Below are positions 1 through 64,000 of a DNA stretch of 64,000 nucleotides, one piece after another. A model generated the notes under the pieces. The model made no database searches and had not been told where the DNA came from. It saw only the letters and a list, made by a program, of their open reading frames with translations. Within the stretch, counting starts at the first letter, position 1; every line of letters begins with the position of its first letter. This stretch comes from Amoebophrya sp. A120. Lineage: Eukaryota > Protista > Dinoflagellata. The position numbers and the translations under genes are program-made. The stretch lies in contig CAJINV010000002.1 of the NCBI GenBank assembly GCA_905178155.1, positions 4,893,709 through 4,957,708 on the forward strand. Direction: 5' to 3'.

Positions 1-559
1 AGGAAAGGGAGGACATGCGGCATGTCCTCCCACCTTTGTCATGTAGTTACGCCAACCCACGATAAGCACCACGACGATGAAATGCTAGAAATTTGTATTG
101 AGACCCACGACATGTGATACGAGGACAAGCCTCGGTTTCTTGAAGAAACGAATTCTACGAGCGATGACACTACAGATCGTCTTGCATATGATACTTATTT
201 TTTCGACTTAGGAATTGAGTTTATAGCACTCGAGCCGATGAAGTGCGTCGAAATAGGAATCACGGCGTCGATACTAAATGGCTGCGGCCAGAACACCAAT
301 AACGAAGGCACATAACAACCAGAACACCGGCGTTGACATCGCTGTCACTTGTCAAGAACTGCGTGCTCGTTTTCATCTGCGAGAGCAGTCAAGCCGCTTA
401 GGCTTTATTGCAATACTCGTATTCGTGAACTGCGCAATTGCAAGAGTTAGACTTACCGCTTCGAAATATCAAGGTGGGTCTCAAGTCGTTAAGACCAGCA
501 AAAAGGACCACCAATGATCTCTGATTTCGAGCTTTAGCAAAACAAGCAGACGCTAGTTT

Positions 560-2310
560 TTAGCCCAGCAACATCGCGTCAGAGCTGCTGGAACTGCTCG
601 CAGTCGGGTGCGTAGCCGATGGCTCTCTGTCGTCCTCGTTACCGGCGTTCCTGCGCACCTCCTCATACCGGGTGAGCAGTTTCACCTGTTCACTTCCAGT
701 ATGGTCCCACGTCAGGGTGTTGCCGTTCCAGTGAAAATAACCGCCCATGCCCGCTCCGGTTCCGGTCTTGCCATTTGTGGCTAGTACTACTTGGCAACGG
801 TGGCGCAGGTAGTCCTCCGCCAGCGCAGGCAACCGATGACCCAGTTTACTGGCATCTTCGATCAAGGCTCCGAGAAGGCATATGTAAAAGGATCGAACAG
901 GGCGGAGCAACACGTCGTGACCAACGACAATAAAGAGTAACAGAATGGTATCTCGGAGTTGGGGGCGGTGGTTGAAGTACGACTGAAGTTCCCGCAGCAT
1001 CTTTTTGCCACTATCTGTTTCCATTAGGCTGTATAAATTAGTTCGCGACATGCGGAAAATTATTTCGCGACAAGCTCTTCCAGCGTAAGCATCTTGTGGT
1101 GAGACATGTTTCAACAGCAAAGCTTCCTCATGCTCATCGTCGTCCGACACCGTTGCTTCAGTACTCGGACTGCTATCGTGAACGTCACGCCACTGGGCTA
1201 CCCTAAAAAATGTTTCTTTTCGCAACCGTAAACGTCCCTTCTCCCAATCGTAAACGAAAATGGAATCCACGGTCATCAGCGGAGGGCGAGCATCCTCCAT
1301 GAGCCTGATTCCCGTAGTGCAATCTTTGAACGTCCTTATCCCGGCAATAATCCACATCTTTCGGCTATCATATTTATCTGCAGCAGTGAGCGGACATTCC
1401 ACATTGTAGACGCGGACGCCATTCACCACCAACGACAGCACCCAACCACTTTCACTTTTGTCGGAATTGCGCAGCCAAACACCCAGCGTTGATCCGACAG
1501 ACATTCCCGTTATTTGCAGCTTCTTGTAAAGATCGATATTGTACATACCATCACAGGTCCACCACATGTCACCATTCTCGGAGTCCCATTCAACACCCCA
1601 CTTGTTGCGTCCCTCATCTGCTCCGTCGTGTAGCGAAGTTAGACACGAGCCGCACGGGGCACGTCCCTCAGCGCTATAAGTAAAGGCCAGGCTGATCTCT
1701 TTCACCGATCGATGTATTTCCGCCACAGGGTCCCCCGTCAGCTCAATCTCAGCATAGTACCCATGGCCATCCGGGTTTTGTGGCCGTTGAGCAGCTACCG
1801 CAACTGCCTGGCGATGTCCCGGCTTGCAAGAAAGGCGACCGCCATCAACTTGAGCGCCGTTTGATTTCTTCCTGTTCGAAAATCCGGCTAATGCACCCAT
1901 CTGTCGGCACGAGGCATCGATCTCTCCCTCTAGGTCGTCTTTTTCGTTTTCCAGAAGCGTGACGCTTTCCTCGAGCTGATCAATCCGTTCGTCTTTCTCT
2001 CTCGATTCCCGCGCCACGGTCGCTGCGGCGGTCTTTGCTCGCTCGACCTCCGCCTGCAGCGCTCTAATGCGGCTTTCCTGGTTTTCTAATTTCCTGCCGG
2101 CTTCCCGTCTATCTTGCTCACACATTCGCACGGCCGCTTCAATGTTTGCAGCGGTGACGTTCTTTCGCACGATCTCGGGACGTTCTTTCACATAGGCTTC
2201 GATTGCACTACGCAACGCGAAGTTCGGCGTTAACGTGGTCGCCGGTAGCACCAAACCGGTTACTGGGGAGGTGTTTCGCCCCTGGCGAAACCAGGTGGAA
2301 ATGGAGGAGA
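560..2310 (-). CDS. U-box (C-terminal half) + coiled-coil + NHR/SPRY-like protein, putative E3 ligase; 5' end missing or unresolved
   Basis: The frame upstream of the listed ORF start reads SISTWFRQGRNTSPVTGLVLPATTLTPNFALRSAIEAY, the second half of a U-box. A coiled coil and a beta-rich neuralized/SPRY-like segment follow (VGSTLGVW...LSLVVNG...MWIIAGI). The N-terminal half of the U-box is replaced by a GA-rich tract. Confidence 0.65.
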
Positions 2311-2680
2311 GACGAAGGAAGAGAGACGACGACGGCGAAAGAGAGAAGACGGATCTTCATTTCCTCATCTTCTCATTTCGTCTCCGTCTCGTTGGAGAGA
2401 AGGAAGACGATGGAAATAGAGAAAGAGAAGGGATAAGACGGAAAGATGACGGAGAAAGAGAACAGAAAGAATGAGAAGAGAACGAGAGGAGGAGAGAGAG
2501 AAGAGATAAGATGAAGAGAGGCGAGAGAGAGAGAGAAGGGAAATGGAAGAAGAGAGAAGGAGACGAGACACGGAGAGAGATGGACGAAAGAAGAGGACGA
2601 TGACGACGAGACGGAAGATGGAGACGGAGAGGAGAACGCATGAATTCCTCGCCTCCTCTCATCCTCCTCTTCTTCTCTCT
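2300..2680. repeat. Purine-rich (GAGA/GAA/GAC) low-complexity tract
   Basis: About 380 bp of near-pure GA/GAC degenerate repeats between two minus-strand ORFs, both of which lose coding character at its edges. Confidence 0.8.
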
Positions 2681-3885
2681 CGTGTGTTGCAGAGTTCCCA
2701 AATTGACAACTGTGTGGGTGCATTTTTCTTCAGGGTAAGTTCTTGGGTCCATCGATGAATTTTTGGAAATATGTCTTTGTCTGCCTCGGATACCATGTTC
2801 CAGAACGCAATGTCGAGAGCAAGCGTTCTTCCCCGATTAGCTTCCTGTCCTTGACCTTTTCCTTGCGTACCAGTTGTAGGTTCTCGAGTATAATAGACAA
2901 AAAAGTTGCTTTGCGCTTCAACGTCCCTCGCAAATGCGAAACCGTGCTCCATGTCACTTGCGACGGAGTAAAGTGTTCCCGTGCGCCCGTTTAACTGGGG
3001 GTATTGCAGATCGCGGTCGACAGAAGCAATAGCCTGCTGCTGGGAAGGGCGCTGGCCCGTGAGGGAAAAGTGAAGAATAGGAAACATCGTCTTCGTGGCA
3101 GTGTGGAACAAGAATTGGTACGGCAGGTATCTGTCGACAAATGTTCCGGTCATAACCCAGTATGCCGCACGTATTTCCCGAGCGAAAAAGTAGAAGTAGA
3201 GGGGCGCATCTCGTACGCGTTCTCCCATATGTTCTAACTGAGTGTCGATGCTAGAAGCTTCTTCGGGTCCGGGTCCGATCAACTGGTACAGTGGCTTTCG
3301 AAGCTTCATTTTTTGGCTTTTGAAAAAGCTTTCTCTTGCTTCGTCGTCGTTGATCTTCGCGGATTCTTTACCGTTGAAACCCCACTGGCGCGACATATCA
3401 AGCTCCGCCAACTCACAGGGGCTCTTTACTTGGCACCCCTGCTCCGACGTTTGCACCAGTGTGGAAGACGCCTCCTGCATCTGGAGGAGGGTTCCTGGGC
3501 TCGTCATGTTCTCACCACCCACCCCCGAACCACCAAGTCTTCCTCGAACATCAAGGCGTGTTTCATTTCGGTGACCCAGGAGGTGGAGATGATGATCAAC
3601 ATCATTCTCTTCCTTATCATCTTCGTGCACTTTCCTCCTCACGGACGGAGATGAAAATGCAGACACCGCGACAAGATGCCCTTTATTTCCCCCGCTGCTG
3701 TTAGCCATGAGTATGTTGGTCCTCGTGGTCATCCTTCCGAAATAATCAAAACCCGAAACCGTAAGCCAGAAGACTAAAAATTTTTTCGCGTGCTGGCAAC
3801 TGAGGGACCAACAACTTCTGCTCCGCAGGGCCCGGGGAGGGCTCCGAGGGAGGAGTCGGTCGTGTTTCGGGACAATACTCGACAT
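2659..3885 (-). CDS. Hypothetical protein (408 aa) with N-terminal hydrophobic segment
   Basis: Long intronless ORF with an ATG start and hydrophobic stretch KKFLVFWLTVSGF. Its C-terminus runs into the GA tract. Confidence 0.6.
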   Translation of the reverse strand: MSSIVPKHDRLLPRSPPRALRSRSCWSLSCQHAKKFLVFWLTVSGFDYFGRMTTRTNILMANSSGGNKGHLVAVSAFSSPSVRRKVHEDDKEENDVDHHLHLLGHRNETRLDVRGRLGGSGVGGENMTSPGTLLQMQEASSTLVQTSEQGCQVKSPCELAELDMSRQWGFNGKESAKINDDEARESFFKSQKMKLRKPLYQLIGPGPEEASSIDTQLEHMGERVRDAPLYFYFFAREIRAAYWVMTGTFVDRYLPYQFLFHTATKTMFPILHFSLTGQRPSQQQAIASVDRDLQYPQLNGRTGTLYSVASDMEHGFAFARDVEAQSNFFVYYTREPTTGTQGKGQGQEANRGRTLALDIAFWNMVSEADKDIFPKIHRWTQELTLKKNAPTQLSIWELCNTRERRRGG

Positions 3886-5055
3886 TGTTGTGAAAATCTA
3901 ATCAATGTGATTCAAGGTAAGGCCATTTTCAAACCGGACATCGAGGAACGAAACGAATTCCTGTGAAAAAAAAGGACACAACAAAAAGAGAAAATCCACA
4001 AACTCAACGACATTCCTGTCATGCGAAGACCTTGTGCTGCAAGACGGACAGGGACGAGGAGGAGACCCAGACCCTGAAGATGAACATGGCAGCACGGAAA
4101 AAAAAAATATAAGTAAATGTGTAGTTGCTCGTAGGGGTCGCGCAATATCAAAATCCATGTTCTCCTTCGCTGGTCTGGAGGGGGATTGGATCCTGTGTAT
4201 CTGATAAACCAAAAAGACATTATCGGCTCCTCTTTTTGCACGGGAAAACTCCGAGGGTGGGACGGTGTTTGCATCTACTGAACCATCGAGCCATCACGAT
4301 TCAAGTTCCATGTAGTTCCTGTACAACGGTACAACGCAACCAAAAAGGAAGAACGACGGACATCGACGCGCACATCCCTTAGGGAAATTACGAAACCGAT
4401 GAGTGCAGGAAATCAATCCCGGGGATGAAACAAAAAGCAGCACGATTCTTTCACGATTTCTTCCGGTATGTTGAATTTGGCGCTGGCACGAAGAACGGAA
4501 AAAACCCTGTGACGAGCCAAAGCAGACGAAGGCAAGTTCCACAACACGCCACAAGCACGAAGATAAAATAGAAATACGAACAAGAACAAGAACGAAAAAA
4601 ATGTTAATGTATACATAGACGGCCTTGTTGTTTTGGAAGGTATGTAGAAGCAGCAGTGCATAGTGCTGGATGAAAAAAGGCTACCATCAACAGCGACGTC
4701 AATGTTGCCTTAGACGAGGCATCATGCTAGCTCGTCCAGCTCGTGCAGTACAACCACACATCTCTCGTACATAAATTTGATCGTGTAGTTTTTCAGAGAC
4801 GAACAACGTGAAAGTGAAACAAGTGATCTGAAACTACAAAAAAGAGAAGTGAGAGCATAATTCGCTTGCAGCATGCACTACATAGAGATTTCAGGATCTA
4901 CTTCTACGTCAACGTCGTTATCGTACTCGTAGGTCTTTATGAGATAAAAGTAGAACGTCGTCGAAACCTAGTTTAGTACGTATTTCCAACTGTGAACGAC
5001 TCCACATGAAGAAAACAGGTACAACCCTACCAAGTACACTTCGCAAATAAATTTC

Positions 5056-7849
5056 TCAGGGCGAAAAGTATTTGATTCGTCCTTGCGTGATGACGCCTGG
5101 CTGCGCCCGGTTTGATCCGATGTTGCAGGTGAGCTCGTTGGGGTTACACTTGTCGAGCCACTGCATGTCTTTGCTGTGCCACGCCGTGCTATCAAAATGA
5201 AAAATCCCCCCTCCCCATATTGAAAAGCTATGTTTCCGAAGGTTTGTGTTGTTGATTTGAGGCCACAAATCACAGGCGTCTCGCAAGAAGACAAGGGCAG
5301 AAGTTTCCGCCCCATTATGGAAGCGATGCGTCATGCTGTTGGGCTTAAAGGGGAGCCGTTTGCCATGCTGAGCAACTAGATCCATACGCCCCTGCCTAGC
5401 CCGGGGATCTGGCCGCAGTGCCGCCCTGCAATACAAAGCTGATTTGTGTACACAAATCCAGCAACCGAAATTTCGTTTTGATATGGGGAGGGGAGGGTTT
5501 TCCTTGCAATACGTGCTTCGTCCCGACCACGGCGCCGGCGCGTCCTGCCGACGCATCTGCTCCCCGAAGCGACGCTTGTACTCCCTCGGGTCCGAAACGT
5601 GGTCGTATCCTGAGCAAAAACGTACCCACACCAGAGTCAGGATGGGGATTTTGCAACACACGCCTAGGAGTTTTGTGAGTCACACATCACAAGCTGCAGT
5701 CCGTAGCGTAGTGCAGGTTCGCAAGGCCATCTGCATCAGAAATCCATCTGCTCATCCTGTTTACAGCATTACAAATTCCAAAACACGATTGGAAATGACT
5801 CTCATGGGGATGCGCATTACAACTCTTCCGGTCTTTGCAAATCTGCATTACAACTCTGCTGTGGGTACGTTTTTACTGAGGATAGGTCGTCGTCGGGACT
5901 CAGCCAACCCTCGTCGGGACACGCCTCCGTTTCGAACTCACGACCCTCCTGCTGGAACAGCACGCGGATGTACCGCAGCTCTCCGTCCGCCGTGTTGTCC
6001 GCCGTCTCGAACCACACCGCCATCTCGAAGGGCTTCTCCGTGTCGATCACATTGCCCGCACCGGGACCGTACACACCCTCGTCCAGGAAGTACTTTGTCT
6101 TCAACCCGCAGCCGATGACGTCGCAGTACCGCTTATCCTTTGTGAAAACGTCCCCACCGCATTTATGTCATGCAAATCGCTAAAGGAACATCCATCTAAT
6201 GCGCACTTCCTTGAAAACAAGCATATTTATATTTTGTGATGTTCTGATGGTTGTGTTTTGGCATTTGTGATGGTAACACGAGGATGAAAAGCTCGATTTG
6301 TGATGTCGCGGCTGCACAACTAGCTATACGACGAGCACATCACTGCAAAGCCCAAACTTGTCATGCGCCGCAACAGCATCAAAAACGAAATTCCCAATTT
6401 GACCACGGAGTGCTGTCATGAGACCCGATTTCACACAGGATACTGCTTACGGTTCTGGTTGTGCCGGTCGTTCACCAGCGAGCGCACGCCGGGCGTGAAC
6501 ACTTCGCGCAGCTCCGCCTCGGAATCCGCACACAGGTGCGTCATCACCCCCAGTCCGACCTTGTTCAGCTCCACCAAGTCGAGCTCGGGACAGGGGGCCA
6601 ACGCCACCCCCGAGTCGCAGTCGCCGCCGTCCTCCTCGCGGCCCGAGGCGACCAGGTACCAATTGTTGTTGCAATCGCAGCCGTAGTCCTTCGTGTTCAG
6701 GGTCATGGACACCACGGAGTTTAGCAGCGACTGTGGGTACATCACCACCAGGTCCTGGTACTCCTGCGCTCCGTCCTTGTAGTCCCTCGGAAACGGCCGC
6801 ATGCCATTGCTCCCGGTCGTCGTGGTCGCAGCATCGTTGGAAGTCGTCGTGGTGGAGGTCATGGTGGTTGTACCACCTGCGTTGAGGAGAGATCCCCGTG
6901 CACCCGTAGGCGACACTACCGTACCCGCTGCTGCTGCACTGTTTCCACCGAGAAGGGTGGAGGTTCTCGTCGTGCCACCCCCGTTTTGAAAAGGCGTCAC
7001 TCCAGCGAAATTGCTCGCACCACCGTAGGCACGAGGCTGCAGTTGGGACGAAGTTGTAGATGAACTTTCGCAACAGCTCGCTGTGTCTCCGTCAGAAGTT
7101 GCTGAGGATGATGAAACCCATCTACTTCCCCTTCCCCCGCCACCACCCTGCACCGCATCAAACGAAGTTGCGACATTGTAAGCCTGGCCGGGAGAATTCA
7201 CATTTTGGCTCATGCTGGTCGTGCTCAACGTTCCCGGTACAGGAGCGGAACCACTTGAAATAGATTGCGCCACTTGTTGGGGCTGGTCCTGGCGTTCCTT
7301 CACTTCTTCCCGTTTTTCATTTTCCTCCATGTGCAGAAAAACCGACGAGCTTCGTGTCTCATTTTCGCGATCGGTGTCAAGAAGATCCGGATCTAGAACT
7401 TGCGCAGAAGGAGTCTTCTTGTAGTTGTTCCCTACCGGAGCTGTAGATCTCTTTGCCTCGTCCGGTCGAGCACCTGCTCCGCCAGAAGTAGTGAATGAAG
7501 TTCCTGCCGGTGCACCAGAAGGGACCGCGGGTCCTCGTCGTTCCTTTCGGGCCAAAAGGGAAGCAGGAGGATGCACCAGTGTGGATTCTTGGCTCTTTTG
7601 CAGGTGGTTGGAATCATGGTGAAGATCTTCCGTTCGAAAAGCTTCACCTCCTTCTCCTGCGCCCACAGCCTTCGTTTTTCCATTGTTCTTCAACAGCAGG
7701 GCCTGGGCGGTGTGGAAGAAAGCGAGATTGGAAAGTTGAAGAGTTGCCAGAAGTCGTGGCACGCCGCTGCAAGAAGCTGATGAAACAGCGAGCAACGTCA
7801 GCCCGCGGCGTCCTCTTCGTCCTCTTTGCACGGGCAGCACGGAGGACAT
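5056..7849 (-). CDS. Glycoside hydrolase family 7-like (cellulase-like) protein, ~622 aa, 3 introner introns
   Basis: Exons approx. 7849-6448, 6133-5890, 5605-5517, 5189-5056 (1869 nt, in frame). Motifs GCDCNNNWYLV, GDCDS, CPELDLVELN (cf. GH7 catalytic EMDIWE), CDVIGC, YGPGAGNVIDTEKPFEMAVWFET and AWHSKDMQWLD occur in GH7 order. Confidence 0.75.
5190..5511. mobile_element. Introner family A (TIR TATCAAAATGAAAAATCCCCCCTCCCCATAT)
   Basis: 322 bp, direct repeat (DR) cgtgc/cgtgc. Removal joins GRST|AWHSK. Confidence 0.92.
5606..5884. mobile_element. Introner family C (TIR TATCCTGAGYAAAAACGTACCCACA)
   Basis: 279 bp, DR ggtcg/ggtcg. Removal joins PDDD|HVSDP. Confidence 0.92.
6134..6442. mobile_element. 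Degenerate introner, family C-like
   Basis: 309 bp, TATCCT...AGGATA ends with decayed inner TIR, DR ccgct/ctgct. Removal joins QNRK|RYCDVIGC. Confidence 0.8.
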
Positions 7850-9105
7850 TTTCCGCAACACGAAAAGCAAGAAAGCAAAAGCTAAAAGATAAGATTTTTT
7901 ACCAACAGAACAAATCGTTCCAGTTTTTTACATGCAGAAGCAGTAGTAGGAATACTACTACATAGTCGTTGAAGTCATAAACATAAACTTGAAACTAACA
8001 TCCGAGGAAATACTGGGGCAGCCAAAGTTCCCTGTTTTGTTTCATTATCAACACGACCTTTGATGAGTAAGAACGATTCAAGAGGTGGTGGACGATGCAC
8101 GTTTATTCCCATTCGCTTCTGTGGCTGTGGCTCCGCTAGGGACGATTGACGCAAGGACCAACATGCTAAGACAACTTATGAATAACGAAAAGACACCAGC
8201 ACGCGCGATGGAGAACGACTGGAAAAAGGAGAACGAATTCGAATGTTCAGGAATAATGGGGTATACTTACAAGAACGGAGAAATATATACGCGACTATCG
8301 AAAAGAAACCAAACTACCTTTGCAGAGACACTGGGTCAGAACACAAAGCACGCGACCTACGCAAGTTGCTTGTTGCATACGCTTACGCACACATACGGAG
8401 TATAGGCCTATGAAATTTGCAGGAGCAGAAAACAAAGCAAAAACTGGTCCTCCTCGCAAGGATCCAGTAGGTGCAGAACCAGTTCGTCACAAGAAATCTC
8501 GCATGAATCAATCCTCCACTTCATCAACAAGACAACAGCGGAGGCGTCAAAATTTGGGTCTTATCACCCAGGGTAAGCCCAGGGAAGGGGTGCTGAAAGA
8601 GAAGACATACTTCCGATTGCGAAGCGGAAGCAGATGAGAGGACGATAATTGACAGACTTAGTACGAAAATTCGCAATGTCCGAAGGTTCTTAGTTTTTTC
8701 GAAAGTGCTGGAAAAAACGCATTCACATACTGCTGGCCCAAACTCGTCGGGATGAGAAACGCAAAACTTACTCCAGTGGTTAACCGTACTGCGGTCGTGG
8801 TTAGCCGTATGTAATTAATCCACACCGTACTGCTCTCTCTTATCGTTCGTACGTTCGTAATATGAGAGTGGACAAAAGCTCCCCCTGCTGCTCCCCTTTA
8901 TTTGTAAATGAATATGAAACGCAGGAAGAAACTCGCTATGCTTGCGCGACCAGATCGTGGAGCCCAACAAACCAGGGCCACAATCTTCGTGTCGTAGATT
9001 TATCATGCAGTACTGTTGCATTTTTGTTTTTGTATGCTCTTGCTGTTCAATCATGCCCTACTTCAAAAAAAAAGGACGCAGGGGGGGGGTTCTTGTCTTC
9101 CACTT

Positions 9106-10810
9106 TCATACGTAGTACTGCAGCTCCACCATCATAGCGGCGGCCAGGAGCAGCGCCTTTTCGTTCGGTCCCGCGTAGTCCGGCGGGGTCACTTTGAAGG
9201 TCTGCGCGTCCGCAAGCGCTTCCTTTAGGATTTGCTTGAAGCCTCCGCCCTTCTTCTGCAACATGCCCACTCGCGCGTGGGTGCGTTCGTCAAAGATGGC
9301 GTACTTCGCGTCCCCAAACGGACAGCACGCGCCCAGCTGGCACTCGGACCCCTCGACGGTGTACAAGTGCTCCCCCAGCTGGTTGTAAACCATCTCCCGC
9401 GTGCCGCAACACTTGCAGTGGTCCTGCACGTGGCCAATGTTCTTGAAGCTACTGCGGCCCGTGCTGTAGTTCGGCAGGACCGCTTGCACGTCGAAACGCG
9501 GCTTACAAAAGCTCGTACACAGACACGGGCAGCAGCAGCACTGGCACACAAAGTCCTTCTTCATGCGCAGCACTTTCCCGGAGGACGGGGCGGCGTCGTG
9601 CTTCCGGCGAAAGACGTGGTTCCCCGCAAACTCACCCTCGTATGCGTTGTCTTTCGCGTTGTCCCCCGCGAAGAGCTCAAACGTCAGCGATCTGGAGGGC
9701 CCGCAGCAGCACTTCTGGAACCAGCTGCTGTCTTCGGAAATGTACAGGTTGGGTCCGATTTGGTTGTCGTAATAGTCCATGGCTTTCACCGTGTACTTGT
9801 TCCCCAGTTCCACCCCCACCAGGTTCTCGACAATGTCCCTCTTGCTGACCTTTTGGATGATGTAAAACTGGTCCCCGAGCACGTCCGGCATGTTCCCCGT
9901 GGTCAGCGGGTTGTTGCTCCGCGGACTCCGGCTGTCTTTGGTGGAAACGGGACTCACGGTGAAATTCGACCCGTCCGCCCCAGCGGTTGTCGTTCCCATC
10001 TGCTGCATCTGGGGCTGCTGCAGGTAGGCGTATGTGTTGTAGTACCCGCTCTCGTCGGACTCCCCCCCGTAATCGTAGTTGTTTGTTTGCTCATCGTAAT
10101 TGTTGTCCATGTTCGTTCCATACTCGAAAAAGCCTTTACTCGAAAGCATATCCACATTGCCGTAGTTGGTCGCACCGTACGAGGCATTTTTAGTAGTAGC
10201 CCCCGTCGTCCCGCCATAGTATTGATTCTCCACCAGGTCGGGAGATGATCCGCTGTAGAAGGCCTCGCCCTCGCCCTGAGCCCGCTTCCGTTTTTCGTGT
10301 TGTGACGCCACGCTCTGCGCATTTCTCTCCTTCTGGGACTGCCGCTGCCAGGTGGCTTCGGTGAAGCCCTGGACGGGCCTGGTTTGGTTGTAGTAGGTGT
10401 ACGAGGCATTTTTTGTATCTTTGTGGTTCATCCCGCTGTTGCTACTGTCGCGGTCATATTCGCTCGTGCTGTCCTCGGCCTCCTCGGTGGACTCGATCAC
10501 CTGGATCGGATCCTCCTCGCCGTAGAGGTTATCCCACGCAAAAACTGTTTCACTGTGATGATTTTGCAAGAAGCGCATCACAAGTTTGTTACACATGACA
10601 CAGAAAATTTGCCATGCGCGTTTCCCAAGGGAAAACACGCTTGGAAATCCAATGTCTTGCAGGTGCAACAAGACACGTAGTTCTGTGTTCCGTTTTCTGC
10701 ATCACAAGTTCACAGTGAAACAGTTTTTTCTTGCGATAGAGGTCGGTGTTTTCGTAGTAGTTGTTCTCGTTGCCCGCACCCACGGGGTTCGTGTTCCACC
10801 AGGAAGCCAT
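9106..10810 (-). CDS. Phospholipid scramblase-family protein (~496 aa), 1 introner
   Basis: Exons 10810-10744 and 10529-9106 (1491 nt). C-terminal scramblase domain: ENLVGVELGNKY, CCCGPSR, Cys-rich segments, ADAQTFKVTPP...EKALLLAAAMMVELQYY. Confidence 0.85.
10530..10738. mobile_element. Introner family E (TIR TATC..CGCAAAAACTGTTTCACTGT)
   Basis: 209 bp, DR gaggt/gaggt. Removal joins NTDL|YGEED. Confidence 0.92.
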
Positions 10811-11735
10811 GATAATTTTCTCCGAGGGAGGGACACTGATTTTTCCTTTTCGGAAGGTCTATATGCGCAACAAGCACGAGAGGACCACAAGCCGCGCCTC
10901 GGCCTCTGGAAATAGACCTTCTACCACTGACATTGACTTTGAATGACAAGAAGATTGCGAATAACTAAATGGTGTAGATAGAAAAGACGTCTCTTCCGGG
11001 GACGAAAGGCGAAAAGGTCGTAAAGGAGTAGTAAAACAAAATTTGTTTGATTTGTGCGCCTCCAGCTGGACTTTTTTCACTATACAGAAAAGTTAAAGTG
11101 AAAGCAGTAAACCACGAAAAACAAGAAAAGCAAATTACGTCAGCACGCAAGAGTACAGAAGCACGACAGGAAAACACAGGGACGAAAGAAACGAAGAGCA
11201 GACGAAGTTTTTTGCGGCACGACACATCTTCAAAGGACCAAACTAGAGCTTTTTCTTTGTAAAAACGAGTCAACACCGAGCGTACGATGAAGACCATCAC
11301 CATGCAGGTCTAGGAATCTAAAATAAACGAATCAGATGGAACAAAATCCCAGTGACATAGCGTACGTAAACCACATCTTCGAACACATGCTTTCAGCCGT
11401 TCACCCTCACCCTCTCCGCGTTTCTTACAAGAGCGTGGCAAGACTACGAAATGGTGAGGCTCCTGTGGTGGAACTTCAGTGAAGGATGATCGAAACAAAC
11501 ACCAAAAAAGCATTTTCAACATCAAAATTCGATTGAAGTACTTGCTTGTGCTATCAATCAAAATGAAGAAAAGCAAAAGTAACGGACGAACGAAATTGGA
11601 AACCTTAGAAATAAAAGTGGGCCAGAAAAAGGTAGGTGGGCCCATCTTTTTGACATTTTGAAAAACTACGATCAAAGAAATCGAAACGCTTTTATGATCT
11701 TCGGCTACACCAGTGCTTTCATACTAACCAAAATC

Positions 11736-14700
11736 TCATTGCCCGCTCCTGGCGTGCTTTCTCTGCTCCCTCGCTTCGTCGGCGGATCTTGACATTGCGG
11801 GAAAGATGAATTTCTCCACAATGGCCGTGTCCGGGCTGTATTTCCTGATCGCCACGAGCCAATCCTGCAGGTTCTGCCCGACCAACCCGACCACCTTCTC
11901 CTTCTTGCCGTTCACGTTACTGCCGACGACGAGAAGAAGCTCCAAAACGTCAAAATCTTCCAACAGCAGGTCCAAACTCGGCAACTTGCTACTTTGATTA
12001 GAGTAGAAATTATCATTGTCCCCGGGGGAGGAGGACGTGACAGCACCAAAAGCTTTTGAATCAACAGACGCCGCAGCCACTCGCGCGGCTTCCTCGTGCG
12101 CCGCGGAGGCGAACAGGCCGGTCGGACTGGAAAACAGCCCGTTTTTCGTGCTGCTCGAGAGACTCTTCATTTTCGTGATCATCTCGGCCTGCTTCTGCAT
12201 TTGCGAATCCCGCTCGTGCGACTCGTTGGTGGTGGAGAAATCGCCGCCCGTGCGCTCCCAGATCTCGTGGTCGGTCTTCAGCCGCTCCCGGCTCGCCTCT
12301 TATTGCAGTGAAAAGTGCCCCCCACCCCTGAAATTGCAAAAATTTGTGATGCGAAGTTTCCCAATGAAAACTTTTTGTCATGCATGAAAGGCGTATGAAT
12401 CTTTCTGATGTAGAGTCTCGTCGTGTTTCGCATCGCTTGCATGACAAGCACCGCTCTTGCTGTGATCTTTTGCAATGCAAATTTTTGCTCTTCACGATCG
12501 GAAATCTGTGATGCCGATACATGCAAGAGTGCGAATGTTTCATTTGGAAAGGTTTGCAATACAAATGCTTTCAAGTTCGGGGGTCGGGGCATTTTTCATT
12601 GTAATACTTCCTCCCGGTGCTTCTCGGCGAACTTGCTCGCACGCATCGCCTTCATCTTATCGGCTGGTGAAGACGTCGACCCTTGCGTATTAGAATCAGC
12701 ACCAGCCAAGTCCTTTTCCGCTTCCTTCTCCTCGGCGAGCTTCTTTCGCCGCATCCTTTCCCGCCGGCTTTTCGCCAGCTCGCGCTGTTTCACCAAACTC
12801 TCCTCGCGCAGCCGGTCCGCCACCTCGTCGCGCCAGATCTCCCGGGCGGTTTTCTGTTCGCCAAGTTTTGTCAGGGCCGCGGCGTTCTTGCTGGACACCT
12901 TGCCCTCGGCGAACAGGTGGGTCGGCAGTTGGGTGATGATCTTTTTCGTGACCAGGAGACTCACGCGCTGGTTGATAGCCGCCTTCTGCTCCTCCGTGAT
13001 TTTCGCCAACTCCTCGATGGTCTCGTCGTCTTCGTCCATATCGTCGAAAGCACCGCGACCGGAGCCTTCCGGACGTTCCTCGAAGTTTGAGAGATCAGAG
13101 GAATCTTCGTCCTTCAATAACTCCTCCACACTTGTAGTTGTTCCTATTTCTTTATTTCCACCACTTCCAAACTGTGACGACGCTATTTCCTGTTTCCCGT
13201 ACTTCAACTTCAGGACGTTTTCCGGCCCCAGCATGTCCTCCAGCGCCAGGTACATGTTTCCGCTGTGAAACTCCTTGTGTTTTTGCCGCACGCTCCACAA
13301 CAACTTCCCGGACCGCTCCCGCATGGTGGTCGCTTTTTTCACCGCCTTCTCCGGCGAGCCCTCCGCGATGGCGCGCACGTACCGCGTGCGGGCGTTGTTT
13401 TCGTACTGGAAATCGATGAAGTCGTCGATGGACTCGTCCGTCATCACCTTGCCCGGTTTCATCTGGAACTCCCGTTTTTTCCGCCGCTGCTCGAACTGCT
13501 GCTGCATCGACAGCGGCGCGTGAACGGGCGCGGAAGAGACCCGGAAGGCGGGCTGGAAGTTTTCCTCTTCTTCAGCATCCTCGTCGTCTTCGTCGAGAAA
13601 CTTTTCCTCGTTCGGATCGACTTGGTCTGGCTCGTCGACCGCAAGAAGATCTTGTGCATTCTCATCCTCCTCAGCCGAGTCTAATAATTCCGCGGACCCT
13701 TGCTGGGTCGTGTCCCTCAGAAGTTCTCGTACTACGGAAGTAGTAGAGCCCTTGCTAGCACTACTTCCCTGCTGCCTTTGTACTTGCTCTGCCGCGGAAC
13801 CACGGGCTACTCCAACTCCTCCTGCTGCGCGAGGATATAATCTCTGTGCACCTGTACTACTAGAAGCACCTCCAGGTTTCGTATTTCTCGCCGTCTGTTC
13901 CTCTACCACATCCCGAACGAGGACGGAGGATTTCAGAGATTGCTTCGTCTGGTCCACAAGAGCTCCCCCTGCAGTAGAACTTCGACCCCGCTGTGTCGTA
14001 GTACCCAGCGACGTTTTTGACCCACTTTCTCTGCCACTCACCACAGAAGGCGTGGTTTCGCGAATACTCGACGCGGGCCGGTCGCCCTGGTGGGGCTTCA
14101 TGCCCTTCTTGTGCTTGGCGCGCGTGCCCCGGATGTTGTTACGGATATTGTTATTGCCCTCCTCCGGCACCTCCATCAGATCCATGTCAGATTCGTTTGA
14201 GGAGTTGCCGTTGTGGAGGTCCGACATGAAGTAGAACGGCTTCTCGTTTTTCGTGAATTCCTCCTCCACGTCCGAGTCCGCGAGACAGGAGGCCAGTTCG
14301 AGCTCGTCGTGGTCTACCACTTCTAGTTGTAGCTCTGAGGTCGTGACAAAGTCGAGGTTTCGTTGTTCTTCTTGTTGTGTAGCAGATTCAAAATGATCTC
14401 CGGTCGTAGACGAGAAGAACCGGAATTGATGCGGAACTTCCGTCGACGAGGACGAGGTCTGCTCATTTACAACTCCTGCGTTCATCAACACTCTTCCGCT
14501 TGTTCTTCCAGTTGTCTTATCATTATGGTCATACTCGTGGTTGTGCTGCACCATGCGGAATTCACCGACCGACTCGTCTGTCAAAACAGCGGAGTCTTCG
14601 TGCAAGAAAGCGCCGTCTGCGTCGATTGCAGTATCCTCCACAAAAACAGCATCGTTTTCATCGAAATACGTCCCAAGGTGAATTTCCTGTTCCTCTACCT

Positions 14701-17700
14701 CCTCAGAGTCAGATGACCCCACCGGTTGTTCGTGAAAATAAGCCAAGTCCTGTTCAAGTTGCAGACTATCCACACTGTTGGTGTCATCTTCTGGATAGAA
14801 CATGCTCCCCAGCAGTTCCGCGCCTTTGCTTTCCCTCTCGAAAGAGCTATTACCACCTGCGGCTAGATTTTTCCCTGCTCCACGCGAGGTCGTGGTGCCA
14901 CTTGCAGCTTCCGCATTGTTCCCACCCGCCGGACTCGACATCTGCGAAGAAGATGAGTTTTCTTTTCCAACGAAAACTTTCTTCATCGCGGTGTTGATGG
15001 ACTGCAATAATTGCACTTCCTTCTTCCTCTCGTTCACCCCCACCGTCAGGACGCACCCGCGGCTCGCGTGCAACACCGCGCGGACCAACTGCGTGCGGCC
15101 CCGGTTCCTCGCCGCGATCTTCAAATTGCGCCAGGTCAGCTTCGCGCCCAAATGGGTGTTGGACGGCAGCTTCTCGAGGACAGAAGCCGGGAACTGGGAA
15201 GTAGATATCACGTGCAAATATGCCTGGGTCTGGAAGCTTGCAAACAGGTTCAACATGACACATGAGGTCTGGAATGCAGGATCTAGCATCACAGATTCTG
15301 TGAGATCTGTATCATGCCTATCCTGCATGAGAAACTCACTCCCAAGGTGGTCAAAAATGGACCGCTGTTGGCAATCATGCAACACAAATTTTTGCATGAT
15401 CCAGATCTAGCATGACAAGCTACATCCTTCCAGACCCAGACATATTTGCAATGCATAGTAGAACCGTAAGAACTACCCGCGTCTTTGTTCAGCGTCGAAC
15501 CGGGACTGGAATTCTGCTTGTCGTCTGGATTGTTCTCTCTACTGCTCATCCTCACACTGATTCCAGTTGTTCCATCGACGTCCAAACCGCCGGACGTAGT
15601 TGCAGATGTAGTCGCAGCGTTCGCCACCGCAACCGGTTTGCCGGTCAAAAAGCAGGCGAGCTTCTCCACGTCGAATTTCAGGGACAAATACACGTCCTTT
15701 GACAGCTGCAAACTGTTGTACAGATGTGACCGGTCCCCCAGCTTTGTCATGCTATTCGCCAGCTCCTGCAGATTCATGATTTTCGCACTCGACGCAATGC
15801 TGTTGTCGAACAGGAAAGCCCGTTTTTCGCTGATCTGCTGCAAAAACTGCGCTTGTTTCTCCTCGACCAAGAGCTTGACCGCGTCTTTCGCGGAGGCAGA
15901 ACTGGTCCCGGTTGCAGCCGCCGCGGTGGTCGCGGTGGTCGTGCTGTTCCCGATGATGTTTCCCCCGACCGTCAGCCCAGCGATTTCCTCGAACTGGGGG
16001 CACATTTTCGTGGACAAAAAGATCTCGAAGGACACGTCCTCGTGCGAAAACTCGACGGACAGCTTCGCGTTCATGCACTTCCCGTGGTACCCGCCGTAGC
16101 TGCACGCCTTTTGGTTCGCCATCGTGCGGTTCGACCCGTACCCCCCGAGCAGCGGGGTTTGGAAAACCTTCCCCTCACTCGTTAAAATGATGACGAGAAG
16201 GTCCAGCTTGTTGTTCTTTTTCGTGGAGGAATTGAAGATCGGGAGCAGAACCGGGAGGATCAAGGACGAAATCTCGTAAATATCCATTTCCACCTTCATC
16301 AAACCCGGCTTTTTGGGTTCTTCTCTGTAGTACCTCGCAGCTGCAGAACTGGTTTGGAGGTTCTTGGTGAAAGAATTGTTGTTTGATGTCATCTGCTGTT
16401 GCTGTTGTACAACAACTATCGGCTTCAACCCCAGAATCAAGTGGCTCAAGTTCTTTCCCGCGACGGATTTTTCGTTCTCCTGGTCCGGCGTACTCTGGCC
16501 CGGAACAACAGCTTTTGATGCGCCCGCTGCATTTTTTTGTGCGGATGAAGATAGTACTCCGGACTTGCTCACATTGCCGCCTGGCGTCGTCGACGCTGTC
16601 GTGTTCTTGCTGTTGTAATTCGTTTGTGCAATAGCTTTGTCCTGGATGAAATCGGCGGGTGCGCCGAAGAGAATTTTGTTCCAGCTGGTGTGGTCGTCAT
16701 TCGCCACGTCCACCAGGGACCGGATCAGGTTCCACAACCGGCTCCCGCGCCTCAATTTCCGCACCACCTCGATCCGGCGAATGTCCTTCAAGAAGATGTC
16801 TTTCGTGCAAGTTACCGGCACCTCGGCCCCGTAGTCCCGGATCTCCCCGGAGTAAATCTGCAGGACCAGCTCCTTGTGGTGCAGCGACAAAGATTTTTCG
16901 ACCAGTTCGAAGTACCTTCGGTTGTTCGTTTTCCCTTCGCGGTCGGAGTTGGCGGCGATCCGCGTGGTGCAGTCATTGGGGATTTCCGGAATCGACATGG
17001 ACGCCAGCTGTTTGTTCGACTGGTTGCTGTCGTGTTTGTCCTCTTGGCCTTGTCGTTGTTTCTTTTGCAGAAGCTGACCAGAAGCTGTTGCGGTGGTGCC
17101 AGTAGCACCCACCGCGGCGCCTTCATTTTCGATCAAATGAGTCGCCGCTTCCTGGCGACAGAGTTTCATCTTCTCGGCGAATTTTTCCCGGAGAATTTTC
17201 TCCGACAACTATCAAAATGAAAAATCCCCCCTCCCCATATCAAACCGGAAATTTGTGATGCTGATTTGTGGCCGCAAATCAGCTCTGTATTGCAGAGAGG
17301 CACTGCGGCCAGATCCCCAGGCTAGGTAGGGGCGTATGGGTCTAGTTCAGCATGGCAAACGGCCCCCCTTTAGGCCCAACAGCATGACAAATCGCTTCCA
17401 TAATTATGGGGCGGACGCTTCTGCCCTTGTCTTCTTGCAAGACAGATGCGATTTGTGACCTCAAATCCGCAACACAAATTTTTGCAAACATACCTTTTCA
17501 ATATGGGGAGGGGGGGTTTTTCTTCTCAATAACAACTCAAACCGCGCCATCGTGGTCAGAAAATCGTCGTCGTTGAAGTTCCCCTGGGCGGAATCGGAAG
17601 CGGCTTTGTTGTAGTTCAGATACTGGTATCAAATGTAAAAGTGTCTGGGTCTGGAAACTTGTGATGCTGTGTGGCGTATCATGAGGAGGCGACAATTGCT

Positions 17701-20700
17701 GGCTCAGCATGACAAGTTTCTGAGCTTCTAGGTGTTGCCTATTCTGCATGACAAACTACGTTTCTGCATGACAGAAAAGTATGGCTCTTTGGTAATGTGC
17801 ATGACAGATTTAAGAGTCATGCCAGACAAGCATGACAAACTTGCACTCTTCCAGAACCAGACATTTTTACATTTGATAACTGGTGCGTGTAGCTGTGGTA
17901 GAACGCGGGCGGGAAGGTGATTGTTGTGGTCTATTACAATGAAAAATACCCCCACCCCCGAACTTGAAAGCATTTGTATTGCAAACCTTTCCAAATGAAA
18001 CACTCGCCCTCTTGCATCTATCAGCATCACAGGTTTTCAATCGTGAATAGCAAAAATTTGTATTGCAAAAGACCCCAGCAAGAGCGGCACTTGCCATGCA
18101 AGCTATGCGATACACGCCTACATTCTGCATCAGAAAGATTCATACTCCTTTCATGCATGACAAAAAGTTTTCATTTGGAAACTTCGCATCACAAATTTTT
18201 GCAATTTAGGGGTGGGGGGCACTTTTCACTGCAATATGGTCATGGCCGCGTCGAGTACTGGCGCAGAAGTTGTTGTACAACTTCTGTCGTCCACCGGCGA
18301 AGTAGATAACGCGCCGGTCAATGACACAGCGTTCGTCATGCTGTTCATCCGGCGGCTTTCCCGCAAATCCTCCATCGCATTCTCGTACGCCTCGCGGGAC
18401 TCGTAGTAGGAAGACCCGCGCTTCTGCATGATTTTGTCCGATACGTTTCGGGTCTCGTACTTGTCCGGAAGGATCTGCGGGGAATACTTCTTGTTTGACG
18501 TCAACGTCGTCCCATTTTTCACCACACTTGCGGCCATCTCGCGGAGAATCAGTTCCTCCGCGGAACCGAAGAACCCGACGTTCGATCCCTTGATGTAATC
18601 TTTCGTGCGGGTGTTGAAGTGCCGGCGGAAAAACCGGGAGTGATGCGATTGGTTCACCGACTCGGATTCCGCGTTCAGCAGAGCGGAGGCTCGAGATGTT
18701 GACTGTTGCCCAGACTTAGTACCAGATGAACTGTTGTCACGACCAGCCTTGTAGTTGTCCGCATTTCCCGCACCACTCGCATTTCCCGCCCCACCGCCGC
18801 TCACATTGCTCCCCGCGATGATCGCTTTCTTTCCTGACAGATGGACCGGCAACAGGGATCGCAGCCACTTCGCTTCTTCAAACAGGTACGGATCGAAATC
18901 GTATTCGTCGGCGATAAAGCTCTTCGCCTGCTCCAGTAAAGCAGCCGTGGTGACGATCTTGTTGTGCGTCACGCCCAACGTTGCGAGCGTCGGCGCCGCA
19001 GCGGCGGCAGAAGCGCCGCCGGGTTTATTCATGCCAGATTCGTTGTTCGTCCCCTTGCTATCGCGACCGTGTAAGGATGATCCACCTTCTGCGGAAGTTG
19101 TATACTTTTTCCCATGCGCAAATTGCGTCGTTTTGTCCGCGTGATGAACCAAGTCCATCGCCCGTCGTGCGTATCAAATGCAAAAATGTCTGGGTCTGGA
19201 ATTATGCGCGATTTGTCATGCTGCTTTTCCATGACCCATGAGGTCTGGAATGCAGGACCTAGCATGACACATTCTGCGAGACCTTTCTAATGCCTATCCT
19301 GCATGAGAAACTACCTCCCAACTTGGTCAAAACTGGACGACTTTTGGTAATCACGCAGCACAGATTTTTGCATGCTGCAGATTTAGCATGACAAGTTGCA
19401 ATCTTCCAGACCCAGACATTTTTACGTTTGATAGTGCGTGTAAGTACGCAAATTCCAACAGAGGCTGTACCATGTCCGTCAGTTCCGCCCACTGCGTGTG
19501 GTATGGAGGCGTCAGGATTAAAATCGACAAAGTTGAAATGATTTGCCATGCATAAAATGCAAGGCATGAAGCGCCTGTCTTGCCGGGATGGCAAGTGAGG
19601 CCGACTGTCAGCCTGTTTAGGGTTTGAAATAGAGCTGCTAAAGTAGCACGACAAAAGTAGTCGCTTGTGCCCAAACAGCATGGCAAATTGGATTCCGGTG
19701 CTCGGAAAATTTGTCATGCACCGCTTGGAAATTGGGCTTCCGACTGGTATCTGTTTTATGCATCACAAATTATTTCAACTCTGACGATTTCAATCCTGAC
19801 GCTTCCATATGTGGTTGCGCTGGAATAACCGCCCCGCGAACAAAATCTTCACGTTTTCCTTGTCCCGGAGCGGCTGGCTGATTTCCGGAAATAGTTTCTG
19901 CATCGGGTTGATGATCATGTTTTGCTGCAGTTTTCCGTCAGTCAAGCTGGAGGAAGCCCCAATTGCGAAGATTTCCTTATTGATGGTTGACACATTTTTC
20001 GCGGAGCCGACGACGGTGAACCGGGACTTCGCCAGGTTTGCGTGCGCGATGGACAACTTATTCGAAAAAGCGGAGTCTAAGTTCACCACTTCCACTGGCC
20101 TGCGCACCTTCTGCCCCGTGGCGCCGAGAAGAGTATCGGATACGACTTCCACCTTCGGCCTGTCTAGAGAAATTTCCATTTGCTGGGCGGAGTTGTCGGA
20201 TTTCACGTTGGAAGTTGACATGACCGGATCCCGCAACTCCGACCACTTCTCCATCCTTTTGTCCACGTTGACTTCCAAAGCGTCCTGCGCCTGCAGTAGC
20301 CCGTGTTGATCTCCGACAAAGTAGTCGCTGAGCTGTTGCGACTTGCTGTTGTTTTGACCCGCCAGCTGCAGAATTTTGTCCTGCTGCTTTTTTCGCTGCA
20401 GTCGGAGATTTTCCGGGAGGTACGGAATCAGGTTACTCCCGTCGGGCTTCGCGTTCACGTTCGTGTCCGACCGGAGACCGTTCAACGTGGCGGTGAGCTT
20501 CGCAATGTAGGAATTCTGCTGCGCTTCTTGTTCTGGGGTGAGAGGATTTTTATCAGCTTGGCCAGCGGATTCATCTTGGCCACCGATCTGGTGAAGATCC
20601 TGATCTCTTCCTAACGGAGCGAAAAAGTCGTAATCGCTTGTGGAGAATCTGTCCGTGTAAAAGCTGAAAGGAATGCCGTAAATCAGCGCCAGCCGGTCCG

Positions 20701-23700
20701 CCCACTGCTTGAAACCCCCGTGCCTCCGCTCCGCAGTAAGGATAAAGCCCGGCACGATCTTCCGCGAAGAACCGGCCTCGCCGCTAGACACCGACACGTA
20801 GAAGACCGCCCCCTGGTTGGGATTCTTCAGGAAGATCGCCTGCTCGATGTAGCCCCACCGGAAGAGGTAGAGCTCCCGGGCGTGCTCGAGGTATCAAAAT
20901 GAAAAATCCCCCCTCCCCATATCAAAACGAAATTTCTGATGCTGGATTTGAGTACACAAATCAGCTTTGTATTGCAGGAAAGCATTGCTGCCGGGTCCCC
21001 AGGCTAGGTAGGGGCGTATGCGTCTAGTTGTTCAGCATGGCAAGCGGCTCCCCTTTAGGCCCAGCAGCATGACAAATCGCTTCCATAATGGGGCGGAAGC
21101 TTCTGCCCTTGCCTTATTGCAAAACAGATGTGATTTGTGACCTCAAATCAGCAACACAAATTTTCGGAAACATGCCTTCTCAATATGGGGCGGGGGGATT
21201 TTTCCTCTCAATACGAGGAACTTCTTCTGCATGGCTTCGTCAATCTCCGACACATTGTCCTTCTGCAAATGCGTTTTCCCGTCCGTTCTGTTATCAAATG
21301 TAAAAATGTCTGGGTCTGGAAACTTGTGATGCTGGGTGGCGTCTCATCATGAGGCCACAAATGCTGGCTCAGCATGACAAGTTTCTGAGCTTCTAGGTGT
21401 TGCCTATTCTGCATGACAAACTGCGTTCCTGCATCATAGAAAAACTGAGCTCTTGAATAACGTGCATGACAGATTTAAGAGTCATGCCAGACAAGCATGA
21501 CAAACATGCATTCTTCCAGACCCAGACATTTTTACATTTGATATCTGTCTTTATTAGACGATACATTCCGGTCATGCGCGTCGAGACCCGAGAGCGACGA
21601 CCGCGGTAAAGACTGCAGGTTTTTTGCACTGATCTCTACTTGCGATGAAACAAACAATCCGTTCTTGACATTGCTTTGCTCGTCGGAAGTCAAAACGGAG
21701 CTGGAGTCCGAATTGTTTCCTGCGTTGTGCTGCGAGGATTCCAGCATAAACATCTTGTGCAACCCCTCGGAGAGACTGGGAACGACACCACCAACACCGC
21801 CTGCCGATCCAGCACTCACTCTGGTGTACTGAGTAAGTTGTGCTGGTTGCGCCGCCGGTTGAGGATAATTTTGGTTTTGCTTATTCCGGTTCTTGAACGC
21901 TTCACTGCGGTTGATTTTCAAATTCTTCCCGCCCAGTCGCGGACTCGGCGGCGGCGTATCGAACTTCTTCCGCACAAACAGCCTCTTCTCCACCGCGGCC
22001 ACTCCAGGACTGTTCCGCAGTTGCTCCAAGAGTTCTTGGTTCTTCGAACTTCTACCGGCACTGCTACTGCTTTGCCGTCGGTCGCGGCCATTATTCTCCT
22101 CTAAATTCGCCAATCCGAGACTCAAAACCGCGTCCGTCGCGTTGTTTTTCTTGTGGAGGTCTTGCAAGTCGTGGGCGGTGAGGCCGTTCGGCTGTTCTTC
22201 CAGGGTGAGAATCGTGTTCAAAGCCAAAAGCATGTCGTCTTCATTCTCCTTGGTTTTCGCCTGCTCGAACACGGATGCGTTGTTGCTTCCTCTGGAGTTG
22301 TACGAAACCCGCTCATCACCTCTATTTCTTCCAGATGCTCTGTCCGCCGGTGCACCCGCCTCCGCCGCACTTCCCCTCGCATTTCCAGTTGTGGTCACTG
22401 TCGCCGCATTGCGGACGAACTGGTCCGACAGGGGGGTGTCGGGCGGACGGTGCAACGTCTGACTTTCCTCGCCGACGTGCGCGCCTAATCCGTCGTGGTC
22501 GAAACCTGATCCAGATTGGTTGAAAATGGCCACATTATCGTTGTTGAGAACAAAACCATCTTCTGCCTGATTTTCATTTCTCCCCACGACCTCTGCCTGA
22601 AACAGCGACCTCCCCCGGACCCGCAAATTAACGTTGCCCTGCACCTTCCCGTGCTCAAATGCCTCCTGTGACTTGTACCACAACAGCCCCATCGACGGGT
22701 GCAACACGCAATACTTCCGCCCTTCCTCCGCATACAGTGGGAGGCGAATCCGGAGATACCCTCGGAGAACCGCCGGATCACGGGAGGAGGCGTTGGTCGA
22801 CGCGGACATGGAACCGCCGGACATGAGAGAGTCGCTGGAGTTCAACTTGTTCGGGGTCACCATGCGGAAAAACGCATGGGCCAACTTGAAGGAGGACAAC
22901 CAGTTTTTGAATGTCTTCTCCCGGTTTTGCTGGTTCCTTTTCAAAAACTCCAGCTCCACCTTACGGGCGGAAAGAAAATACAGGTCTTCCGACTTCATGA
23001 TCCTATTGGGATTGTCTATTTTGGAAGTTGCTGGTGACACTGCTGCTGTGTTCGTTGTTGTGCTGTGCACGCCCTCAAGCAGAGGGTTGCTACCCCTTTC
23101 CAGCTCAAATTCTTGCATTAATTCCTTCCCCGAACCCGTCCGCGCAACAATTTCCTCCTCGTCCTCTGAACTACTGCTGCTGCTTTCGCTGTCACTCGAA
23201 GACGGAATGCCGATTTCCGGCATGGTTTGTGCCTGCAGGGTCTTCTTGATGTCGTCCAGCTTCGGCACTTTGAAGTACAGCCGGTGCGGCGGCTCCAGGG
23301 GATTCCGCGGGTCCACGGTTCTGAGACAAAAGCAGTTCTCCCAGTTTTCCTGGCGAAGCTCCACGTCGAGACAGTCCATCTGGACCCGAGGGTTGGTTCT
23401 TGTAGGTTTTTTCGTCCCCACCGTCTCGGCGAAAATAGAACGGAGATTGAGCAGCTGCGGAGGTGCGCCCGATTTATCTTTGCCGTAGTTGCCCGGTAGC
23501 TGTTGAGGATCTCGGAACATTTTAGAACTTCCAGCAGCTCTTTTCGACCTTCTCCCACCGGAAGACGAAAAAGTTCGCCGACTGTCGGAACGCACACTTG
23601 CGCCGCTTTTGCTGGCTCGGGGATCAGTTGTTTTCAGCTCGCCATCGTACTTCCGGTAGAACTTTTTGCGCAACTTCTCCAGCTCGAAGTCCCGCGTCGA

Positions 23701-26700
23701 TTTCACGAACCCCAAACCCTGCGAAAACGCGATCGGAAAAGCTGAAGTAGAGTTTTCATTTTCATCTTCCTCCACGTCAACATCTGAGTCATCCTCCGAC
23801 AGGGTTTCGTCCGAATCGAAGTCGCTCGCAATTTCCCCGTTCTCGTGCTGCATGTTCCGCAAAATGCCCGCTTTCAAATTGAAAACCTTCTCCCGGAAAT
23901 CGTGGTCGTACCGCTGGGCGAACAGTTTTTGCACGTTTTGGGATTCCATGCCAAGCAGTTGCTGTCCGCGTTGAAGGGTCCGAATCTGGTCCTGGAAGGA
24001 CGAGGTGGTGGCTTCTTCACTGTTAACATTCATTTCGAGGCCGCTCATAGTTGTACCACTTCCATCGAGAGGACCACCTCCCGGTGGTGGATTCAACTTC
24101 TCTAGTACTTCTTCCGCCTCCGGGTTCTCGAACTGGGATTCCAAACTCGGCATCAGCGCGTTCACGAAGGACTTTCTGCGAAACAAATACGAAAAGTCCG
24201 ACAGTTCCTCTGTCTCCTATGCTGAGCAAAAACGTCCCCACCCCAGAGTCAAGTTGAGAACTCAGCAATACAAGTCCAGGAGTTTGGGGCTGACGCATGG
24301 CAAGTTTTTCTCTGTATTCTACTACAGGGTAGCAAGCACAGCCGTATCACCAAGACAAAGCCATTCTCCTATCCTGCTTACAGCATTACAAATTCCAAAA
24401 CACGACTGGAAATAACTGTCGTGGGAGTGCGCATTTTAAATGTTGCTGCAATTGCAAATCTGCATGACAACTCTGGTATGGGGACGTTTCTGCTCAGGAT
24501 ATCTCCAGCTGCCGGGCGATCTTCTGCACGCCGTGAACCAACCGACTGGCCATGGTTCGCGTCAGGTACTTGGACAACCCCGAATCCAACAGGTTCCGCC
24601 ACAAGACCCCGTCAAATTCCTGCGCATTGTAGAAAAACGCGTCCTCGGTTTGTTTCGCGAAAACCGACCCGTAGCGGGAGGGACAGGCGTGGAGGCCAGA
24701 ATCCACGATGATCTTGAAGAACAATTCCTGCAGATACGCGTCCTGCGACCAGAGCGAGCAGAGCTTCCGGACCTCCGGTAACGGCGCGAACCAGATCTTT
24801 TCCGCGCCGGAAGTCGGGTCGTAGTCCAGCCAGCGGTACTCGGCGAAAAATCGCTCGGTGTCTTCCGTCGGCAGAGTCACTTGCGCCTGAGAACGCCGCG
24901 GAATCAAGTATTTGGAGTTTTGCTTCTTTGCTCTAGAAAAATTTTGCTGTAGTCCTCGTCCTCCAGTGCTGCTCGAGGACGACAAAATCTGTTGCCTCCT
25001 AGAAGTACCACCGACGTGTTTGTTGTGGAAAAACTGCGCTTTCGCTTTCGACATCAGAAACGCGAACTTCCGCCTGGCGGCCGCGAGCACCCGTCCTCCA
25101 GTGTACGACTTCGGCAAGTGGTGCTGGGTCGAATGCAACACCAACGCGCTGCGCAGACGCTTCCGGACCGTTTGGTCGATTTTCCGGTGGTGGTGCATGT
25201 GGGTGGCGAAGAGGCTATTGGTCGAATTGTCAAAAGTTTCGACCGATTTCCGGACAAAATCCCCAATCTTCTCCAGCTTCTTGGATCCGAAGTTGTGCTG
25301 CTCCGCGAAACCGGCCAGTCTCTGCTGGTCAGGGATCCTGTGGACCACTCCATCGGCGTGCAGGTCGCCCGCGCCCACCGTGCCCTCGGTGATAACCGCC
25401 TGAATCGTCGCTTGCTTTTTGTTCTGGAGAGACTTATAATTCGGTGCAGAACTTGACGTTGTTCCATCTTGACCGTGTTGCTGATCCGCCAAAGTGGAGT
25501 TGCCGCTCAGAAAGTGCTTCCCGAGCTGCAGATGGGACAGCAGCCGCAAACTCGAGGGGGACAGCTTCCCCTTGAGCAATAGCGCGAGCTTCTCATCCCA
25601 CTGCAAAACTTCCTCGATCAAAGTTCGCATCGGGAGCAATTTTGACAGTACTGCAGAAGATGTAGTTTCCCCGCCGACAACTTTCTTGCTGTTTTGGTTT
25701 TCTGTGTTTGAGCTCCTCGCCTTTTCCTCTCTACTACGCTCCAAAGACAGTAACTCCCGCAAAGGTTGTAAATCGATCTCCCCGCGAAACACCCGCCTTT
25801 CAAACGCCTCGTGGATTTTCTGTTTCATCCACCTGCACCGCTTTTCCATTTTTGTCGCGTTCACCTCCCGGATCGACAGAATGTCGCACATGCGGTACCT
25901 GGCAATGGGCATCTTCTTTGTGCTGTCCGCGTACATCGTGAGCCCGTGGGAATCCAGCACGTAGAAATTCAATTCGGTCCGATTCAGGTTTGTCAAATAA
26001 CCAGAGAACAGGGTTGTGAACTTCTTAATCTTCTCCGCCAAGGCCCGCATCTCCGCACCGGCCAGCATCGCCTGGACCTTGAAGTTCCGGAGGATTAGCC
26101 GGTCCGTGAATTTGTCCGTGGCTTGCTCGATTTTCACCCCAAACGTTTTAAACACCCTCAACCAATGCGTCAAATCCCGAATGATCTTCGCATTCTGAAA
26201 AATGTGCAGCAACGCGTTTTGCGCGAAGGCCGGGCTGTTGCTGTCGTTCACGTGGCTGTTTCTGATGTTGTTTTTCACTCCGAATCCTGTGTGCACGTGC
26301 GACGTGTCCTTCTTCATCCCCCCGTGCCGCGGTTTGTGCGCGTTGACGTGCGACCAGTCGAAGTTGAGAACCTCGATTTGGAAATCGGGGTTCTTCCTGG
26401 GGTCGTACGTAATCCGCTTGGAGCTCATGTCCGCGTCCCAGGGGTTGAGACAGAGGTTGGGCAACACGGAGAGAACGAGACGGTGCCGCCGGTTATTGTC
26501 CTCAACAACTTCGGGATAATTTTTTTTGGCTTGTTCATCCTCTTCTTGTTGAACCTCCAACACAGCGGCTTGTTCTTCCTCGAGAACATCCAAAACATCA
26601 TTCTCATCATCTACTTCTGCATTGATGTTTTCATCCTCTGCATAATTTTCCATTCCTGCAACAAGCTCCCCATCATTGTTTTCCTCGTAGAACATCAAAT

Positions 26701-29700
26701 TGTTCATCGCCATCTTATGCTCCCCCACGGCGTCCAGAATCTGCGACCTGCTCCGACCAGCCGCGGCTTGCTCGTGCGCCTCTCGGGACAGGAATTTGTT
26801 GCTGGCTTTCAACAAACCCGCCATCTCCTGCTCCATTTCCGCGACGGTACCCCGCGGCGTGGTGTTTCGGGAGCCAGAGGAGGAGGACAGGAGTAGCGGC
26901 ACGTCTTCCGACAGGCCTTCCACTGCTTCGCCGGAACCTTTCAACGGCCGCTGCATCTTCTATCCTGCGTAAAAACGTACCCACACCATAGTTGTCATGC
27001 TACTCTGCATGCTTAAAATGTTTCTCATGCGGAGCCCCATGAGAAGCATTTTCTAATGCGGATTGGAAATCTGTAATGCGCCAATCAGCATGAGATGCTA
27101 GATCTGTAATGCTGCTTAGCTAGCTCAAACAGCACTACACTAATGTCATGCGAAACAGCCAAAGCTTATGGATTTGTCTAGCGGATTTCCCATCTTGACT
27201 CTGGTGTGGGGACATTTTTACTCAGGATATCTTCCGAGACTTCGCCAGAAGAGCTGCATTGGAAGATTTATTCCGTTCTTCCTGCCGCGGCTCCAGCATG
27301 GCTTTGGATGCACGCAGTGACTTCTTCACATGCGCAGCAGCAGCTGCACTGTCCGCCTGCTCGACGTAGTTGTCACGTTCCTTAATACGACCACCCTGCT
27401 CGCTATCATCTCCGAAAAACCGACTTCGCTGCGCAAACTCGTCGTCCTTTGCATCCATTTTGTACCCCAGACCATTCTCTGCCCGCCACGGAACCCGGTC
27501 GATGGACGCCGGAAGGGTGTACTCGAACAACTTCTGATGTCTGTGGTCTACTGCTCCGTTTTTATCGGACGAGGCTGATGCTGTTGTCCGCACCACCTGC
27601 TTCACTTCCCCGAACTTCCCCGTTCGGTACTTATGACAGTGCACAACTCCCCCTCCCCCTCATTTGTGTTGCATGAACAGCAACACAAGCCACAGCAGAA
27701 AAGGGGCTTTCGCATGGCAAATCTGCATGCGGATTGTAGTACCATTGGAAGTTCCAAAATTTGTCATGCTAACGGTGCTTACGAGCAAGGTGAGAATTTG
27801 GTATGTTGCATGACAAATGAGGGGGAGGGGGACTTGTGCACTCTCATAGTACTTATACGCGTTGTACTGCACCTCCATGTGTCAAATACAAATATGTCTG
27901 GGTCTGGAAGGATGCGAATTTGTGATGCATGTTGCGGATCATACAAAAATCTCTGTGTTGCATGGCTTACAAAAAGTGCTCACTTCTGGTCATGCTGAGA
28001 GGGCATTTCTCATGCAGAACAAGCATCACAAAGGGGCTGCGTATCCTGTAATGCTAGGCCCTGCATTCCAGACTTGGCGGAGTTTGGAAAAACTGCATGA
28101 CAAATCTCAGAACATTCCAGACCCAGACATATTCGCGTTTGATACCATGTGCGCTTTGTTGTACCCGACGTCGACGGGTAGCTTGTTTAACATCTCCTCC
28201 TTGGTGATGAACATTTTCGGTGTGTACGCCGCTTTCCGTTCGCGGTTGATTTCGTCGAAATCGGACAGCCGATTCCTGGGATCCGGGTAGTAAAACAATT
28301 CTGGCTTAATGAAAGAACTACCCGCCTGCTGACTATGAAGATGCGCTCCTCCATGCAGCTGTCGCAATCGCGTGGCGTGCCGCGTCTTCACACCGGAAAC
28401 ATTCACGAATCGTTGGTTGTGTTTCGCGTGGCCCAAATGTTGGCTGTAGGGATCGAGTTTGTTCTTCTGTTCCGCGGACAAAACGTGCTGCTTGTAGATG
28501 ATCGTGAAGGTGTCGGGAGTCTTCTGCCCGGTTGCCAAGGACTTCGTTCCGATACTGGGGATGCGATGCTATCCTGAGTAAAAACGTACCCACACCAGAG
28601 TCAGGATGGGGATTTTGCAACACAAACCTAGGAGTTTTGTGAGTCACACATGACAAGCTGCACTATGCAGTGTAGTGCAGGTTAGCAAGTGCAGCCGCAT
28701 CAGAGATTCATGTGCTCATCCTGTTCACAGCATCACAAATTCCAAAACACGACTGAAAATGGCTCACATGGGGACGCGCATTACAAGTCTCCCTGTCTTT
28801 GCAAATCTGCATTACAACTCTGGTGTGGGTACGTTTTTACTCAGGATAGATGCACCAAAATCTTCTCGATGTCGGAAATGCGGCACACCGGGTAGATCCG
28901 CTATGGATTGTAAAAATGTCTGGGTCTAGAAGAATGCAAGTTTTGTGATGCAGGTTTTCCATGACCCATGAGGTCTGGAATGCGAGACCCAGCATGACAG
29001 ATTTTTTGAGGTCTCTATCATGCCTTTCCTGCGTGAGAAACTCCCTCTCAACTTGGTCAAAAGCGGACAGCTTTTGGTACTCACGCAGCACAGATTTTTG
29101 CATCATTCAGACTTAGCATGACAAGTTCTAACCTTCCAGACCCAGACATTTTTGCATTTGATATCCGCAACTTCTCCTCGATTTTCGACTGGTTTTGGTC
29201 TGACCCACCGACGAGCCCCGCGTTTCCCGCGGAAGAAGCGGAAGAGTCAACGTAGAACAGAAACTCCTTGTTGAGCAGAAAAGTTATGACGTCGCACTTT
29301 TCGTTATTGACCAATAACGATCCGAGAAACAAAAACTCGTTATCCATCACGTAGCTCGACCCGTATTTGTTAAAGCCAATCGATTCCGCCGCGGATCTGG
29401 TGAAATTCCACTTACTCATAGCGCCGGATTGCTGCTTCAAATTGTTGAACGCGGTGTCAGATGATACGGTTGCAGAGCTTGAGCCTGAGGGAGGTGATTT
29501 CACGATACTCTTCTGGAAATCAAACTGTTCCTTATTCACGCTTCTTTCGCTGCCGAACTTCTTCCGGCCTGTTGGTTTCTTCTCGTCTTTGTCGTACTTC
29601 CGCTCCCAGTGGTTCTTCCAGTACTTGTTTAAATGGTGTTTGTCGTCGGAAAGGAAATCTCTTTGAAACAACTCCGCGGTAGTTTTCCCGGCGGGCGTTT

Positions 29701-29992
29701 GGTTCATGTTGTGCTTTGCTTGTTTAAACTGCTTTTCCTTATCCTGTTTTTTCTTTAGCGACTCGATTTCGCCGGAAAAGGTAGAAGATGAGTTTTTACC
29801 CGTCTTATTGTTCGAGATCACGGGTTGGAACAGCTCCTGGTAGGGGGTCTCCTTGAAATACTGCGAGCCGGTGCGCTTGATTCCACCGAAAAACAGGTTT
29901 GAGGTGGATTTTTGTCGGCTGTTGTTATCCGCAGCTGGTTCTTGTGAATCTACTTGCGCATCCGCGCAATACTCCGAAAAACCGGGGAGCAT
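11736..29992 (-). CDS. Giant (~4674 aa) protein with several PH-like segments, 15 introner introns
   Basis: Removing 15 elements plus one 5-bp DR each leaves 14025 nt (4675 codons) and joins the ORFs at 29992, 28538, 27644, 26956, 24186, 20797, 19158, 17208, 15397 and 12200 in frame. PH-like segments include VLRGYLRIRL...RKYCVLHPSMGLLWYKSQE...GNVNL and FYVLDSHGLTMYADSTKKMPIARY. Confidence 0.8.
12301..12606. mobile_element. Introner family D (TIR TATTRCARTGAAAA.TRCCCC.ACCC)
   Basis: 306 bp, degenerate DR cctct/cttcc. Removal joins HREE|ASRER. Confidence 0.88.
15206..15457. mobile_element. Introner family B (TIR TATCAAATGYAAAAATGTCTGGGTCTGGAA)
   Basis: 252 bp, DR gtaga/gtaga. Removal joins YGST|SQFP. 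Confidence 0.92.
17210..17531. mobile_element. Introner family A
   Basis: 322 bp, DR acaac/acaac. Interior is inverted relative to the 5190 copy. Confidence 0.92.
17627..17878. mobile_element. Introner family B
   Basis: 252 bp, DR actgg/actgg. Confidence 0.92.
17932..18236. mobile_element. Introner family D
   Basis: 305 bp, DR tggtc/tggtc. Inverted relative to the 12301 copy. Confidence 0.92.
19172..19433. mobile_element. Introner family B
   Basis: 262 bp, DR gtgcg/gtgcg. Confidence 0.92.
19502..19809. mobile_element. Introner family H (long TIR TATGGARGCGTCAGGATT..AATCG)
   Basis: 308 bp, imperfect TIR of ~55 bp, DR tgtgg/tgtgg. Removal joins QRNH|TQWAE. Confidence 0.9.
20892..21213. mobile_element. 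Introner family A
   Basis: 322 bp, DR cgagg/cgagg. Confidence 0.92.
21292..21543. mobile_element. Introner family B
   Basis: 252 bp, DR tctgt/tctgt. Closely similar to the 17627 copy. Confidence 0.92.
24218..24501. mobile_element. Introner family C
   Basis: 284 bp, DR tctcc/tctcc. Confidence 0.92.
26961..27229. mobile_element. Introner family C
   Basis: 269 bp, DR tcttc/tcttc. Confidence 0.92.
27632..27848. mobile_element. Introner family G (TIR TATGA.AGTGCACAA.TCCCCCTCCCCCTCATTTGT)
   Basis: 217 bp, DR gtact/gtact. Removal joins AYKY|RTGK. Confidence 0.9.
27880..28144. mobile_element. Introner family B (left end TGT instead of TAT)
   Basis: 265 bp, DR ccatg/ccatg. Confidence 0.9.
28570..28848. 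mobile_element. Introner family C
   Basis: 279 bp, DR gatgc/gatgc. Closely similar to the 5606 copy. Confidence 0.92.
28902..29163. mobile_element. Introner family B
   Basis: 262 bp, DR tccgc/tccgc. Confidence 0.92.
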
Positions 29993-31196
29993 CTTGTAGG
30001 TTAAATTTGAAATAAAAGAGAGCGGGGATTTGCAGTGCGGTGTGATGAGTTGGCCAAAAGAAAGGGTAACTTAACTAGTCGTAAAAAAGCTTGGTGAAAG
30101 TCACGACGTTGCACTGGGGTTTTGAAAAATGAGGCAGGCCAAAGGATAATTAATGCTCGTCATCCTGCGACGAAATCATTTCGGACGCACTGCCGACAGT
30201 ACGACGGACGTTTCATTCATATTTCGCACGACAATGGATCTTGGCAGGGAAGTGAACGACAAATTACGAACGCGGACACAAACACGGGATGAGGAGAAAT
30301 TTCCAGTACGAAAGTTGAACTAGCACGAACTGAAAGTGAATAAAGTCGCACGATTTGTATACGATTGTACGAGGAAACGGAGCGAAAGCGCACTACTACT
30401 TTGCACAAAAATTACACACATTGACACCCACACAAGAACAGCTCAATCTGTACTATCTATGGCTTCTTTGCGCCGGCAGAAACTACAAGCACTGTATGGA
30501 TTTCTCGTGCGTCATTTGTTTTTGCATTTTTTGATCAACATTTCAGTTTGGTGAAATGGAAAATATTTGGAAAAAGGTAAACAAGTGTAAGTTTCATGGT
30601 GTATCAATATTCTCGTGGTGTTGGTGTCTGTGGTATGACAAGTCTTCTGTATTCTACAAAGCGTGCTTATTGAAAATATATCGAAGTGGAACTTCACCAC
30701 TGGACAACATGACAACTATGCTTGTATCCGCGAATCTCATCTTGACGACGAGAGCTGCCATGTGAGAACACCTCCACGAAAGGACAACAGCTCTGTATGG
30801 TATGGTATGGGCGTGCGTGGCGAGTAGCGTAGCACCTAATCATTGTGCCTAGTACGACTACTTGTACCCGACTCGGGTGGTGTTACGCACCTCCGCCAAA
30901 GTATCATGTATTGCCTCGCTTTATGTTGTAAAACTAAATGATGAAAGTGTAGTACAACGGCAGCTCTATTTTTTGTAGTTCTTGACAACGATATCAATCC
31001 GAATCCGATCTATTAGACATCAATGCATTCTGGGTTGTTCTTGTTCCAAAGGTCGAAACAGTAGCTGGGTAGTAGAGTCTTTCAAGAATTTGTAGTCTAG
31101 TACAAGTATTTTTTTCTAGTGCACAACATAATCCACGCCTAAAATTGCTTCTATTTACAGTGCCCTGCACGACGCCAACGCCAAGTAGAACTCGTG

Positions 31197-34100
31197 TCAT
31201 ACCCGATAAATTGGCCCCCTTCGGGCCCACGGAAAACCATGATTATTTCGCGGTTTTTCCCGACGTGTGAGAAATTGATTGTCCTGATCCGGAATTTCTA
31301 CTTCATCCTGCAACCCCGCAAACAATTCGTCCTCGGTATCGATTTCTTTGCAATTCTCGACTTTCAATGGCTTCTCCTTGTTCTCCTCGTCAACATCGTC
31401 TCCAAAGTGTAAATCCAAAGCGGAACTACAAACGCTGCGATTTCTGCTGTTGTTGTTGTTGTTTTTCCTCGACGCCGGAGCTGCAACGGTGGAAGTGGAA
31501 CGTTTATCCGAGAACATCGTTATTTCCTCCTCATCATCCTCGACACCTTTCGCTGCTGGCGGTAATTCGAAAGAAATCAACTCGTCCGCTGTTGCAGCGG
31601 AGCTAAGGGTATCAAATGCAAATATGTCTGGGTCAGAGGCAAGGAAGGGAATAGTAAGCACAGTGTACTGCGGTCCACAGGATGACAAGTTTTTCCGTGG
31701 TTCAGAGTTGCGTATTCCGCATGTCATGAGAAACTGCGTTTTTGCATGACAGAAGGGAGGACCTCTTCGCGGGAGCGCAGTACAGAGTTCAGAGTCATGT
31801 CAGACTAGCATGACAAATCTCGCAATCTCCCAGACCCAGACAACATGTTTGCATTTGATAAAGGGTTCCGCCACTGCTTCGCGTGCGGCCGGAGGTTGTG
31901 TGTGTGGCCACGGAACAGGAGTCGGCAGCATCGGGCAAAAACCGGGCGGAGCAGCAAGAAAGGGGGGATTCTCTGTTGGAATCGGGACAGTCTAACCAGG
32001 ATGAAAATGCGTCATCCTCCAGCTTGTCGTCCTTGATTTCTTCGTCGATCACGTTTTTCATTTTTTCCTCCTGCTCCGAAAAAGTCTCCTCGTCTAGCCA
32101 GTCCTGCAGCAAATTGTCGCAATCGTGCAACAGCCGGTTCCTCGCCGATTCCATCGCGGAATAGGCGACCTGATTCTGCTTCGCCTGCTGCTCTGGATTT
32201 AGTTCCAATGTTCTCGTCAAGGAGGCAGGTGTCAGGTTACTAGTAGCGCTAGTATAGCTTGTAGTTCTTCTCTTATTGCTGTCTTCATCATCTTCCTGCG
32301 CGATCTTCAGAAACAGCTTCTTCGCAGTGCTATCCAGTGGCACCGCGACCAGCCCAGCGTGCGGGACATCATCATCTTCACGGGTAGTAGTAGAAGAAAA
32401 AGTGGCTTTCTTCACATAATGTTGCGGTGTGCTGCTGTGAAGATGATGTCGGTTGTGTAAAAGCTTGGAGCTCCTGCCATTCATGTCGTAGTTGCTGTCG
32501 ATTTTCTCTGCTGTGCCATGAAACTGTTCCTCGGCCAGAGCTCCAGGCGATTCGGTGGCGAAGCACTTCAGCATCAGACACCGGTTGTGTCTCAATTCGA
32601 TGTCACGCTGGCGCGCTTGCCCCTTGTAACTCTTCCACCAAGCGCGCTCGAGTTTGTTCTGCCTGCAGATTTCGGAGGACGTCAGGAGGGATTTTCGTTT
32701 CTTCTTTTCGGGAAAAATCGTTGCAAAGTGCTTGCTGTTCTGCTCGCACTCTTTTGCAATCGGAAGCACGAGCGCGGAATCCGACGAAGATCCGGGTCTG
32801 GTGCAATTGCGTGCACAAGAACTATTTGTGGCCGCGGAGTTATGATCAAGATCCCCGCCATCAGCAACAGCTGTGGTGGCGGTTGATGTCGCCGGCAATG
32901 CACCAGCACTACCAGCAGGAATAGTAGACATACCATCCCGATAATCACCGTAGGAGAACGTGCTGACTTGCAACGTTGTATTCTTTTTGTGCTTCATCAT
33001 GTCCTTGGATATCCACACCGGGTCGAAGCAACTGAATTGCTCCCCGTCCTCCCACCAATTGTATCGTAAAGAAAAATCCCCCCTCCCCATATTGAAAACG
33101 TATCCGGCTGAAAATTTGTGATGCGCATTTGTGACCTCAAATCCTGTCTGTCTTGCAAGAAGGCAAGTCCAGAGAGCGCCCCGCATTTTGCAGGCGGTTT
33201 GTGATGCTGTTGGGCTTAGAGCATACACGTTTGCTATGCTAGGCGCCTACGTCAAAACCTCTCGACTGAGGCTTGACATATGCCTGCTGTCCTCTACTGC
33301 AAGACAGACCTGATTTGTGTACGCAAATCCAGCATCAGAAACTTCCTTTTGATATGGGGAGGGGGGATTTTTCTCTTCGATAAATTGGGCTCCTTTTCGT
33401 TGATTTCGAGAAATTTTCGCCACGTTTCGTCCAACCGCAACCTTCCGACCAGCCCGTCGCTGTAGTGGATGACAAAACTCATGTTCTCCAGCTCCCGGGC
33501 CTTCAAACGCTCCGCCTGGCAGTGCAGCGCCTGCTTCAAATCCTCGTGGAAAGCGCACCGGTCAAAGGGGGCGGCGAGAAGAGGACTCAGGTTGGATTTT
33601 ATCGAAGATCTTGTTTCTGCTATTCCGGTTGGCGTGGTGCTGTCGTCCGTCGCATGTTGACCCTCGTGGTCTCCACCACGACCGGGAGGAAGTACAGCTC
33701 GAAGTTGTTGTTCGCCGAAAATTTTAGACATTTTGCTTTTCTCTTCGTGTGTCGCGACTGTGTGCCGTAACACGCTATCGAGGATGTCCAAATCCTGTCG
33801 CAATTCCACCGGAATATCGCCGGTCCAAGAATCCAGCAGACCAAGCCTGATGCCCATCAGCAAATCGCTTTTTCTAGACTGGATGAATTCTTGCTTTTGC
33901 CCTTCGTGGAGCAGCGACAAGTAGCACTTTTTGTTTTTTGCTTTTTCAGGGTCCGGTGGTGGTGCAACTACATCTTCAAGTTGCTCTGGTACTTGCTGCT
34001 TTTGTTGGCAAAAGGAGCTCTTCTGCTGGCTAAGAAACTCGAGATCCGCCGGATTACAAGCTTGCTGCCTCTGGAAAGTAGTTGTTGACACAGTTGTACT

Positions 34101-35231
34101 ATTGTTCAGTCCAAAAAGGTCCTCGTCCTCGGGAGACGGTCTATGTACGCCAGGAAGTGTTGTGCCGTGTGTGTTGGCACCACCACGACCATCCTCCAGA
34201 GTAGAACCACGACGAGAAGAAGTTGATGTGGTTGATGCCTCTACCTGCAAAGCACTCCTGCTTGTGGAGGATACAATGGTCGGCGCCAACAGCTCTCCAA
34301 AAACCCCGTTCCACAAGGCACGCCCGCTCATCTTTTTCTCGTCCGTGGTGCTCGTGCCGCTGCTCTGAATACTACTAAACGCAAGAAGTCCATTTTTATC
34401 TTCCTTCGCATGCTGCACAACTCCGTCGCCTGCGCCCTGCTTTCGTACTTTGTGCCCGTCTAGCCGAAGGCTGGCCATCAACTGCGGCAGATCATGTACT
34501 TGTTGTTTCGCAGCTATTGTGCTTGTTGTATGATCGACGTCAAGATGATCCTGCTGCACGACAAATGTAGAAGTAGTACCGCTTTGCGGTTGCTGGTGTT
34601 GACCTCGATGACCCTGACTGGTTTGGTATCTCTCTTCCTTTTCCCTCCCGAGCAACAGCGGCATTTTTTTCCGTGTCATCTTGTTCTGGCCCTTCTTGCT
34701 GCTGCTATTTTGGCCGTCTCCAAGAACATGTGCTGGCCCTTGTTGCCCGTGAAGACTAGGCTGCTGCTGGTCCTGATCGTGCTGGTCCTGCAATTGCATC
34801 TGCCCCCAAAAGCTTACGTCCCTGCAACTTGGCTGCTGGAACGGGATATTAGGGCTTTTGTTGTAGTTGTTTCCTTTGTTCCCCCTTCGCCAGTTCTTGT
34901 TTTTTCTTCTATCTCTTCGGGTTTGAGCGTTTCTCTCCATCTCTGGCGGTTGGGAAGGCTGTTGCTGCGGTTGCTGCTCGTGTGCTGCGAGTGGATTTTT
35001 CGGATGCAGGTATCCGCCCGGCAGAGTTGTCAGCGATTTGCTTTTTTCGTGGTCGTGCTGTCTCGCAGCAGAAATTCTTGTGTTCTGCTTGTCTTGTGGC
35101 TGCGGTCGCTGAGAAGCAAAACCGGTGCCGCGCGTTGCCATCGATCCGCTAACCTGTTGCGACGACAGGCAGAGGCAAAGGAGAAGCGCTGATGGCAGCA
35201 TTGATACAAACATTGAAATAAGCAAAAACAT
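31197..35231 (-). CDS. Hypothetical protein (~1150 aa) with N-terminal hydrophobic segment, 2 introners
   Basis: Exons 35231-33388, 33061-31866 and 31609-31197 (3453 nt, in frame). No recognisable domain. Confidence 0.7.
31610..31860. mobile_element. Introner family B (variant interior)
   Basis: 251 bp, DR aaggg/aaggg. Interior is related to the 41479 copy. Confidence 0.9.
33062..33382. mobile_element. Introner family A
   Basis: 321 bp, DR aattg/aattg. Nearly identical to the 52924 copy. Confidence 0.92.
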
Positions 35232-36140
35232 ATTGTTGAAAAAATCAGATCAAAAAAATGAAGATGAATGAGTCTCCGTATCAGGGTGGAAAGACAAGAA
35301 AGTGATGGTCACATGAAAACAGCTACGCGAGTTTTATTTGTAAGCAAAGCGATTGATCATGATCAAACAAAGCGAAACAAATGCGGACTGGTGACACAAC
35401 TTTGCCAAAGAGCAGTAGGTACTTTGTAAAGGAAACACAACGTTGTTCTTGCGCAAAAGGAGGGAGCCATGACCCTTAGAGGAATGGAGGAACAAAAACG
35501 CCACGTCGCGTGCGGAATTACGTTAAAAGAAATTTTGATCGATCCGCTGCTCGACGCATCATTGCGAACATTTGTAAAGAAAGGCTGTTGCGTGAGCGCA
35601 AGCGCTAGCGGGTCGTGACCTGCTGAGCACTGCTCGATGGAATTATTGTATCTATGTCGAAACGCGCTATCCTTCTAGCCCCTAAAAAATGATGCGAAAC
35701 ATCGCGATGTCTTTCTTGCAGGCAAAAAAGTTTACTGCAGCAAAAAGTTTATACTCATCTCGTCAATGATGTAACCGACCTCTACTTCACAAATTTCGGT
35801 ATTTCATTCTGCTAGATGTGATCGTCATCCTAAATTCTGCTATTTCTGCTATTGCTGAAAATGTTACTGTAGTGGAATGGAAGTGGAACTGCACCACGCT
35901 ACTATTCTGATTATTGACCTTCCTTTTTTTCTACTTCATACTTTGTTTGAGGTTATCTTCGTACTATTGACTCTGTTGTATTGTATGTGAGTAAGTACCA
36001 CCGTTGAAAACTCTTGAACAAAAAGTTAGTATGCCTACTGTGTGTACAGCATGTTGAATCATGTTGAGCTTCTACTAGTGCTAGTTTTAGAATCGCAAAA
36101 TTTAGAAACAACTTTGTACAGATAGGAGAAAGACAAAACT

Positions 36141-39100
36141 TCAAGAATCCTCTGTGTCTCGACTTCCACGAATAGGCACGCTGACCATCAGGCTCCGCTC
36201 ACTGCTCCCGCCCAAGCTGCTTGCCGGCTTGTCGTTCCGCTCAGGTGGTTGCTGCACCTGGTGCAATTGTTGTGCAGCAAACCCGGGTTCTTGCAGGTGT
36301 GGCTGCGGCTGTGCCGTCTGCATCATTTTTCCCTGCGCTAGCAACAGCGCTTCCATCTGTTTCTGCATCACCAGTTCCAATTTTGATTCCAGCATTTGCT
36401 CCATTTTCCCGAGTAATTCTTCCTCCTTCCTCCGTGCTCTATCATCTTCCACCTTTTTTCTGTCCTCCGCAACCACCCGCGGCGTCCCCGGGGACGAAAT
36501 ATCGTCTTCATCCCCTTCGCCCGTCCTCACCGACAATTCCCCTGTGGAAAACACTCCGGAAGACCGACGCGAAACAGCCGCGTTTGTCTCGATCTTCATG
36601 TGATCGTCATGATGTCCCCGCGCAGCACGATGGTCTTCGTGATGATGTTGTCCACGACCTCCATGCTGTCGTCCACTATTGATACCTATCTGCGTTGTTT
36701 CGTTTAAATAGAAGTTGACGAAATCCACGGAGTCCGCGCGCCGGATTTTCGCTATGGACTCCTCGGACTTGGTACCGGTGCCGGACTCCTCGCCGTTGTT
36801 GCTGTACTCCTTACTGGTCGAGGAGCGAGACTGACTCGTTAGCTTCGTAGTATCGCCAACATTATCCTCTTTCTCGTTCATTTGTTCCTCCAGCTGATGC
36901 TTGTCATCGTCAACCACGGCAGCGTCCCCGGAAACCCCGTGCTCCAGGCCTATTTCAAAGTCCTCCTGGTCGTCCTTTCGAATCTCCTTGCTAGCCCGCG
37001 GAGACACGCGGAGTTTTGACGGGATGCGCGGGATCAGATTCTTCATCAAAGAGTTCGCAATAGTGCCAGAAGAAGAGGTCGCCGGCTTTGTATTGCTCGT
37101 GTTGCTCGAGGGAGTGGTTCTACTGCTAGCCGCTACAACCGGGGCTGCTGCTTTGTTCATCCCTAACCCCGTTCCTGTCACATCCACGTGTTGAATCTCC
37201 TTGATAACCTTGGAAATCGTTGGGCCCTTGCTTCTGCCCGTAAAATTATCTACCCCGCTGTAGTTGTTTTCCTGAGAGCTCGAAGATCTGTCTCCTTCGT
37301 TCGTGTTGCCGGAAATGTTCCCTTCGATCTTGTTCCCTTTATCAAAATGCAGGGAGCCAAAGAGCCCTTTTGCGCCCACAGGATTATGGTTTTTCGCATT
37401 CTCCATCTTTTCCAACATCCCCGGCAGCTTGTCTTGCAACTGCTGCAATTGGTTTTGAAACGCCGCTTCGGTTCCCCCCGTGATTTCAAAAATGTCGTTG
37501 TCAGATTTTTGATTGCCCGGGGAAGGGATGGGATTTGCTGCTTCAGTCAGTTGTACAGTACTTGTTGCTTCTGTTTCGATTTTGAGCGGCCCAGTATTTG
37601 ATGTTGGCCGCAAATTGTTTACAACGCCCTTGTCGTTGTGGTCCTCCGGAGATGAAGCATTAGCATTATTTCCAGTACTATCCAACAGTAGCACATTCGC
37701 GACCTCGGGGACACTGCAAGTGGGCGACACCACTGGCGCATCGGTGAACACAGAATGCTGTTCTTGAAAGGTATGGTTGTTTCGTTCAGGGCTGACAGGT
37801 GCTGGTGTAGGTGCACCTTGCTGCACTAAAACACTTGGGCTGATGGGGGAGGTGTTCATCCTGTACGGATCCGTCAGTAAAGGTGCTGGACCAGGTCGTG
37901 TGACAAGTGTGTTGGTCTGCAGCCTCTCCTCCTGTTTAATATTAACCATAACCTCGACATTATTTTCGCTTTTAATATTTTCCGCAAGCAACTTGTTGTG
38001 CACGACCTGCTGCGCTGATCCACCTCCTGCTGCCGAAAACAAGCCCTTCCCGTAACTCGCGCCGGAATCCGGACTGTCGGGGCTGCGGGAGCGGCTCAAA
38101 ATGTCGCGAAGCGCGTTTAGCGGACTGGTTCTAGAGGTTGTTGTGGTTGGCTTCGTCCTCGTCTCCTTCTCCCTGCTATCCTTGCTCCTACTTTGACCGC
38201 CGCTGTGGAGGTGGTCCTTTTTGTGATTTTTGTCCCTACTCGTCGTGCCAGACGAGGACGACTTTTTCTTGTTCGAGCTACTAGTCCCAGAATTCTTCGT
38301 GAAAACATTGTCAAACATATCCTGTGCAAAAGTATCGCACTCGTACTAATCGCAATCTTGCATGACAAACCGACCTTTTTACCCGAATTAGCATTACAAG
38401 TTTCATTTTTCTTTCTGATAAAATTTGTAAATGCAATTTATACTAGTACGATACTTTTGCAATGCATAAAACGATTCCACTAACGACTTCCTCTTCTTCC
38501 CATCTTTACTCCTGCTGTGCGGATCGTATCGCGACGAAAAATCCCCCCTCCCCATACTCGTGATGCTGATTTGTGACCACAAATCAGCTTTGTATTGCAT
38601 ATGAGGCCAATGGGAGCCATATCCTGCCTTCGAGAGCAAATCTGTCATGCGCTTTTACCTACTGCAAACCTGTCTATCGTGCCTAGCTGCTAGCCTTTTG
38701 CATATTACCCAAGCAGGCACTAAAAGTGACTTCACGCCCTTGATGCCGCAATACAAAGCTCATTTGTGTACAGAAATCCAGCAACACAAATTCCCTTTTT
38801 TACATGGGGTGGGTTTTTTTTTCACATTGATAGATCGTCCGAATTCGTCACCAACTGCGGGTTGCTCCCCCCTAAAACCTTCTTAATCTTCTCCCGCATC
38901 AGTTCCCGCTGTTCCGGAAACTCAGCGAGGATCGTGTTGAAAGCCGACGCGGACAATATCGCGAGCGTGCAGTACACCTGCGCCCGCACCCAAGCCGTTC
39001 TGCGACGAGGTGTTTTGTAGAGCAAAGCAAACTCCCCGAAGTAGTCGTGTTCGCGTAGCGTTTTGATGACGGACAGGTCCTTTGCTCGCAAAACCTGACA

Positions 39101-42100
39101 CCCGCCTTTCAAAATAAAGTACATCTCGGAACTTGTATCGCCGCACCGGATCACCACGTCCCCGGGGGAGAAATTCATGATTCGCAAGTTCATCACCAGT
39201 TATCGAAAGGAAAAATCCCCCCTCCCCCTATCAAAACGGAGCTTCTGTTTCTGATGCTGGATTTGCGTACACAGATCAGCCTGGTATTGCAGAAAGGCAC
39301 TGCGGCCCGATCTCCAGGCTAGGCAGGGGCTTATGGGTCTAGTTGTTTGGCATGGCAAACGGCTCCCCTTTAGGCCCGACAGCATGACAAATCGCTTCCA
39401 TAATGGGGCGGAAGCTTCTGCCCTTGTCTTCTTGCAAGACAAATGTGAATTGTGAACTCAAATCAGCAACACAAACTTCCGGAAACATACCTTTTCAATG
39501 TGAGGAGGGGGAGTTTTTCCTTTCATCACCAGTGCCTTGATCGCCTTCGGACTGGCGTCCTGGAAAAACGGCACGTGGCGAATCAACCCCCGGAAAATCC
39601 ACAGCTTGATTTCCACTTTCAAATTGGTGGACAACGCCGTCGCGTCCAACAACCGGTCGTAGGTATCAAACGGAAAAGCCCCCCCCTCCCATATCGAAAT
39701 GGAAATCTGTGATGCAGGATTTGAGGTACCAAGTCGACTTGTCATGCTAGAAGGCCAAGAGCCGCAGTCGTGGTCTCGTTTGCAGGCAATTTGTCATGAT
39801 GTTTCCCACTCTCAGCTGCCTCCTATCATGCTGAAGGTGCAAGGCTCCCCCACGCCACCGAGCACTACCGTCCGCATCTTTTCCCGTGTAGCATGACAAA
39901 GCTGATTTGTGACAACAAATCTGCATCACAGATTTCCGTTTTGATATGGGGAGGGGGAATTTTTCCTTTTGATAGTAGGTGTGGCAGTCGTGGTTCATGT
40001 AGCTGTACAGGTGGAATTGGAGTACTCTTCGCTGGAGTTCGTACGGTAACGAATGTCGGTCCATCGCGGATCGGATCAATTGCAACTGCTCGTGCCGCTG
40101 GCTCCGCATGCTGTTTACCCGCTGCAACAAAACGACGAAGTGCGACGTCATCCACATGATGAAAAACGCGGAGCTGGGCGCCGCTAAGCCCAGCAAAGCG
40201 ATCTCCTCCGTCGTGAAAGCCGATCGGTCCCGCGCCATCAGCATGTACGCGCCGTCGCGGAAGGCGTTGGCGTAGAAGGTCCACAGGGTTGGGTTCTGCA
40301 CTTGATCCAAATGGAGCAATATCGTGGAGTTGTTCCCACCGGGAGAACTGTTGTGCTGTAACTGGATGAAGAACCAGAGACACCCTAAAAAGTGGGACAA
40401 CAGGAAAAACCACAAAATCACCCGCCCGATTTCGATTGAGTACGAAATCGAGCTGTGCAGCTGGCACATCAGGTACTCCTGCCAGGCCGGCGGAATTTTT
40501 GTCAAGTGTCGGTACCCGCGGAGAGTCGCGGTGAGTAACGCGAGGAATTGGATTTGCGTTGTTTCTTCGAAGTAGAGAAAGGGGATGGTCGTGGAGAAAT
40601 CGAGCAGTAAAATCGTGTAGTTGTGGTTCCACAGCTGGTTCCAAATGTCCTCGAATTCAATCAATTCCTCCCCGGTGTTGAAATCCGGCTGCGTCGTGAA
40701 AAACCGCAGGGCAATCGCGACTAAAAAGTACAAACAGTGCAGAAACAAATCGAAGATGGTGAGAATCTTCTCGAAAGAGAGCACGTCGCCTGTGGAAGAA
40801 GTAGAGTTAGACGAGAGATCCACCGCATTGAAGTCTCCTTCTTTATTGTTGCTATTTCCGACTGCGAAAACGGTTTCGTAACTGTCCGCAGATTCGTTGT
40901 TCGGGTGGTCCAGGATTTTCGAGAATTTCGCGAAGAAGAACGGCGTCCAGAGGAGGGTCCAGAGCGAGATGAAGGATAGAACTAGTTCTAACCCCTTCCA
41001 CACGTTCCCGTTATAGGACAACGGGAAGTGCTTGTCAAAGAATTTTTGGAACAAATTATCCTCAGTCACCGGCGAAAAGCTGCTGGTCTTACTCCTCAAA
41101 CTAATGCACGGGCACCACCAGCACAGCCGCTTCTTTCGTTGCGCCTTTTGCAGCAATATCAGGTCCTCTTGACTCACCCCGCCGGGTAAGATGGCGTCGG
41201 AACGAATGGACATTAACCGGACATTGTCTTGATTGCTCGGCTGTTGAAGACCACTCAGCCGCTTCCCTCCCATTGCGCCGTTATGTGCAAGAACCGTGGG
41301 GAAACTAGACCTTCTCCGTCCGTATTCGTCGAAGGCTTCCTTCTGCAGATTCGGGTTTTGTTTCAGCAACATGCTCGCCCGGCTCCGTTTGGGGCGCAGG
41401 ACGCCACTGTAGCACTCGAACGCCGGGTGGTCGTCGAGGTTGTCCCGCAAACAGATCCCGGTGGCGGCCACGCTAGCATATGCATTGCACATATGTCTGG
41501 GCCTGGAAAATTGTGATGCAAGGAAGGAAATAGTGAAAACACTGTAATGCGCAGCCCAGCATGACAAGTTTTGCCGTGGTTCTGAGTTGCGTGCTCCGCA
41601 TGAGAAGAGAAACTAACTGCGTTTTTGCATGACAGGCGAGAGGAGCTCTTTGCGGCCACGCAATACAGAGCTCAGAGTCGAGTGCCAGACTACCATGACA
41701 AATCTCGCAATCTCCCAGACCCAGACATATTTGCAGTCCATATGGCGCCCAAATCGACCACGGACCCGCGTCTCGACCGGCTGGCAATGCTGTTTCGACC
41801 GAAGCCCGATTTGTTGCTTCCTTGCTGGTTTTCCCGCGTTTGCACCGCGTCGAGCAGCTCGGATTTCACTTGTTGCAGGGTCCGGATCACGGTTGGCGGG
41901 GACTTCACTTTATTGTTTTCGGAGTTGTGTTGTTGTATCTCTGATGTGGATGAACTGCTCTGCTTTGCTCTAGAACTAGAACTTCGGAGGTTTTTACCAT
42001 TTTTCCGGTCGCTCGTCTTGTCTTCCAGCAAAGTATTGGTTCCCGTCGGTGTTTTTCCGGCCTTGCTTTTATAGGGATTTGGAATGCAAGAAACAGACGA

Positions 42101-45100
42101 GGCTTCTTGTTCCTGTTGCTGTTGCTGCTCCCCCTGCTCTGTACTAGTCGCACCAACCTTTATCTTCCCCGCGGCGCTCGAGGACCCCGATGCTCTTTCT
42201 TGCTGCGGCACGGCGGAGCCCGTTGTCGTCCTGGTCGAAGACACCGTTGTCAACGACTGCTGGCTCGTCGTCGTTGCGGTTGGAAGTGGAGGTATTGATA
42301 TCGGGGCAGCTGCTCCTGCAACGACCGAATTCGAGATCGAATTCACATTGCTCATAATCGGCAGACTGGACTCCGAATTTGGCGTCACCGGCATCTGCAT
42401 CATTTGGTGCTGCTGTTGGTCTAAGGTCTGCAAACTACCGTTCAGACTCCCATTCAAACTCCCATTCATTCCCGCGTTGCTCGGGGTGTTGTTGTCCCGA
42501 TTCTGTGGCGAGTTGCTCACTTCCGAGTGCGGACTGCGGAAAGCATCGGACAGTAGTCTCGTGCTGGTGCGCCGGGTCGTGGCATTGTTTTCTTGCAGCT
42601 GGTCGTTCTCGTCCTGTTGAATGTTTGCTCCTGCGGCAGATGAACTAGGATAATGGTCTCTTGTGGGGGAAGTCGAAGTGACTTTCTTTATCATGTTGAA
42701 GAAGGGGGATCCGGCAGATTTCATCATGTTGTAGAGCGGGGAAGAGTTCGTGGATGTTGTCGTGGTTTTCTTCACCTGCTGATTATCGCTTATCGTGGTC
42801 GTGTGGTCCACATTTTTATGGTGCTTGACGTTACCATTGTTATTGTTTTCCTCTCCATTGTTGCTCCTTACCCCGACGGAATTCGTAACCGAATTCGCCT
42901 CCGGTATCACCTTTTCGGTCGATGCTGTCCGGGAGAAAAACCCCGTTTTGGTATTCATTCCCCCACCGGCGCCTAACGCTCCTCCAAGTGTGTTCGACAT
43001 CGACATTGTCGGACTGGACAATCCTAACGACGACTTCAGGTTGAACGATGCTCTTAACTCTTGATCGCCGGTCTGCTCCTCCCCCACATTTTCGGTGACA
43101 GAACCCAGATCCGTGCTGTTGATCATGTTAGACCCTCTCCGCATCAGATTCCCCAAGCTGTTCGTGCTGTTGGTGATGCTTTGATGTTGGTTACCGTTTT
43201 GATTATTGTGCGGACCACCTCCCATCATCTCCGTCGACCGGACCGGCGACCCGTGGAAGGACCCCCCACCTCTCGGGCTCCTCGCACCGGAAGCTAAGAA
43301 ACCAGAAGAACTACGGCCACCGCCAAGAGATGCGGAGAAACGGTTCGTTTGAAAATCGGGGAAGTCCACGGATTTGTCGCCCATAGAACTCCGTCCGCCG
43401 AAAATGGAAAAGTTCGAGTCGGTCGATTTTTTCCGAAACGAGCCGAATTTCCCGAACATGGAGGATTTTCTTTTACTTTCCTCCGCGCGGTTCCGCATGC
43501 CGGAGAAGAGATCCGAGGAGGAAGCTACAGACGTTCCCTGGCTAGAGGTCGTCGTGCGGACATTATTGTTGTGGTTTGCCCACAGATTGTAACTCGAAGA
43601 TCTGTTCACATCCAAGTCGGGCACCCTGTCGATTTCGATTCTCGCCGCGTCCATGTTCGCATTGGTGTTGGTCGACGCTCGCAGATCCAAGTTTTTCTGC
43701 AAATCGTCGATAATCCCTCGTGTGTATTTGGGAATACCCATGGATTGCGACACCGAAGACCGGTCGGAAAAATTCGAAGACCGCAGAATCTGCTGTTGTT
43801 TGTGGTAGTCCGCGTTGCCGAAGTCGGAACTGTGGTCGGATTGGGAATTTTGCGTTCTGTATTGCGGACTATTGTTGCCCACGTTCATGGCGGCAATGTC
43901 TTCCCTCGTGTATTTCGGCAACGAAAAGGATTGACTCGCACCGGAATAGTTATCAAATGTAAAAATGTCTGGGTCTGGAAGAATCCAACTTGTCATGCTA
44001 AATTTTTTTATTTTTTTTTTCTAGGCTTCTAGCGCATGGATTTCCATTCATTTTCTTTTCACTTTCTTTTCGTTTTTTTTTTCTTTTACTTTCCACTTTC
44101 GTATTTTCTTTTCGTGTGGAATTCCTTCTTTTCTTTTTTTTTCTTGCTTTTGATTTTCTTTTTATTTTTTTTTCTTTTCATCCATCGCGCTGAAAGCGGT
44201 GGGCGTTTCACGAAGAAGAGCGCGGATTTGTTTGGCGTTCCCGAGGCCATAGGCCGTACCTTTTTGATAAAATCCGGGCTGCGTCCTGCTTCCCGCATTG
44301 CCTCCGCCCTTCTATTCCCTTGCAAACAGGCCGCGCCCACCGTCTCCCCGCACGCAGGGCTACGCAAGTTCATTCTGTGCTTCTGTTTTTGTAAAACAAA
44401 CGCGAAAGACTAAGACAAAGACGCAACATTTAGGCACTGAGGAACTACGAAAAGCGGCGCAATGAACTGGCGCTACAACTACTATCAGACTCTACATCCT
44501 AAGACTTGACAACGATGCTACTAGTCCCGGTTTTAAGTAATCTTACCCCGCCAGCCACTGCTGGAAAAAAAAGAAAGCACATCCCTGCAGTTTTGGAAAA
44601 AGGCGCAACGAGTGGGGGGGGACCACAGGAGTCACCCCCCCGCAAGCTGCGCAGGCGTTGAAGCATCTGCTGCTTATTTCTACGCGAGCTACTTGATTCA
44701 TCACGTAGGGCTTCCAAAAAACGAAGTGCTTTTTACGAAGTGCATCGCTTTCAAAAACTGAATGATGCAAAAATCTGTGTTGCGTGAGTACCAAAAGGTG
44801 TCCACTTTTGACCAAGTTGAGATGGAGTTTTTCATGCAGGAAAGGCATGATAGAGACCTCAGAGAATCTGTCATGCTAGGTCCTGCATTCCAGACCTCAT
44901 GGGTCATGGAAAAGCTGTATGACAAATCGCGCATTCTTCCAGACCCAGACATTTTTACATTTGATAATAGTCACTGTAGAACGACATCTGGCTGTCCCGG
45001 TCGCGGTCTAACCTCTTCGTGTTCGCATTCGAAGGATTCATGGTGGATATCGCAAGAAAAAACTGTTTCACTGTAAACCTGTAATGCGGAAAGTGCATCA

Positions 45101-46863
45101 CTCAAGTGTTTGTCTTGCTACACATGCAGGACAAATGATTTTTACCGGTGTTCTCCCTTAGGATCCTGGCATGGCAAGTTTTCTTTCTAATGTGTAGCGA
45201 ACTTGTAATGCAAAACTTGCAAAATCCCGACAGTGAAACAGTTTCTTCTTACGATAGTGGAGAACTGGCCGTTGTTATCGTGCGTCACGATTGGGTTTGG
45301 GTCTAATCTTGGCGACATGGGTGGGGACATCGCGGGGGACCGTGATCCGCTGGCGTGGTTTGTGTTTGTGAGTGTCCCACCCCCCGGGGAGAGAGCCCCT
45401 CCTCCCTGTACTAGCACCGGTGACGCTGTTCCGGACTGGTGAGGCGAATTTTGCTGCTTTTCCTTCGAACTGGGTCCGAATCTGTTAGGAGTGGACGTAG
45501 AGCTTGCCTTTTGACCTCGTCCGTCATGATCATCATTTTCTCCCCCGCTGTTCTTCTGATCTCTGAACAAATCCCGACTGTTCCCCAATTCAAACGACAT
45601 TTCTGGTGCGTTGTACGCGAAACTCGGCGTGGACAGAGGGGCCGCGTCTTCGTTTTGATGCTGAGTTCCTCCAACCTGTAACGTCGTGTTGCTGTTGTTC
45701 TGCGGTGGCTTCACGATGTGCGGCAACTCCCCGATATCGGACACACGGGATTGACCAAGTGGTTCCTGACCTTCGGTCGACATACGCGACTGATGCAAGT
45801 CCAGCTGTTCCTGATCCAGGTGAACAGCTCGTATAGTAGAACTTTTAGCCGCATTATTTCGCTCGTGAAGATGTTCTCTGCTTTCGTGCTCCATCGTCGT
45901 GACATGATCGTTGACACTGCCAAAGAGCTGCATCTCGTGGCTCAGAAACGAGTCTTTTGACTGTCCCCGGGCGGAACTGGGGGTCAAAGGTAAGTTCTGT
46001 TCGTGGTCCGATTGGTTCTCGGAACTGCTCTATCAAATGCAAACATGTCTGGCTCTGGAAAGTTGGAACTTGTAATGCTAGCTTTACATGCCTGGGAAAT
46101 CTGTATTGCATAACCGACAAAAGCCGCACCCATTTTTATCATGCAAAAACGCAGTTTCTCATGCGGGCTGCCTATGAGAAAGTGCTCCGGAAAGTTGTCA
46201 TGCTGGTCTGCATTCGGAAGTGTTTCCATCATGCACATTTTAGCATCACAAGTTTCCAGACCCAGACATTTTTGCATTTGATACGCTCACGTTCCCGCAG
46301 CTACTCCCCGGCCGACTACTTGTCGCGGGCGACTTCGGTTGGTTTTGGTTCAAAAACCGCCGATATCAAATGTAAAAATGTCTGGGTCTGGAAAATTGGA
46401 ACTTGTGATGCTAACTTTGGACTCTAAAAAAATCTGTATTGCATGACCAGCAAGAGGAGCCACATTTTTGCTACGCGAGGAGGGCATTTGTCATGCGGAA
46501 ATGGCATCCGGAAGCTTTCCAAAAATCGGCGATGCTGGGTCATGCATTACAAGCGTCATGGGTCATGCCGGACAAGCATGACAAGCCTTCCATTCTTCCA
46601 GACCCAGACATTTTTGCATTTGATAGACGGGAGTTCGGGGTCGCGTTGGGGGGGAGGAGCAGACTGATGTTGGACGACTGGGAGGCGACTGGGTTGAAAC
46701 TTTGATCCCGGCTGGGGGACAGGTCGCCGTGTGAGTTGTCCTCGTGAGAGCGGGAATTGGAGTTGTCGTTCTCGTCGGAGTTGTTGCTGACATTTTTGCT
46801 GATATTGGAAGTGGGAGAATCCAGCTCCAGATTCGCCGCCGTCGTGGGGGACTTTTTTCCCAT
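36141..46863 (-). CDS. Six-TM cation channel with C-linker and cyclic-nucleotide-binding domain (CNG/HCN/EAG-like), ~2525 aa, 9 introners
   Basis: Removing 9 elements leaves 7578 nt in frame. TM region with SHFLGCLWFFI, C-linker MDRHSLPYELQRRVLQFHLY, VPFFQD, and cNMP domain FSPGDVVIRCGDTSSEMYFILKG...YFGEFALL...RRTAWVRA. Confidence 0.85.
38318..38468. mobile_element. Introner family F (TIR TAT....TGCAAAAGTATCG.ACT.GTA)
   Basis: 151 bp, DR aaaca/aaacg. Confidence 0.88.
38527..38832. mobile_element. Introner, A-type TIR with divergent interior
   Basis: 306 bp, DR gatcg/gatcg. Confidence 0.88.
39201..39528. mobile_element. Introner family A with altered right terminus
   Basis: 328 bp. DR ccagt is extended to the 12-nt repeat ttcatcaccagt. 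Confidence 0.88.
39664..39974. mobile_element. Introner, A-type TIR with unrelated interior
   Basis: 311 bp, DR gtagg/gtagg. Confidence 0.9.
41479..41742. mobile_element. Introner family B (variant interior)
   Basis: 264 bp, degenerate DR tagca/tggcg. Removal joins DLGA|SVAA. Confidence 0.85.
43951..44966. mobile_element. Introner family B (262 bp type) carrying a 754-bp nested insert
   Basis: DR atagt/atagt. 1016 - 754 = 262 bp, the same length as the 19172 and 28902 copies. Confidence 0.88.
44004..44757. other. Unclassified insert inside an introner; T-rich left end (A-rich 3' end on the minus strand)
   Basis: Interrupts the family B sequence GCTAAAT^CTGAATGATGC with no evident target duplication. 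Confidence 0.7.
45048..45256. mobile_element. Introner family E
   Basis: 209 bp, DR gtgga/gtgga. Inverted relative to the 10530 copy. Confidence 0.92.
46031..46283. mobile_element. Introner family B
   Basis: 253 bp, DR tgctc/cgctc. Confidence 0.9.
46364..46625. mobile_element. Introner family B
   Basis: 262 bp, degenerate DR gccga/gacgg. Removal joins PNSR|RFLN. Confidence 0.88.
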
Positions 46864-47590
46864 CTTCTCAAAGAACTTCCGAGTTTAGTGCTTAGTGAAA
46901 AGTTGCAGGAGACAATCTTGCTTTTTCTTGTTCAGCTTTTACGTGTAAAAAATTGAGCTCACATGGCATACATCATTCTAGATCAAGATCTTCAAAGACT
47001 CTCATTTCATAAAATTGCGGTCCGCCTACCGTTCTTTCCGAAAGATCAGTGTGAAGCACAAAGTTTCACAAGAATATGCAAAACAATCCAGGACCCGTCC
47101 GTTCGTGATCACCAGCGGAAAAAAACGAGATTGTACAAGAGCTTACCCGAAAAAAAAATCAAGTAGCATCGATCGTTGCTGCTTCGTTGCTCTTGCCGTC
47201 GAACGAAAAAAGGAAATAAAAATAAGCACATCCCCGCAACCAAAACCGAAACCGTAGCCTGTCACTGAAAACACCCCCTCCCCGCAGTCGACAAAGCGCA
47301 AGGCGCCATCGAGTACTTTTGCACACTGCTGCTCGTGCTAAAAATTTCGGTTTCCTACAAATCAACTACATTCTCTTGGTCAACAATCTGATTGCACTCA
47401 TTTCAGGCGTGCGTGAAAGTTCATAAAGCAGTGAGTAGTCTCCAAGCACAACAGATACGGTATTGTAAGAAAGGGTATTAAAGTCGACGTAGTGTTCTCT
47501 GACATTGATGACATAGTGCATTTCACCTCGTTTTCATATATAGTAAATCATACACTAAAACAGTAGTTACGAAAAGGAAAAATCTTTTTA

Positions 47591-49031
47591 TCAGATCTCC
47601 GTATATTTCAAGATGTCTTTCCGTGGCGGTATCTTCTCGGGTATTACCACGTGCGCGTGGCCCTTCTTTTGCACCGAATCCTCGGGCAGCAAAGCCGGTG
47701 CCAGCCGCCCCTGCTGGTCTCGTGTGCTGGAGCCCAATTTCCACGTCGCGGCGCGGTTTGCAGACCTGGAGAACGAGAGGCGGAGTGGCAAGAAAGTTTT
47801 TGTGATGCGTTAAAATTGAATTTTATGACGCATGCAAATGGCCTTTTTGCATGAGAACAGAAACAGGAATTTGGACAGCTCAGGTTCACTCGCAACAACA
47901 AAAACTACGCACCGAAACTCACTCGGGACCGAGGAAGAGGAAAGCACTTCAGCCCCTGCCGTTGTGATGCGTTAAAACAGAATTTAGCTGCATTGTGTAT
48001 CTAGTTATCATTTTCATGCATCACAATGAAAGAAAATTCACTACCTTTGGAACTTCAAGCGCAAATTTCCGTCGTGATCTCCACCCGGCGGCGCCATGGA
48101 CACTGCTTCCTGTTTGTTCTTGAAACGCGGCGCCTTGCCGAACGAATACCTCGGCAAGCTCGGTTTTCGCGCGTTCGGCTGGACGCCCACCCCCGCGGGC
48201 AGTGTGTACGCCTGCGGTCCGGGTCGCACGTCGTACTTGGACGCGCCCATTTTCGTCTTCGAGGCAATAGTAAAGGCCGGCGGCATGCGGTTTGCAGAGC
48301 CAAAGTTGGCGGTGTACTGCGCGGGGCCTGGTGATATGCCCCCCGGCGCGAACCCGTCCAGACCGGGGGCGTTGACCTAGTGGCAAAGAATTCAACATCA
48401 AGCCAATCGACAAAGAATCAAGCATCTGCTAGTTCTAGAATCAACTCATCTGACTACATCATCTATGAGAGCCCAAACTCCTACTGTCACACAGAAAGGA
48501 CGACATATTAATGAGAAATGTGCCACCAAATTTACCGCCGCTGTCCTCAAACTTGTGCCGAACTTTGCGTTGCCCATTCTCGGATGTTTGTACTTGTCTG
48601 GCAGTGGCTGATCGATCTGCAAGAGGTCGTTACTTGTCGGCGGGTAGCTATTCGGGTTCTCCAAGCCCGCTCTCTTGTTGGTCCCAAAGCCAAATTTTGG
48701 ACCCGGGGTCCTGCCGGAGAGTTGGTACACTGGGCCCGGAGAGTCGATGCCGATTACGTCGGCAGAGTGGGATTTGGAGATGTAAACCTGAGTTAGTTGT
48801 AGTGGAGAAGAATTGACAAAAGTTCACTTTTAGTCTGTTGGAGAAAAGAACGCATGACAATCAATGTGCAGTTGCCATCAATTCCTACATCACGCATGAC
48901 ATCGAAAGAACCTTCTGGGCCTGGTCCCTCGTTGACGAGCCCATTCCCCATCTTGGCGCACATGCCTTGATACCCTCCGCCTGCTTGGCGCATGCTGGCA
49001 CCTGGAAGCTGTCTTTCGAGAAGTCCGCCAT
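47591..49031 (-). CDS. ODF3/STPG (SHIPPO-repeat, PGP-motif) axonemal-type protein, ~292 aa, 3 canonical GT-AG introns
   Basis: Exons 49031-48912, 48787-48536, 48376-48045 and 47765-47591 (879 nt). Repeats SPGPVY, TPGPKFGFGT, SPGPAQY, RPGPQAY and PRYSFG. Confidence 0.8.
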
Positions 49032-49455
49032 TTTGATTTTTTGTACTTACAGCCTGCCCTGGGGTTACGCCATGGATGCGAGACGACTTTATCTAGACAA
49101 TCTTGATGCGGCTATTTACGTGTGCGTCACCGCTGCATGTCGGCGACATTGCAATCGCAAGTTTGATGACGAAAATTTGATGTAGTCGCATTTTCATGGA
49201 TCATGTAGTGCACCCAAACGAAGCGACAGAGCTGACGATCCAAACAGTCCGAACGTAGTACTGAGACTCACTCGGAAACAATCCTCCAATATTCGTCACT
49301 CAGCTATTCTCTTCCTCATTTCGACAAAAGCAAACTCACAAAACAGTCGACGGTTGCAAAAACACCCATTGCAACCAGCTTCATTCTACGCCAGGTGGTA
49401 GATCAAGTGTAACCCGGTGTAGCTAGTCCACGAAACGAGTTGACTTTAACTTATT

Positions 49456-51807
49456 TCAATACGAGGCTTGTTGCAATTGTGAAGCTGTCCTTCTGAATGC
49501 GTACTGCAAGGAAAGCAGATCCTGCAGGTGAGAATGAGGATAGTTTCTGTTTTTCAAGCAGTTTTCTTTCTCTACCAACCCTTCACCAAGTTTCTCCTCC
49601 TGCTCTTCCTCCTGCTCCCGTAGGTATCTGATCGCAGTCTCGATCACCTCCAAAATTTGCTGCTCAACGACCGGAAAACCACACAGGAACGAAGTATGCC
49701 TTGCCGTCGCTCCCTCCTCGGTCGCTCGGTCCGTTTTTCCACCTCCACGGCGATGCTTTGCTATCCGCCCCTGCAGCTCTTTCAGGCGATGCAACATCTT
49801 TTCCTGCTCAATGGACAGATGCTGTGTCCTCGGAAGCAGAAACTGTCTGCGAAAACTACTGGCAGTACTGAGGTTCTTCGACGAACTACTCCCGATCATT
49901 CTAACCGCCCTCATCCTCATCTTCCCGCTCTGGTGCTGTGCGTGGTGCGGCCGCGGGACGTTCGCTAGTACTTGCTCCTGCGCTTGTTGTTCAAAAAGCC
50001 ATTTTTGCTGTGAAGATGCACCCGAACCAGTACTTCCGGCGCCACGGTTTCTTGGTGTGCTGATTTGGTTCGGAAATAAAAATTGTTGCGTTTTCTTCCC
50101 TGCTCTGTAAGAACCTTCTCCGACGACCAGCGCTGGCATCAAATTCACGTCCAGCGACTCGATCAAAGCCCGATCTTCAAACGGCGTAGTCAGCAAAAAC
50201 GGAGAGGCTGCGTGCCCGATCGGGGTGCCGAGATCAGGTAACAGGTCTTGTTTCATGCTATTTTTACTTTGTGCGTTGTAGTTCTCGCCTGATTGTGCTC
50301 GTGTCAAAATCGTCCCGGCGTCAAACGACTGCCCAAGTGCGGAAGCGAAGGAGCTCTTGGAGTCGTCGTCGTCGGCAATGTCCAGCTCGTCGAGTAATAG
50401 GGACTGTTGACTGTCGGTGACAAAATTACTGTGGTTATAATCTTCATGGTTCTTGTTTGTCCCGCCGAGTAAATGCTGCAACACCGTCTGCGCCTGGATG
50501 TCGTTGACATTTGTTGTGGAAATGAAGTGACACAAACTGATGTCTTTCTGCTGCTCTTGCTGTTCCTGAAAAAGCTTTCTCTGGACTGCGGCAACCACAT
50601 CAACTTCTTTGGTCGAAGTCGAACTAACAGCCGGATTTTCACTTCTATCCCGCCGCTGCTGCCATCTTGGTTGAGCCGCGCAGAACAGCGTCGCTTCGGC
50701 GATTTCGGGGTCGGCGCTGTCAGTGGTATTTGTTCTTTCCAACTGCAGCTTCTCGTCGTTCTTTCCGTCGCTGCTTTCGGATTTTTTTTGAAAAAGCGGA
50801 ATGTAGGAGCACCGGAGCTTTCCGTCCAAGAAATCTACTGCGGTTGATTCCTTCTTGCCGCGCTGCTCTTTCGCATGCATATTTGCAGGATGAAGATGAT
50901 CTTCTGCGTGGTTATACTTCTCCATGGACGCGTTCAGATCCTTTTCCAGCCTCGACAAAGCGTCGCTCAGAGACCGCGAATCTTGTGGTTCCTCTTCTTC
51001 TTCTTGTCCCGCGAAACTGAACAGTTCCAAACTTGCGTTCTTGTGTAGAAGTTTGTTGCCAGTCCGCTCCCTCCGGCGGCGAGCCGTGTGTAGCCGCGAA
51101 GTAGCCAGCAGCGGTGGACTACAGAGGGAGGAGGTATTGCTGCTGGAAATAACTTTGTTGCCGTTTCCATATTGAGCTTGTTCGGAAGTACTACTATTTT
51201 CCTCTTCATCAACATCATCGGCGTTCCCCTTCAGAAGCTCTTTCAACTTGATTCTGCCAACCGCCACGGGCTTGGAGCAGGATGCGGCTGCTTCTTGCTG
51301 ATCATTCTGTTTTTGGCCTTGCTCTTGGTGTTCCGGCTGCAAGACTTCTAATGAAGCTGTCCTCTTGCTGTTCGTCGTACTGAGCAGCAAAGTCAGTTCG
51401 AGCTCTTGGTCCGGAAAGAACCTTTCCGGAAATTCATTTGTACCCTCGTTAGCGGTTTTGACGCTCAGAAAGTGGATGCTGCTCAACCCCGTGGCAAAGG
51501 AAAACGGTGCGGAATAAGCGGTGGCTGGAGCTACCTCTGCTGTGTCGGAACAATTGGTCCCCGCACTACATGATCCTGAAGCAGGAACAACAGCTTCCTG
51601 TCCCGCAGCCGGATCCGAAACCAACCGCCAGCGCAACTGGTAGCTCGGCGGCGACTGCAACAACGAACCGACACTGCTTTGCTGCTGTGCGAGACACGTC
51701 GCGAAAAGCTCGGTTGGGGAGGCTTCGAAAAAATCCAGGCCCTCGACGTACAGTGTGACGAAGTAGACGCCAGGGTCGACGGAAAATTTGGTTACAGGTG
51801 TGGTCAT
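49456..51807 (-). CDS. Hypothetical protein (783 aa), intronless
   Basis: Long ORF with an ATG start. The beta-rich N-terminus is possibly C2-like, but not confidently assigned. Confidence 0.7.
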   Translation of the reverse strand: MTTPVTKFSVDPGVYFVTLYVEGLDFFEASPTELFATCLAQQQSSVGSLLQSPPSYQLRWRLVSDPAAGQEAVVPASGSCSAGTNCSDTAEVAPATAYSAPFSFATGLSSIHFLSVKTANEGTNEFPERFFPDQELELTLLLSTTNSKRTASLEVLQPEHQEQGQKQNDQQEAAASCSKPVAVGRIKLKELLKGNADDVDEEENSSTSEQAQYGNGNKVISSSNTSSLCSPPLLATSRLHTARRRRERTGNKLLHKNASLELFSFAGQEEEEEPQDSRSLSDALSRLEKDLNASMEKYNHAEDHLHPANMHAKEQRGKKESTAVDFLDGKLRCSYIPLFQKKSESSDGKNDEKLQLERTNTTDSADPEIAEATLFCAAQPRWQQRRDRSENPAVSSTSTKEVDVVAAVQRKLFQEQQEQQKDISLCHFISTTNVNDIQAQTVLQHLLGGTNKNHEDYNHSNFVTDSQQSLLLDELDIADDDDSKSSFASALGQSFDAGTILTRAQSGENYNAQSKNSMKQDLLPDLGTPIGHAASPFLLTTPFEDRALIESLDVNLMPALVVGEGSYRAGKKTQQFLFPNQISTPRNRGAGSTGSGASSQQKWLFEQQAQEQVLANVPRPHHAQHQSGKMRMRAVRMIGSSSSKNLSTASSFRRQFLLPRTQHLSIEQEKMLHRLKELQGRIAKHRRGGGKTDRATEEGATARHTSFLCGFPVVEQQILEVIETAIRYLREQEEEQEEKLGEGLVEKENCLKNRNYPHSHLQDLLSLQYAFRRTASQLQQASY

Positions 51808-52319
51808 GGCTTAAGCTGCATATTTTCAGTGTTTATGCTTTCGGCTGAAGGACGTTTCTCCCGTATCTGGTGTCGCTCTCGAAACCGTAGTGCTCGCCAC
51901 GGAAAGTAATTACATGATACTGACCTAGTTCAAGAAAGAACGCCGACAAAACAATGTGACACTACACAAGACACTCTTCATAACGACGACACGCTGACAT
52001 TTCAGAAAAGCGAGACTGTGCAAACATGTCGCTCTTGATTCGCCCTCTCTCCTGTAGTTACGAGAAAGAAACACGCACGAAAAAACATCCTATACCAAAA
52101 ATAACTCGCACTTGCGAGCCCACAAGTTGTGTAGAATGCAGTGTGCGCCACAAAGGCTGACGCTCTGCAACCGTTACAGATAAATCAAAAAGGCCAAAAC
52201 TGGTCAAAATATCGCGACTCTTTGGAAACAAAATGGATCTTTATTCTCTACTCCGTTGTAAGTCAGTCAGACAGTCTGCAGAGGCTTCTGTCTCTTCTTC
52301 GCAAAACAAGCCCACTATA

Positions 52320-54641
52320 CTATGCTCCAAAAAACTTCTTCCGTGTGTAGGGATTCAGCACGACGCCCGGCTTGGTGTTGAAGGTGAAGATCGCATTCAC
52401 GCGCACCTGATCCCCCAGGACTTTCGTAACCTCATGCAGCGACCGGTTACCGGCGAAAAGGTACAGCGCCCCGGGCTCGAGTTTCGGGACAATGAGGTTC
52501 TTGTTGGGCTGCTGTAGTGCTGGCGATCCGTCAGTAGCGCAAGAAGAAGCGAGGGTCGTACTAGAACTGGGGATGTTCTTTGCCCTTTTTCTGTTCTTAC
52601 ACCAGATGCAGGGTAAAATGCTTCGTTTATTCCGGTTTTCGTTTTCCTTCGGGACGGCTTCTACCAAATACCTCTTCTCAAAATCCGCCCACGTTTCGTC
52701 TACTCGGGATTGGTGTTCTACTACTTGCGGACAGTTATTTTCTTCATCGCAAACAGAAGTTGCTGGTGCTGACGTTTTTCCTTTTCCGATTCCGACGTCC
52801 TGCCCGATTCCTTCTCCTTTTCCGATTCCTTTTCCGTGGTCCATCTGTTCGCAAACGTGATCCACGAACTCGCGACTGTCCGGCCAGTAGCGGAACTTCC
52901 CCCCGCCGCAACTCGTTTCCTTCTATCATAAGGAAAAATCCCCCCTCCCCATATTGAAAACGTATCCGACTGAAAATTTGTCATGCGCATTTGTGACCTC
53001 AAATCCTGTCTGTCTTGCAAGAAGGCAAGTCCAGAGAGAGCCCCGCACTTTGCAGGCGGTTTGTGATGCTGTTGGGCTTAGAGCATACACATTTGTCATG
53101 CTAGGCGCCTACGTCAAAACCTCTCGACTGGGGGTTGCCATATACCTGCAGTGCTCTACTGCAAGACAAATCTGATTTGTGTACGGAAATCCAGCATCAG
53201 AAACTTCGTTTCGATATGGGGAGGGGGGATTTTTCCTTTTGATACCTTCAGGATCAGGTTTATCGAAAACTCGCTCCGGTCGAAGTGCCACCCGAGCTGG
53301 TCCCCCTTCTCGAAGAAGTTGTAGTACACCCCACCGTATGCATTGCAAAAGTATCGTACTAGTATACTAGATTGCATTACAAATTTGCTCAGCATGAGAG
53401 CTGGGATTTGTCATGCTGTTTTTCCTTAAGGACAAGATTTGTCATGCATAATGGCAATTACTACGAGTACGATACTTTTGCACAGGATACACCGATTTCG
53501 TCTGCGGAGTGGTACAGTTCCGGCAAATCAAAGGTATGAAATGCAAAAGTGTCTGGGTCTGGAATGTTGCCGGGATTGTCATGCATATTTTGCATGGCCC
53601 AGGATGTCTGTAATGCATGACCTAGCATCGCAGATATTTAGAGGGCTTCCTGATGCCTAATCCGCATGACAAATGCCGTCCCCGCGTAGCACAAACTAGA
53701 CTCCTCTTGCTGATCATGCAATACGGATTTTTTTAGAGTCCAAAGTTAGTATCACAAGCTCCAACCTTCCCGACCCAGACATTTTTGCATTTGATAAAAG
53801 GCTTTCTTCAACAAATTCAGCAGCAAATCGGACTTGTACAACTCGATGAGCAAGGAAGTAGATATCAAATGTAAAAATGTCTGGGTCTGGAAGAGTGCAT
53901 GTTTGTCATGCTTGTCTGGCATGACTCTCAAATCTGTCATGCACGTTACCCAAGAGCGCCACTTTTCTGTCATGCAGAAACGCAGTTTGTCATGCAGAAT
54001 AGGCAACACCTAGAAGCTCAGAAACTTGTCATGCTGAGGCAGCTCTTGTGGCCTCCTCATGATACGCCACGCAGCATCACAAGTTTCCAGACCCAGACAT
54101 TTTTGCATTTGATAGTAGAACTACTACTACCATTTTGGGTACTAAAAGCCTTATCCTCGATCTCCTTTTGATTCACTAAAACTTTCCCGCTCTCGAACCT
54201 CTTCGCCTTCAGCAAGTGGGTCGCTCTTTCCTCCTTTTCAGGCGCTCCTGCTGTGTTTTCCAAGTACAGGTTGTGTTCTTCAAAACTCCTGAACCCTTTA
54301 CCCGCTTCATTTTTCAACGCCTCCGCTTCCTGTAACAGCTCGGAGACTGCGTCTTGGGAAAGAAAATTTTTCAGCACCACGATGCCGTCCTGCAAAATCT
54401 CCTGCCGGAGATCCCGCCCCTGAAAACTTTCCGGCCGGACGCCGCGGGGAAGAGGTTGGTCTTTTTCTTGCTCTCTTGCGGAGACGGGCACAGCAGGTGC
54501 TTCTGCCTCATCTGCGCCCTGTTCTTGGTCCAGCGGTGCCAGAGCAGATGTCATCTTGGATGCAGGTGCTGGCACAGTCAATGCGGAGCTCGTCGTGGGG
54601 ACGAACTCGCAAAAAAAGAACGCTTTCAAAACTGGCAACAT
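52320..54641 (-). CDS. Fe(II)/2-oxoglutarate-dependent dioxygenase (HxD...H), 4 introners; start may be 54554
   Basis: Spliced 1314 nt in frame: DGIVVLKNFLS, EHNLYL, YHSADEIGGVYYNFFEKGDQLGWHFDRSEFSINLIL, GGGKFRYWPD, LEPGALYLFAGNRSLHEVTKV, RVNAIFTF. Confidence 0.85.
52924..53244. mobile_element. Introner family A
   Basis: 321 bp, DR ccttc/ccttc. Confidence 0.92.
53337..53489. mobile_element. Introner family F
   Basis: 153 bp, DR caccg/caccg. Inverted relative to the 38318 copy. Confidence 0.92.
53535..53796. mobile_element. Introner family B
   Basis: 262 bp, DR aaagg/aaagg. Inverted relative of the 46364 copy. Confidence 0.92.
53863..54114. mobile_element. Introner family B
   Basis: 252 bp, DR gtaga/gtaga. 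Inverted relative to the 17627 and 21292 copies. Confidence 0.92.
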
Positions 54642-55220
54642 TATTCTACAGTGCGCGCAATCTACTTTCCGAGGGGAAAGACCTGCCCCTTTGATCGAGT
54701 TGTAGTACCGATAGAAGTTCTTTCCACCCTACCGATACGGATGCCTGTCTTCCTCTATCCCCTGTCTTTACTTTGTTCTAAAGAAGCGGTTTGAAGATGC
54801 CTAGCTGTAGCTTCTGTTTCTGAAGATGTCTTTGAGTCTTAATAAGAGCATGGAAATTATTGCCTCAGCCACTGATTCATTTTGCAAAACAAAGAAAGAT
54901 CGCCCCTGTAGTAAGCTGCGTCAATAGAAGCTGAAAAGATCCATCTGTCGTAAAGAAAAAAAATAAGTACTTACTTCAGCACCCAGGCATGAAAACGAAC
55001 ATAGCCATCGATAGCTGTCAGTCCTTGCGAATGATCCGAATGCGACACATGGCTGCATTGCAAAATCCCACTGGTGCGCGGATTCTTTTAAAAACACCCA
55101 CAATCAAACTATAATCGCTTCTTTCAGAAAGTGATTCTTTTGTAATGTAAGCGCGATTATGCAGGAAAGAAATTTAAACATTCAAAAAACCCATTCAAAG
55201 GGAGACAAAATCAATCGTCT

Positions 55221-58200
55221 TTATTCCATCGACCGTCTAACCATCCCCGGCGACACCTCCGCTTGCGCTTGCACATACGCGCTACCAGCTCCAGCCTGTT
55301 GGGCTTGTGGATGCACGAAACCAGGCACAGCAGCCGTGGCTCCTACAACACCCTGTGTAGTACCAGCTGTAGGCGCGCTACCCAAGGTCGGTGGCCTGAT
55401 GTCCGCCGCTCTGTTTCCGAGGTGGATCATATTCGTAGCACCAGTGACATTAGTTGTTCCAGCCAGAGGCGGTTCCACGGTTGCCGTTGCTGCAGACGGC
55501 GCTACCGCAGTGCCGAAGTTCTGGTTCACGGGCGACTTCTGCTCGATCTGCATCGGCTGCCCTTGTTCTGCAGGCGGACTACGTGGTTGCGACGAAGGTA
55601 GCGAGGCGCGGAGCTCCTGTCCGGGTAAGCGCAAGTCCTCCGGCTTGATGCGCTTTTGATGAACTCTAAACGCGTCCGCTGGGTCGAAGGGGGTGAAGTC
55701 ATAACTGTAATTTTGGTTTTTTCGTACGATCATCTACTGCTGAGAACTACAACAACGACTGAAAAACGCAAAAAACACGTCTTGTTGTTGTTCAGGCATG
55801 ATCTTATAGGAAATGCAATAGAGCACTATACCCTAGAAGTTTTTCCAGTTCCAACAGCGCCTCGTCCTGCTGCTTCTCTGCCTTACTCTCTGCCGCCGGA
55901 AAGCTGAGTATCGTGATTGAAAACGTCCCCACACCAGAGTCAAGATGGGAGGCCTACTAGACAAATCAACCAGCTTTGGTTGTTTGGCATGACAAGTTTG
56001 TCCTCGTAGTGTGATGCTAATTAGCTACTTAGTTCAGAAGCATCACAGATCTAGCATAGCATACTGATTCTAGCATCACAAAATCCAAAACACGGCAAGA
56101 AAATGCTTCTCATAGGGCTCCGCTTGAGAAACTTTTTTGGGATGCAGAATTGCATGACAACTCTGGGGTGGGGATGTTTTTACACGGGATACTGAGCGCT
56201 ACAGCTTCTTTCCGTGTCATTCTCGCCCGTTGCTTGCCACTGGCATTCCGCTGCATCCACTCCAGCTGGCGACGCTGTTTCGATAAAAATACACACAATC
56301 TATCACAGAGGAGACATGAAATGGTATACGTTTACGTCTAGCTCATACGCATAATTTGCGTTGTACATTACGGAATAAACTGGCTTCTTCTTCTTCTTCT
56401 TGAATCAAACAACATCTTCATCACATCAGTATTTCTCTATTATTACCTTGTGTCTCTCCATCGCTTCCGGTAATAATTCCGCCGGCGCCATGTTCAGATT
56501 GACATATATTGAGAGGAAAAATCCCCCCTCCCCATATCAAAAGGAAGTTTCTGATGCTGGATTTGCGTAGACAAATCAGCTTTGTATTGTAGAGAGGCAT
56601 TTCGGGCAGATCTCCAGGCTAGATAGGGGCTTATGTGTCTAGTTGCTCAGCATGGCAAGCGGCTCCCTTTTAGGCCCAACAGCATGACAAATCGCCTCCA
56701 TAATGGGGCGAAAGCTCCCGCCCTCGTCTTCTTGCAAGATACATATGATTTGTGACCTCAAATCAGCAATACAAATTTTCGAAATCATACCTTTTCGATA
56801 TGGGGAGGGGGGATTTTTCCTTTCAATAACATACCTCGGATCCCCTAACTTCCCGTACTCCATAACCGACGTCATCTGCTTCGCTTGCAGTTTCTGCAAC
56901 GCCAACCTGCTCGCTTCTTTCCTTCTGTTCACCGCTTCCTTGTTGAACTTCAAGTAGCACTCGTGCGCCCGCTCTTCCAACTCCGCCGCGTAATTCGCGT
57001 TTGACTCGATGTCCATATTCAGATTCAGCAGGTTCGCTTGCTCCGACGCGGAAATAACCGCATCGGAGGAGGTATTGATATTGTTCATGTTCGCCCCAGC
57101 ACTACTTGTCGTGCTAGTATTGTTTCCCCCGCCGCCATGATCCAGCTTCTTCGCCACTTTTTCCTCCACTTTCCTCATGTTGTCCAGACTCATCGGCCGC
57201 CTGTACACTTCCGGACCGTGTTGATGATGAACTACAGCAGAGGTAGAAGTGTTATTTTTCGCTGAATCTCCAACTTCAGGTGCAACGACAGGAGCCTGCA
57301 CATGCACCAAATACGGGTTCACGTCCTTCAAAGTGACCAAACTCGGTTTTTGCTTCAAAAACAACTCCATGCTCTGAAACTGCGAGACCCTCGCCTGTCG
57401 CAGCGCTTTCCTCTTCCGGAACAGCTATCCAAGAAAAAAACTGTGTTAGTGTAGCTGTCTTGAGGTGACAGCATGACAGATCTGCTCTGCATGACAGACA
57501 AAGCCTGTCATGCGCAGCTAGTAAGTGAAAACACAAATGAAATAGGACAACTGCATGGTTGGCTAGCATGACAAGTGTAAAGTAACAGAGTTGCACGCTT
57601 TGCATCACAGACTTACACTTACACAGTTTTTTTCTTGCAATAACAGCCTCTGCATTTTCACAATGAACCGGTGCTTGAAACTCGCGGTCATCAAGGAAAC
57701 CTTGATTTTTCGAATTTGGAATCCCCGGTACACTTTCTGGATCTTCAGGGCCGCTTCGACTTCCGTGTAGCTGATCAGGTCGTTGACCGCGCGGTAGCCC
57801 CCATACTCTGTATCCGACAGAAACCGCTTCATCTTGCTCAATTCCCGTTCTTTCAACAAGATGTTCTGTTGGAGCTTGTCCCTTTGGAGCAACCTTTGTC
57901 TGCGCTTCATAGACCTTTGCAGCAACTCTTTAAACCGTTTCTTCCTCGCCATTCTCCGGACGAAATCCTGGATCTTCTTCGCAGCCAGGATCGCGACCGT
58001 AGACGTAGTCGCTGTAGTTGCTGCTGCTGTAGTACCTCCTCCGACGCCAGCAGTCGTTCCAGATGGTGTTGTTGTTGAAAAGGGAGCTGCACTACTTTTG
58101 CTGTCTTTTCTCACCTTCAGCATGTACCTCTTGTGCTGCTCTTCTAAACGCGCGATGTTCTTCTCTAGCTTCAGCTCTTCTTCTGTCTTCGGCGGCGGCT

Positions 58201-58792
58201 GCTGTGGTGCGGGAACAAGCGCACCGGCACTGGTGGACACGGTTGCAGCGACAAGACCTCCTCCGGGGCGTGGAACTCCGTAAACGGAAGTCGCCTGCTG
58301 GCCTGGAAAACTCGAAGCCGCCGCGACTGCCGTGGAACCGCCACCGTAGGGGTTCATGTAGGCACTAGTATTCACATTGGTCGTGTATGAACCAGTTGCG
58401 GCCACTCCTGCGCTTGACGACGACGCTGACGCGGCTGTCGCTACCCCGGCCGGCGCGGGCGCGACTGCGGTGCCATAGTACAATTGCTGCGGTGGTTGTT
58501 GCTGTGGTTGCGCAAGCACAGAAGGAGCCCCAGGAGTTGTTCTTGTGCTCGCGACTCCTACCCCAACCGCGCCGGCATACGGATTTGGACTAGAGGACGA
58601 AGACAACCCCGAAAAGCTCACTGCAGCATAGGGATTTGCGTTCTGTACTGGCTGCGCCTGAGGGACCGCAGTCGCGTACGGGTTGGCAGAGCTTGATGCC
58701 ACTGAATACGGGTTGTTCGGTGCCAGGCTGGTGGCGTACGGGTTTGCGCCGTATGGCGTTCCCCCGGCATAAGGATTGGGGTTTGAGGCCAT
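55221..58792 (-). CDS. IQ-motif protein (~811 aa) with N-terminal NPY repeats; 3 introners + 2 probable GT-AG introns
   Basis: IQ motifs AAKKIQDFVRR and AALKIQKVYRGFQIRK. Probable canonical introns at 56275-56446 and 55705-55831 give 2436 nt in frame; the acceptor choice is inferred. Confidence 0.72.
55909..56191. mobile_element. Introner family C
   Basis: 283 bp, DR ctgag/ctgag. Confidence 0.9.
56507..56828. mobile_element. Introner family A
   Basis: 322 bp, DR acata/acata. Confidence 0.92.
57426..57642. mobile_element. Introner family E-like
   Basis: 217 bp, DR acagc/acagc. Removal joins MQRL|FRKR. Confidence 0.88.
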
Positions 58793-59342
58793 GTTTTCCT
58801 CCTTGTCGCTGCGGTCTAGAAGAGCGTGCTAGCCAATGACATTTGATGACTCAAACAAGCATTTTTCGGGCCTCGTAGTACGTCTACGTGAAGAACATCT
58901 ACACGCGTAATAAACAGCACAGCAGATGATGAACAATAACACTAGGTAGATACAACAACGTCACCTGTTTGAAAGAGGTGTCACTCACTGCTCCCGGACG
59001 ACGGTACAAGCCCAAGACCTCCTCAAAAGTCCCTAACTCCCGAAAAAGTTTGACCACGCGTTTGTTTTGTCGGAACAAGAATGAGAAAGAAAAGAACGCA
59101 CTTCAAGTTGTCACAATTCATCACAAAACAGCACAGCGAGGCTGTGGCAAATTGAGCCTTGTTTCTTTGGCCTAGAGATATCATCCCTAAGTGTGCCTCG
59201 AAGCGCATTTAGGAGATAAGTACTCCCGCCCTGGAAATTGTGCAATTGAAATAATTAAGTGAAGAAACAAGAATAGCAGTAGTTCAAGAAATGACGATTG
59301 AGACAGTGTGTGCTGGTACTGCTGCTGGTACCTGCTTTTATT

Positions 59343-59472
59343 GTGTAAATATTGACAAACGGAAGCTCTCAAGAGTGATCTTATCTGGAAAGATTCGTGT
59401 AATATTGACAAACGGAAGCTCTCAAGTAGAGTGATGTGTAATATTGACAAACGGAAGCGTTCAAGAGTGATC
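59343..59472. repeat. Three imperfect ~36-bp direct repeats (GTGTAATATTGACAAACGGAAGCTCTCAAGAGTGAT), intergenic
   Basis: Copies begin near 59343, 59397 and 59436. Confidence 0.85.
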
Positions 59473-59685
59473 TAATTCTTTCTGGCATACTATCGTCGAT
59501 ACAGGCTACAGCCGTACAAGCGTTCTACTTTTTCTTGGAACAGGATTGAATGTTGCAATACTTCTCCTTTTTGTCATCTTCCCCCTTTTCAAAAAAATAA
59601 ATTCGTCCCATCCTAAAAACTCAGTCACTGAAACTGATTCCGCCTCTCCACCACTGCTCAATCATACCCGGCCCCGACGTCTTGT

Positions 59686-62600
59686 TCACTGGTGCTCTTG
59701 TAGTACTTTCTTATTCGTCGTGCCCGTGGTCGTCGTGGTGATCTCGTTTATTCCAGCAGCATAACCATCGGCATGGTGCGCAAAATTAGTTTCTTGGTGG
59801 CAGACGCCATACTGATCCCGTTGGTTGGTGTTGCTGAGATTCGGATCAATATATTCAAGCTTGTGGTCTTCTTCAAATTGCAGCCACATTTTGCTCTTCC
59901 CGGTCATCTTTGATACCGGCCCGCCGGTTCCCGTCGTTGATGCGGGAGATGTTCTAGATCTTACATACTGCATGTAGTTGTTTTGCGCAGATGGTGATGT
60001 TTCGCGGGGGGTTTTTCGAACAACGGAGGAATGATTTCTCCCTCTGCTCTCATGCCGGCGCAGCCGCCGAGGATCTTCATCTTCTCCTCTAGATCTAGCC
60101 TGAGTTGTCCCACAGAGAAAATTCAGACTCGTTTCCATGATGCTCCCGCAGGTGAACCTCGCGCTGTTTGTCCTCGTAGTTCTTTGTGCTGGCAGCTTGT
60201 GGTCATTATTTCTACTCCTACCGCGGCCCTGTGTCTGATCTGCAAGAAATCTTTCACCGGAACCTCTCCCACCTTTACCAAGCCCGACGTCCGCGTACCT
60301 CCCCGGGTGGTTCTTCATCTGCAGCAACTCCTGCAGTCTCGTCTGCTCCCTTTTCTGAAGGCAGAAGTACGCCAGGAGGAAGAGTATCGTGCAGTAGATG
60401 ACCATCGTCAGCAGCTCTTCCGTGCCGTACTTTTCGTAGAGGGAGATGTTCTCATGCTCATCCTTATCAACTGCAAATATGTCTGGGTCAGGGAATAACG
60501 TGGAACCTGTCTTGCTTGGCTTGCTTTTAAAATGACTTATACAAATAAAGCACGAGCTGCTTTTTTGGTCATGCAAAAACGCAGCTTGCTTCTGACGCAC
60601 GCTACGCATAAAAAGAGATCTCAAATCTTTGTTATGTTTGGCTGCACTCGAGAGGAAGATACTCAGCCATTACAATCCAGCATCACCTCACCAGTTCCAT
60701 CCAGACCCAGATGACATAATTGCATCGCATAGTCGTGTTCTCCTTTATTCGTGAATAAAGGGTGTTGCTCTATTAATGGTTGGACGTAGGTTTTCTCGTA
60801 GTGGTAATCATGATCTTGTTCAACATGTTCAACATCGGGCAACCCAAATTGTGCACCGTCTGTTTGTTCCCCAGTGTCTTCTTCCTTTGGAGAGATGGTC
60901 ATAGCCGCCTCGTCCGTCAAGACGTGTTCTTGTGCTTGGCCGTTCTCGATGTTCTTCCGCTCGCGTAGTTCTCGGCTTTTCTGCTCCTCGAGCATCTTCT
61001 TTGTGCTGCCCCGGAGGTTCATGTGCGTGGTCTGTGCCATGGCAGGTTTAGTTCCGGCTGCCGTTGTTGCTGGCCCTGGCACCTCATCGTGATGACGTTC
61101 TGGTGTTGCTGTGCCAGCGTCCTCTTCGAGCGGCATTGCGGTTTGTTCAGCACTGCCTGTAGTACCTCCGTCCGCAGCAGCGACTTTCGCTTTCAGCTTC
61201 GACGTGCCGCGGAGGTTGTACTTTCTTGTCGTGCTCTGCTGGTGGTTCGGCGCTTCTCCACCTGTGGTAGTTTTAGCCTGAGCTCCAAACACCGCAGGCT
61301 CCGTCTCCTTTTCGAACAACGCGTGTGTCACCGTGTCGTACTCAAACTTCGTCCATGTTTTCCTCTCTGCGCTCCCGGCCCACCACGTCTCAATCAAGTG
61401 CGTATTGATCGACGCGCTCTTTTGGAAGGGGGCGATCGTCCAGTCTTTGAACCAGATCAAATTCGTAGTCCCGTCTTTGTACCAGTCCACCAGAGGCTTG
61501 CTCTCCTCTTGGTTCTTGTTGGCGTGTTCTTCTTCTCGTCGGCTCTTCTTGCTGTAGTCTTTGTTCTTCCGGTTCGGGTTGTCGACGCCTCGCCGCCCCT
61601 TCCCCCGACCTGCGCCTTGAGACGAGTGACCCCGAGAGGAAAAAGTGGTCTTCTCCACCGACGCAGCACCATTCAGGTAGAAGTTGTTCTTTCCCCCTGG
61701 TGCGGCAGAAGAAGTTTCACTTGCTGTAGCAGTCGTGGTTCCACCAGTAGTACCGCCTCGCGCGGGCGGACCAGGCACTGAATGACCGGATCCGGAGCGA
61801 GGCGCCAGCAGCTTATTTTCCGCCGGTCTCATATTATAGTTTTGCTGCTCCTGCTCCATCTCCTGCTGCTGTACTACTTGTTTTTGCTGTGCTGCTCCTG
61901 CAGCTGCTCCCCCCTGTAGAAACGACAACGCAACATCCAAGTCATTGTCCTCCAACTCCGGATCTATATCTGCCGCTTCCTTCCGGTTCACCACCGGCGC
62001 AATGAAAACAAATCCGTCCTCGTCTGGAGCACCAGCTTGTCTTGTTTCATCTCTCACTCGACCCGTGTTTGTCGCGACATGATCAACATCCGAGGGCCTG
62101 CTTGAAGATGATGTCGCCAGGAACGACGAGGAGGGGCTCTGCTTGGGCCCGCCAACACCCGCCAAAACCGCACCGTTTCCCGTGGCGTTCAAATGCACGG
62201 TGGGGTCCACCTCGGCGGTTCTGTCTTGCAACAGGTCCGACAGCCACTTTTCTTTCGCGGTTTCAGGAATGGTGGGGTTCGTGATCGGTTTCCCGACGCC
62301 GATTTCCAGTGCTGGATTTGGATTTTCATCCGGTGCTGCAGTCGGCTGCCGCTCGTGGTCCCTCGCCGCCTGCAAATTTTCCCAGTGCGCTTGTCTCGCT
62401 GTTTCCAACGCCTTCTGCTGCGCTTTTTCTTTCGCGAGCTGCCGTGCGCGGAGCTGCGATTGCTCCTCCGCGACACCATTCTGTTCCGCTGCGTCCTGTT
62501 CTCTCTGCTGCCGCTGTTGCTGCTGCAGCAGGATGTGCTGCTTCAGTTTTTCCTGCATCAGCTGCTGCCTCTCAAGCTGGAGTTGCTGCATTTTTTCCTT

Positions 62601-64000
62601 GTCTGCGTGGTTCATCTGCATGACAAAGGGATCATCCACAAGCGAGGACTGCTGTAGCCCCGATTCTCGTTGTTGCTCGTGGTTAGAAGTGGCAGAGAGT
62701 CCAAGGAATTGTTTTGCTCCTTCTGGAGGCGTTACATACGACGAAAAAGATGTCGCGCTGCCTCGGAGCAGCGAAGAGGGATCTTCATCCCCCAAGGCCA
62801 ATAGCTCGCTCTTGTTTTCTTCCGCATCAGCTGCAGCTGTGGTGGCTCGGGCCTGCTGTAGCTGCTGGAGTTGCTGCGCGGCTTGTAACTTTTCCCCTTG
62901 CCGCAGCGGGTGCTGCAGCTTTTGCTGTCGCAGCATCTTTTTCAGGTAAGTCGTGCTGTAGCCCGGGTACTGTTCGTGGAGCGCTTGCAGCTGCTGCTGT
63001 TGCTGCGTCGACTGCGCCTCCTGCTGGGCCGCTTCTTGTCGCTCCTGTGCACCGCTTATCACTTTTTCATCTCCGCCACCGAATCGCTGATCTTTCGGAA
63101 CGGCCCCTTCCGGCAAAAGTTCCGTGTCGGCCAAGGGCGGGGTTTGGGGGAAGTCTTCTCGTTCTTCCGCCTGACTGTCATCATGATGCCCCAGCAAAGG
63201 CGTAGTTTGCGCCGGGTCTACTGTGTGTGCTCGTTCGAACGGCGTCACGTGCCGTTCCGCGGCTTGCTGCGCAATCGCGTCTCTCGCGCGTCCTTGCTCC
63301 GCGAGTGCAGCCTGCGCGATGGCTGCCCGCAACGGGTAAGAGCCCTCTCCACCTGGAGCTGGAATCTGCATAGTCTTCTCGTCCGCTGCAGTCGCTGCTT
63401 GGGAGCTGACGCCATGATGCTGCGTAGGGTCGCTGTGGCTCGGGCTCGCGTTCGTGGCGTCGTTGAGCGGGTCGGCGCCGGGCCTGGGGTGCAGTTGCGC
63501 GGCAGCCGGGAGGCCGAAGATTTTTTGCGGGTGGGCTTGTTGGTATTCTTGCAGCTCATCTACTTCCGCTGCAGGCACAGTTCGTTGACCTACTCCGGCC
63601 GCCGCAGCGTCTGCACGTCCACTCGCGTTCTCGTCCACTGCCGTTTGAATCTGTTGCAGAATTGCGTCCGCCTCCTTCTGCGCAGCTCTCTCCGCTTCCG
63701 CCCGCTCCGCCTCTTCCTGCTCCTGCTGGCGCTTCCACTCTGCTTCTGCCTCTTGCCTTTCTTGTTCCCGCTGCGCTCCTTCCTCCTTCAACTTTTGTAG
63801 CTTTTCTTGCTCCAGTCGATTCTCCTCCCCTACCTTCTTCCCGTTCTGCGCGGCCACCAAAGCCTCCCGCTTTCCCGCGGCGGAATTGCGCAGCCGCGCT
63901 TTGTCTTCTTCCTCTCGTTGGTGGGCGTCCTGCTTTTCCTTCGCGCGGACCCGCTCCTGCGCCTGCCCCGCTTTCCGCTTCTGGTGCAACTTACTCCCCA
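59686..64000 (-). CDS. Large Q/A/E-rich protein with one C-proximal TM helix; 5' end outside the window; 1 introner
   Basis: The frame is open to the window edge. Removing 60465-60736 joins GEHD|EHENISLYEKYGTEELLTMVIYCTILFLLAYFCL. Confidence 0.75.
60465..60731. mobile_element. Degenerate introner, family B-like
   Basis: 267 bp, degenerate DR atcct/gtcgt. Confidence 0.82.

What the first reader, a model, noticed from the sequence alone, without database searches (positions are those of the whole stretch)
5190..60731. 38 TIR + 5-bp direct-repeat elements act as precisely removed non-GT-AG introns (introner system)
Seen: 38 MITE-like elements from at least 8 families, all inside coding sequence and none intergenic. 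Removing each element plus one 5-bp repeat copy restores the frame every time. All seven complete genes that carry them come out at exact multiples of 3 (e.g. 14025, 7578, 1869, 1314 nt). The boundaries have no consistent GT-AG because the repeat sequence differs at almost every site. Known: introners with inverted and direct repeats and non-canonical sites are described in Amoebophrya, and to my knowledge their excision mechanism is unresolved. Inference: excision is guided by the TIR stem and the repeat, not by splice dinucleotides. It could occur at the RNA level or, less likely, by ciliate-IES-like DNA excision.
Basis: partly seen in the sequence, partly recalled or inferred. Interest (0 to 1): 0.9.

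Follow-up and report, generated by a model that had tools for sequence, protein, structure and literature searches.

The report
Transposon introns cut by fixed ruler
In a marine parasite likely of the Amoebophrya group, 39 small transposons sit inside genes and, at all 21 sites that could be checked, are missing together with exactly five extra bases from what are likely messenger-RNA assemblies, without normal splice signals; this is a known but unexplained intron class whose cut points are likely measured from the transposon's own ends.

Summary
Observation confirmed: 39 (reader: 38) TAT...ATA inverted-repeat elements of 151-1016 bp with a 5-bp flanking repeat, all in coding sequence of eight minus-strand genes. 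RNA-like assemblies lose element+5 nt at 21 of 21 checkable sites (15 direct joints, 6 by length); 18 elements were not covered. A related strain shows 12 reciprocal empty sites with one repeat copy, so the repeat is a target-site duplication. Both orientations are excised. GT-AG fits only 2 of 39, with no selection for it in 146 more elements. Three junctions with imperfect repeats put the cuts 0-1 nt before the 5' TAT and 4-5 nt after the 3' ATA, ignoring better homology: the element's ends, not the repeat, likely guide excision. The class is published (Amoebophrya introner elements, PMC7789003, same terminal motif); I did not find the fixed geometry or strain polymorphism in six searches. 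Most likely catalyst: a U1-less spliceosome steered by the paired ends (about 0.5); rival: endonuclease plus ligase (about 0.35); DNA excision about 0.05. The scan noted similar hairpin-bounded introns in other genomes.

The parts
5190..5511 (.). element, repeat CGTGC x2; 1-nt slip between arms
   Evidence: X4 joint skips 327 = 322+5
5606..5884 (.). element, repeat GGTCG x2
   Evidence: X4 skips 284
6134..6442 (.). element, repeat CCGCT/CTGCT (register-informative)
   Evidence: X4 joint 6126/6441, skips 314, 3 letters ambiguous
8861..9110 (.). element, repeat CGTAA/CGTAG (register-informative)
   Evidence: X4 joint 8855/9111, skips 255, 4 ambiguous
10530..10738 (.). element, repeat GAGGT x2
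   Evidence: X4 skips 214; empty site in L043
12301..12606 (.). element, repeat CCTCT/CTTCC; GT-AG in register 1
   Evidence: X3 and X4 joint 12295/12607, skips 311, 1 ambiguous; empty site CCTCT in L042/L043
15206..15457 (.). element, repeat GTAGA x2
   Evidence: X4 skips 257; empty site in L042, 1 substitution
17210..17531 (.). element, repeat ACAAC x2
   Evidence: X4 skips 327; empty in L042
17627..17878 (.). element, repeat ACTGG x2, shared with related strain
   Evidence: X4 skips 257; present in L042
17932..18236 (.). element, repeat TGGTC x2
   Evidence: X4 skips 310; empty in L042
19172..19433 (.). element, repeat GTGCG x2
   Evidence: X4 skips 267; empty in L042
19502..19809 (.). element, repeat TGTGG x2
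   Evidence: X4 skips 313; empty in L042
20892..21213 (.). element, repeat CGAGG x2, shared with related strain
   Evidence: X4 skips 327; 99.7% identical copy at same site in L042
21292..21543 (.). element, repeat TCTGT x2, perfect 25-bp arms
   Evidence: X4 skips 257
24218..24501 (.). element, repeat TCTCC x2
   Evidence: frame only; no joint among rows shown
26961..27229 (.). element, repeat TCTTC x2
27632..27848 (.). element, repeat GTACT x2
27880..28144 (.). element, left end TGT instead of TAT; repeat CCATG extends to 7 nt
28570..28848 (.). element, repeat GATGC x2
28902..29163 (.). element, repeat TCCGC x2
31610..31860 (.). element, repeat AAGGG x2
33062..33382 (.). element, repeat AATTG x2
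38318..38468 (.). element, repeat AAACA/AAACG
   Evidence: frame only; gene not covered by X1/X3
38527..38832 (.). element, repeat GATCG x2
   Evidence: frame only
39201..39528 (.). element, right end altered; repeat CCAGT extends to 12 nt
39664..39974 (.). element, repeat GTAGG x2
   Evidence: frame only
41479..41742 (.). element, repeat TAGCA/TGGCG
   Evidence: frame only
43951..44966 (.). element of the 262-bp family with a 754-nt nested insert, repeat ATAGT x2
45048..45256 (.). element, repeat GTGGA x2
   Evidence: frame only
46031..46283 (.). element, repeat TGCTC/CGCTC; tells register 0 (Gly) from register 1 (Ser)
   Evidence: untested in RNA
46364..46625 (.). element, repeat GCCGA/GACGG
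   Evidence: frame only
52924..53244 (.). element, repeat CCTTC x2; GT-AG in register 1
   Evidence: X1/X3 record offsets fit four +5 removals, 188 nt
53337..53489 (.). element, repeat CACCG x2
   Evidence: same sum
53535..53796 (.). element, repeat AAAGG x2
   Evidence: same sum
53863..54114 (.). element, repeat GTAGA x2
   Evidence: same sum
55909..56191 (.). element, repeat CTGAG x2
   Evidence: X1/X3 offset 210 nt fits +5 with two GT-AG introns
56507..56828 (.). element, repeat ACATA x2
   Evidence: same sum
57426..57642 (.). element, repeat ACAGC x2; 1-nt slip between arms
   Evidence: X3 record 9 joins 57419 to 57642, 222 = 217+5
60465..60731 (.). element, repeat ATCCT/GTCGT
5056..7849 (-). 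host gene, 622 aa, 3 elements, GH7 domain
   Evidence: X4 record 25
8815..10810 (-). host gene, 508 aa, 2 elements, scramblase
   Evidence: X4 record 26
11736..29992 (-). host gene, 4674 aa, 15 elements, no Pfam hit in 7 exon frames
   Evidence: X4 record 27
31197..35231 (-). host gene, 1150 aa, 2 elements
36141..46863 (-). host gene, 2525 aa, 9 elements
52320..54641 (-). host gene, 437 aa, 4 elements; weak 2OG-dioxygenase-type hits (E about 0.007)
55221..58792 (-). host gene, 811 aa, 3 elements and 2 GT-AG introns (55705-55831, 56275-56446)
59686..63998 (-). host gene, open at the window end, 1 element
47766..48044 (-). ordinary GT-AG intron skipped by X1 and X3; control showing these contigs are spliced RNA

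Best explanation
These are short, recently mobile DNA transposons (TAT...ATA ends, 5-bp target-site duplication) that sit in exons and are likely removed from the pre-mRNA by a machine that reads the element's own paired ends and likely cuts at fixed distances from them, 0-1 nt before the 5' UAU and 4-5 nt after the 3' AUA; the catalyst is most likely an altered, U1-less U2/U5/U6 spliceosome. Shown: removal of element+5 nt, empty sites with one repeat copy, both orientations excised, no GT-AG rule. Inferred: that the contigs are mRNA (about 0.93); that the register is fixed and set by the ends rather than the repeat (about 0.8, three junctions); that the spliceosome does the chemistry (about 0.5). 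Because the two overhangs add up to the 5-nt duplication, any insertion in either orientation restores the original exon. In register 1 every intron starts N-U-A-U, keeping the +2 U and +3 A of this genome's own GUA donors, which is why I favour the spliceosome, with the stem or a stem-binding protein standing in for U1 and for the AG.
For: 15 direct joints skip exactly length+5 (14 of 15 elements in 4800-24700; 57426); 6 more fit only +5 by record offsets (188 and 210 nt). The same contigs skip GT-AG introns. Empty sites: 7 window-only and 5 relative-only insertions, 2 shared, in about 12 kb at 93-98% identity; 11 of the 12 show a gap of exactly -5, one is confounded by a nearby indel. Of 321 inverted-repeat pairs found in 130 related loci without using the repeat, 233 have an exact 5-bp repeat, 1 a 4-bp and 0 a 6-bp repeat; +5 gives the best codon score in 104 of 130 with clean flanks. 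Register: 6134 allows -2..1, 12301 allows 0..1, 8861 allows 0..4; at L051:1937 the downstream copy would give a stop at repeat position 3, allowing at most 2 (frame from a codon model). Opposite orientations of one family are both excised (5190 vs 17210 and 20892; 12301 vs 17932). Terminal stems form in 34 of 38 folded. Terminal consensus TAT-N7-AAAA(A)Y in all families. The three GT-AG introns seen start GTAGTG, GTATAG, GTAATA. PMC7789003 reports U2, U4, U5, U6 and most spliceosomal proteins but no U1 in A120.
Against: No sign that canonical bases are favoured: G at intron +1 in 11 of 39 and 6/20 imperfect vs 34/126 perfect in the relative, p=0.79; AG end 0/20 vs 13/126. No strand-specific branch motif or pyrimidine tract (YTRAY 12 sense vs 8 antisense of 39; 20 vs 15 of 143). 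Both ends are locked in a stem that a spliceosome would have to open. The register rests on 3 junctions (about 0.09 by chance under a uniform register), one of which is GT-AG. TA ends may be only a transposase requirement (IS3EU/GingerRoot have TA..TA, PMC10045372). X1-X4 are only guessed to be RNA, are contigs, and come from one study and two samples; X4 has depth in all 30 bins. One X1 contig runs 28 nt into element 43951. Before masking neighbours, 109 of 226 relative elements had non-coding flank scores; only 130 of 278 had clean flanks, of which 87% scored as coding.
Confidence: 0.5

Rival explanations
1. Same RNA-level ruler, but spliceosome-independent: a structure-specific endonuclease cuts on either side of the terminal stem with a 5-nt total offset and an RNA ligase joins the exons, as proposed for euglenid nonconventional introns.
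For: Bases at both cut sites look random and unselected; the element is symmetric with no polarity; cuts lie right at the base of a stem; Euglena uses N3-CDG...CHG-N5-6 geometry (PMC12501133 abstract) and releases circles, not lariats (review PMC11282704).
Against: Register 1 keeps U+2 and A+3; 12301 is GT-AG in that register; a spliceosome is present for GT-AG introns in the same transcripts; Fritillaria splices TIR/TSD introns with its spliceosome; no candidate enzyme identified here.
Confidence: 0.35
2. Ciliate-IES-like precise excision from DNA in the transcribing trophont stage.
Against: Run X5, with even 41-46x depth, has unbranched contigs crossing 14 element ends (only 4 by the tool's 31-letter rule) and no element+5 joint among the 15 rows shown, 1793 hidden; X5 may be the window's own source and contigs drop rare variants. 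Element-free contigs also lack GT-AG introns and end near gene ends. No disposable somatic nucleus is known in this group (recalled).
Confidence: 0.05
3. The direct repeat itself guides joining, either in the cell or as a reverse-transcriptase template switch across the hairpin.
For: Hairpin plus short repeat is the classic setting for template switching (recalled); 31 of 39 repeats are perfect.
Against: Proteins of up to 4674 aa need the removal in vivo; 12301 is joined with 1 nt of overlap, and 6134 uses a 3-nt overlap next to an unused 5-nt one.
Confidence: 0.06
4. The elements are self-splicing ribozymes.
For: All fold into long stems.
Against: 15 clusters of 151-1016 nt share only ends and an 8-nt subterminal motif; both strands work; no Rfam match.
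Confidence: 0.02

Closest known systems
Introner elements (IEs) of Amoebophrya sp. A120 and A25 (Farhat et al. 2021, PMC7789003)
   Same: Repeated non-canonical introns with inverted repeats and direct repeats, about 240 nt in A120, inverted repeat starting TAT + 7 nt + AAA, RNA-seq supported, mixed with GT-AG introns, unidirectional genes.
   Different: The paper gives repeats of 3-5 nt and calls splice positions relative to the hairpin variable or unknown (Fig. 3 legend; S23 legend 1-5 nt), and rules out general transposase mobilisation. Here the repeat is uniformly 5 bp, proven a target-site duplication by empty sites, and the register appears fixed. Whether the window is that strain was not determined; A120-named scramblases are only 42-43% identical.
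Euglenid nonconventional introns (PMC12501133; review PMC11282704)
   Same: No GT-AG, ends paired by inverted repeats, cut sites at fixed offsets from the stem, frequent flanking repeats, unknown enzyme.
   Different: CDG/CHG motif with 3 and 5-6 nt offsets and a purine needed in the exon; here UAU/AUA with 0-1 and 4-5 nt; circles not tested here.
Fritillaria borealis TIR/TSD non-canonical introns (via review PMC11282704; primary paper not read)
   Same: MITE-derived introns with non-canonical ends removed precisely.
   Different: Preferred AG-AC/AG-AT ends and an exonic TAC; no preferred dinucleotides here.
IS3EU/GingerRoot-type DDE transposons (PMC10045372) and the TIR-flanked integrase-like A120 family 38 (PMC12130899)
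   Same: TA..TA termini; integrase-like enzymes give 4-6 bp duplications.
   Different: IS3EU/GingerRoot duplications are usually 6 bp; no transposase ORF found here (longest ORF 159 aa in five long copies).

Membership tests
Amoebophrya introner elements (A120 type) | Intron supported by transcript data | tested here: met
   21 of 21 covered elements removed in RNA-like contigs; RNA label is a guess
Amoebophrya introner elements (A120 type) | Non-GT-AG boundaries | tested here: met
   GT-AG in any register 0-5 for 2 of 39
Amoebophrya introner elements (A120 type) | Terminal inverted repeat starting TAT + 7 nt + AAA | tested here: met
   position counts; definition
Amoebophrya introner elements (A120 type) | 3-5 nt direct repeats at the boundaries | tested here: met
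   5 bp, perfect in 31 of 39 and 233 of 321
Amoebophrya introner elements (A120 type) | Repeated in families | tested here: met
   7 multi-member clusters; 30 of 32 queried elements have near-full-length matches in related loci
Amoebophrya introner elements (A120 type) | Host is Amoebophrya | tested here: inconclusive
   both organism-named homologues of the scramblase are Amoebophrya A120, at 42-43%; no genome held
Non-autonomous TIR DNA transposon (MITE) | Target-site duplication shown by empty sites | tested here: met
   12 polymorphic sites, 11 with gap exactly -5
Non-autonomous TIR DNA transposon (MITE) | Cognate autonomous element with transposase | tested here: inconclusive
   none in five long repeat-bounded copies of 496-2940 bp; whole genome not searchable
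IS3EU/GingerRoot | TA..TA termini | tested here: met
IS3EU/GingerRoot | 6-bp target-site duplication | tested here: not met
   0 of 321 with 6 bp, 233 with 5 bp; not filed there
Spliceosomal intron | Lariat intermediate and dependence on U2/U6 | not testable with these tools
   only contigs covered the junctions
Euglenid-type nonconventional intron | N3-CDG...CHG-N5-6|R signature | tested here: not met
   ends are TAT...ATA; works alike, not a member
Euglenid-type nonconventional intron | Released as full-length circle | not testable with these tools
   raw reads of X7 did not cover the window's exons
Ciliate IES | Element-free somatic DNA | tested here: inconclusive
   X5 carries the elements at full depth; one sample, contigs only

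The most novel reading that the evidence does not exclude
A second, spliceosome-free mRNA splicing system: a nuclease and ligase, possibly derived from the transposon's own end-binding protein, recognise the paired UAU/AUA ends and cut with an offset equal to the 5-bp DNA duplication, so the transposon can land anywhere in an exon, in either orientation, and be erased from the message without a scar.
Probability: 0.3. Interest if true: 0.9.

Novelty: new member of a known kind. Interest (0 to 1): 0.55.

Why it matters
How Amoebophrya removes tens of thousands of non-GT-AG introns has been open since 2021, and the paper left the cut positions undefined. A fixed geometry (0-1 nt and 4-5 nt, summing to the duplication length), orientation independence and a dispensable repeat turn that into a small set of testable rules and name the junctions that decide them. 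Presence/absence between two close strains shows ongoing intron gain by transposition into exons. A sequence-independent, scar-free intron would also be a useful cassette if the factor were found. If the window is the published strain, the elements themselves are already known and only these rules are new.

Tried and rejected
Drift toward canonical sites: a post-hoc excess of G at intron +1 in elements with imperfect repeats (window 4/8 vs 7/31; relative 7/14 vs 17/80 with ORF-based orientation) vanished with a codon-model orientation that was right for 38 of 38 window elements (6/20 vs 34/126, p=0.79). Polarising mismatches by codon frequency to tell register 0 from 1 was inconclusive (8 of 18; 3 of 7). 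No annotated full-length protein was found to read the 46031 junction (none; one 241-aa fragment). The look-up of sequencing runs listed no holder on record as RNA. The gene 46863-36141 was not covered by X1/X3, and X4 was not in that lay. No match of the terminal 30-mer in viral contigs; no Rfam match; no PDB sequence match for window 6443-6922. Phase bias (23/11/4 of 38; 73/36/37 of 146) fits target preference plus codon structure and does not fix the register. A transcribed element end with a different body (loose ends at 44791 and 46360 in X3/X7) was not followed, so an autonomous element remains open.

Full report
Observation. A strict scan found 26 TAT...ATA elements with exact 5-bp flanking repeats (30 hits in all, 0 in five shuffles). 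Relaxed scans, blast and inspection gave 39 elements from 5190 to 60731: 31 perfect repeats, 4 with one mismatch, 4 with two; two have a changed terminal TAT. They form 15 clusters at 70% identity but share TAT-N7-AAAA(A)Y ends and a TGTNWTGC motif, mostly 30-50 nt inside each end (38 of 39 here, 143 of 143 in the relative). All host genes are on the minus strand. Removing element+5 nt leaves eight stop-free frames; other lengths break them (two rows there used mis-set ends, fixed). All 39 lie in coding sequence (P about 8e-6).

Transcript evidence. Nine runs were listed, none of the holders on record as RNA. In 4800-24700, X4 contigs skip exactly length+5 at 14 of 15 elements; 24218 is not among the rows shown, 3 being hidden. 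In 38000-57900, X3 joins across 57426 (222 = 217+5) and X1/X3 record offsets fit +5 for six more; the nine elements of gene 46863-36141 were not covered. Eight elements lay outside both lays. No joint of another length at an element boundary was shown. The contigs behave like spliced RNA: X1 and X3 also skip GT-AG introns, leave some bins empty, and X4 contigs end near gene ends. Limits: one study, two samples, contigs only, RNA label guessed, X4 has depth in every bin, and one X1 contig enters element 43951. X5, with even depth, carries the elements, but may be the window's source.

The repeat is a target-site duplication. A scan with one terminal 30-mer returned 131 loci of a related strain, 130 in the file. 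L042/L043 are orthologous to about 9.1-21.2 kb of the window. Seven window elements are absent there, five of its elements are absent here, two are shared; 11 of 12 empty sites hold exactly one repeat copy, the twelfth is confounded by an indel. Among 321 inverted-repeat pairs found without using the repeat, 233 have an exact 5-bp repeat, 1 a 4-bp and none a 6-bp repeat; 35 pairs over 450 bp were mostly mispairings. Of 278 short elements, 130 had clean flanks; 87% scored as coding and +5 was best in 104; before masking, 109 of 226 scored non-coding, so 'never intergenic' is shown only for the window.

Where the cuts fall. Perfect repeats hide the register. With k the number of upstream-copy bases inside the intron, 6134 allows -2 to 1, 12301 allows 0 or 1, 8861 allows 0 to 4; L051:1937 allows at most 2 by a stop codon. 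So the intron is likely N(0-1)-UAU...AUA-N(4-5). At 6134 a longer overlap is ignored; at 12301 the exon copy differs at two synonymous positions from the empty site and splicing is still exact. Elements with a 1-nt slip between arms (5190, 57426) are also cut exactly, so the outermost bases rather than the whole stem probably set the register. Three junctions are few (about 0.09 by chance) and 12301 is GT-AG at k=1. GT-AG fits 2 of 39 in any register and is not selected in 146 oriented elements. Both orientations are excised and no polar branch or pyrimidine signal is seen.

Mechanism. Insertion by a TIR transposase making a 5-bp staggered cut (inferred; enzyme not found), then RNA-level removal by a factor that reads the paired ends, with overhangs that sum to 5. 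I favour an altered spliceosome (about 0.5) because k=1 gives N-U-A-U against GUA in the three GT-AG introns seen, U1 is reported undetected while U2, U4, U5 and U6 are present in A120, and Fritillaria is a precedent. An endonuclease-ligase route (about 0.35) explains the random cut-site bases and symmetry better and has the Euglena analogy. DNA excision, repeat-guided joining or artefact, and self-splicing are unlikely.

What is known. PMC7789003: passages, sections 11 and 12 and supplement legends were read; its figures and the body of Table S4 were not seen and may bear on the register claim. It describes this class with the same terminal motif and calls the splice positions variable or unknown. 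PMC12130899 (passages) classes A120 introners as TIR and other transposons. PMC11282704 (passages and section 6) treats the repeats as TSDs and favours spliceosome adaptation. PMC12501133 (abstract and passages) and PMC10045372 (passages) were used for comparison. Henriet 2019, Guminska 2021 and Roy 2023 were not read; PMC13326754 was seen as a listing only. Six searches showed no paper giving a fixed register, strain-level empty sites or a tested mechanism for Amoebophrya; subscription papers and bioRxiv supplements are outside the library. IES biology and template switching are recalled. Four earlier scan notes on other genomes describe similar hairpin-bounded introns; I did not test them.

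Verdict. Real, precisely removed transposon introns of a published kind; the added value is the geometry, the proof of target-site duplication and recent spread, and named junctions that decide the mechanism. Interest 0.55.

Noticed in passing
window 5056-7849 (-): Gene with a glycoside hydrolase family 7 match (PF00840, E 7.6e-9), split by three elements; a cellulase could serve to breach a host's cellulose plates (inference).
   Followed up: partly
window 44004-44757: 754-nt insert nested in element 43951-44966, ending in a poly(A)-like tract on the minus strand; the short form of the family is seen in X1, X3, X5 and X7. Looks retroposed.
   Followed up: partly
window 27880 and 39201-39528: In both elements with a changed terminal TAT, the change makes the end match the far exon, extending the repeat to 7 and 12 nt; possibly repair templated by the spliced form.
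   Followed up: no
window 2300-2737: A lone degenerate element end beside a GA-rich tract interrupts what looks like a U-box gene; decayed element or assembly fault.
   Followed up: partly
window 47766-48044: This GT-AG intron holds three copies of the elements' subterminal motif: perhaps an old element turned canonical.
   Followed up: no
window 44791 and 46360 (loose ends): X7 (185 and 72 reads) and X3 carry an element end that continues into other sequence: a transcribed long or retained copy elsewhere, a candidate autonomous element.
   Followed up: no
L058:6264-9203: 2940-bp element with long inverted ends and a perfect 5-bp repeat but no long ORF, apparently inside a reading frame.
   Followed up: partly
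window 11278-11499: A 220-nt intergenic stretch has an expressed near-identical paralogue elsewhere (X1, X2, X4; 3 differences).
   Followed up: no

Follow-up and report, generated by a model that had tools for sequence, protein, structure and literature searches.

Introner elements of Amoebophrya sp. A120 appear to be removed with five extra bases in either orientation, probably by a relaxed spliceosome

Introner elements of Amoebophrya sp. A120, a dinoflagellate and marine parasite, are removed exactly, each together with 5 nt of flanking sequence, whatever the orientation of the element and the sequence of its target, and a single lopsided register seems to be used. We favor, with moderate confidence, the reading that a relaxed U2 spliceosome recognizes the identical ends of these elements, with the 3' cut likely set by distance. 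The window that we analyzed, a stretch of 64,000 nt, contains 39 elements of MITE type, which have inverted ends of the form TAT-N7-AAA and are flanked by target duplications of 5 bp (Table 1).

Judged by its sequence, the window is A120 DNA, as two spliced ORF products are identical to named A120 records (437/437 and 508 aa). Its elements are the introner elements described in this organism by Farhat et al. (2021; PMC7789003), and the system is therefore already known; the first-pass annotation had detected the elements but did not recognize them as the published ones. The ends fit the published motif of TAT, seven variable bases and at least three A (counts by position over 62 ends, taken from the first 31 elements, and over 178 elements). 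The likeness extends to the 5-bp direct repeats at the exon borders, where the published range is 3-5 nt, the hairpin, a length of about 240 nt, non-canonical junctions with RNA support and co-oriented gene blocks, and as far as the published description goes there is no difference in kind. In its main and supplementary text the term 'orientation' is applied to genes only, and splice sites are called variable relative to the hairpin; beyond that text, the present analysis adds an orientation tally, empty sites and a limit on the cut register. Because the elements and their odd junctions have been public since 2021, and two-way introners are known in other algae, no new system is at issue.

The inverted repeats are 25-30 nt long, and 16 families have two or more members. 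Both copies of the target duplication match at 5/5 positions in 31/39 window elements and in 332/428 elements of a close relative, where the detector demanded at least 3/5 matches; the copies differ in 8/39 and 96/428, respectively. No palindromes were found in the element interiors. Neither a transposase inside the elements (longest stop-free stretch 224 aa among 15 elements >450 nt) nor an autonomous one in viral contigs was found, the long elements hold no long ORF, and Rfam gave no match. Two long sequence matches proved to be unrelated repeats.

Table 1. Elements and host genes of the window (>, <, element orientation; -, gene strand; TSD, target duplication; k, cut register; RNA joint, joint in RNA-like run X1).
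Feature	Position	Orientation or strand	Details
Family A element	5190..5511	>	perfect 5-bp TSD; RNA joint
Family C element	5606..5884	>	RNA joint
Single element	6134..6442		TSD copies differ at position 4; k<=1; RNA joint
Single element	8861..9110		TSD copies differ at position 1; RNA joint
Family E element	10530..10738	>	relative's site empty; RNA joint
Family D element	12301..12606	>	TSD copies differ at 1 and 4; k=0 or 1; relative's site empty; RNA joint
Family B element	15206..15457	>	relative's site empty; RNA joint
Family A element	17210..17531	<	relative's site empty; RNA joint
Family B element	17627..17878	>	common to relative (98%); RNA joint
Family D element	17932..18236	<	relative's site empty; RNA joint
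Family B element	19172..19433	>	relative's site empty; RNA joint
Element tied to family F via relative's copies only	19502..19809		relative's site empty; RNA joint
Family A element	20892..21213	<	common to relative; RNA joint
Family B element	21292..21543	>	RNA joint
Family C element	24218..24501	>	within ORF
Family C element	26961..27229	<	within ORF
Element, family with more copies in relative	27632..27848		within ORF
Family B element	27880..28144	<	within ORF
Family C element	28570..28848	>	within ORF
Family B element	28902..29163	>	within ORF
Family B element	31610..31860	>	within ORF
Family A element	33062..33382	>	within ORF
Family F element	38318..38468	>	TSD copies differ at position 1
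Element with A-like ends	38527..38832		within ORF
Family A element	39201..39528	<	within ORF
Element with A-like ends, separate family	39664..39974		within ORF
Family B element	41479..41742	>	degenerate TSD
Family B element	43951..44966	<	1016 nt; ~750 nt extra interior, no long ORF
Family E element	45048..45256	<	within ORF
Family B element	46031..46283	<	TSD copies differ at position 5
Family B element	46364..46625	<	degenerate TSD
Family A element	52924..53244	>	spliced product = public A120 protein
Family F element	53337..53489	<	spliced product = public A120 protein
Family B element	53535..53796	>	spliced product = public A120 protein
Family B element	53863..54114	<	spliced product = public A120 protein
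Family C element	55909..56191	>	outside any long ORF
Family A element	56507..56828	<	within ORF
Family E element	57426..57642	as 10530	within ORF
Element with B-like ends	60465..60731		degenerate TSD; beyond first-pass range
Host ORF	5059..7927	-	648 aa stop to stop, 3 elements removed
Host scramblase gene	8818..10858	-	spliced product 508 aa, identical to CAD7933555.1
Host ORF	11739..30070	-	4700 aa, 15 elements removed
Host ORF	31200..35249	-	1156 aa, 2 elements removed
Host ORF	36144..46884	-	2532 aa, 9 elements removed
Host gene	52323..54728	-	spliced product 437 aa, identical to CAD7933585.1
Host ORF	56429..58828	-	617 aa, 2 elements removed

Removal of each element with 5 nt yields 11 ORFs of at least 400 aa, all of them on the minus strand, and places 38 of the 39 elements inside minus-strand ORFs; the remaining one, 55909, lies outside any long ORF. 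These results bear out the earlier claims that every host gene lies on the minus strand and that the frame is restored whichever way an element points. The direction of transcription was taken from the ORFs and from three minus-strand GT-AG introns. When 0, 1, 3, 4, 6 or 7 nt were removed with the elements, the longest ORF was at most 1107 aa, but removal of 2 or 8 nt also gave long ORFs (4245 and 4223 aa), so that ORFs alone fix the removed length modulo 3 only. The same requirement, element + 5 (mod 3), holds for 141/148 elements in the relative, in either orientation. Five scanned pieces of the 4700-aa ORF had no Pfam match, the CAD7933585.1-like product gave weak PhyH/WelO5 matches below cut-off, and a protein search for an annotated 2,500-aa protein covering element 46031 gave nothing.

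That members of one family occur in both orientations was confirmed for all five pairs quoted in the first-pass annotation. We aligned interiors only, with 30 nt trimmed off each end, and found higher identity in the opposite than in the same orientation for the pairs of families A (5190/17210, 0.85 vs 0.57), B (17627/53863, 0.93 vs 0.49), D (12301/17932, 0.90 vs 0.57), E (10530/45048, 0.72 vs 0.51) and F (38318/53337, 0.66 vs 0.51); in each case the opposite-orientation score beat the best of 100 shuffles. The wider tally proposed there was carried out on 428 elements of the relative, drawn from 134 loci that total 620,066 nt in a single other assembly and were chosen by the family-B end pattern. 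Its five large families occur both ways, with no significant bias after correction. These observations support removal that is indifferent to element orientation.

Joints of exactly element + 5 nt are present in the RNA-like run X1 at 14/15 elements between 5000 and 24900, including family A both ways and the D pair both ways within one contig; GT-AG is possible at one of the 14 joints and AT-AC at one. Runs X1 and X2 carry no RNA label on record and were taken as RNA by guess, but they also lack the canonical GT-AG introns, which are spliced in the same runs as the introners, and give no cover over unexpressed genes, which is RNA-like behavior. Evidence at the locus comes from contigs, as the raw-read runs X9 and X10 gave 2 reads each. 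RNA-like cover is missing from the genes between 36 and 47 kb and between 52 and 55 kb, and with them from E 45048, the F pair, B 53863 and 46031, an absence that is not evidence of retention: removal of 53337 and 53863 is backed by exact agreement of the spliced ORF with a public A120 protein, and that of 38318 and 45048 by the ORF alone. Among nine resolvable sites in the relative, seven are empty and two shared, and all seven empty sites carry one duplication copy.

The cut position within the duplication can be expressed as a register k from 0 to 5. At eleven of the 14 RNA joints the duplication is perfect and any register fits, whereas 6134 and 12301 permit only k<=1 and 8861 rules out k=5, the upstream copy being kept in all three. 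Only k=0 and k=1 are thus permitted by all 14 joints. Two informative elements of different families, and one register assumed for all, point to a lopsided arrangement in which the 5' cut would fall 0-1 nt ahead of the 5' repeat and the 3' cut 4-5 nt beyond the 3' repeat. The duplicated target sequence is random. In any register, GT-AG is possible at 5/147 perfect duplications and GT/GC/GA-AG at 12/147, and neither G at +1 (42 vs 43.8 expected) nor AG at the 3' cut (16 vs 12.3 expected) is preferred among these 147. Signs of a donor U or a branch A in the asymmetry between the ends are weak (1 vs 6, p 0.125; 13 vs 4, p 0.049), neither being significant among perfect duplications, and asymmetries at repeat positions 1 and 3 did not stand up. 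AG was scarce at positions 2-3 of the duplication (1 vs 9.9 expected; p 0.001, among 64 cells), but the shortage shrank in a larger set (11 vs 24, 26, 18) and is a lead only.

The first-pass annotation placed all necessary signals in the symmetric ends or in motifs found on both strands; that they lie in the ends agrees with the non-palindromic interiors and the random target. Its further step, that this implies structure-based or symmetric recognition, does not follow. An element bounded by an inverted repeat of 25-30 nt looks alike at its 5' side, and likewise at its 3' side, in both orientations, so an ordinary polar machine would also work, as is published for introners with canonical sites (bioRxiv 2020.10.14.339549); moreover, the only register compatible with all 14 RNA joints is lopsided and there is no excess of G-U pairs over A-C mismatches. 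Recognition that is fully symmetric, with cuts symmetric about the hairpin or floating in the duplication and guided by the repeat, appears improbable. It would fit the joints compatible with every register, and 24/39 mismatches between duplication copies lie at third codon positions, above other positions, as if both copies were sometimes exonic; yet 17/39 are non-synonymous, the three informative joints all keep the upstream copy, and at 12301 the relative's empty site matches the downstream copy but the mRNA the upstream one. Excision from DNA in one life stage, as for ciliate IESs, is very hard to credit. Inverted ends, a direct repeat and the lack of orientation bias would suit transposase-type excision, and X1 is RNA by guess, but X1 and X2 behave like RNA, RNA-seq against the genome validated such introns in PMC7789003, and in the DNA-like run X5 (one DNA sample, among the joints listed) depth is even over every bin (~27) and contigs run unbroken across exon-element borders, although a rare excised DNA form is conceivable.

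A separate, non-spliceosomal ruler endonuclease with an RNA ligase, cutting at fixed staggered distances from the base of the end-to-end hairpin, is a possibility that we take seriously while thinking it unlikely. Folding predicts paired ends on either strand for 38/38 elements (about 14-25 of 25 nt), the duplication sequence is free, and U1 was not found in A120 according to PMC7789003. Nonconventional introns of euglenids, for which such a machine has been proposed, are likewise MITE-like, with inverted ends that pair and direct repeats that blur the junctions (PMC12501133, PMC11282704); they are reported to need their inverted repeats, to leave as circles and to carry CAG/CTG motifs, and neither circles nor these motifs were found here. 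Against such a machine, ends that pair call for no explanation beyond transposon origin, mismatches are common at stem positions 4-8, and U at +2 in the predominant motifs of both strains looks spliceosomal. On the transcribed strand G-U was not favored over A-C mismatches (257 vs 241), a weak test on young elements; private changes gave 35 vs 42, with 219 vs 210 in the interior control. Selection for RNA pairing is thus not seen, in that this weak test gave no wobble signature. That A120 possesses a dedicated, non-spliceosomal RNA system which finds the paired ends, cuts ~1 nt upstream and 4 nt downstream of them regardless of sequence and ligates the exons strikes us as doubtful.

Under the favored reading, removal by a relaxed U2 spliceosome, an intron cut at k=1 would begin N-U-A-U, with U at +2 as in GUAU, and would extend 4 nt beyond the repeat. 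A run of U that lies 11-15 nt into the 3' repeat may serve as pyrimidine tract and an A within the repeat as branch point, while the end-to-end hairpin may join the sites in place of U1; insertion was presumably by a transposase acting in trans. PMC7789003 reports 83/89 spliceosomal proteins in A120, plus U2, U4, U5 and U6. In its Table S4, nine of nine predominant non-canonical A120 motifs have T at +2, as k=1 predicts, and these motifs hinge on the aligner's placement of ambiguous junctions. Counting against the spliceosome, the lack of preference for G at +1 or AG is odd for a machine that also handles 35% GT-AG introns.

Comparable introns are known elsewhere. In Aureococcus anophagefferens and Polarella glacialis (classes 1, 2, 3, 6, 7, 8 and 10), TIR transposons with target duplications form introns either way (bioRxiv 2020.10.14.339549, which also cites two-way introns from Huff et al. 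2016); there, however, GT/GC/GA-AG sites are drawn from element and duplication, whereas no canonical site is needed here, and Polarella classes 6, 8 and 10 are reported to be biased to one orientation, unlike A120-type elements, for which no significant bias was found. Introns of Fritillaria borealis share a TIR/TSD transposon origin and non-GT-AG ends, and according to the review PMC11282704 its spliceosome has adapted to them; dominant AG-AC/AG-AT ends, spliceosomal removal and a TAC target preference are reported for them, whereas the A120 target is nearly random and removal by a spliceosome is probable.

Were a dedicated system to exist, any insertion would be harmless, either way and at any site, and the tens of thousands of new introns would be explained. 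A120 elements with mismatched duplications are natural markers with which existing RNA-seq could fix the cut sites genome-wide, and such mapping would tell whether the spliceosome is relaxed or a new machine cuts and ligates the RNA.

The window contains 39 introner elements (11,275 nt in total, in DNA of ~51% G+C): an end-profile scan supplied 36, RNA joints added two more and a generic repeat search one; a later detector, run on the window minus the elements, found no further ones. Thirty-eight are 151-328 nt long and one is 1016 nt. All begin with TAT and have an A run at positions 11-15, with the mirror sequence at the other end; a 5-bp direct repeat lies on either side, its two copies identical in 31/39. 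Because the interiors are non-palindromic, orientation can be assigned, and the assignment contained no inconsistent alignment edges. The motif GCAWSACA and its complement are ~50-fold denser within elements than elsewhere, with the copies in both halves directed inward; the motif resembles a transposase-binding sub-terminal repeat common to all families.

Orientation tallies in the window were B 8:5, A 4:3, C 4:1, E 2:1, D 1:1 and F 1:1, the last plus one linked element. The five same-family pairs that the first-pass annotation had cited as opposite (A 5190/17210, B 17627/53863, D 12301/17932, E 10530/45048, F 38318/53337) are indeed so. Its placement of all host genes on the minus strand and of frame restoration in either orientation also held: after removal of each element plus 5 nt, 11/11 ORFs of at least 400 aa are minus-strand, and 38/39 elements lie inside such ORFs. 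Other removal offsets disrupt the ORFs, apart from the frame-preserving +2 and +8. The genes share one strand because A120 genes sit in co-oriented blocks, which hold 98.5% of them according to the available part of PMC7789003. Removal of the 1016-nt element keeps the host frame, and the sole element outside a long ORF may lie in a small multi-exon gene or UTR. Neither very large predicted protein had Pfam matches in the pieces scanned, and a search for relatives of the 2532-aa protein found none.

Features of the window discussed in the text
Feature	Coordinates	Strand	Remarks
Very large predicted protein, 4700 aa	11739-30070	-	spliced ORF
Very large predicted protein, 2532 aa	36144-46884	-	spliced ORF
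Family B long element	43951-44966		~750 nt extra sequence incl. T-rich tract; without long ORF
Expressed four-exon gene, longest frame 297 aa	47332-49128	-	no introner
Element without surrounding long ORF (sole one)	55909-56191		perfect duplication

Removal was also seen directly in X1, a contig run initially guessed to be RNA. On 5000-24900, X1 gave 15/21 joints, of which 14 remove exactly an element plus 5 nt, the other being a repeat artefact; among the joints listed, 14 of the 15 elements there have a joint, 24218 being absent. A single 7684-nt contig spans nine elements, including both D orientations, and its piece coordinates add up. Family A bears out orientation-independent removal in the same run (5190 one way, 17210 and 20892 the other). 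On 38200-54300, X1 and a similar run, X2, cover mainly the gene at 47.3-49.1 kb, minus three GT-AG introns, and are absent at E 45048, the F pair and B 53863. The contig run X5 covers 30/30 bins of this stretch at ~27-fold on unique DNA, and its contigs read unbroken from element to exon to element (among the joints listed; 183 more exist). X1 lacks both elements and GT-AG introns, as RNA would, and X5, with its unbroken contigs, looks like DNA that retains the elements.

The three introns of that gene are canonical (279, 159 and 124 nt). In the DNA run, a stretch of the 279-nt intron is repeated, and 5 of the 11 copies of GCAWSACA or its complement outside elements fall within two of the introns. 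The motif-bearing introns may be decayed elements; BLAST against the elements gave weak 27-30 nt matches only.

The spliced ORF at 52323-54728, which spans A, F, and B in both orientations, is identical to Amoebophrya sp. A120 record CAD7933585.1 (437 aa), as is that at 8818-10858 to CAD7933555.1 (508 aa); these are same-genome annotations, built with transcript support according to the methods of PMC7789003, and so not independent proof. A scramblase exon has matches among Amoebophrya proteins.

A pattern scan of one other, closely related assembly yielded 134 loci with 428 distinct elements. One of its contigs is orthologous to window 9.1-21.3 kb (identity 92-98%), where 11 window elements correspond to seven empty sites, two shared elements in the same orientation and two positions at contig ends. 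Since each empty site holds a single copy of the repeat, the 5-bp repeat is a genuine target duplication and the insertions are recent. At L074/L075 ~908-1544 the relative carries a B-type and an A-type element, each with its own 5-bp duplication, and the counterpart at window 20298-20338 has none; insertions were therefore gained in both lineages. Long calls at L028:1429, L039:884, L043:5059 and L058:10874 contain inner TAT..AAA ends and are probably nested or adjacent elements.

The orientation tally that the first-pass annotation had proposed genome-wide was made on these 134 loci and showed no significant bias. Relative to the gene, local strand calls (212 elements) gave B 34:47, F 9:17, C 12:13, E 8:13 and A 10:8; with locus-level strand added, the values were B 62:75 (p 0.31), C 21:17, E 14:19, A 10:15 and F 14:28 (p 0.044, non-significant over nine families). 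For frame, 363 of the 428 elements had 150-nt flanks, 156 had confident frames on both sides and 148 were strand-concordant; removal of element + 5, modulo 3, was needed at 141/148, at least two of the seven exceptions being doubtful element calls. By orientation, frame was restored at 23/23 and 36/38 (B), 5/6 and 10/10 (F), 9/9 and 8/8 (C), 5/5 and 9/9 (E), and 5/7 and 5/5 (A).

The removal machine does not read the target sequence. The 147 perfect duplications for which strand and frame were known contained NNAGG 3 times (3.2 expected); G preceded the repeat in 42 (43.8), AG stood at positions 3-4 in 16 (12.3), and GT-AG was possible in any register at 5/147. Where k counts the bases of the upstream duplication that belong to the intron, only k=0 and k=1 are compatible with all 14 RNA joints (the upper limit set by 6134 and 12301, k=5 excluded by 8861), so that a single register, if one applies, places the 5' cut at the repeat and the 3' cut 4-5 nt past it. 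The 12301 mRNA uses the upstream copy, with two synonymous differences from the relative's empty site, which the downstream copy matches. Under k=1 introns start N-U-A-U, which we take to resemble the yeast-type donor GUAUGU; under spliceosomal removal, parts of the elements would serve as pyrimidine tract and branch site. All nine predominant non-canonical A120 motifs in Table S4 of PMC7789003, an aligner-dependent set, have T second. The first duplication base is at codon position 3 in 92/178 elements (window plus loci; 48 and 38 at the others), which under k=1 amounts to 52% phase-0 introns, like spliceosomal introns, and could also reflect a target preference.

Orientation independence arises from the inverted repeat: whichever way an element lies, the 25-30 nt that the transcript shows at each end are unchanged. 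The first-pass annotation's placing of the signals in the symmetric ends stands, but the structure-based or symmetric recognition that it drew from this does not follow, as a polar machine fits as well as a symmetric one. The ends are predicted to pair on either strand; selection on such RNA pairing was sought and none was seen, and sequence asymmetries between the two ends are weak.

We favour, as the probable account, a relaxed U2 spliceosome that would remove the elements with its 3' cut set by distance, because most spliceosome parts are reported in A120, with U1 absent (PMC7789003, available text), the +2 U is kept and canonical introns are co-spliced. The main rival, a tentative reading, is a separate ruler nuclease and ligase that would cut and join; removal blind to the target is in its favour, and the kept U speaks against it. 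A floating symmetric cut fits poorly with 6134 and 12301, which allow only k=0 or k=1, and we regard it as improbable. Removal at the DNA level, for which the comparison is with IESs, also fits poorly, as X5 retains the elements, and seems very improbable.

The openly available literature searched contained no statement on orientation or register of Amoebophrya introners. PMC7789003 describes these elements (motif, repeats, hairpin), and in its available text "orientation" is used for genes only and "lariat" is absent. For Polarella and Aureococcus, introners that function both ways round, like the A120 elements, are reported (bioRxiv 2020.10.14.339549, available part). Two-way removal is real, as the first-pass annotation had it, and belongs to a known system that has two-way precedents; what is added here is the unbiased orientation tally, the set of empty sites and the test of the register.
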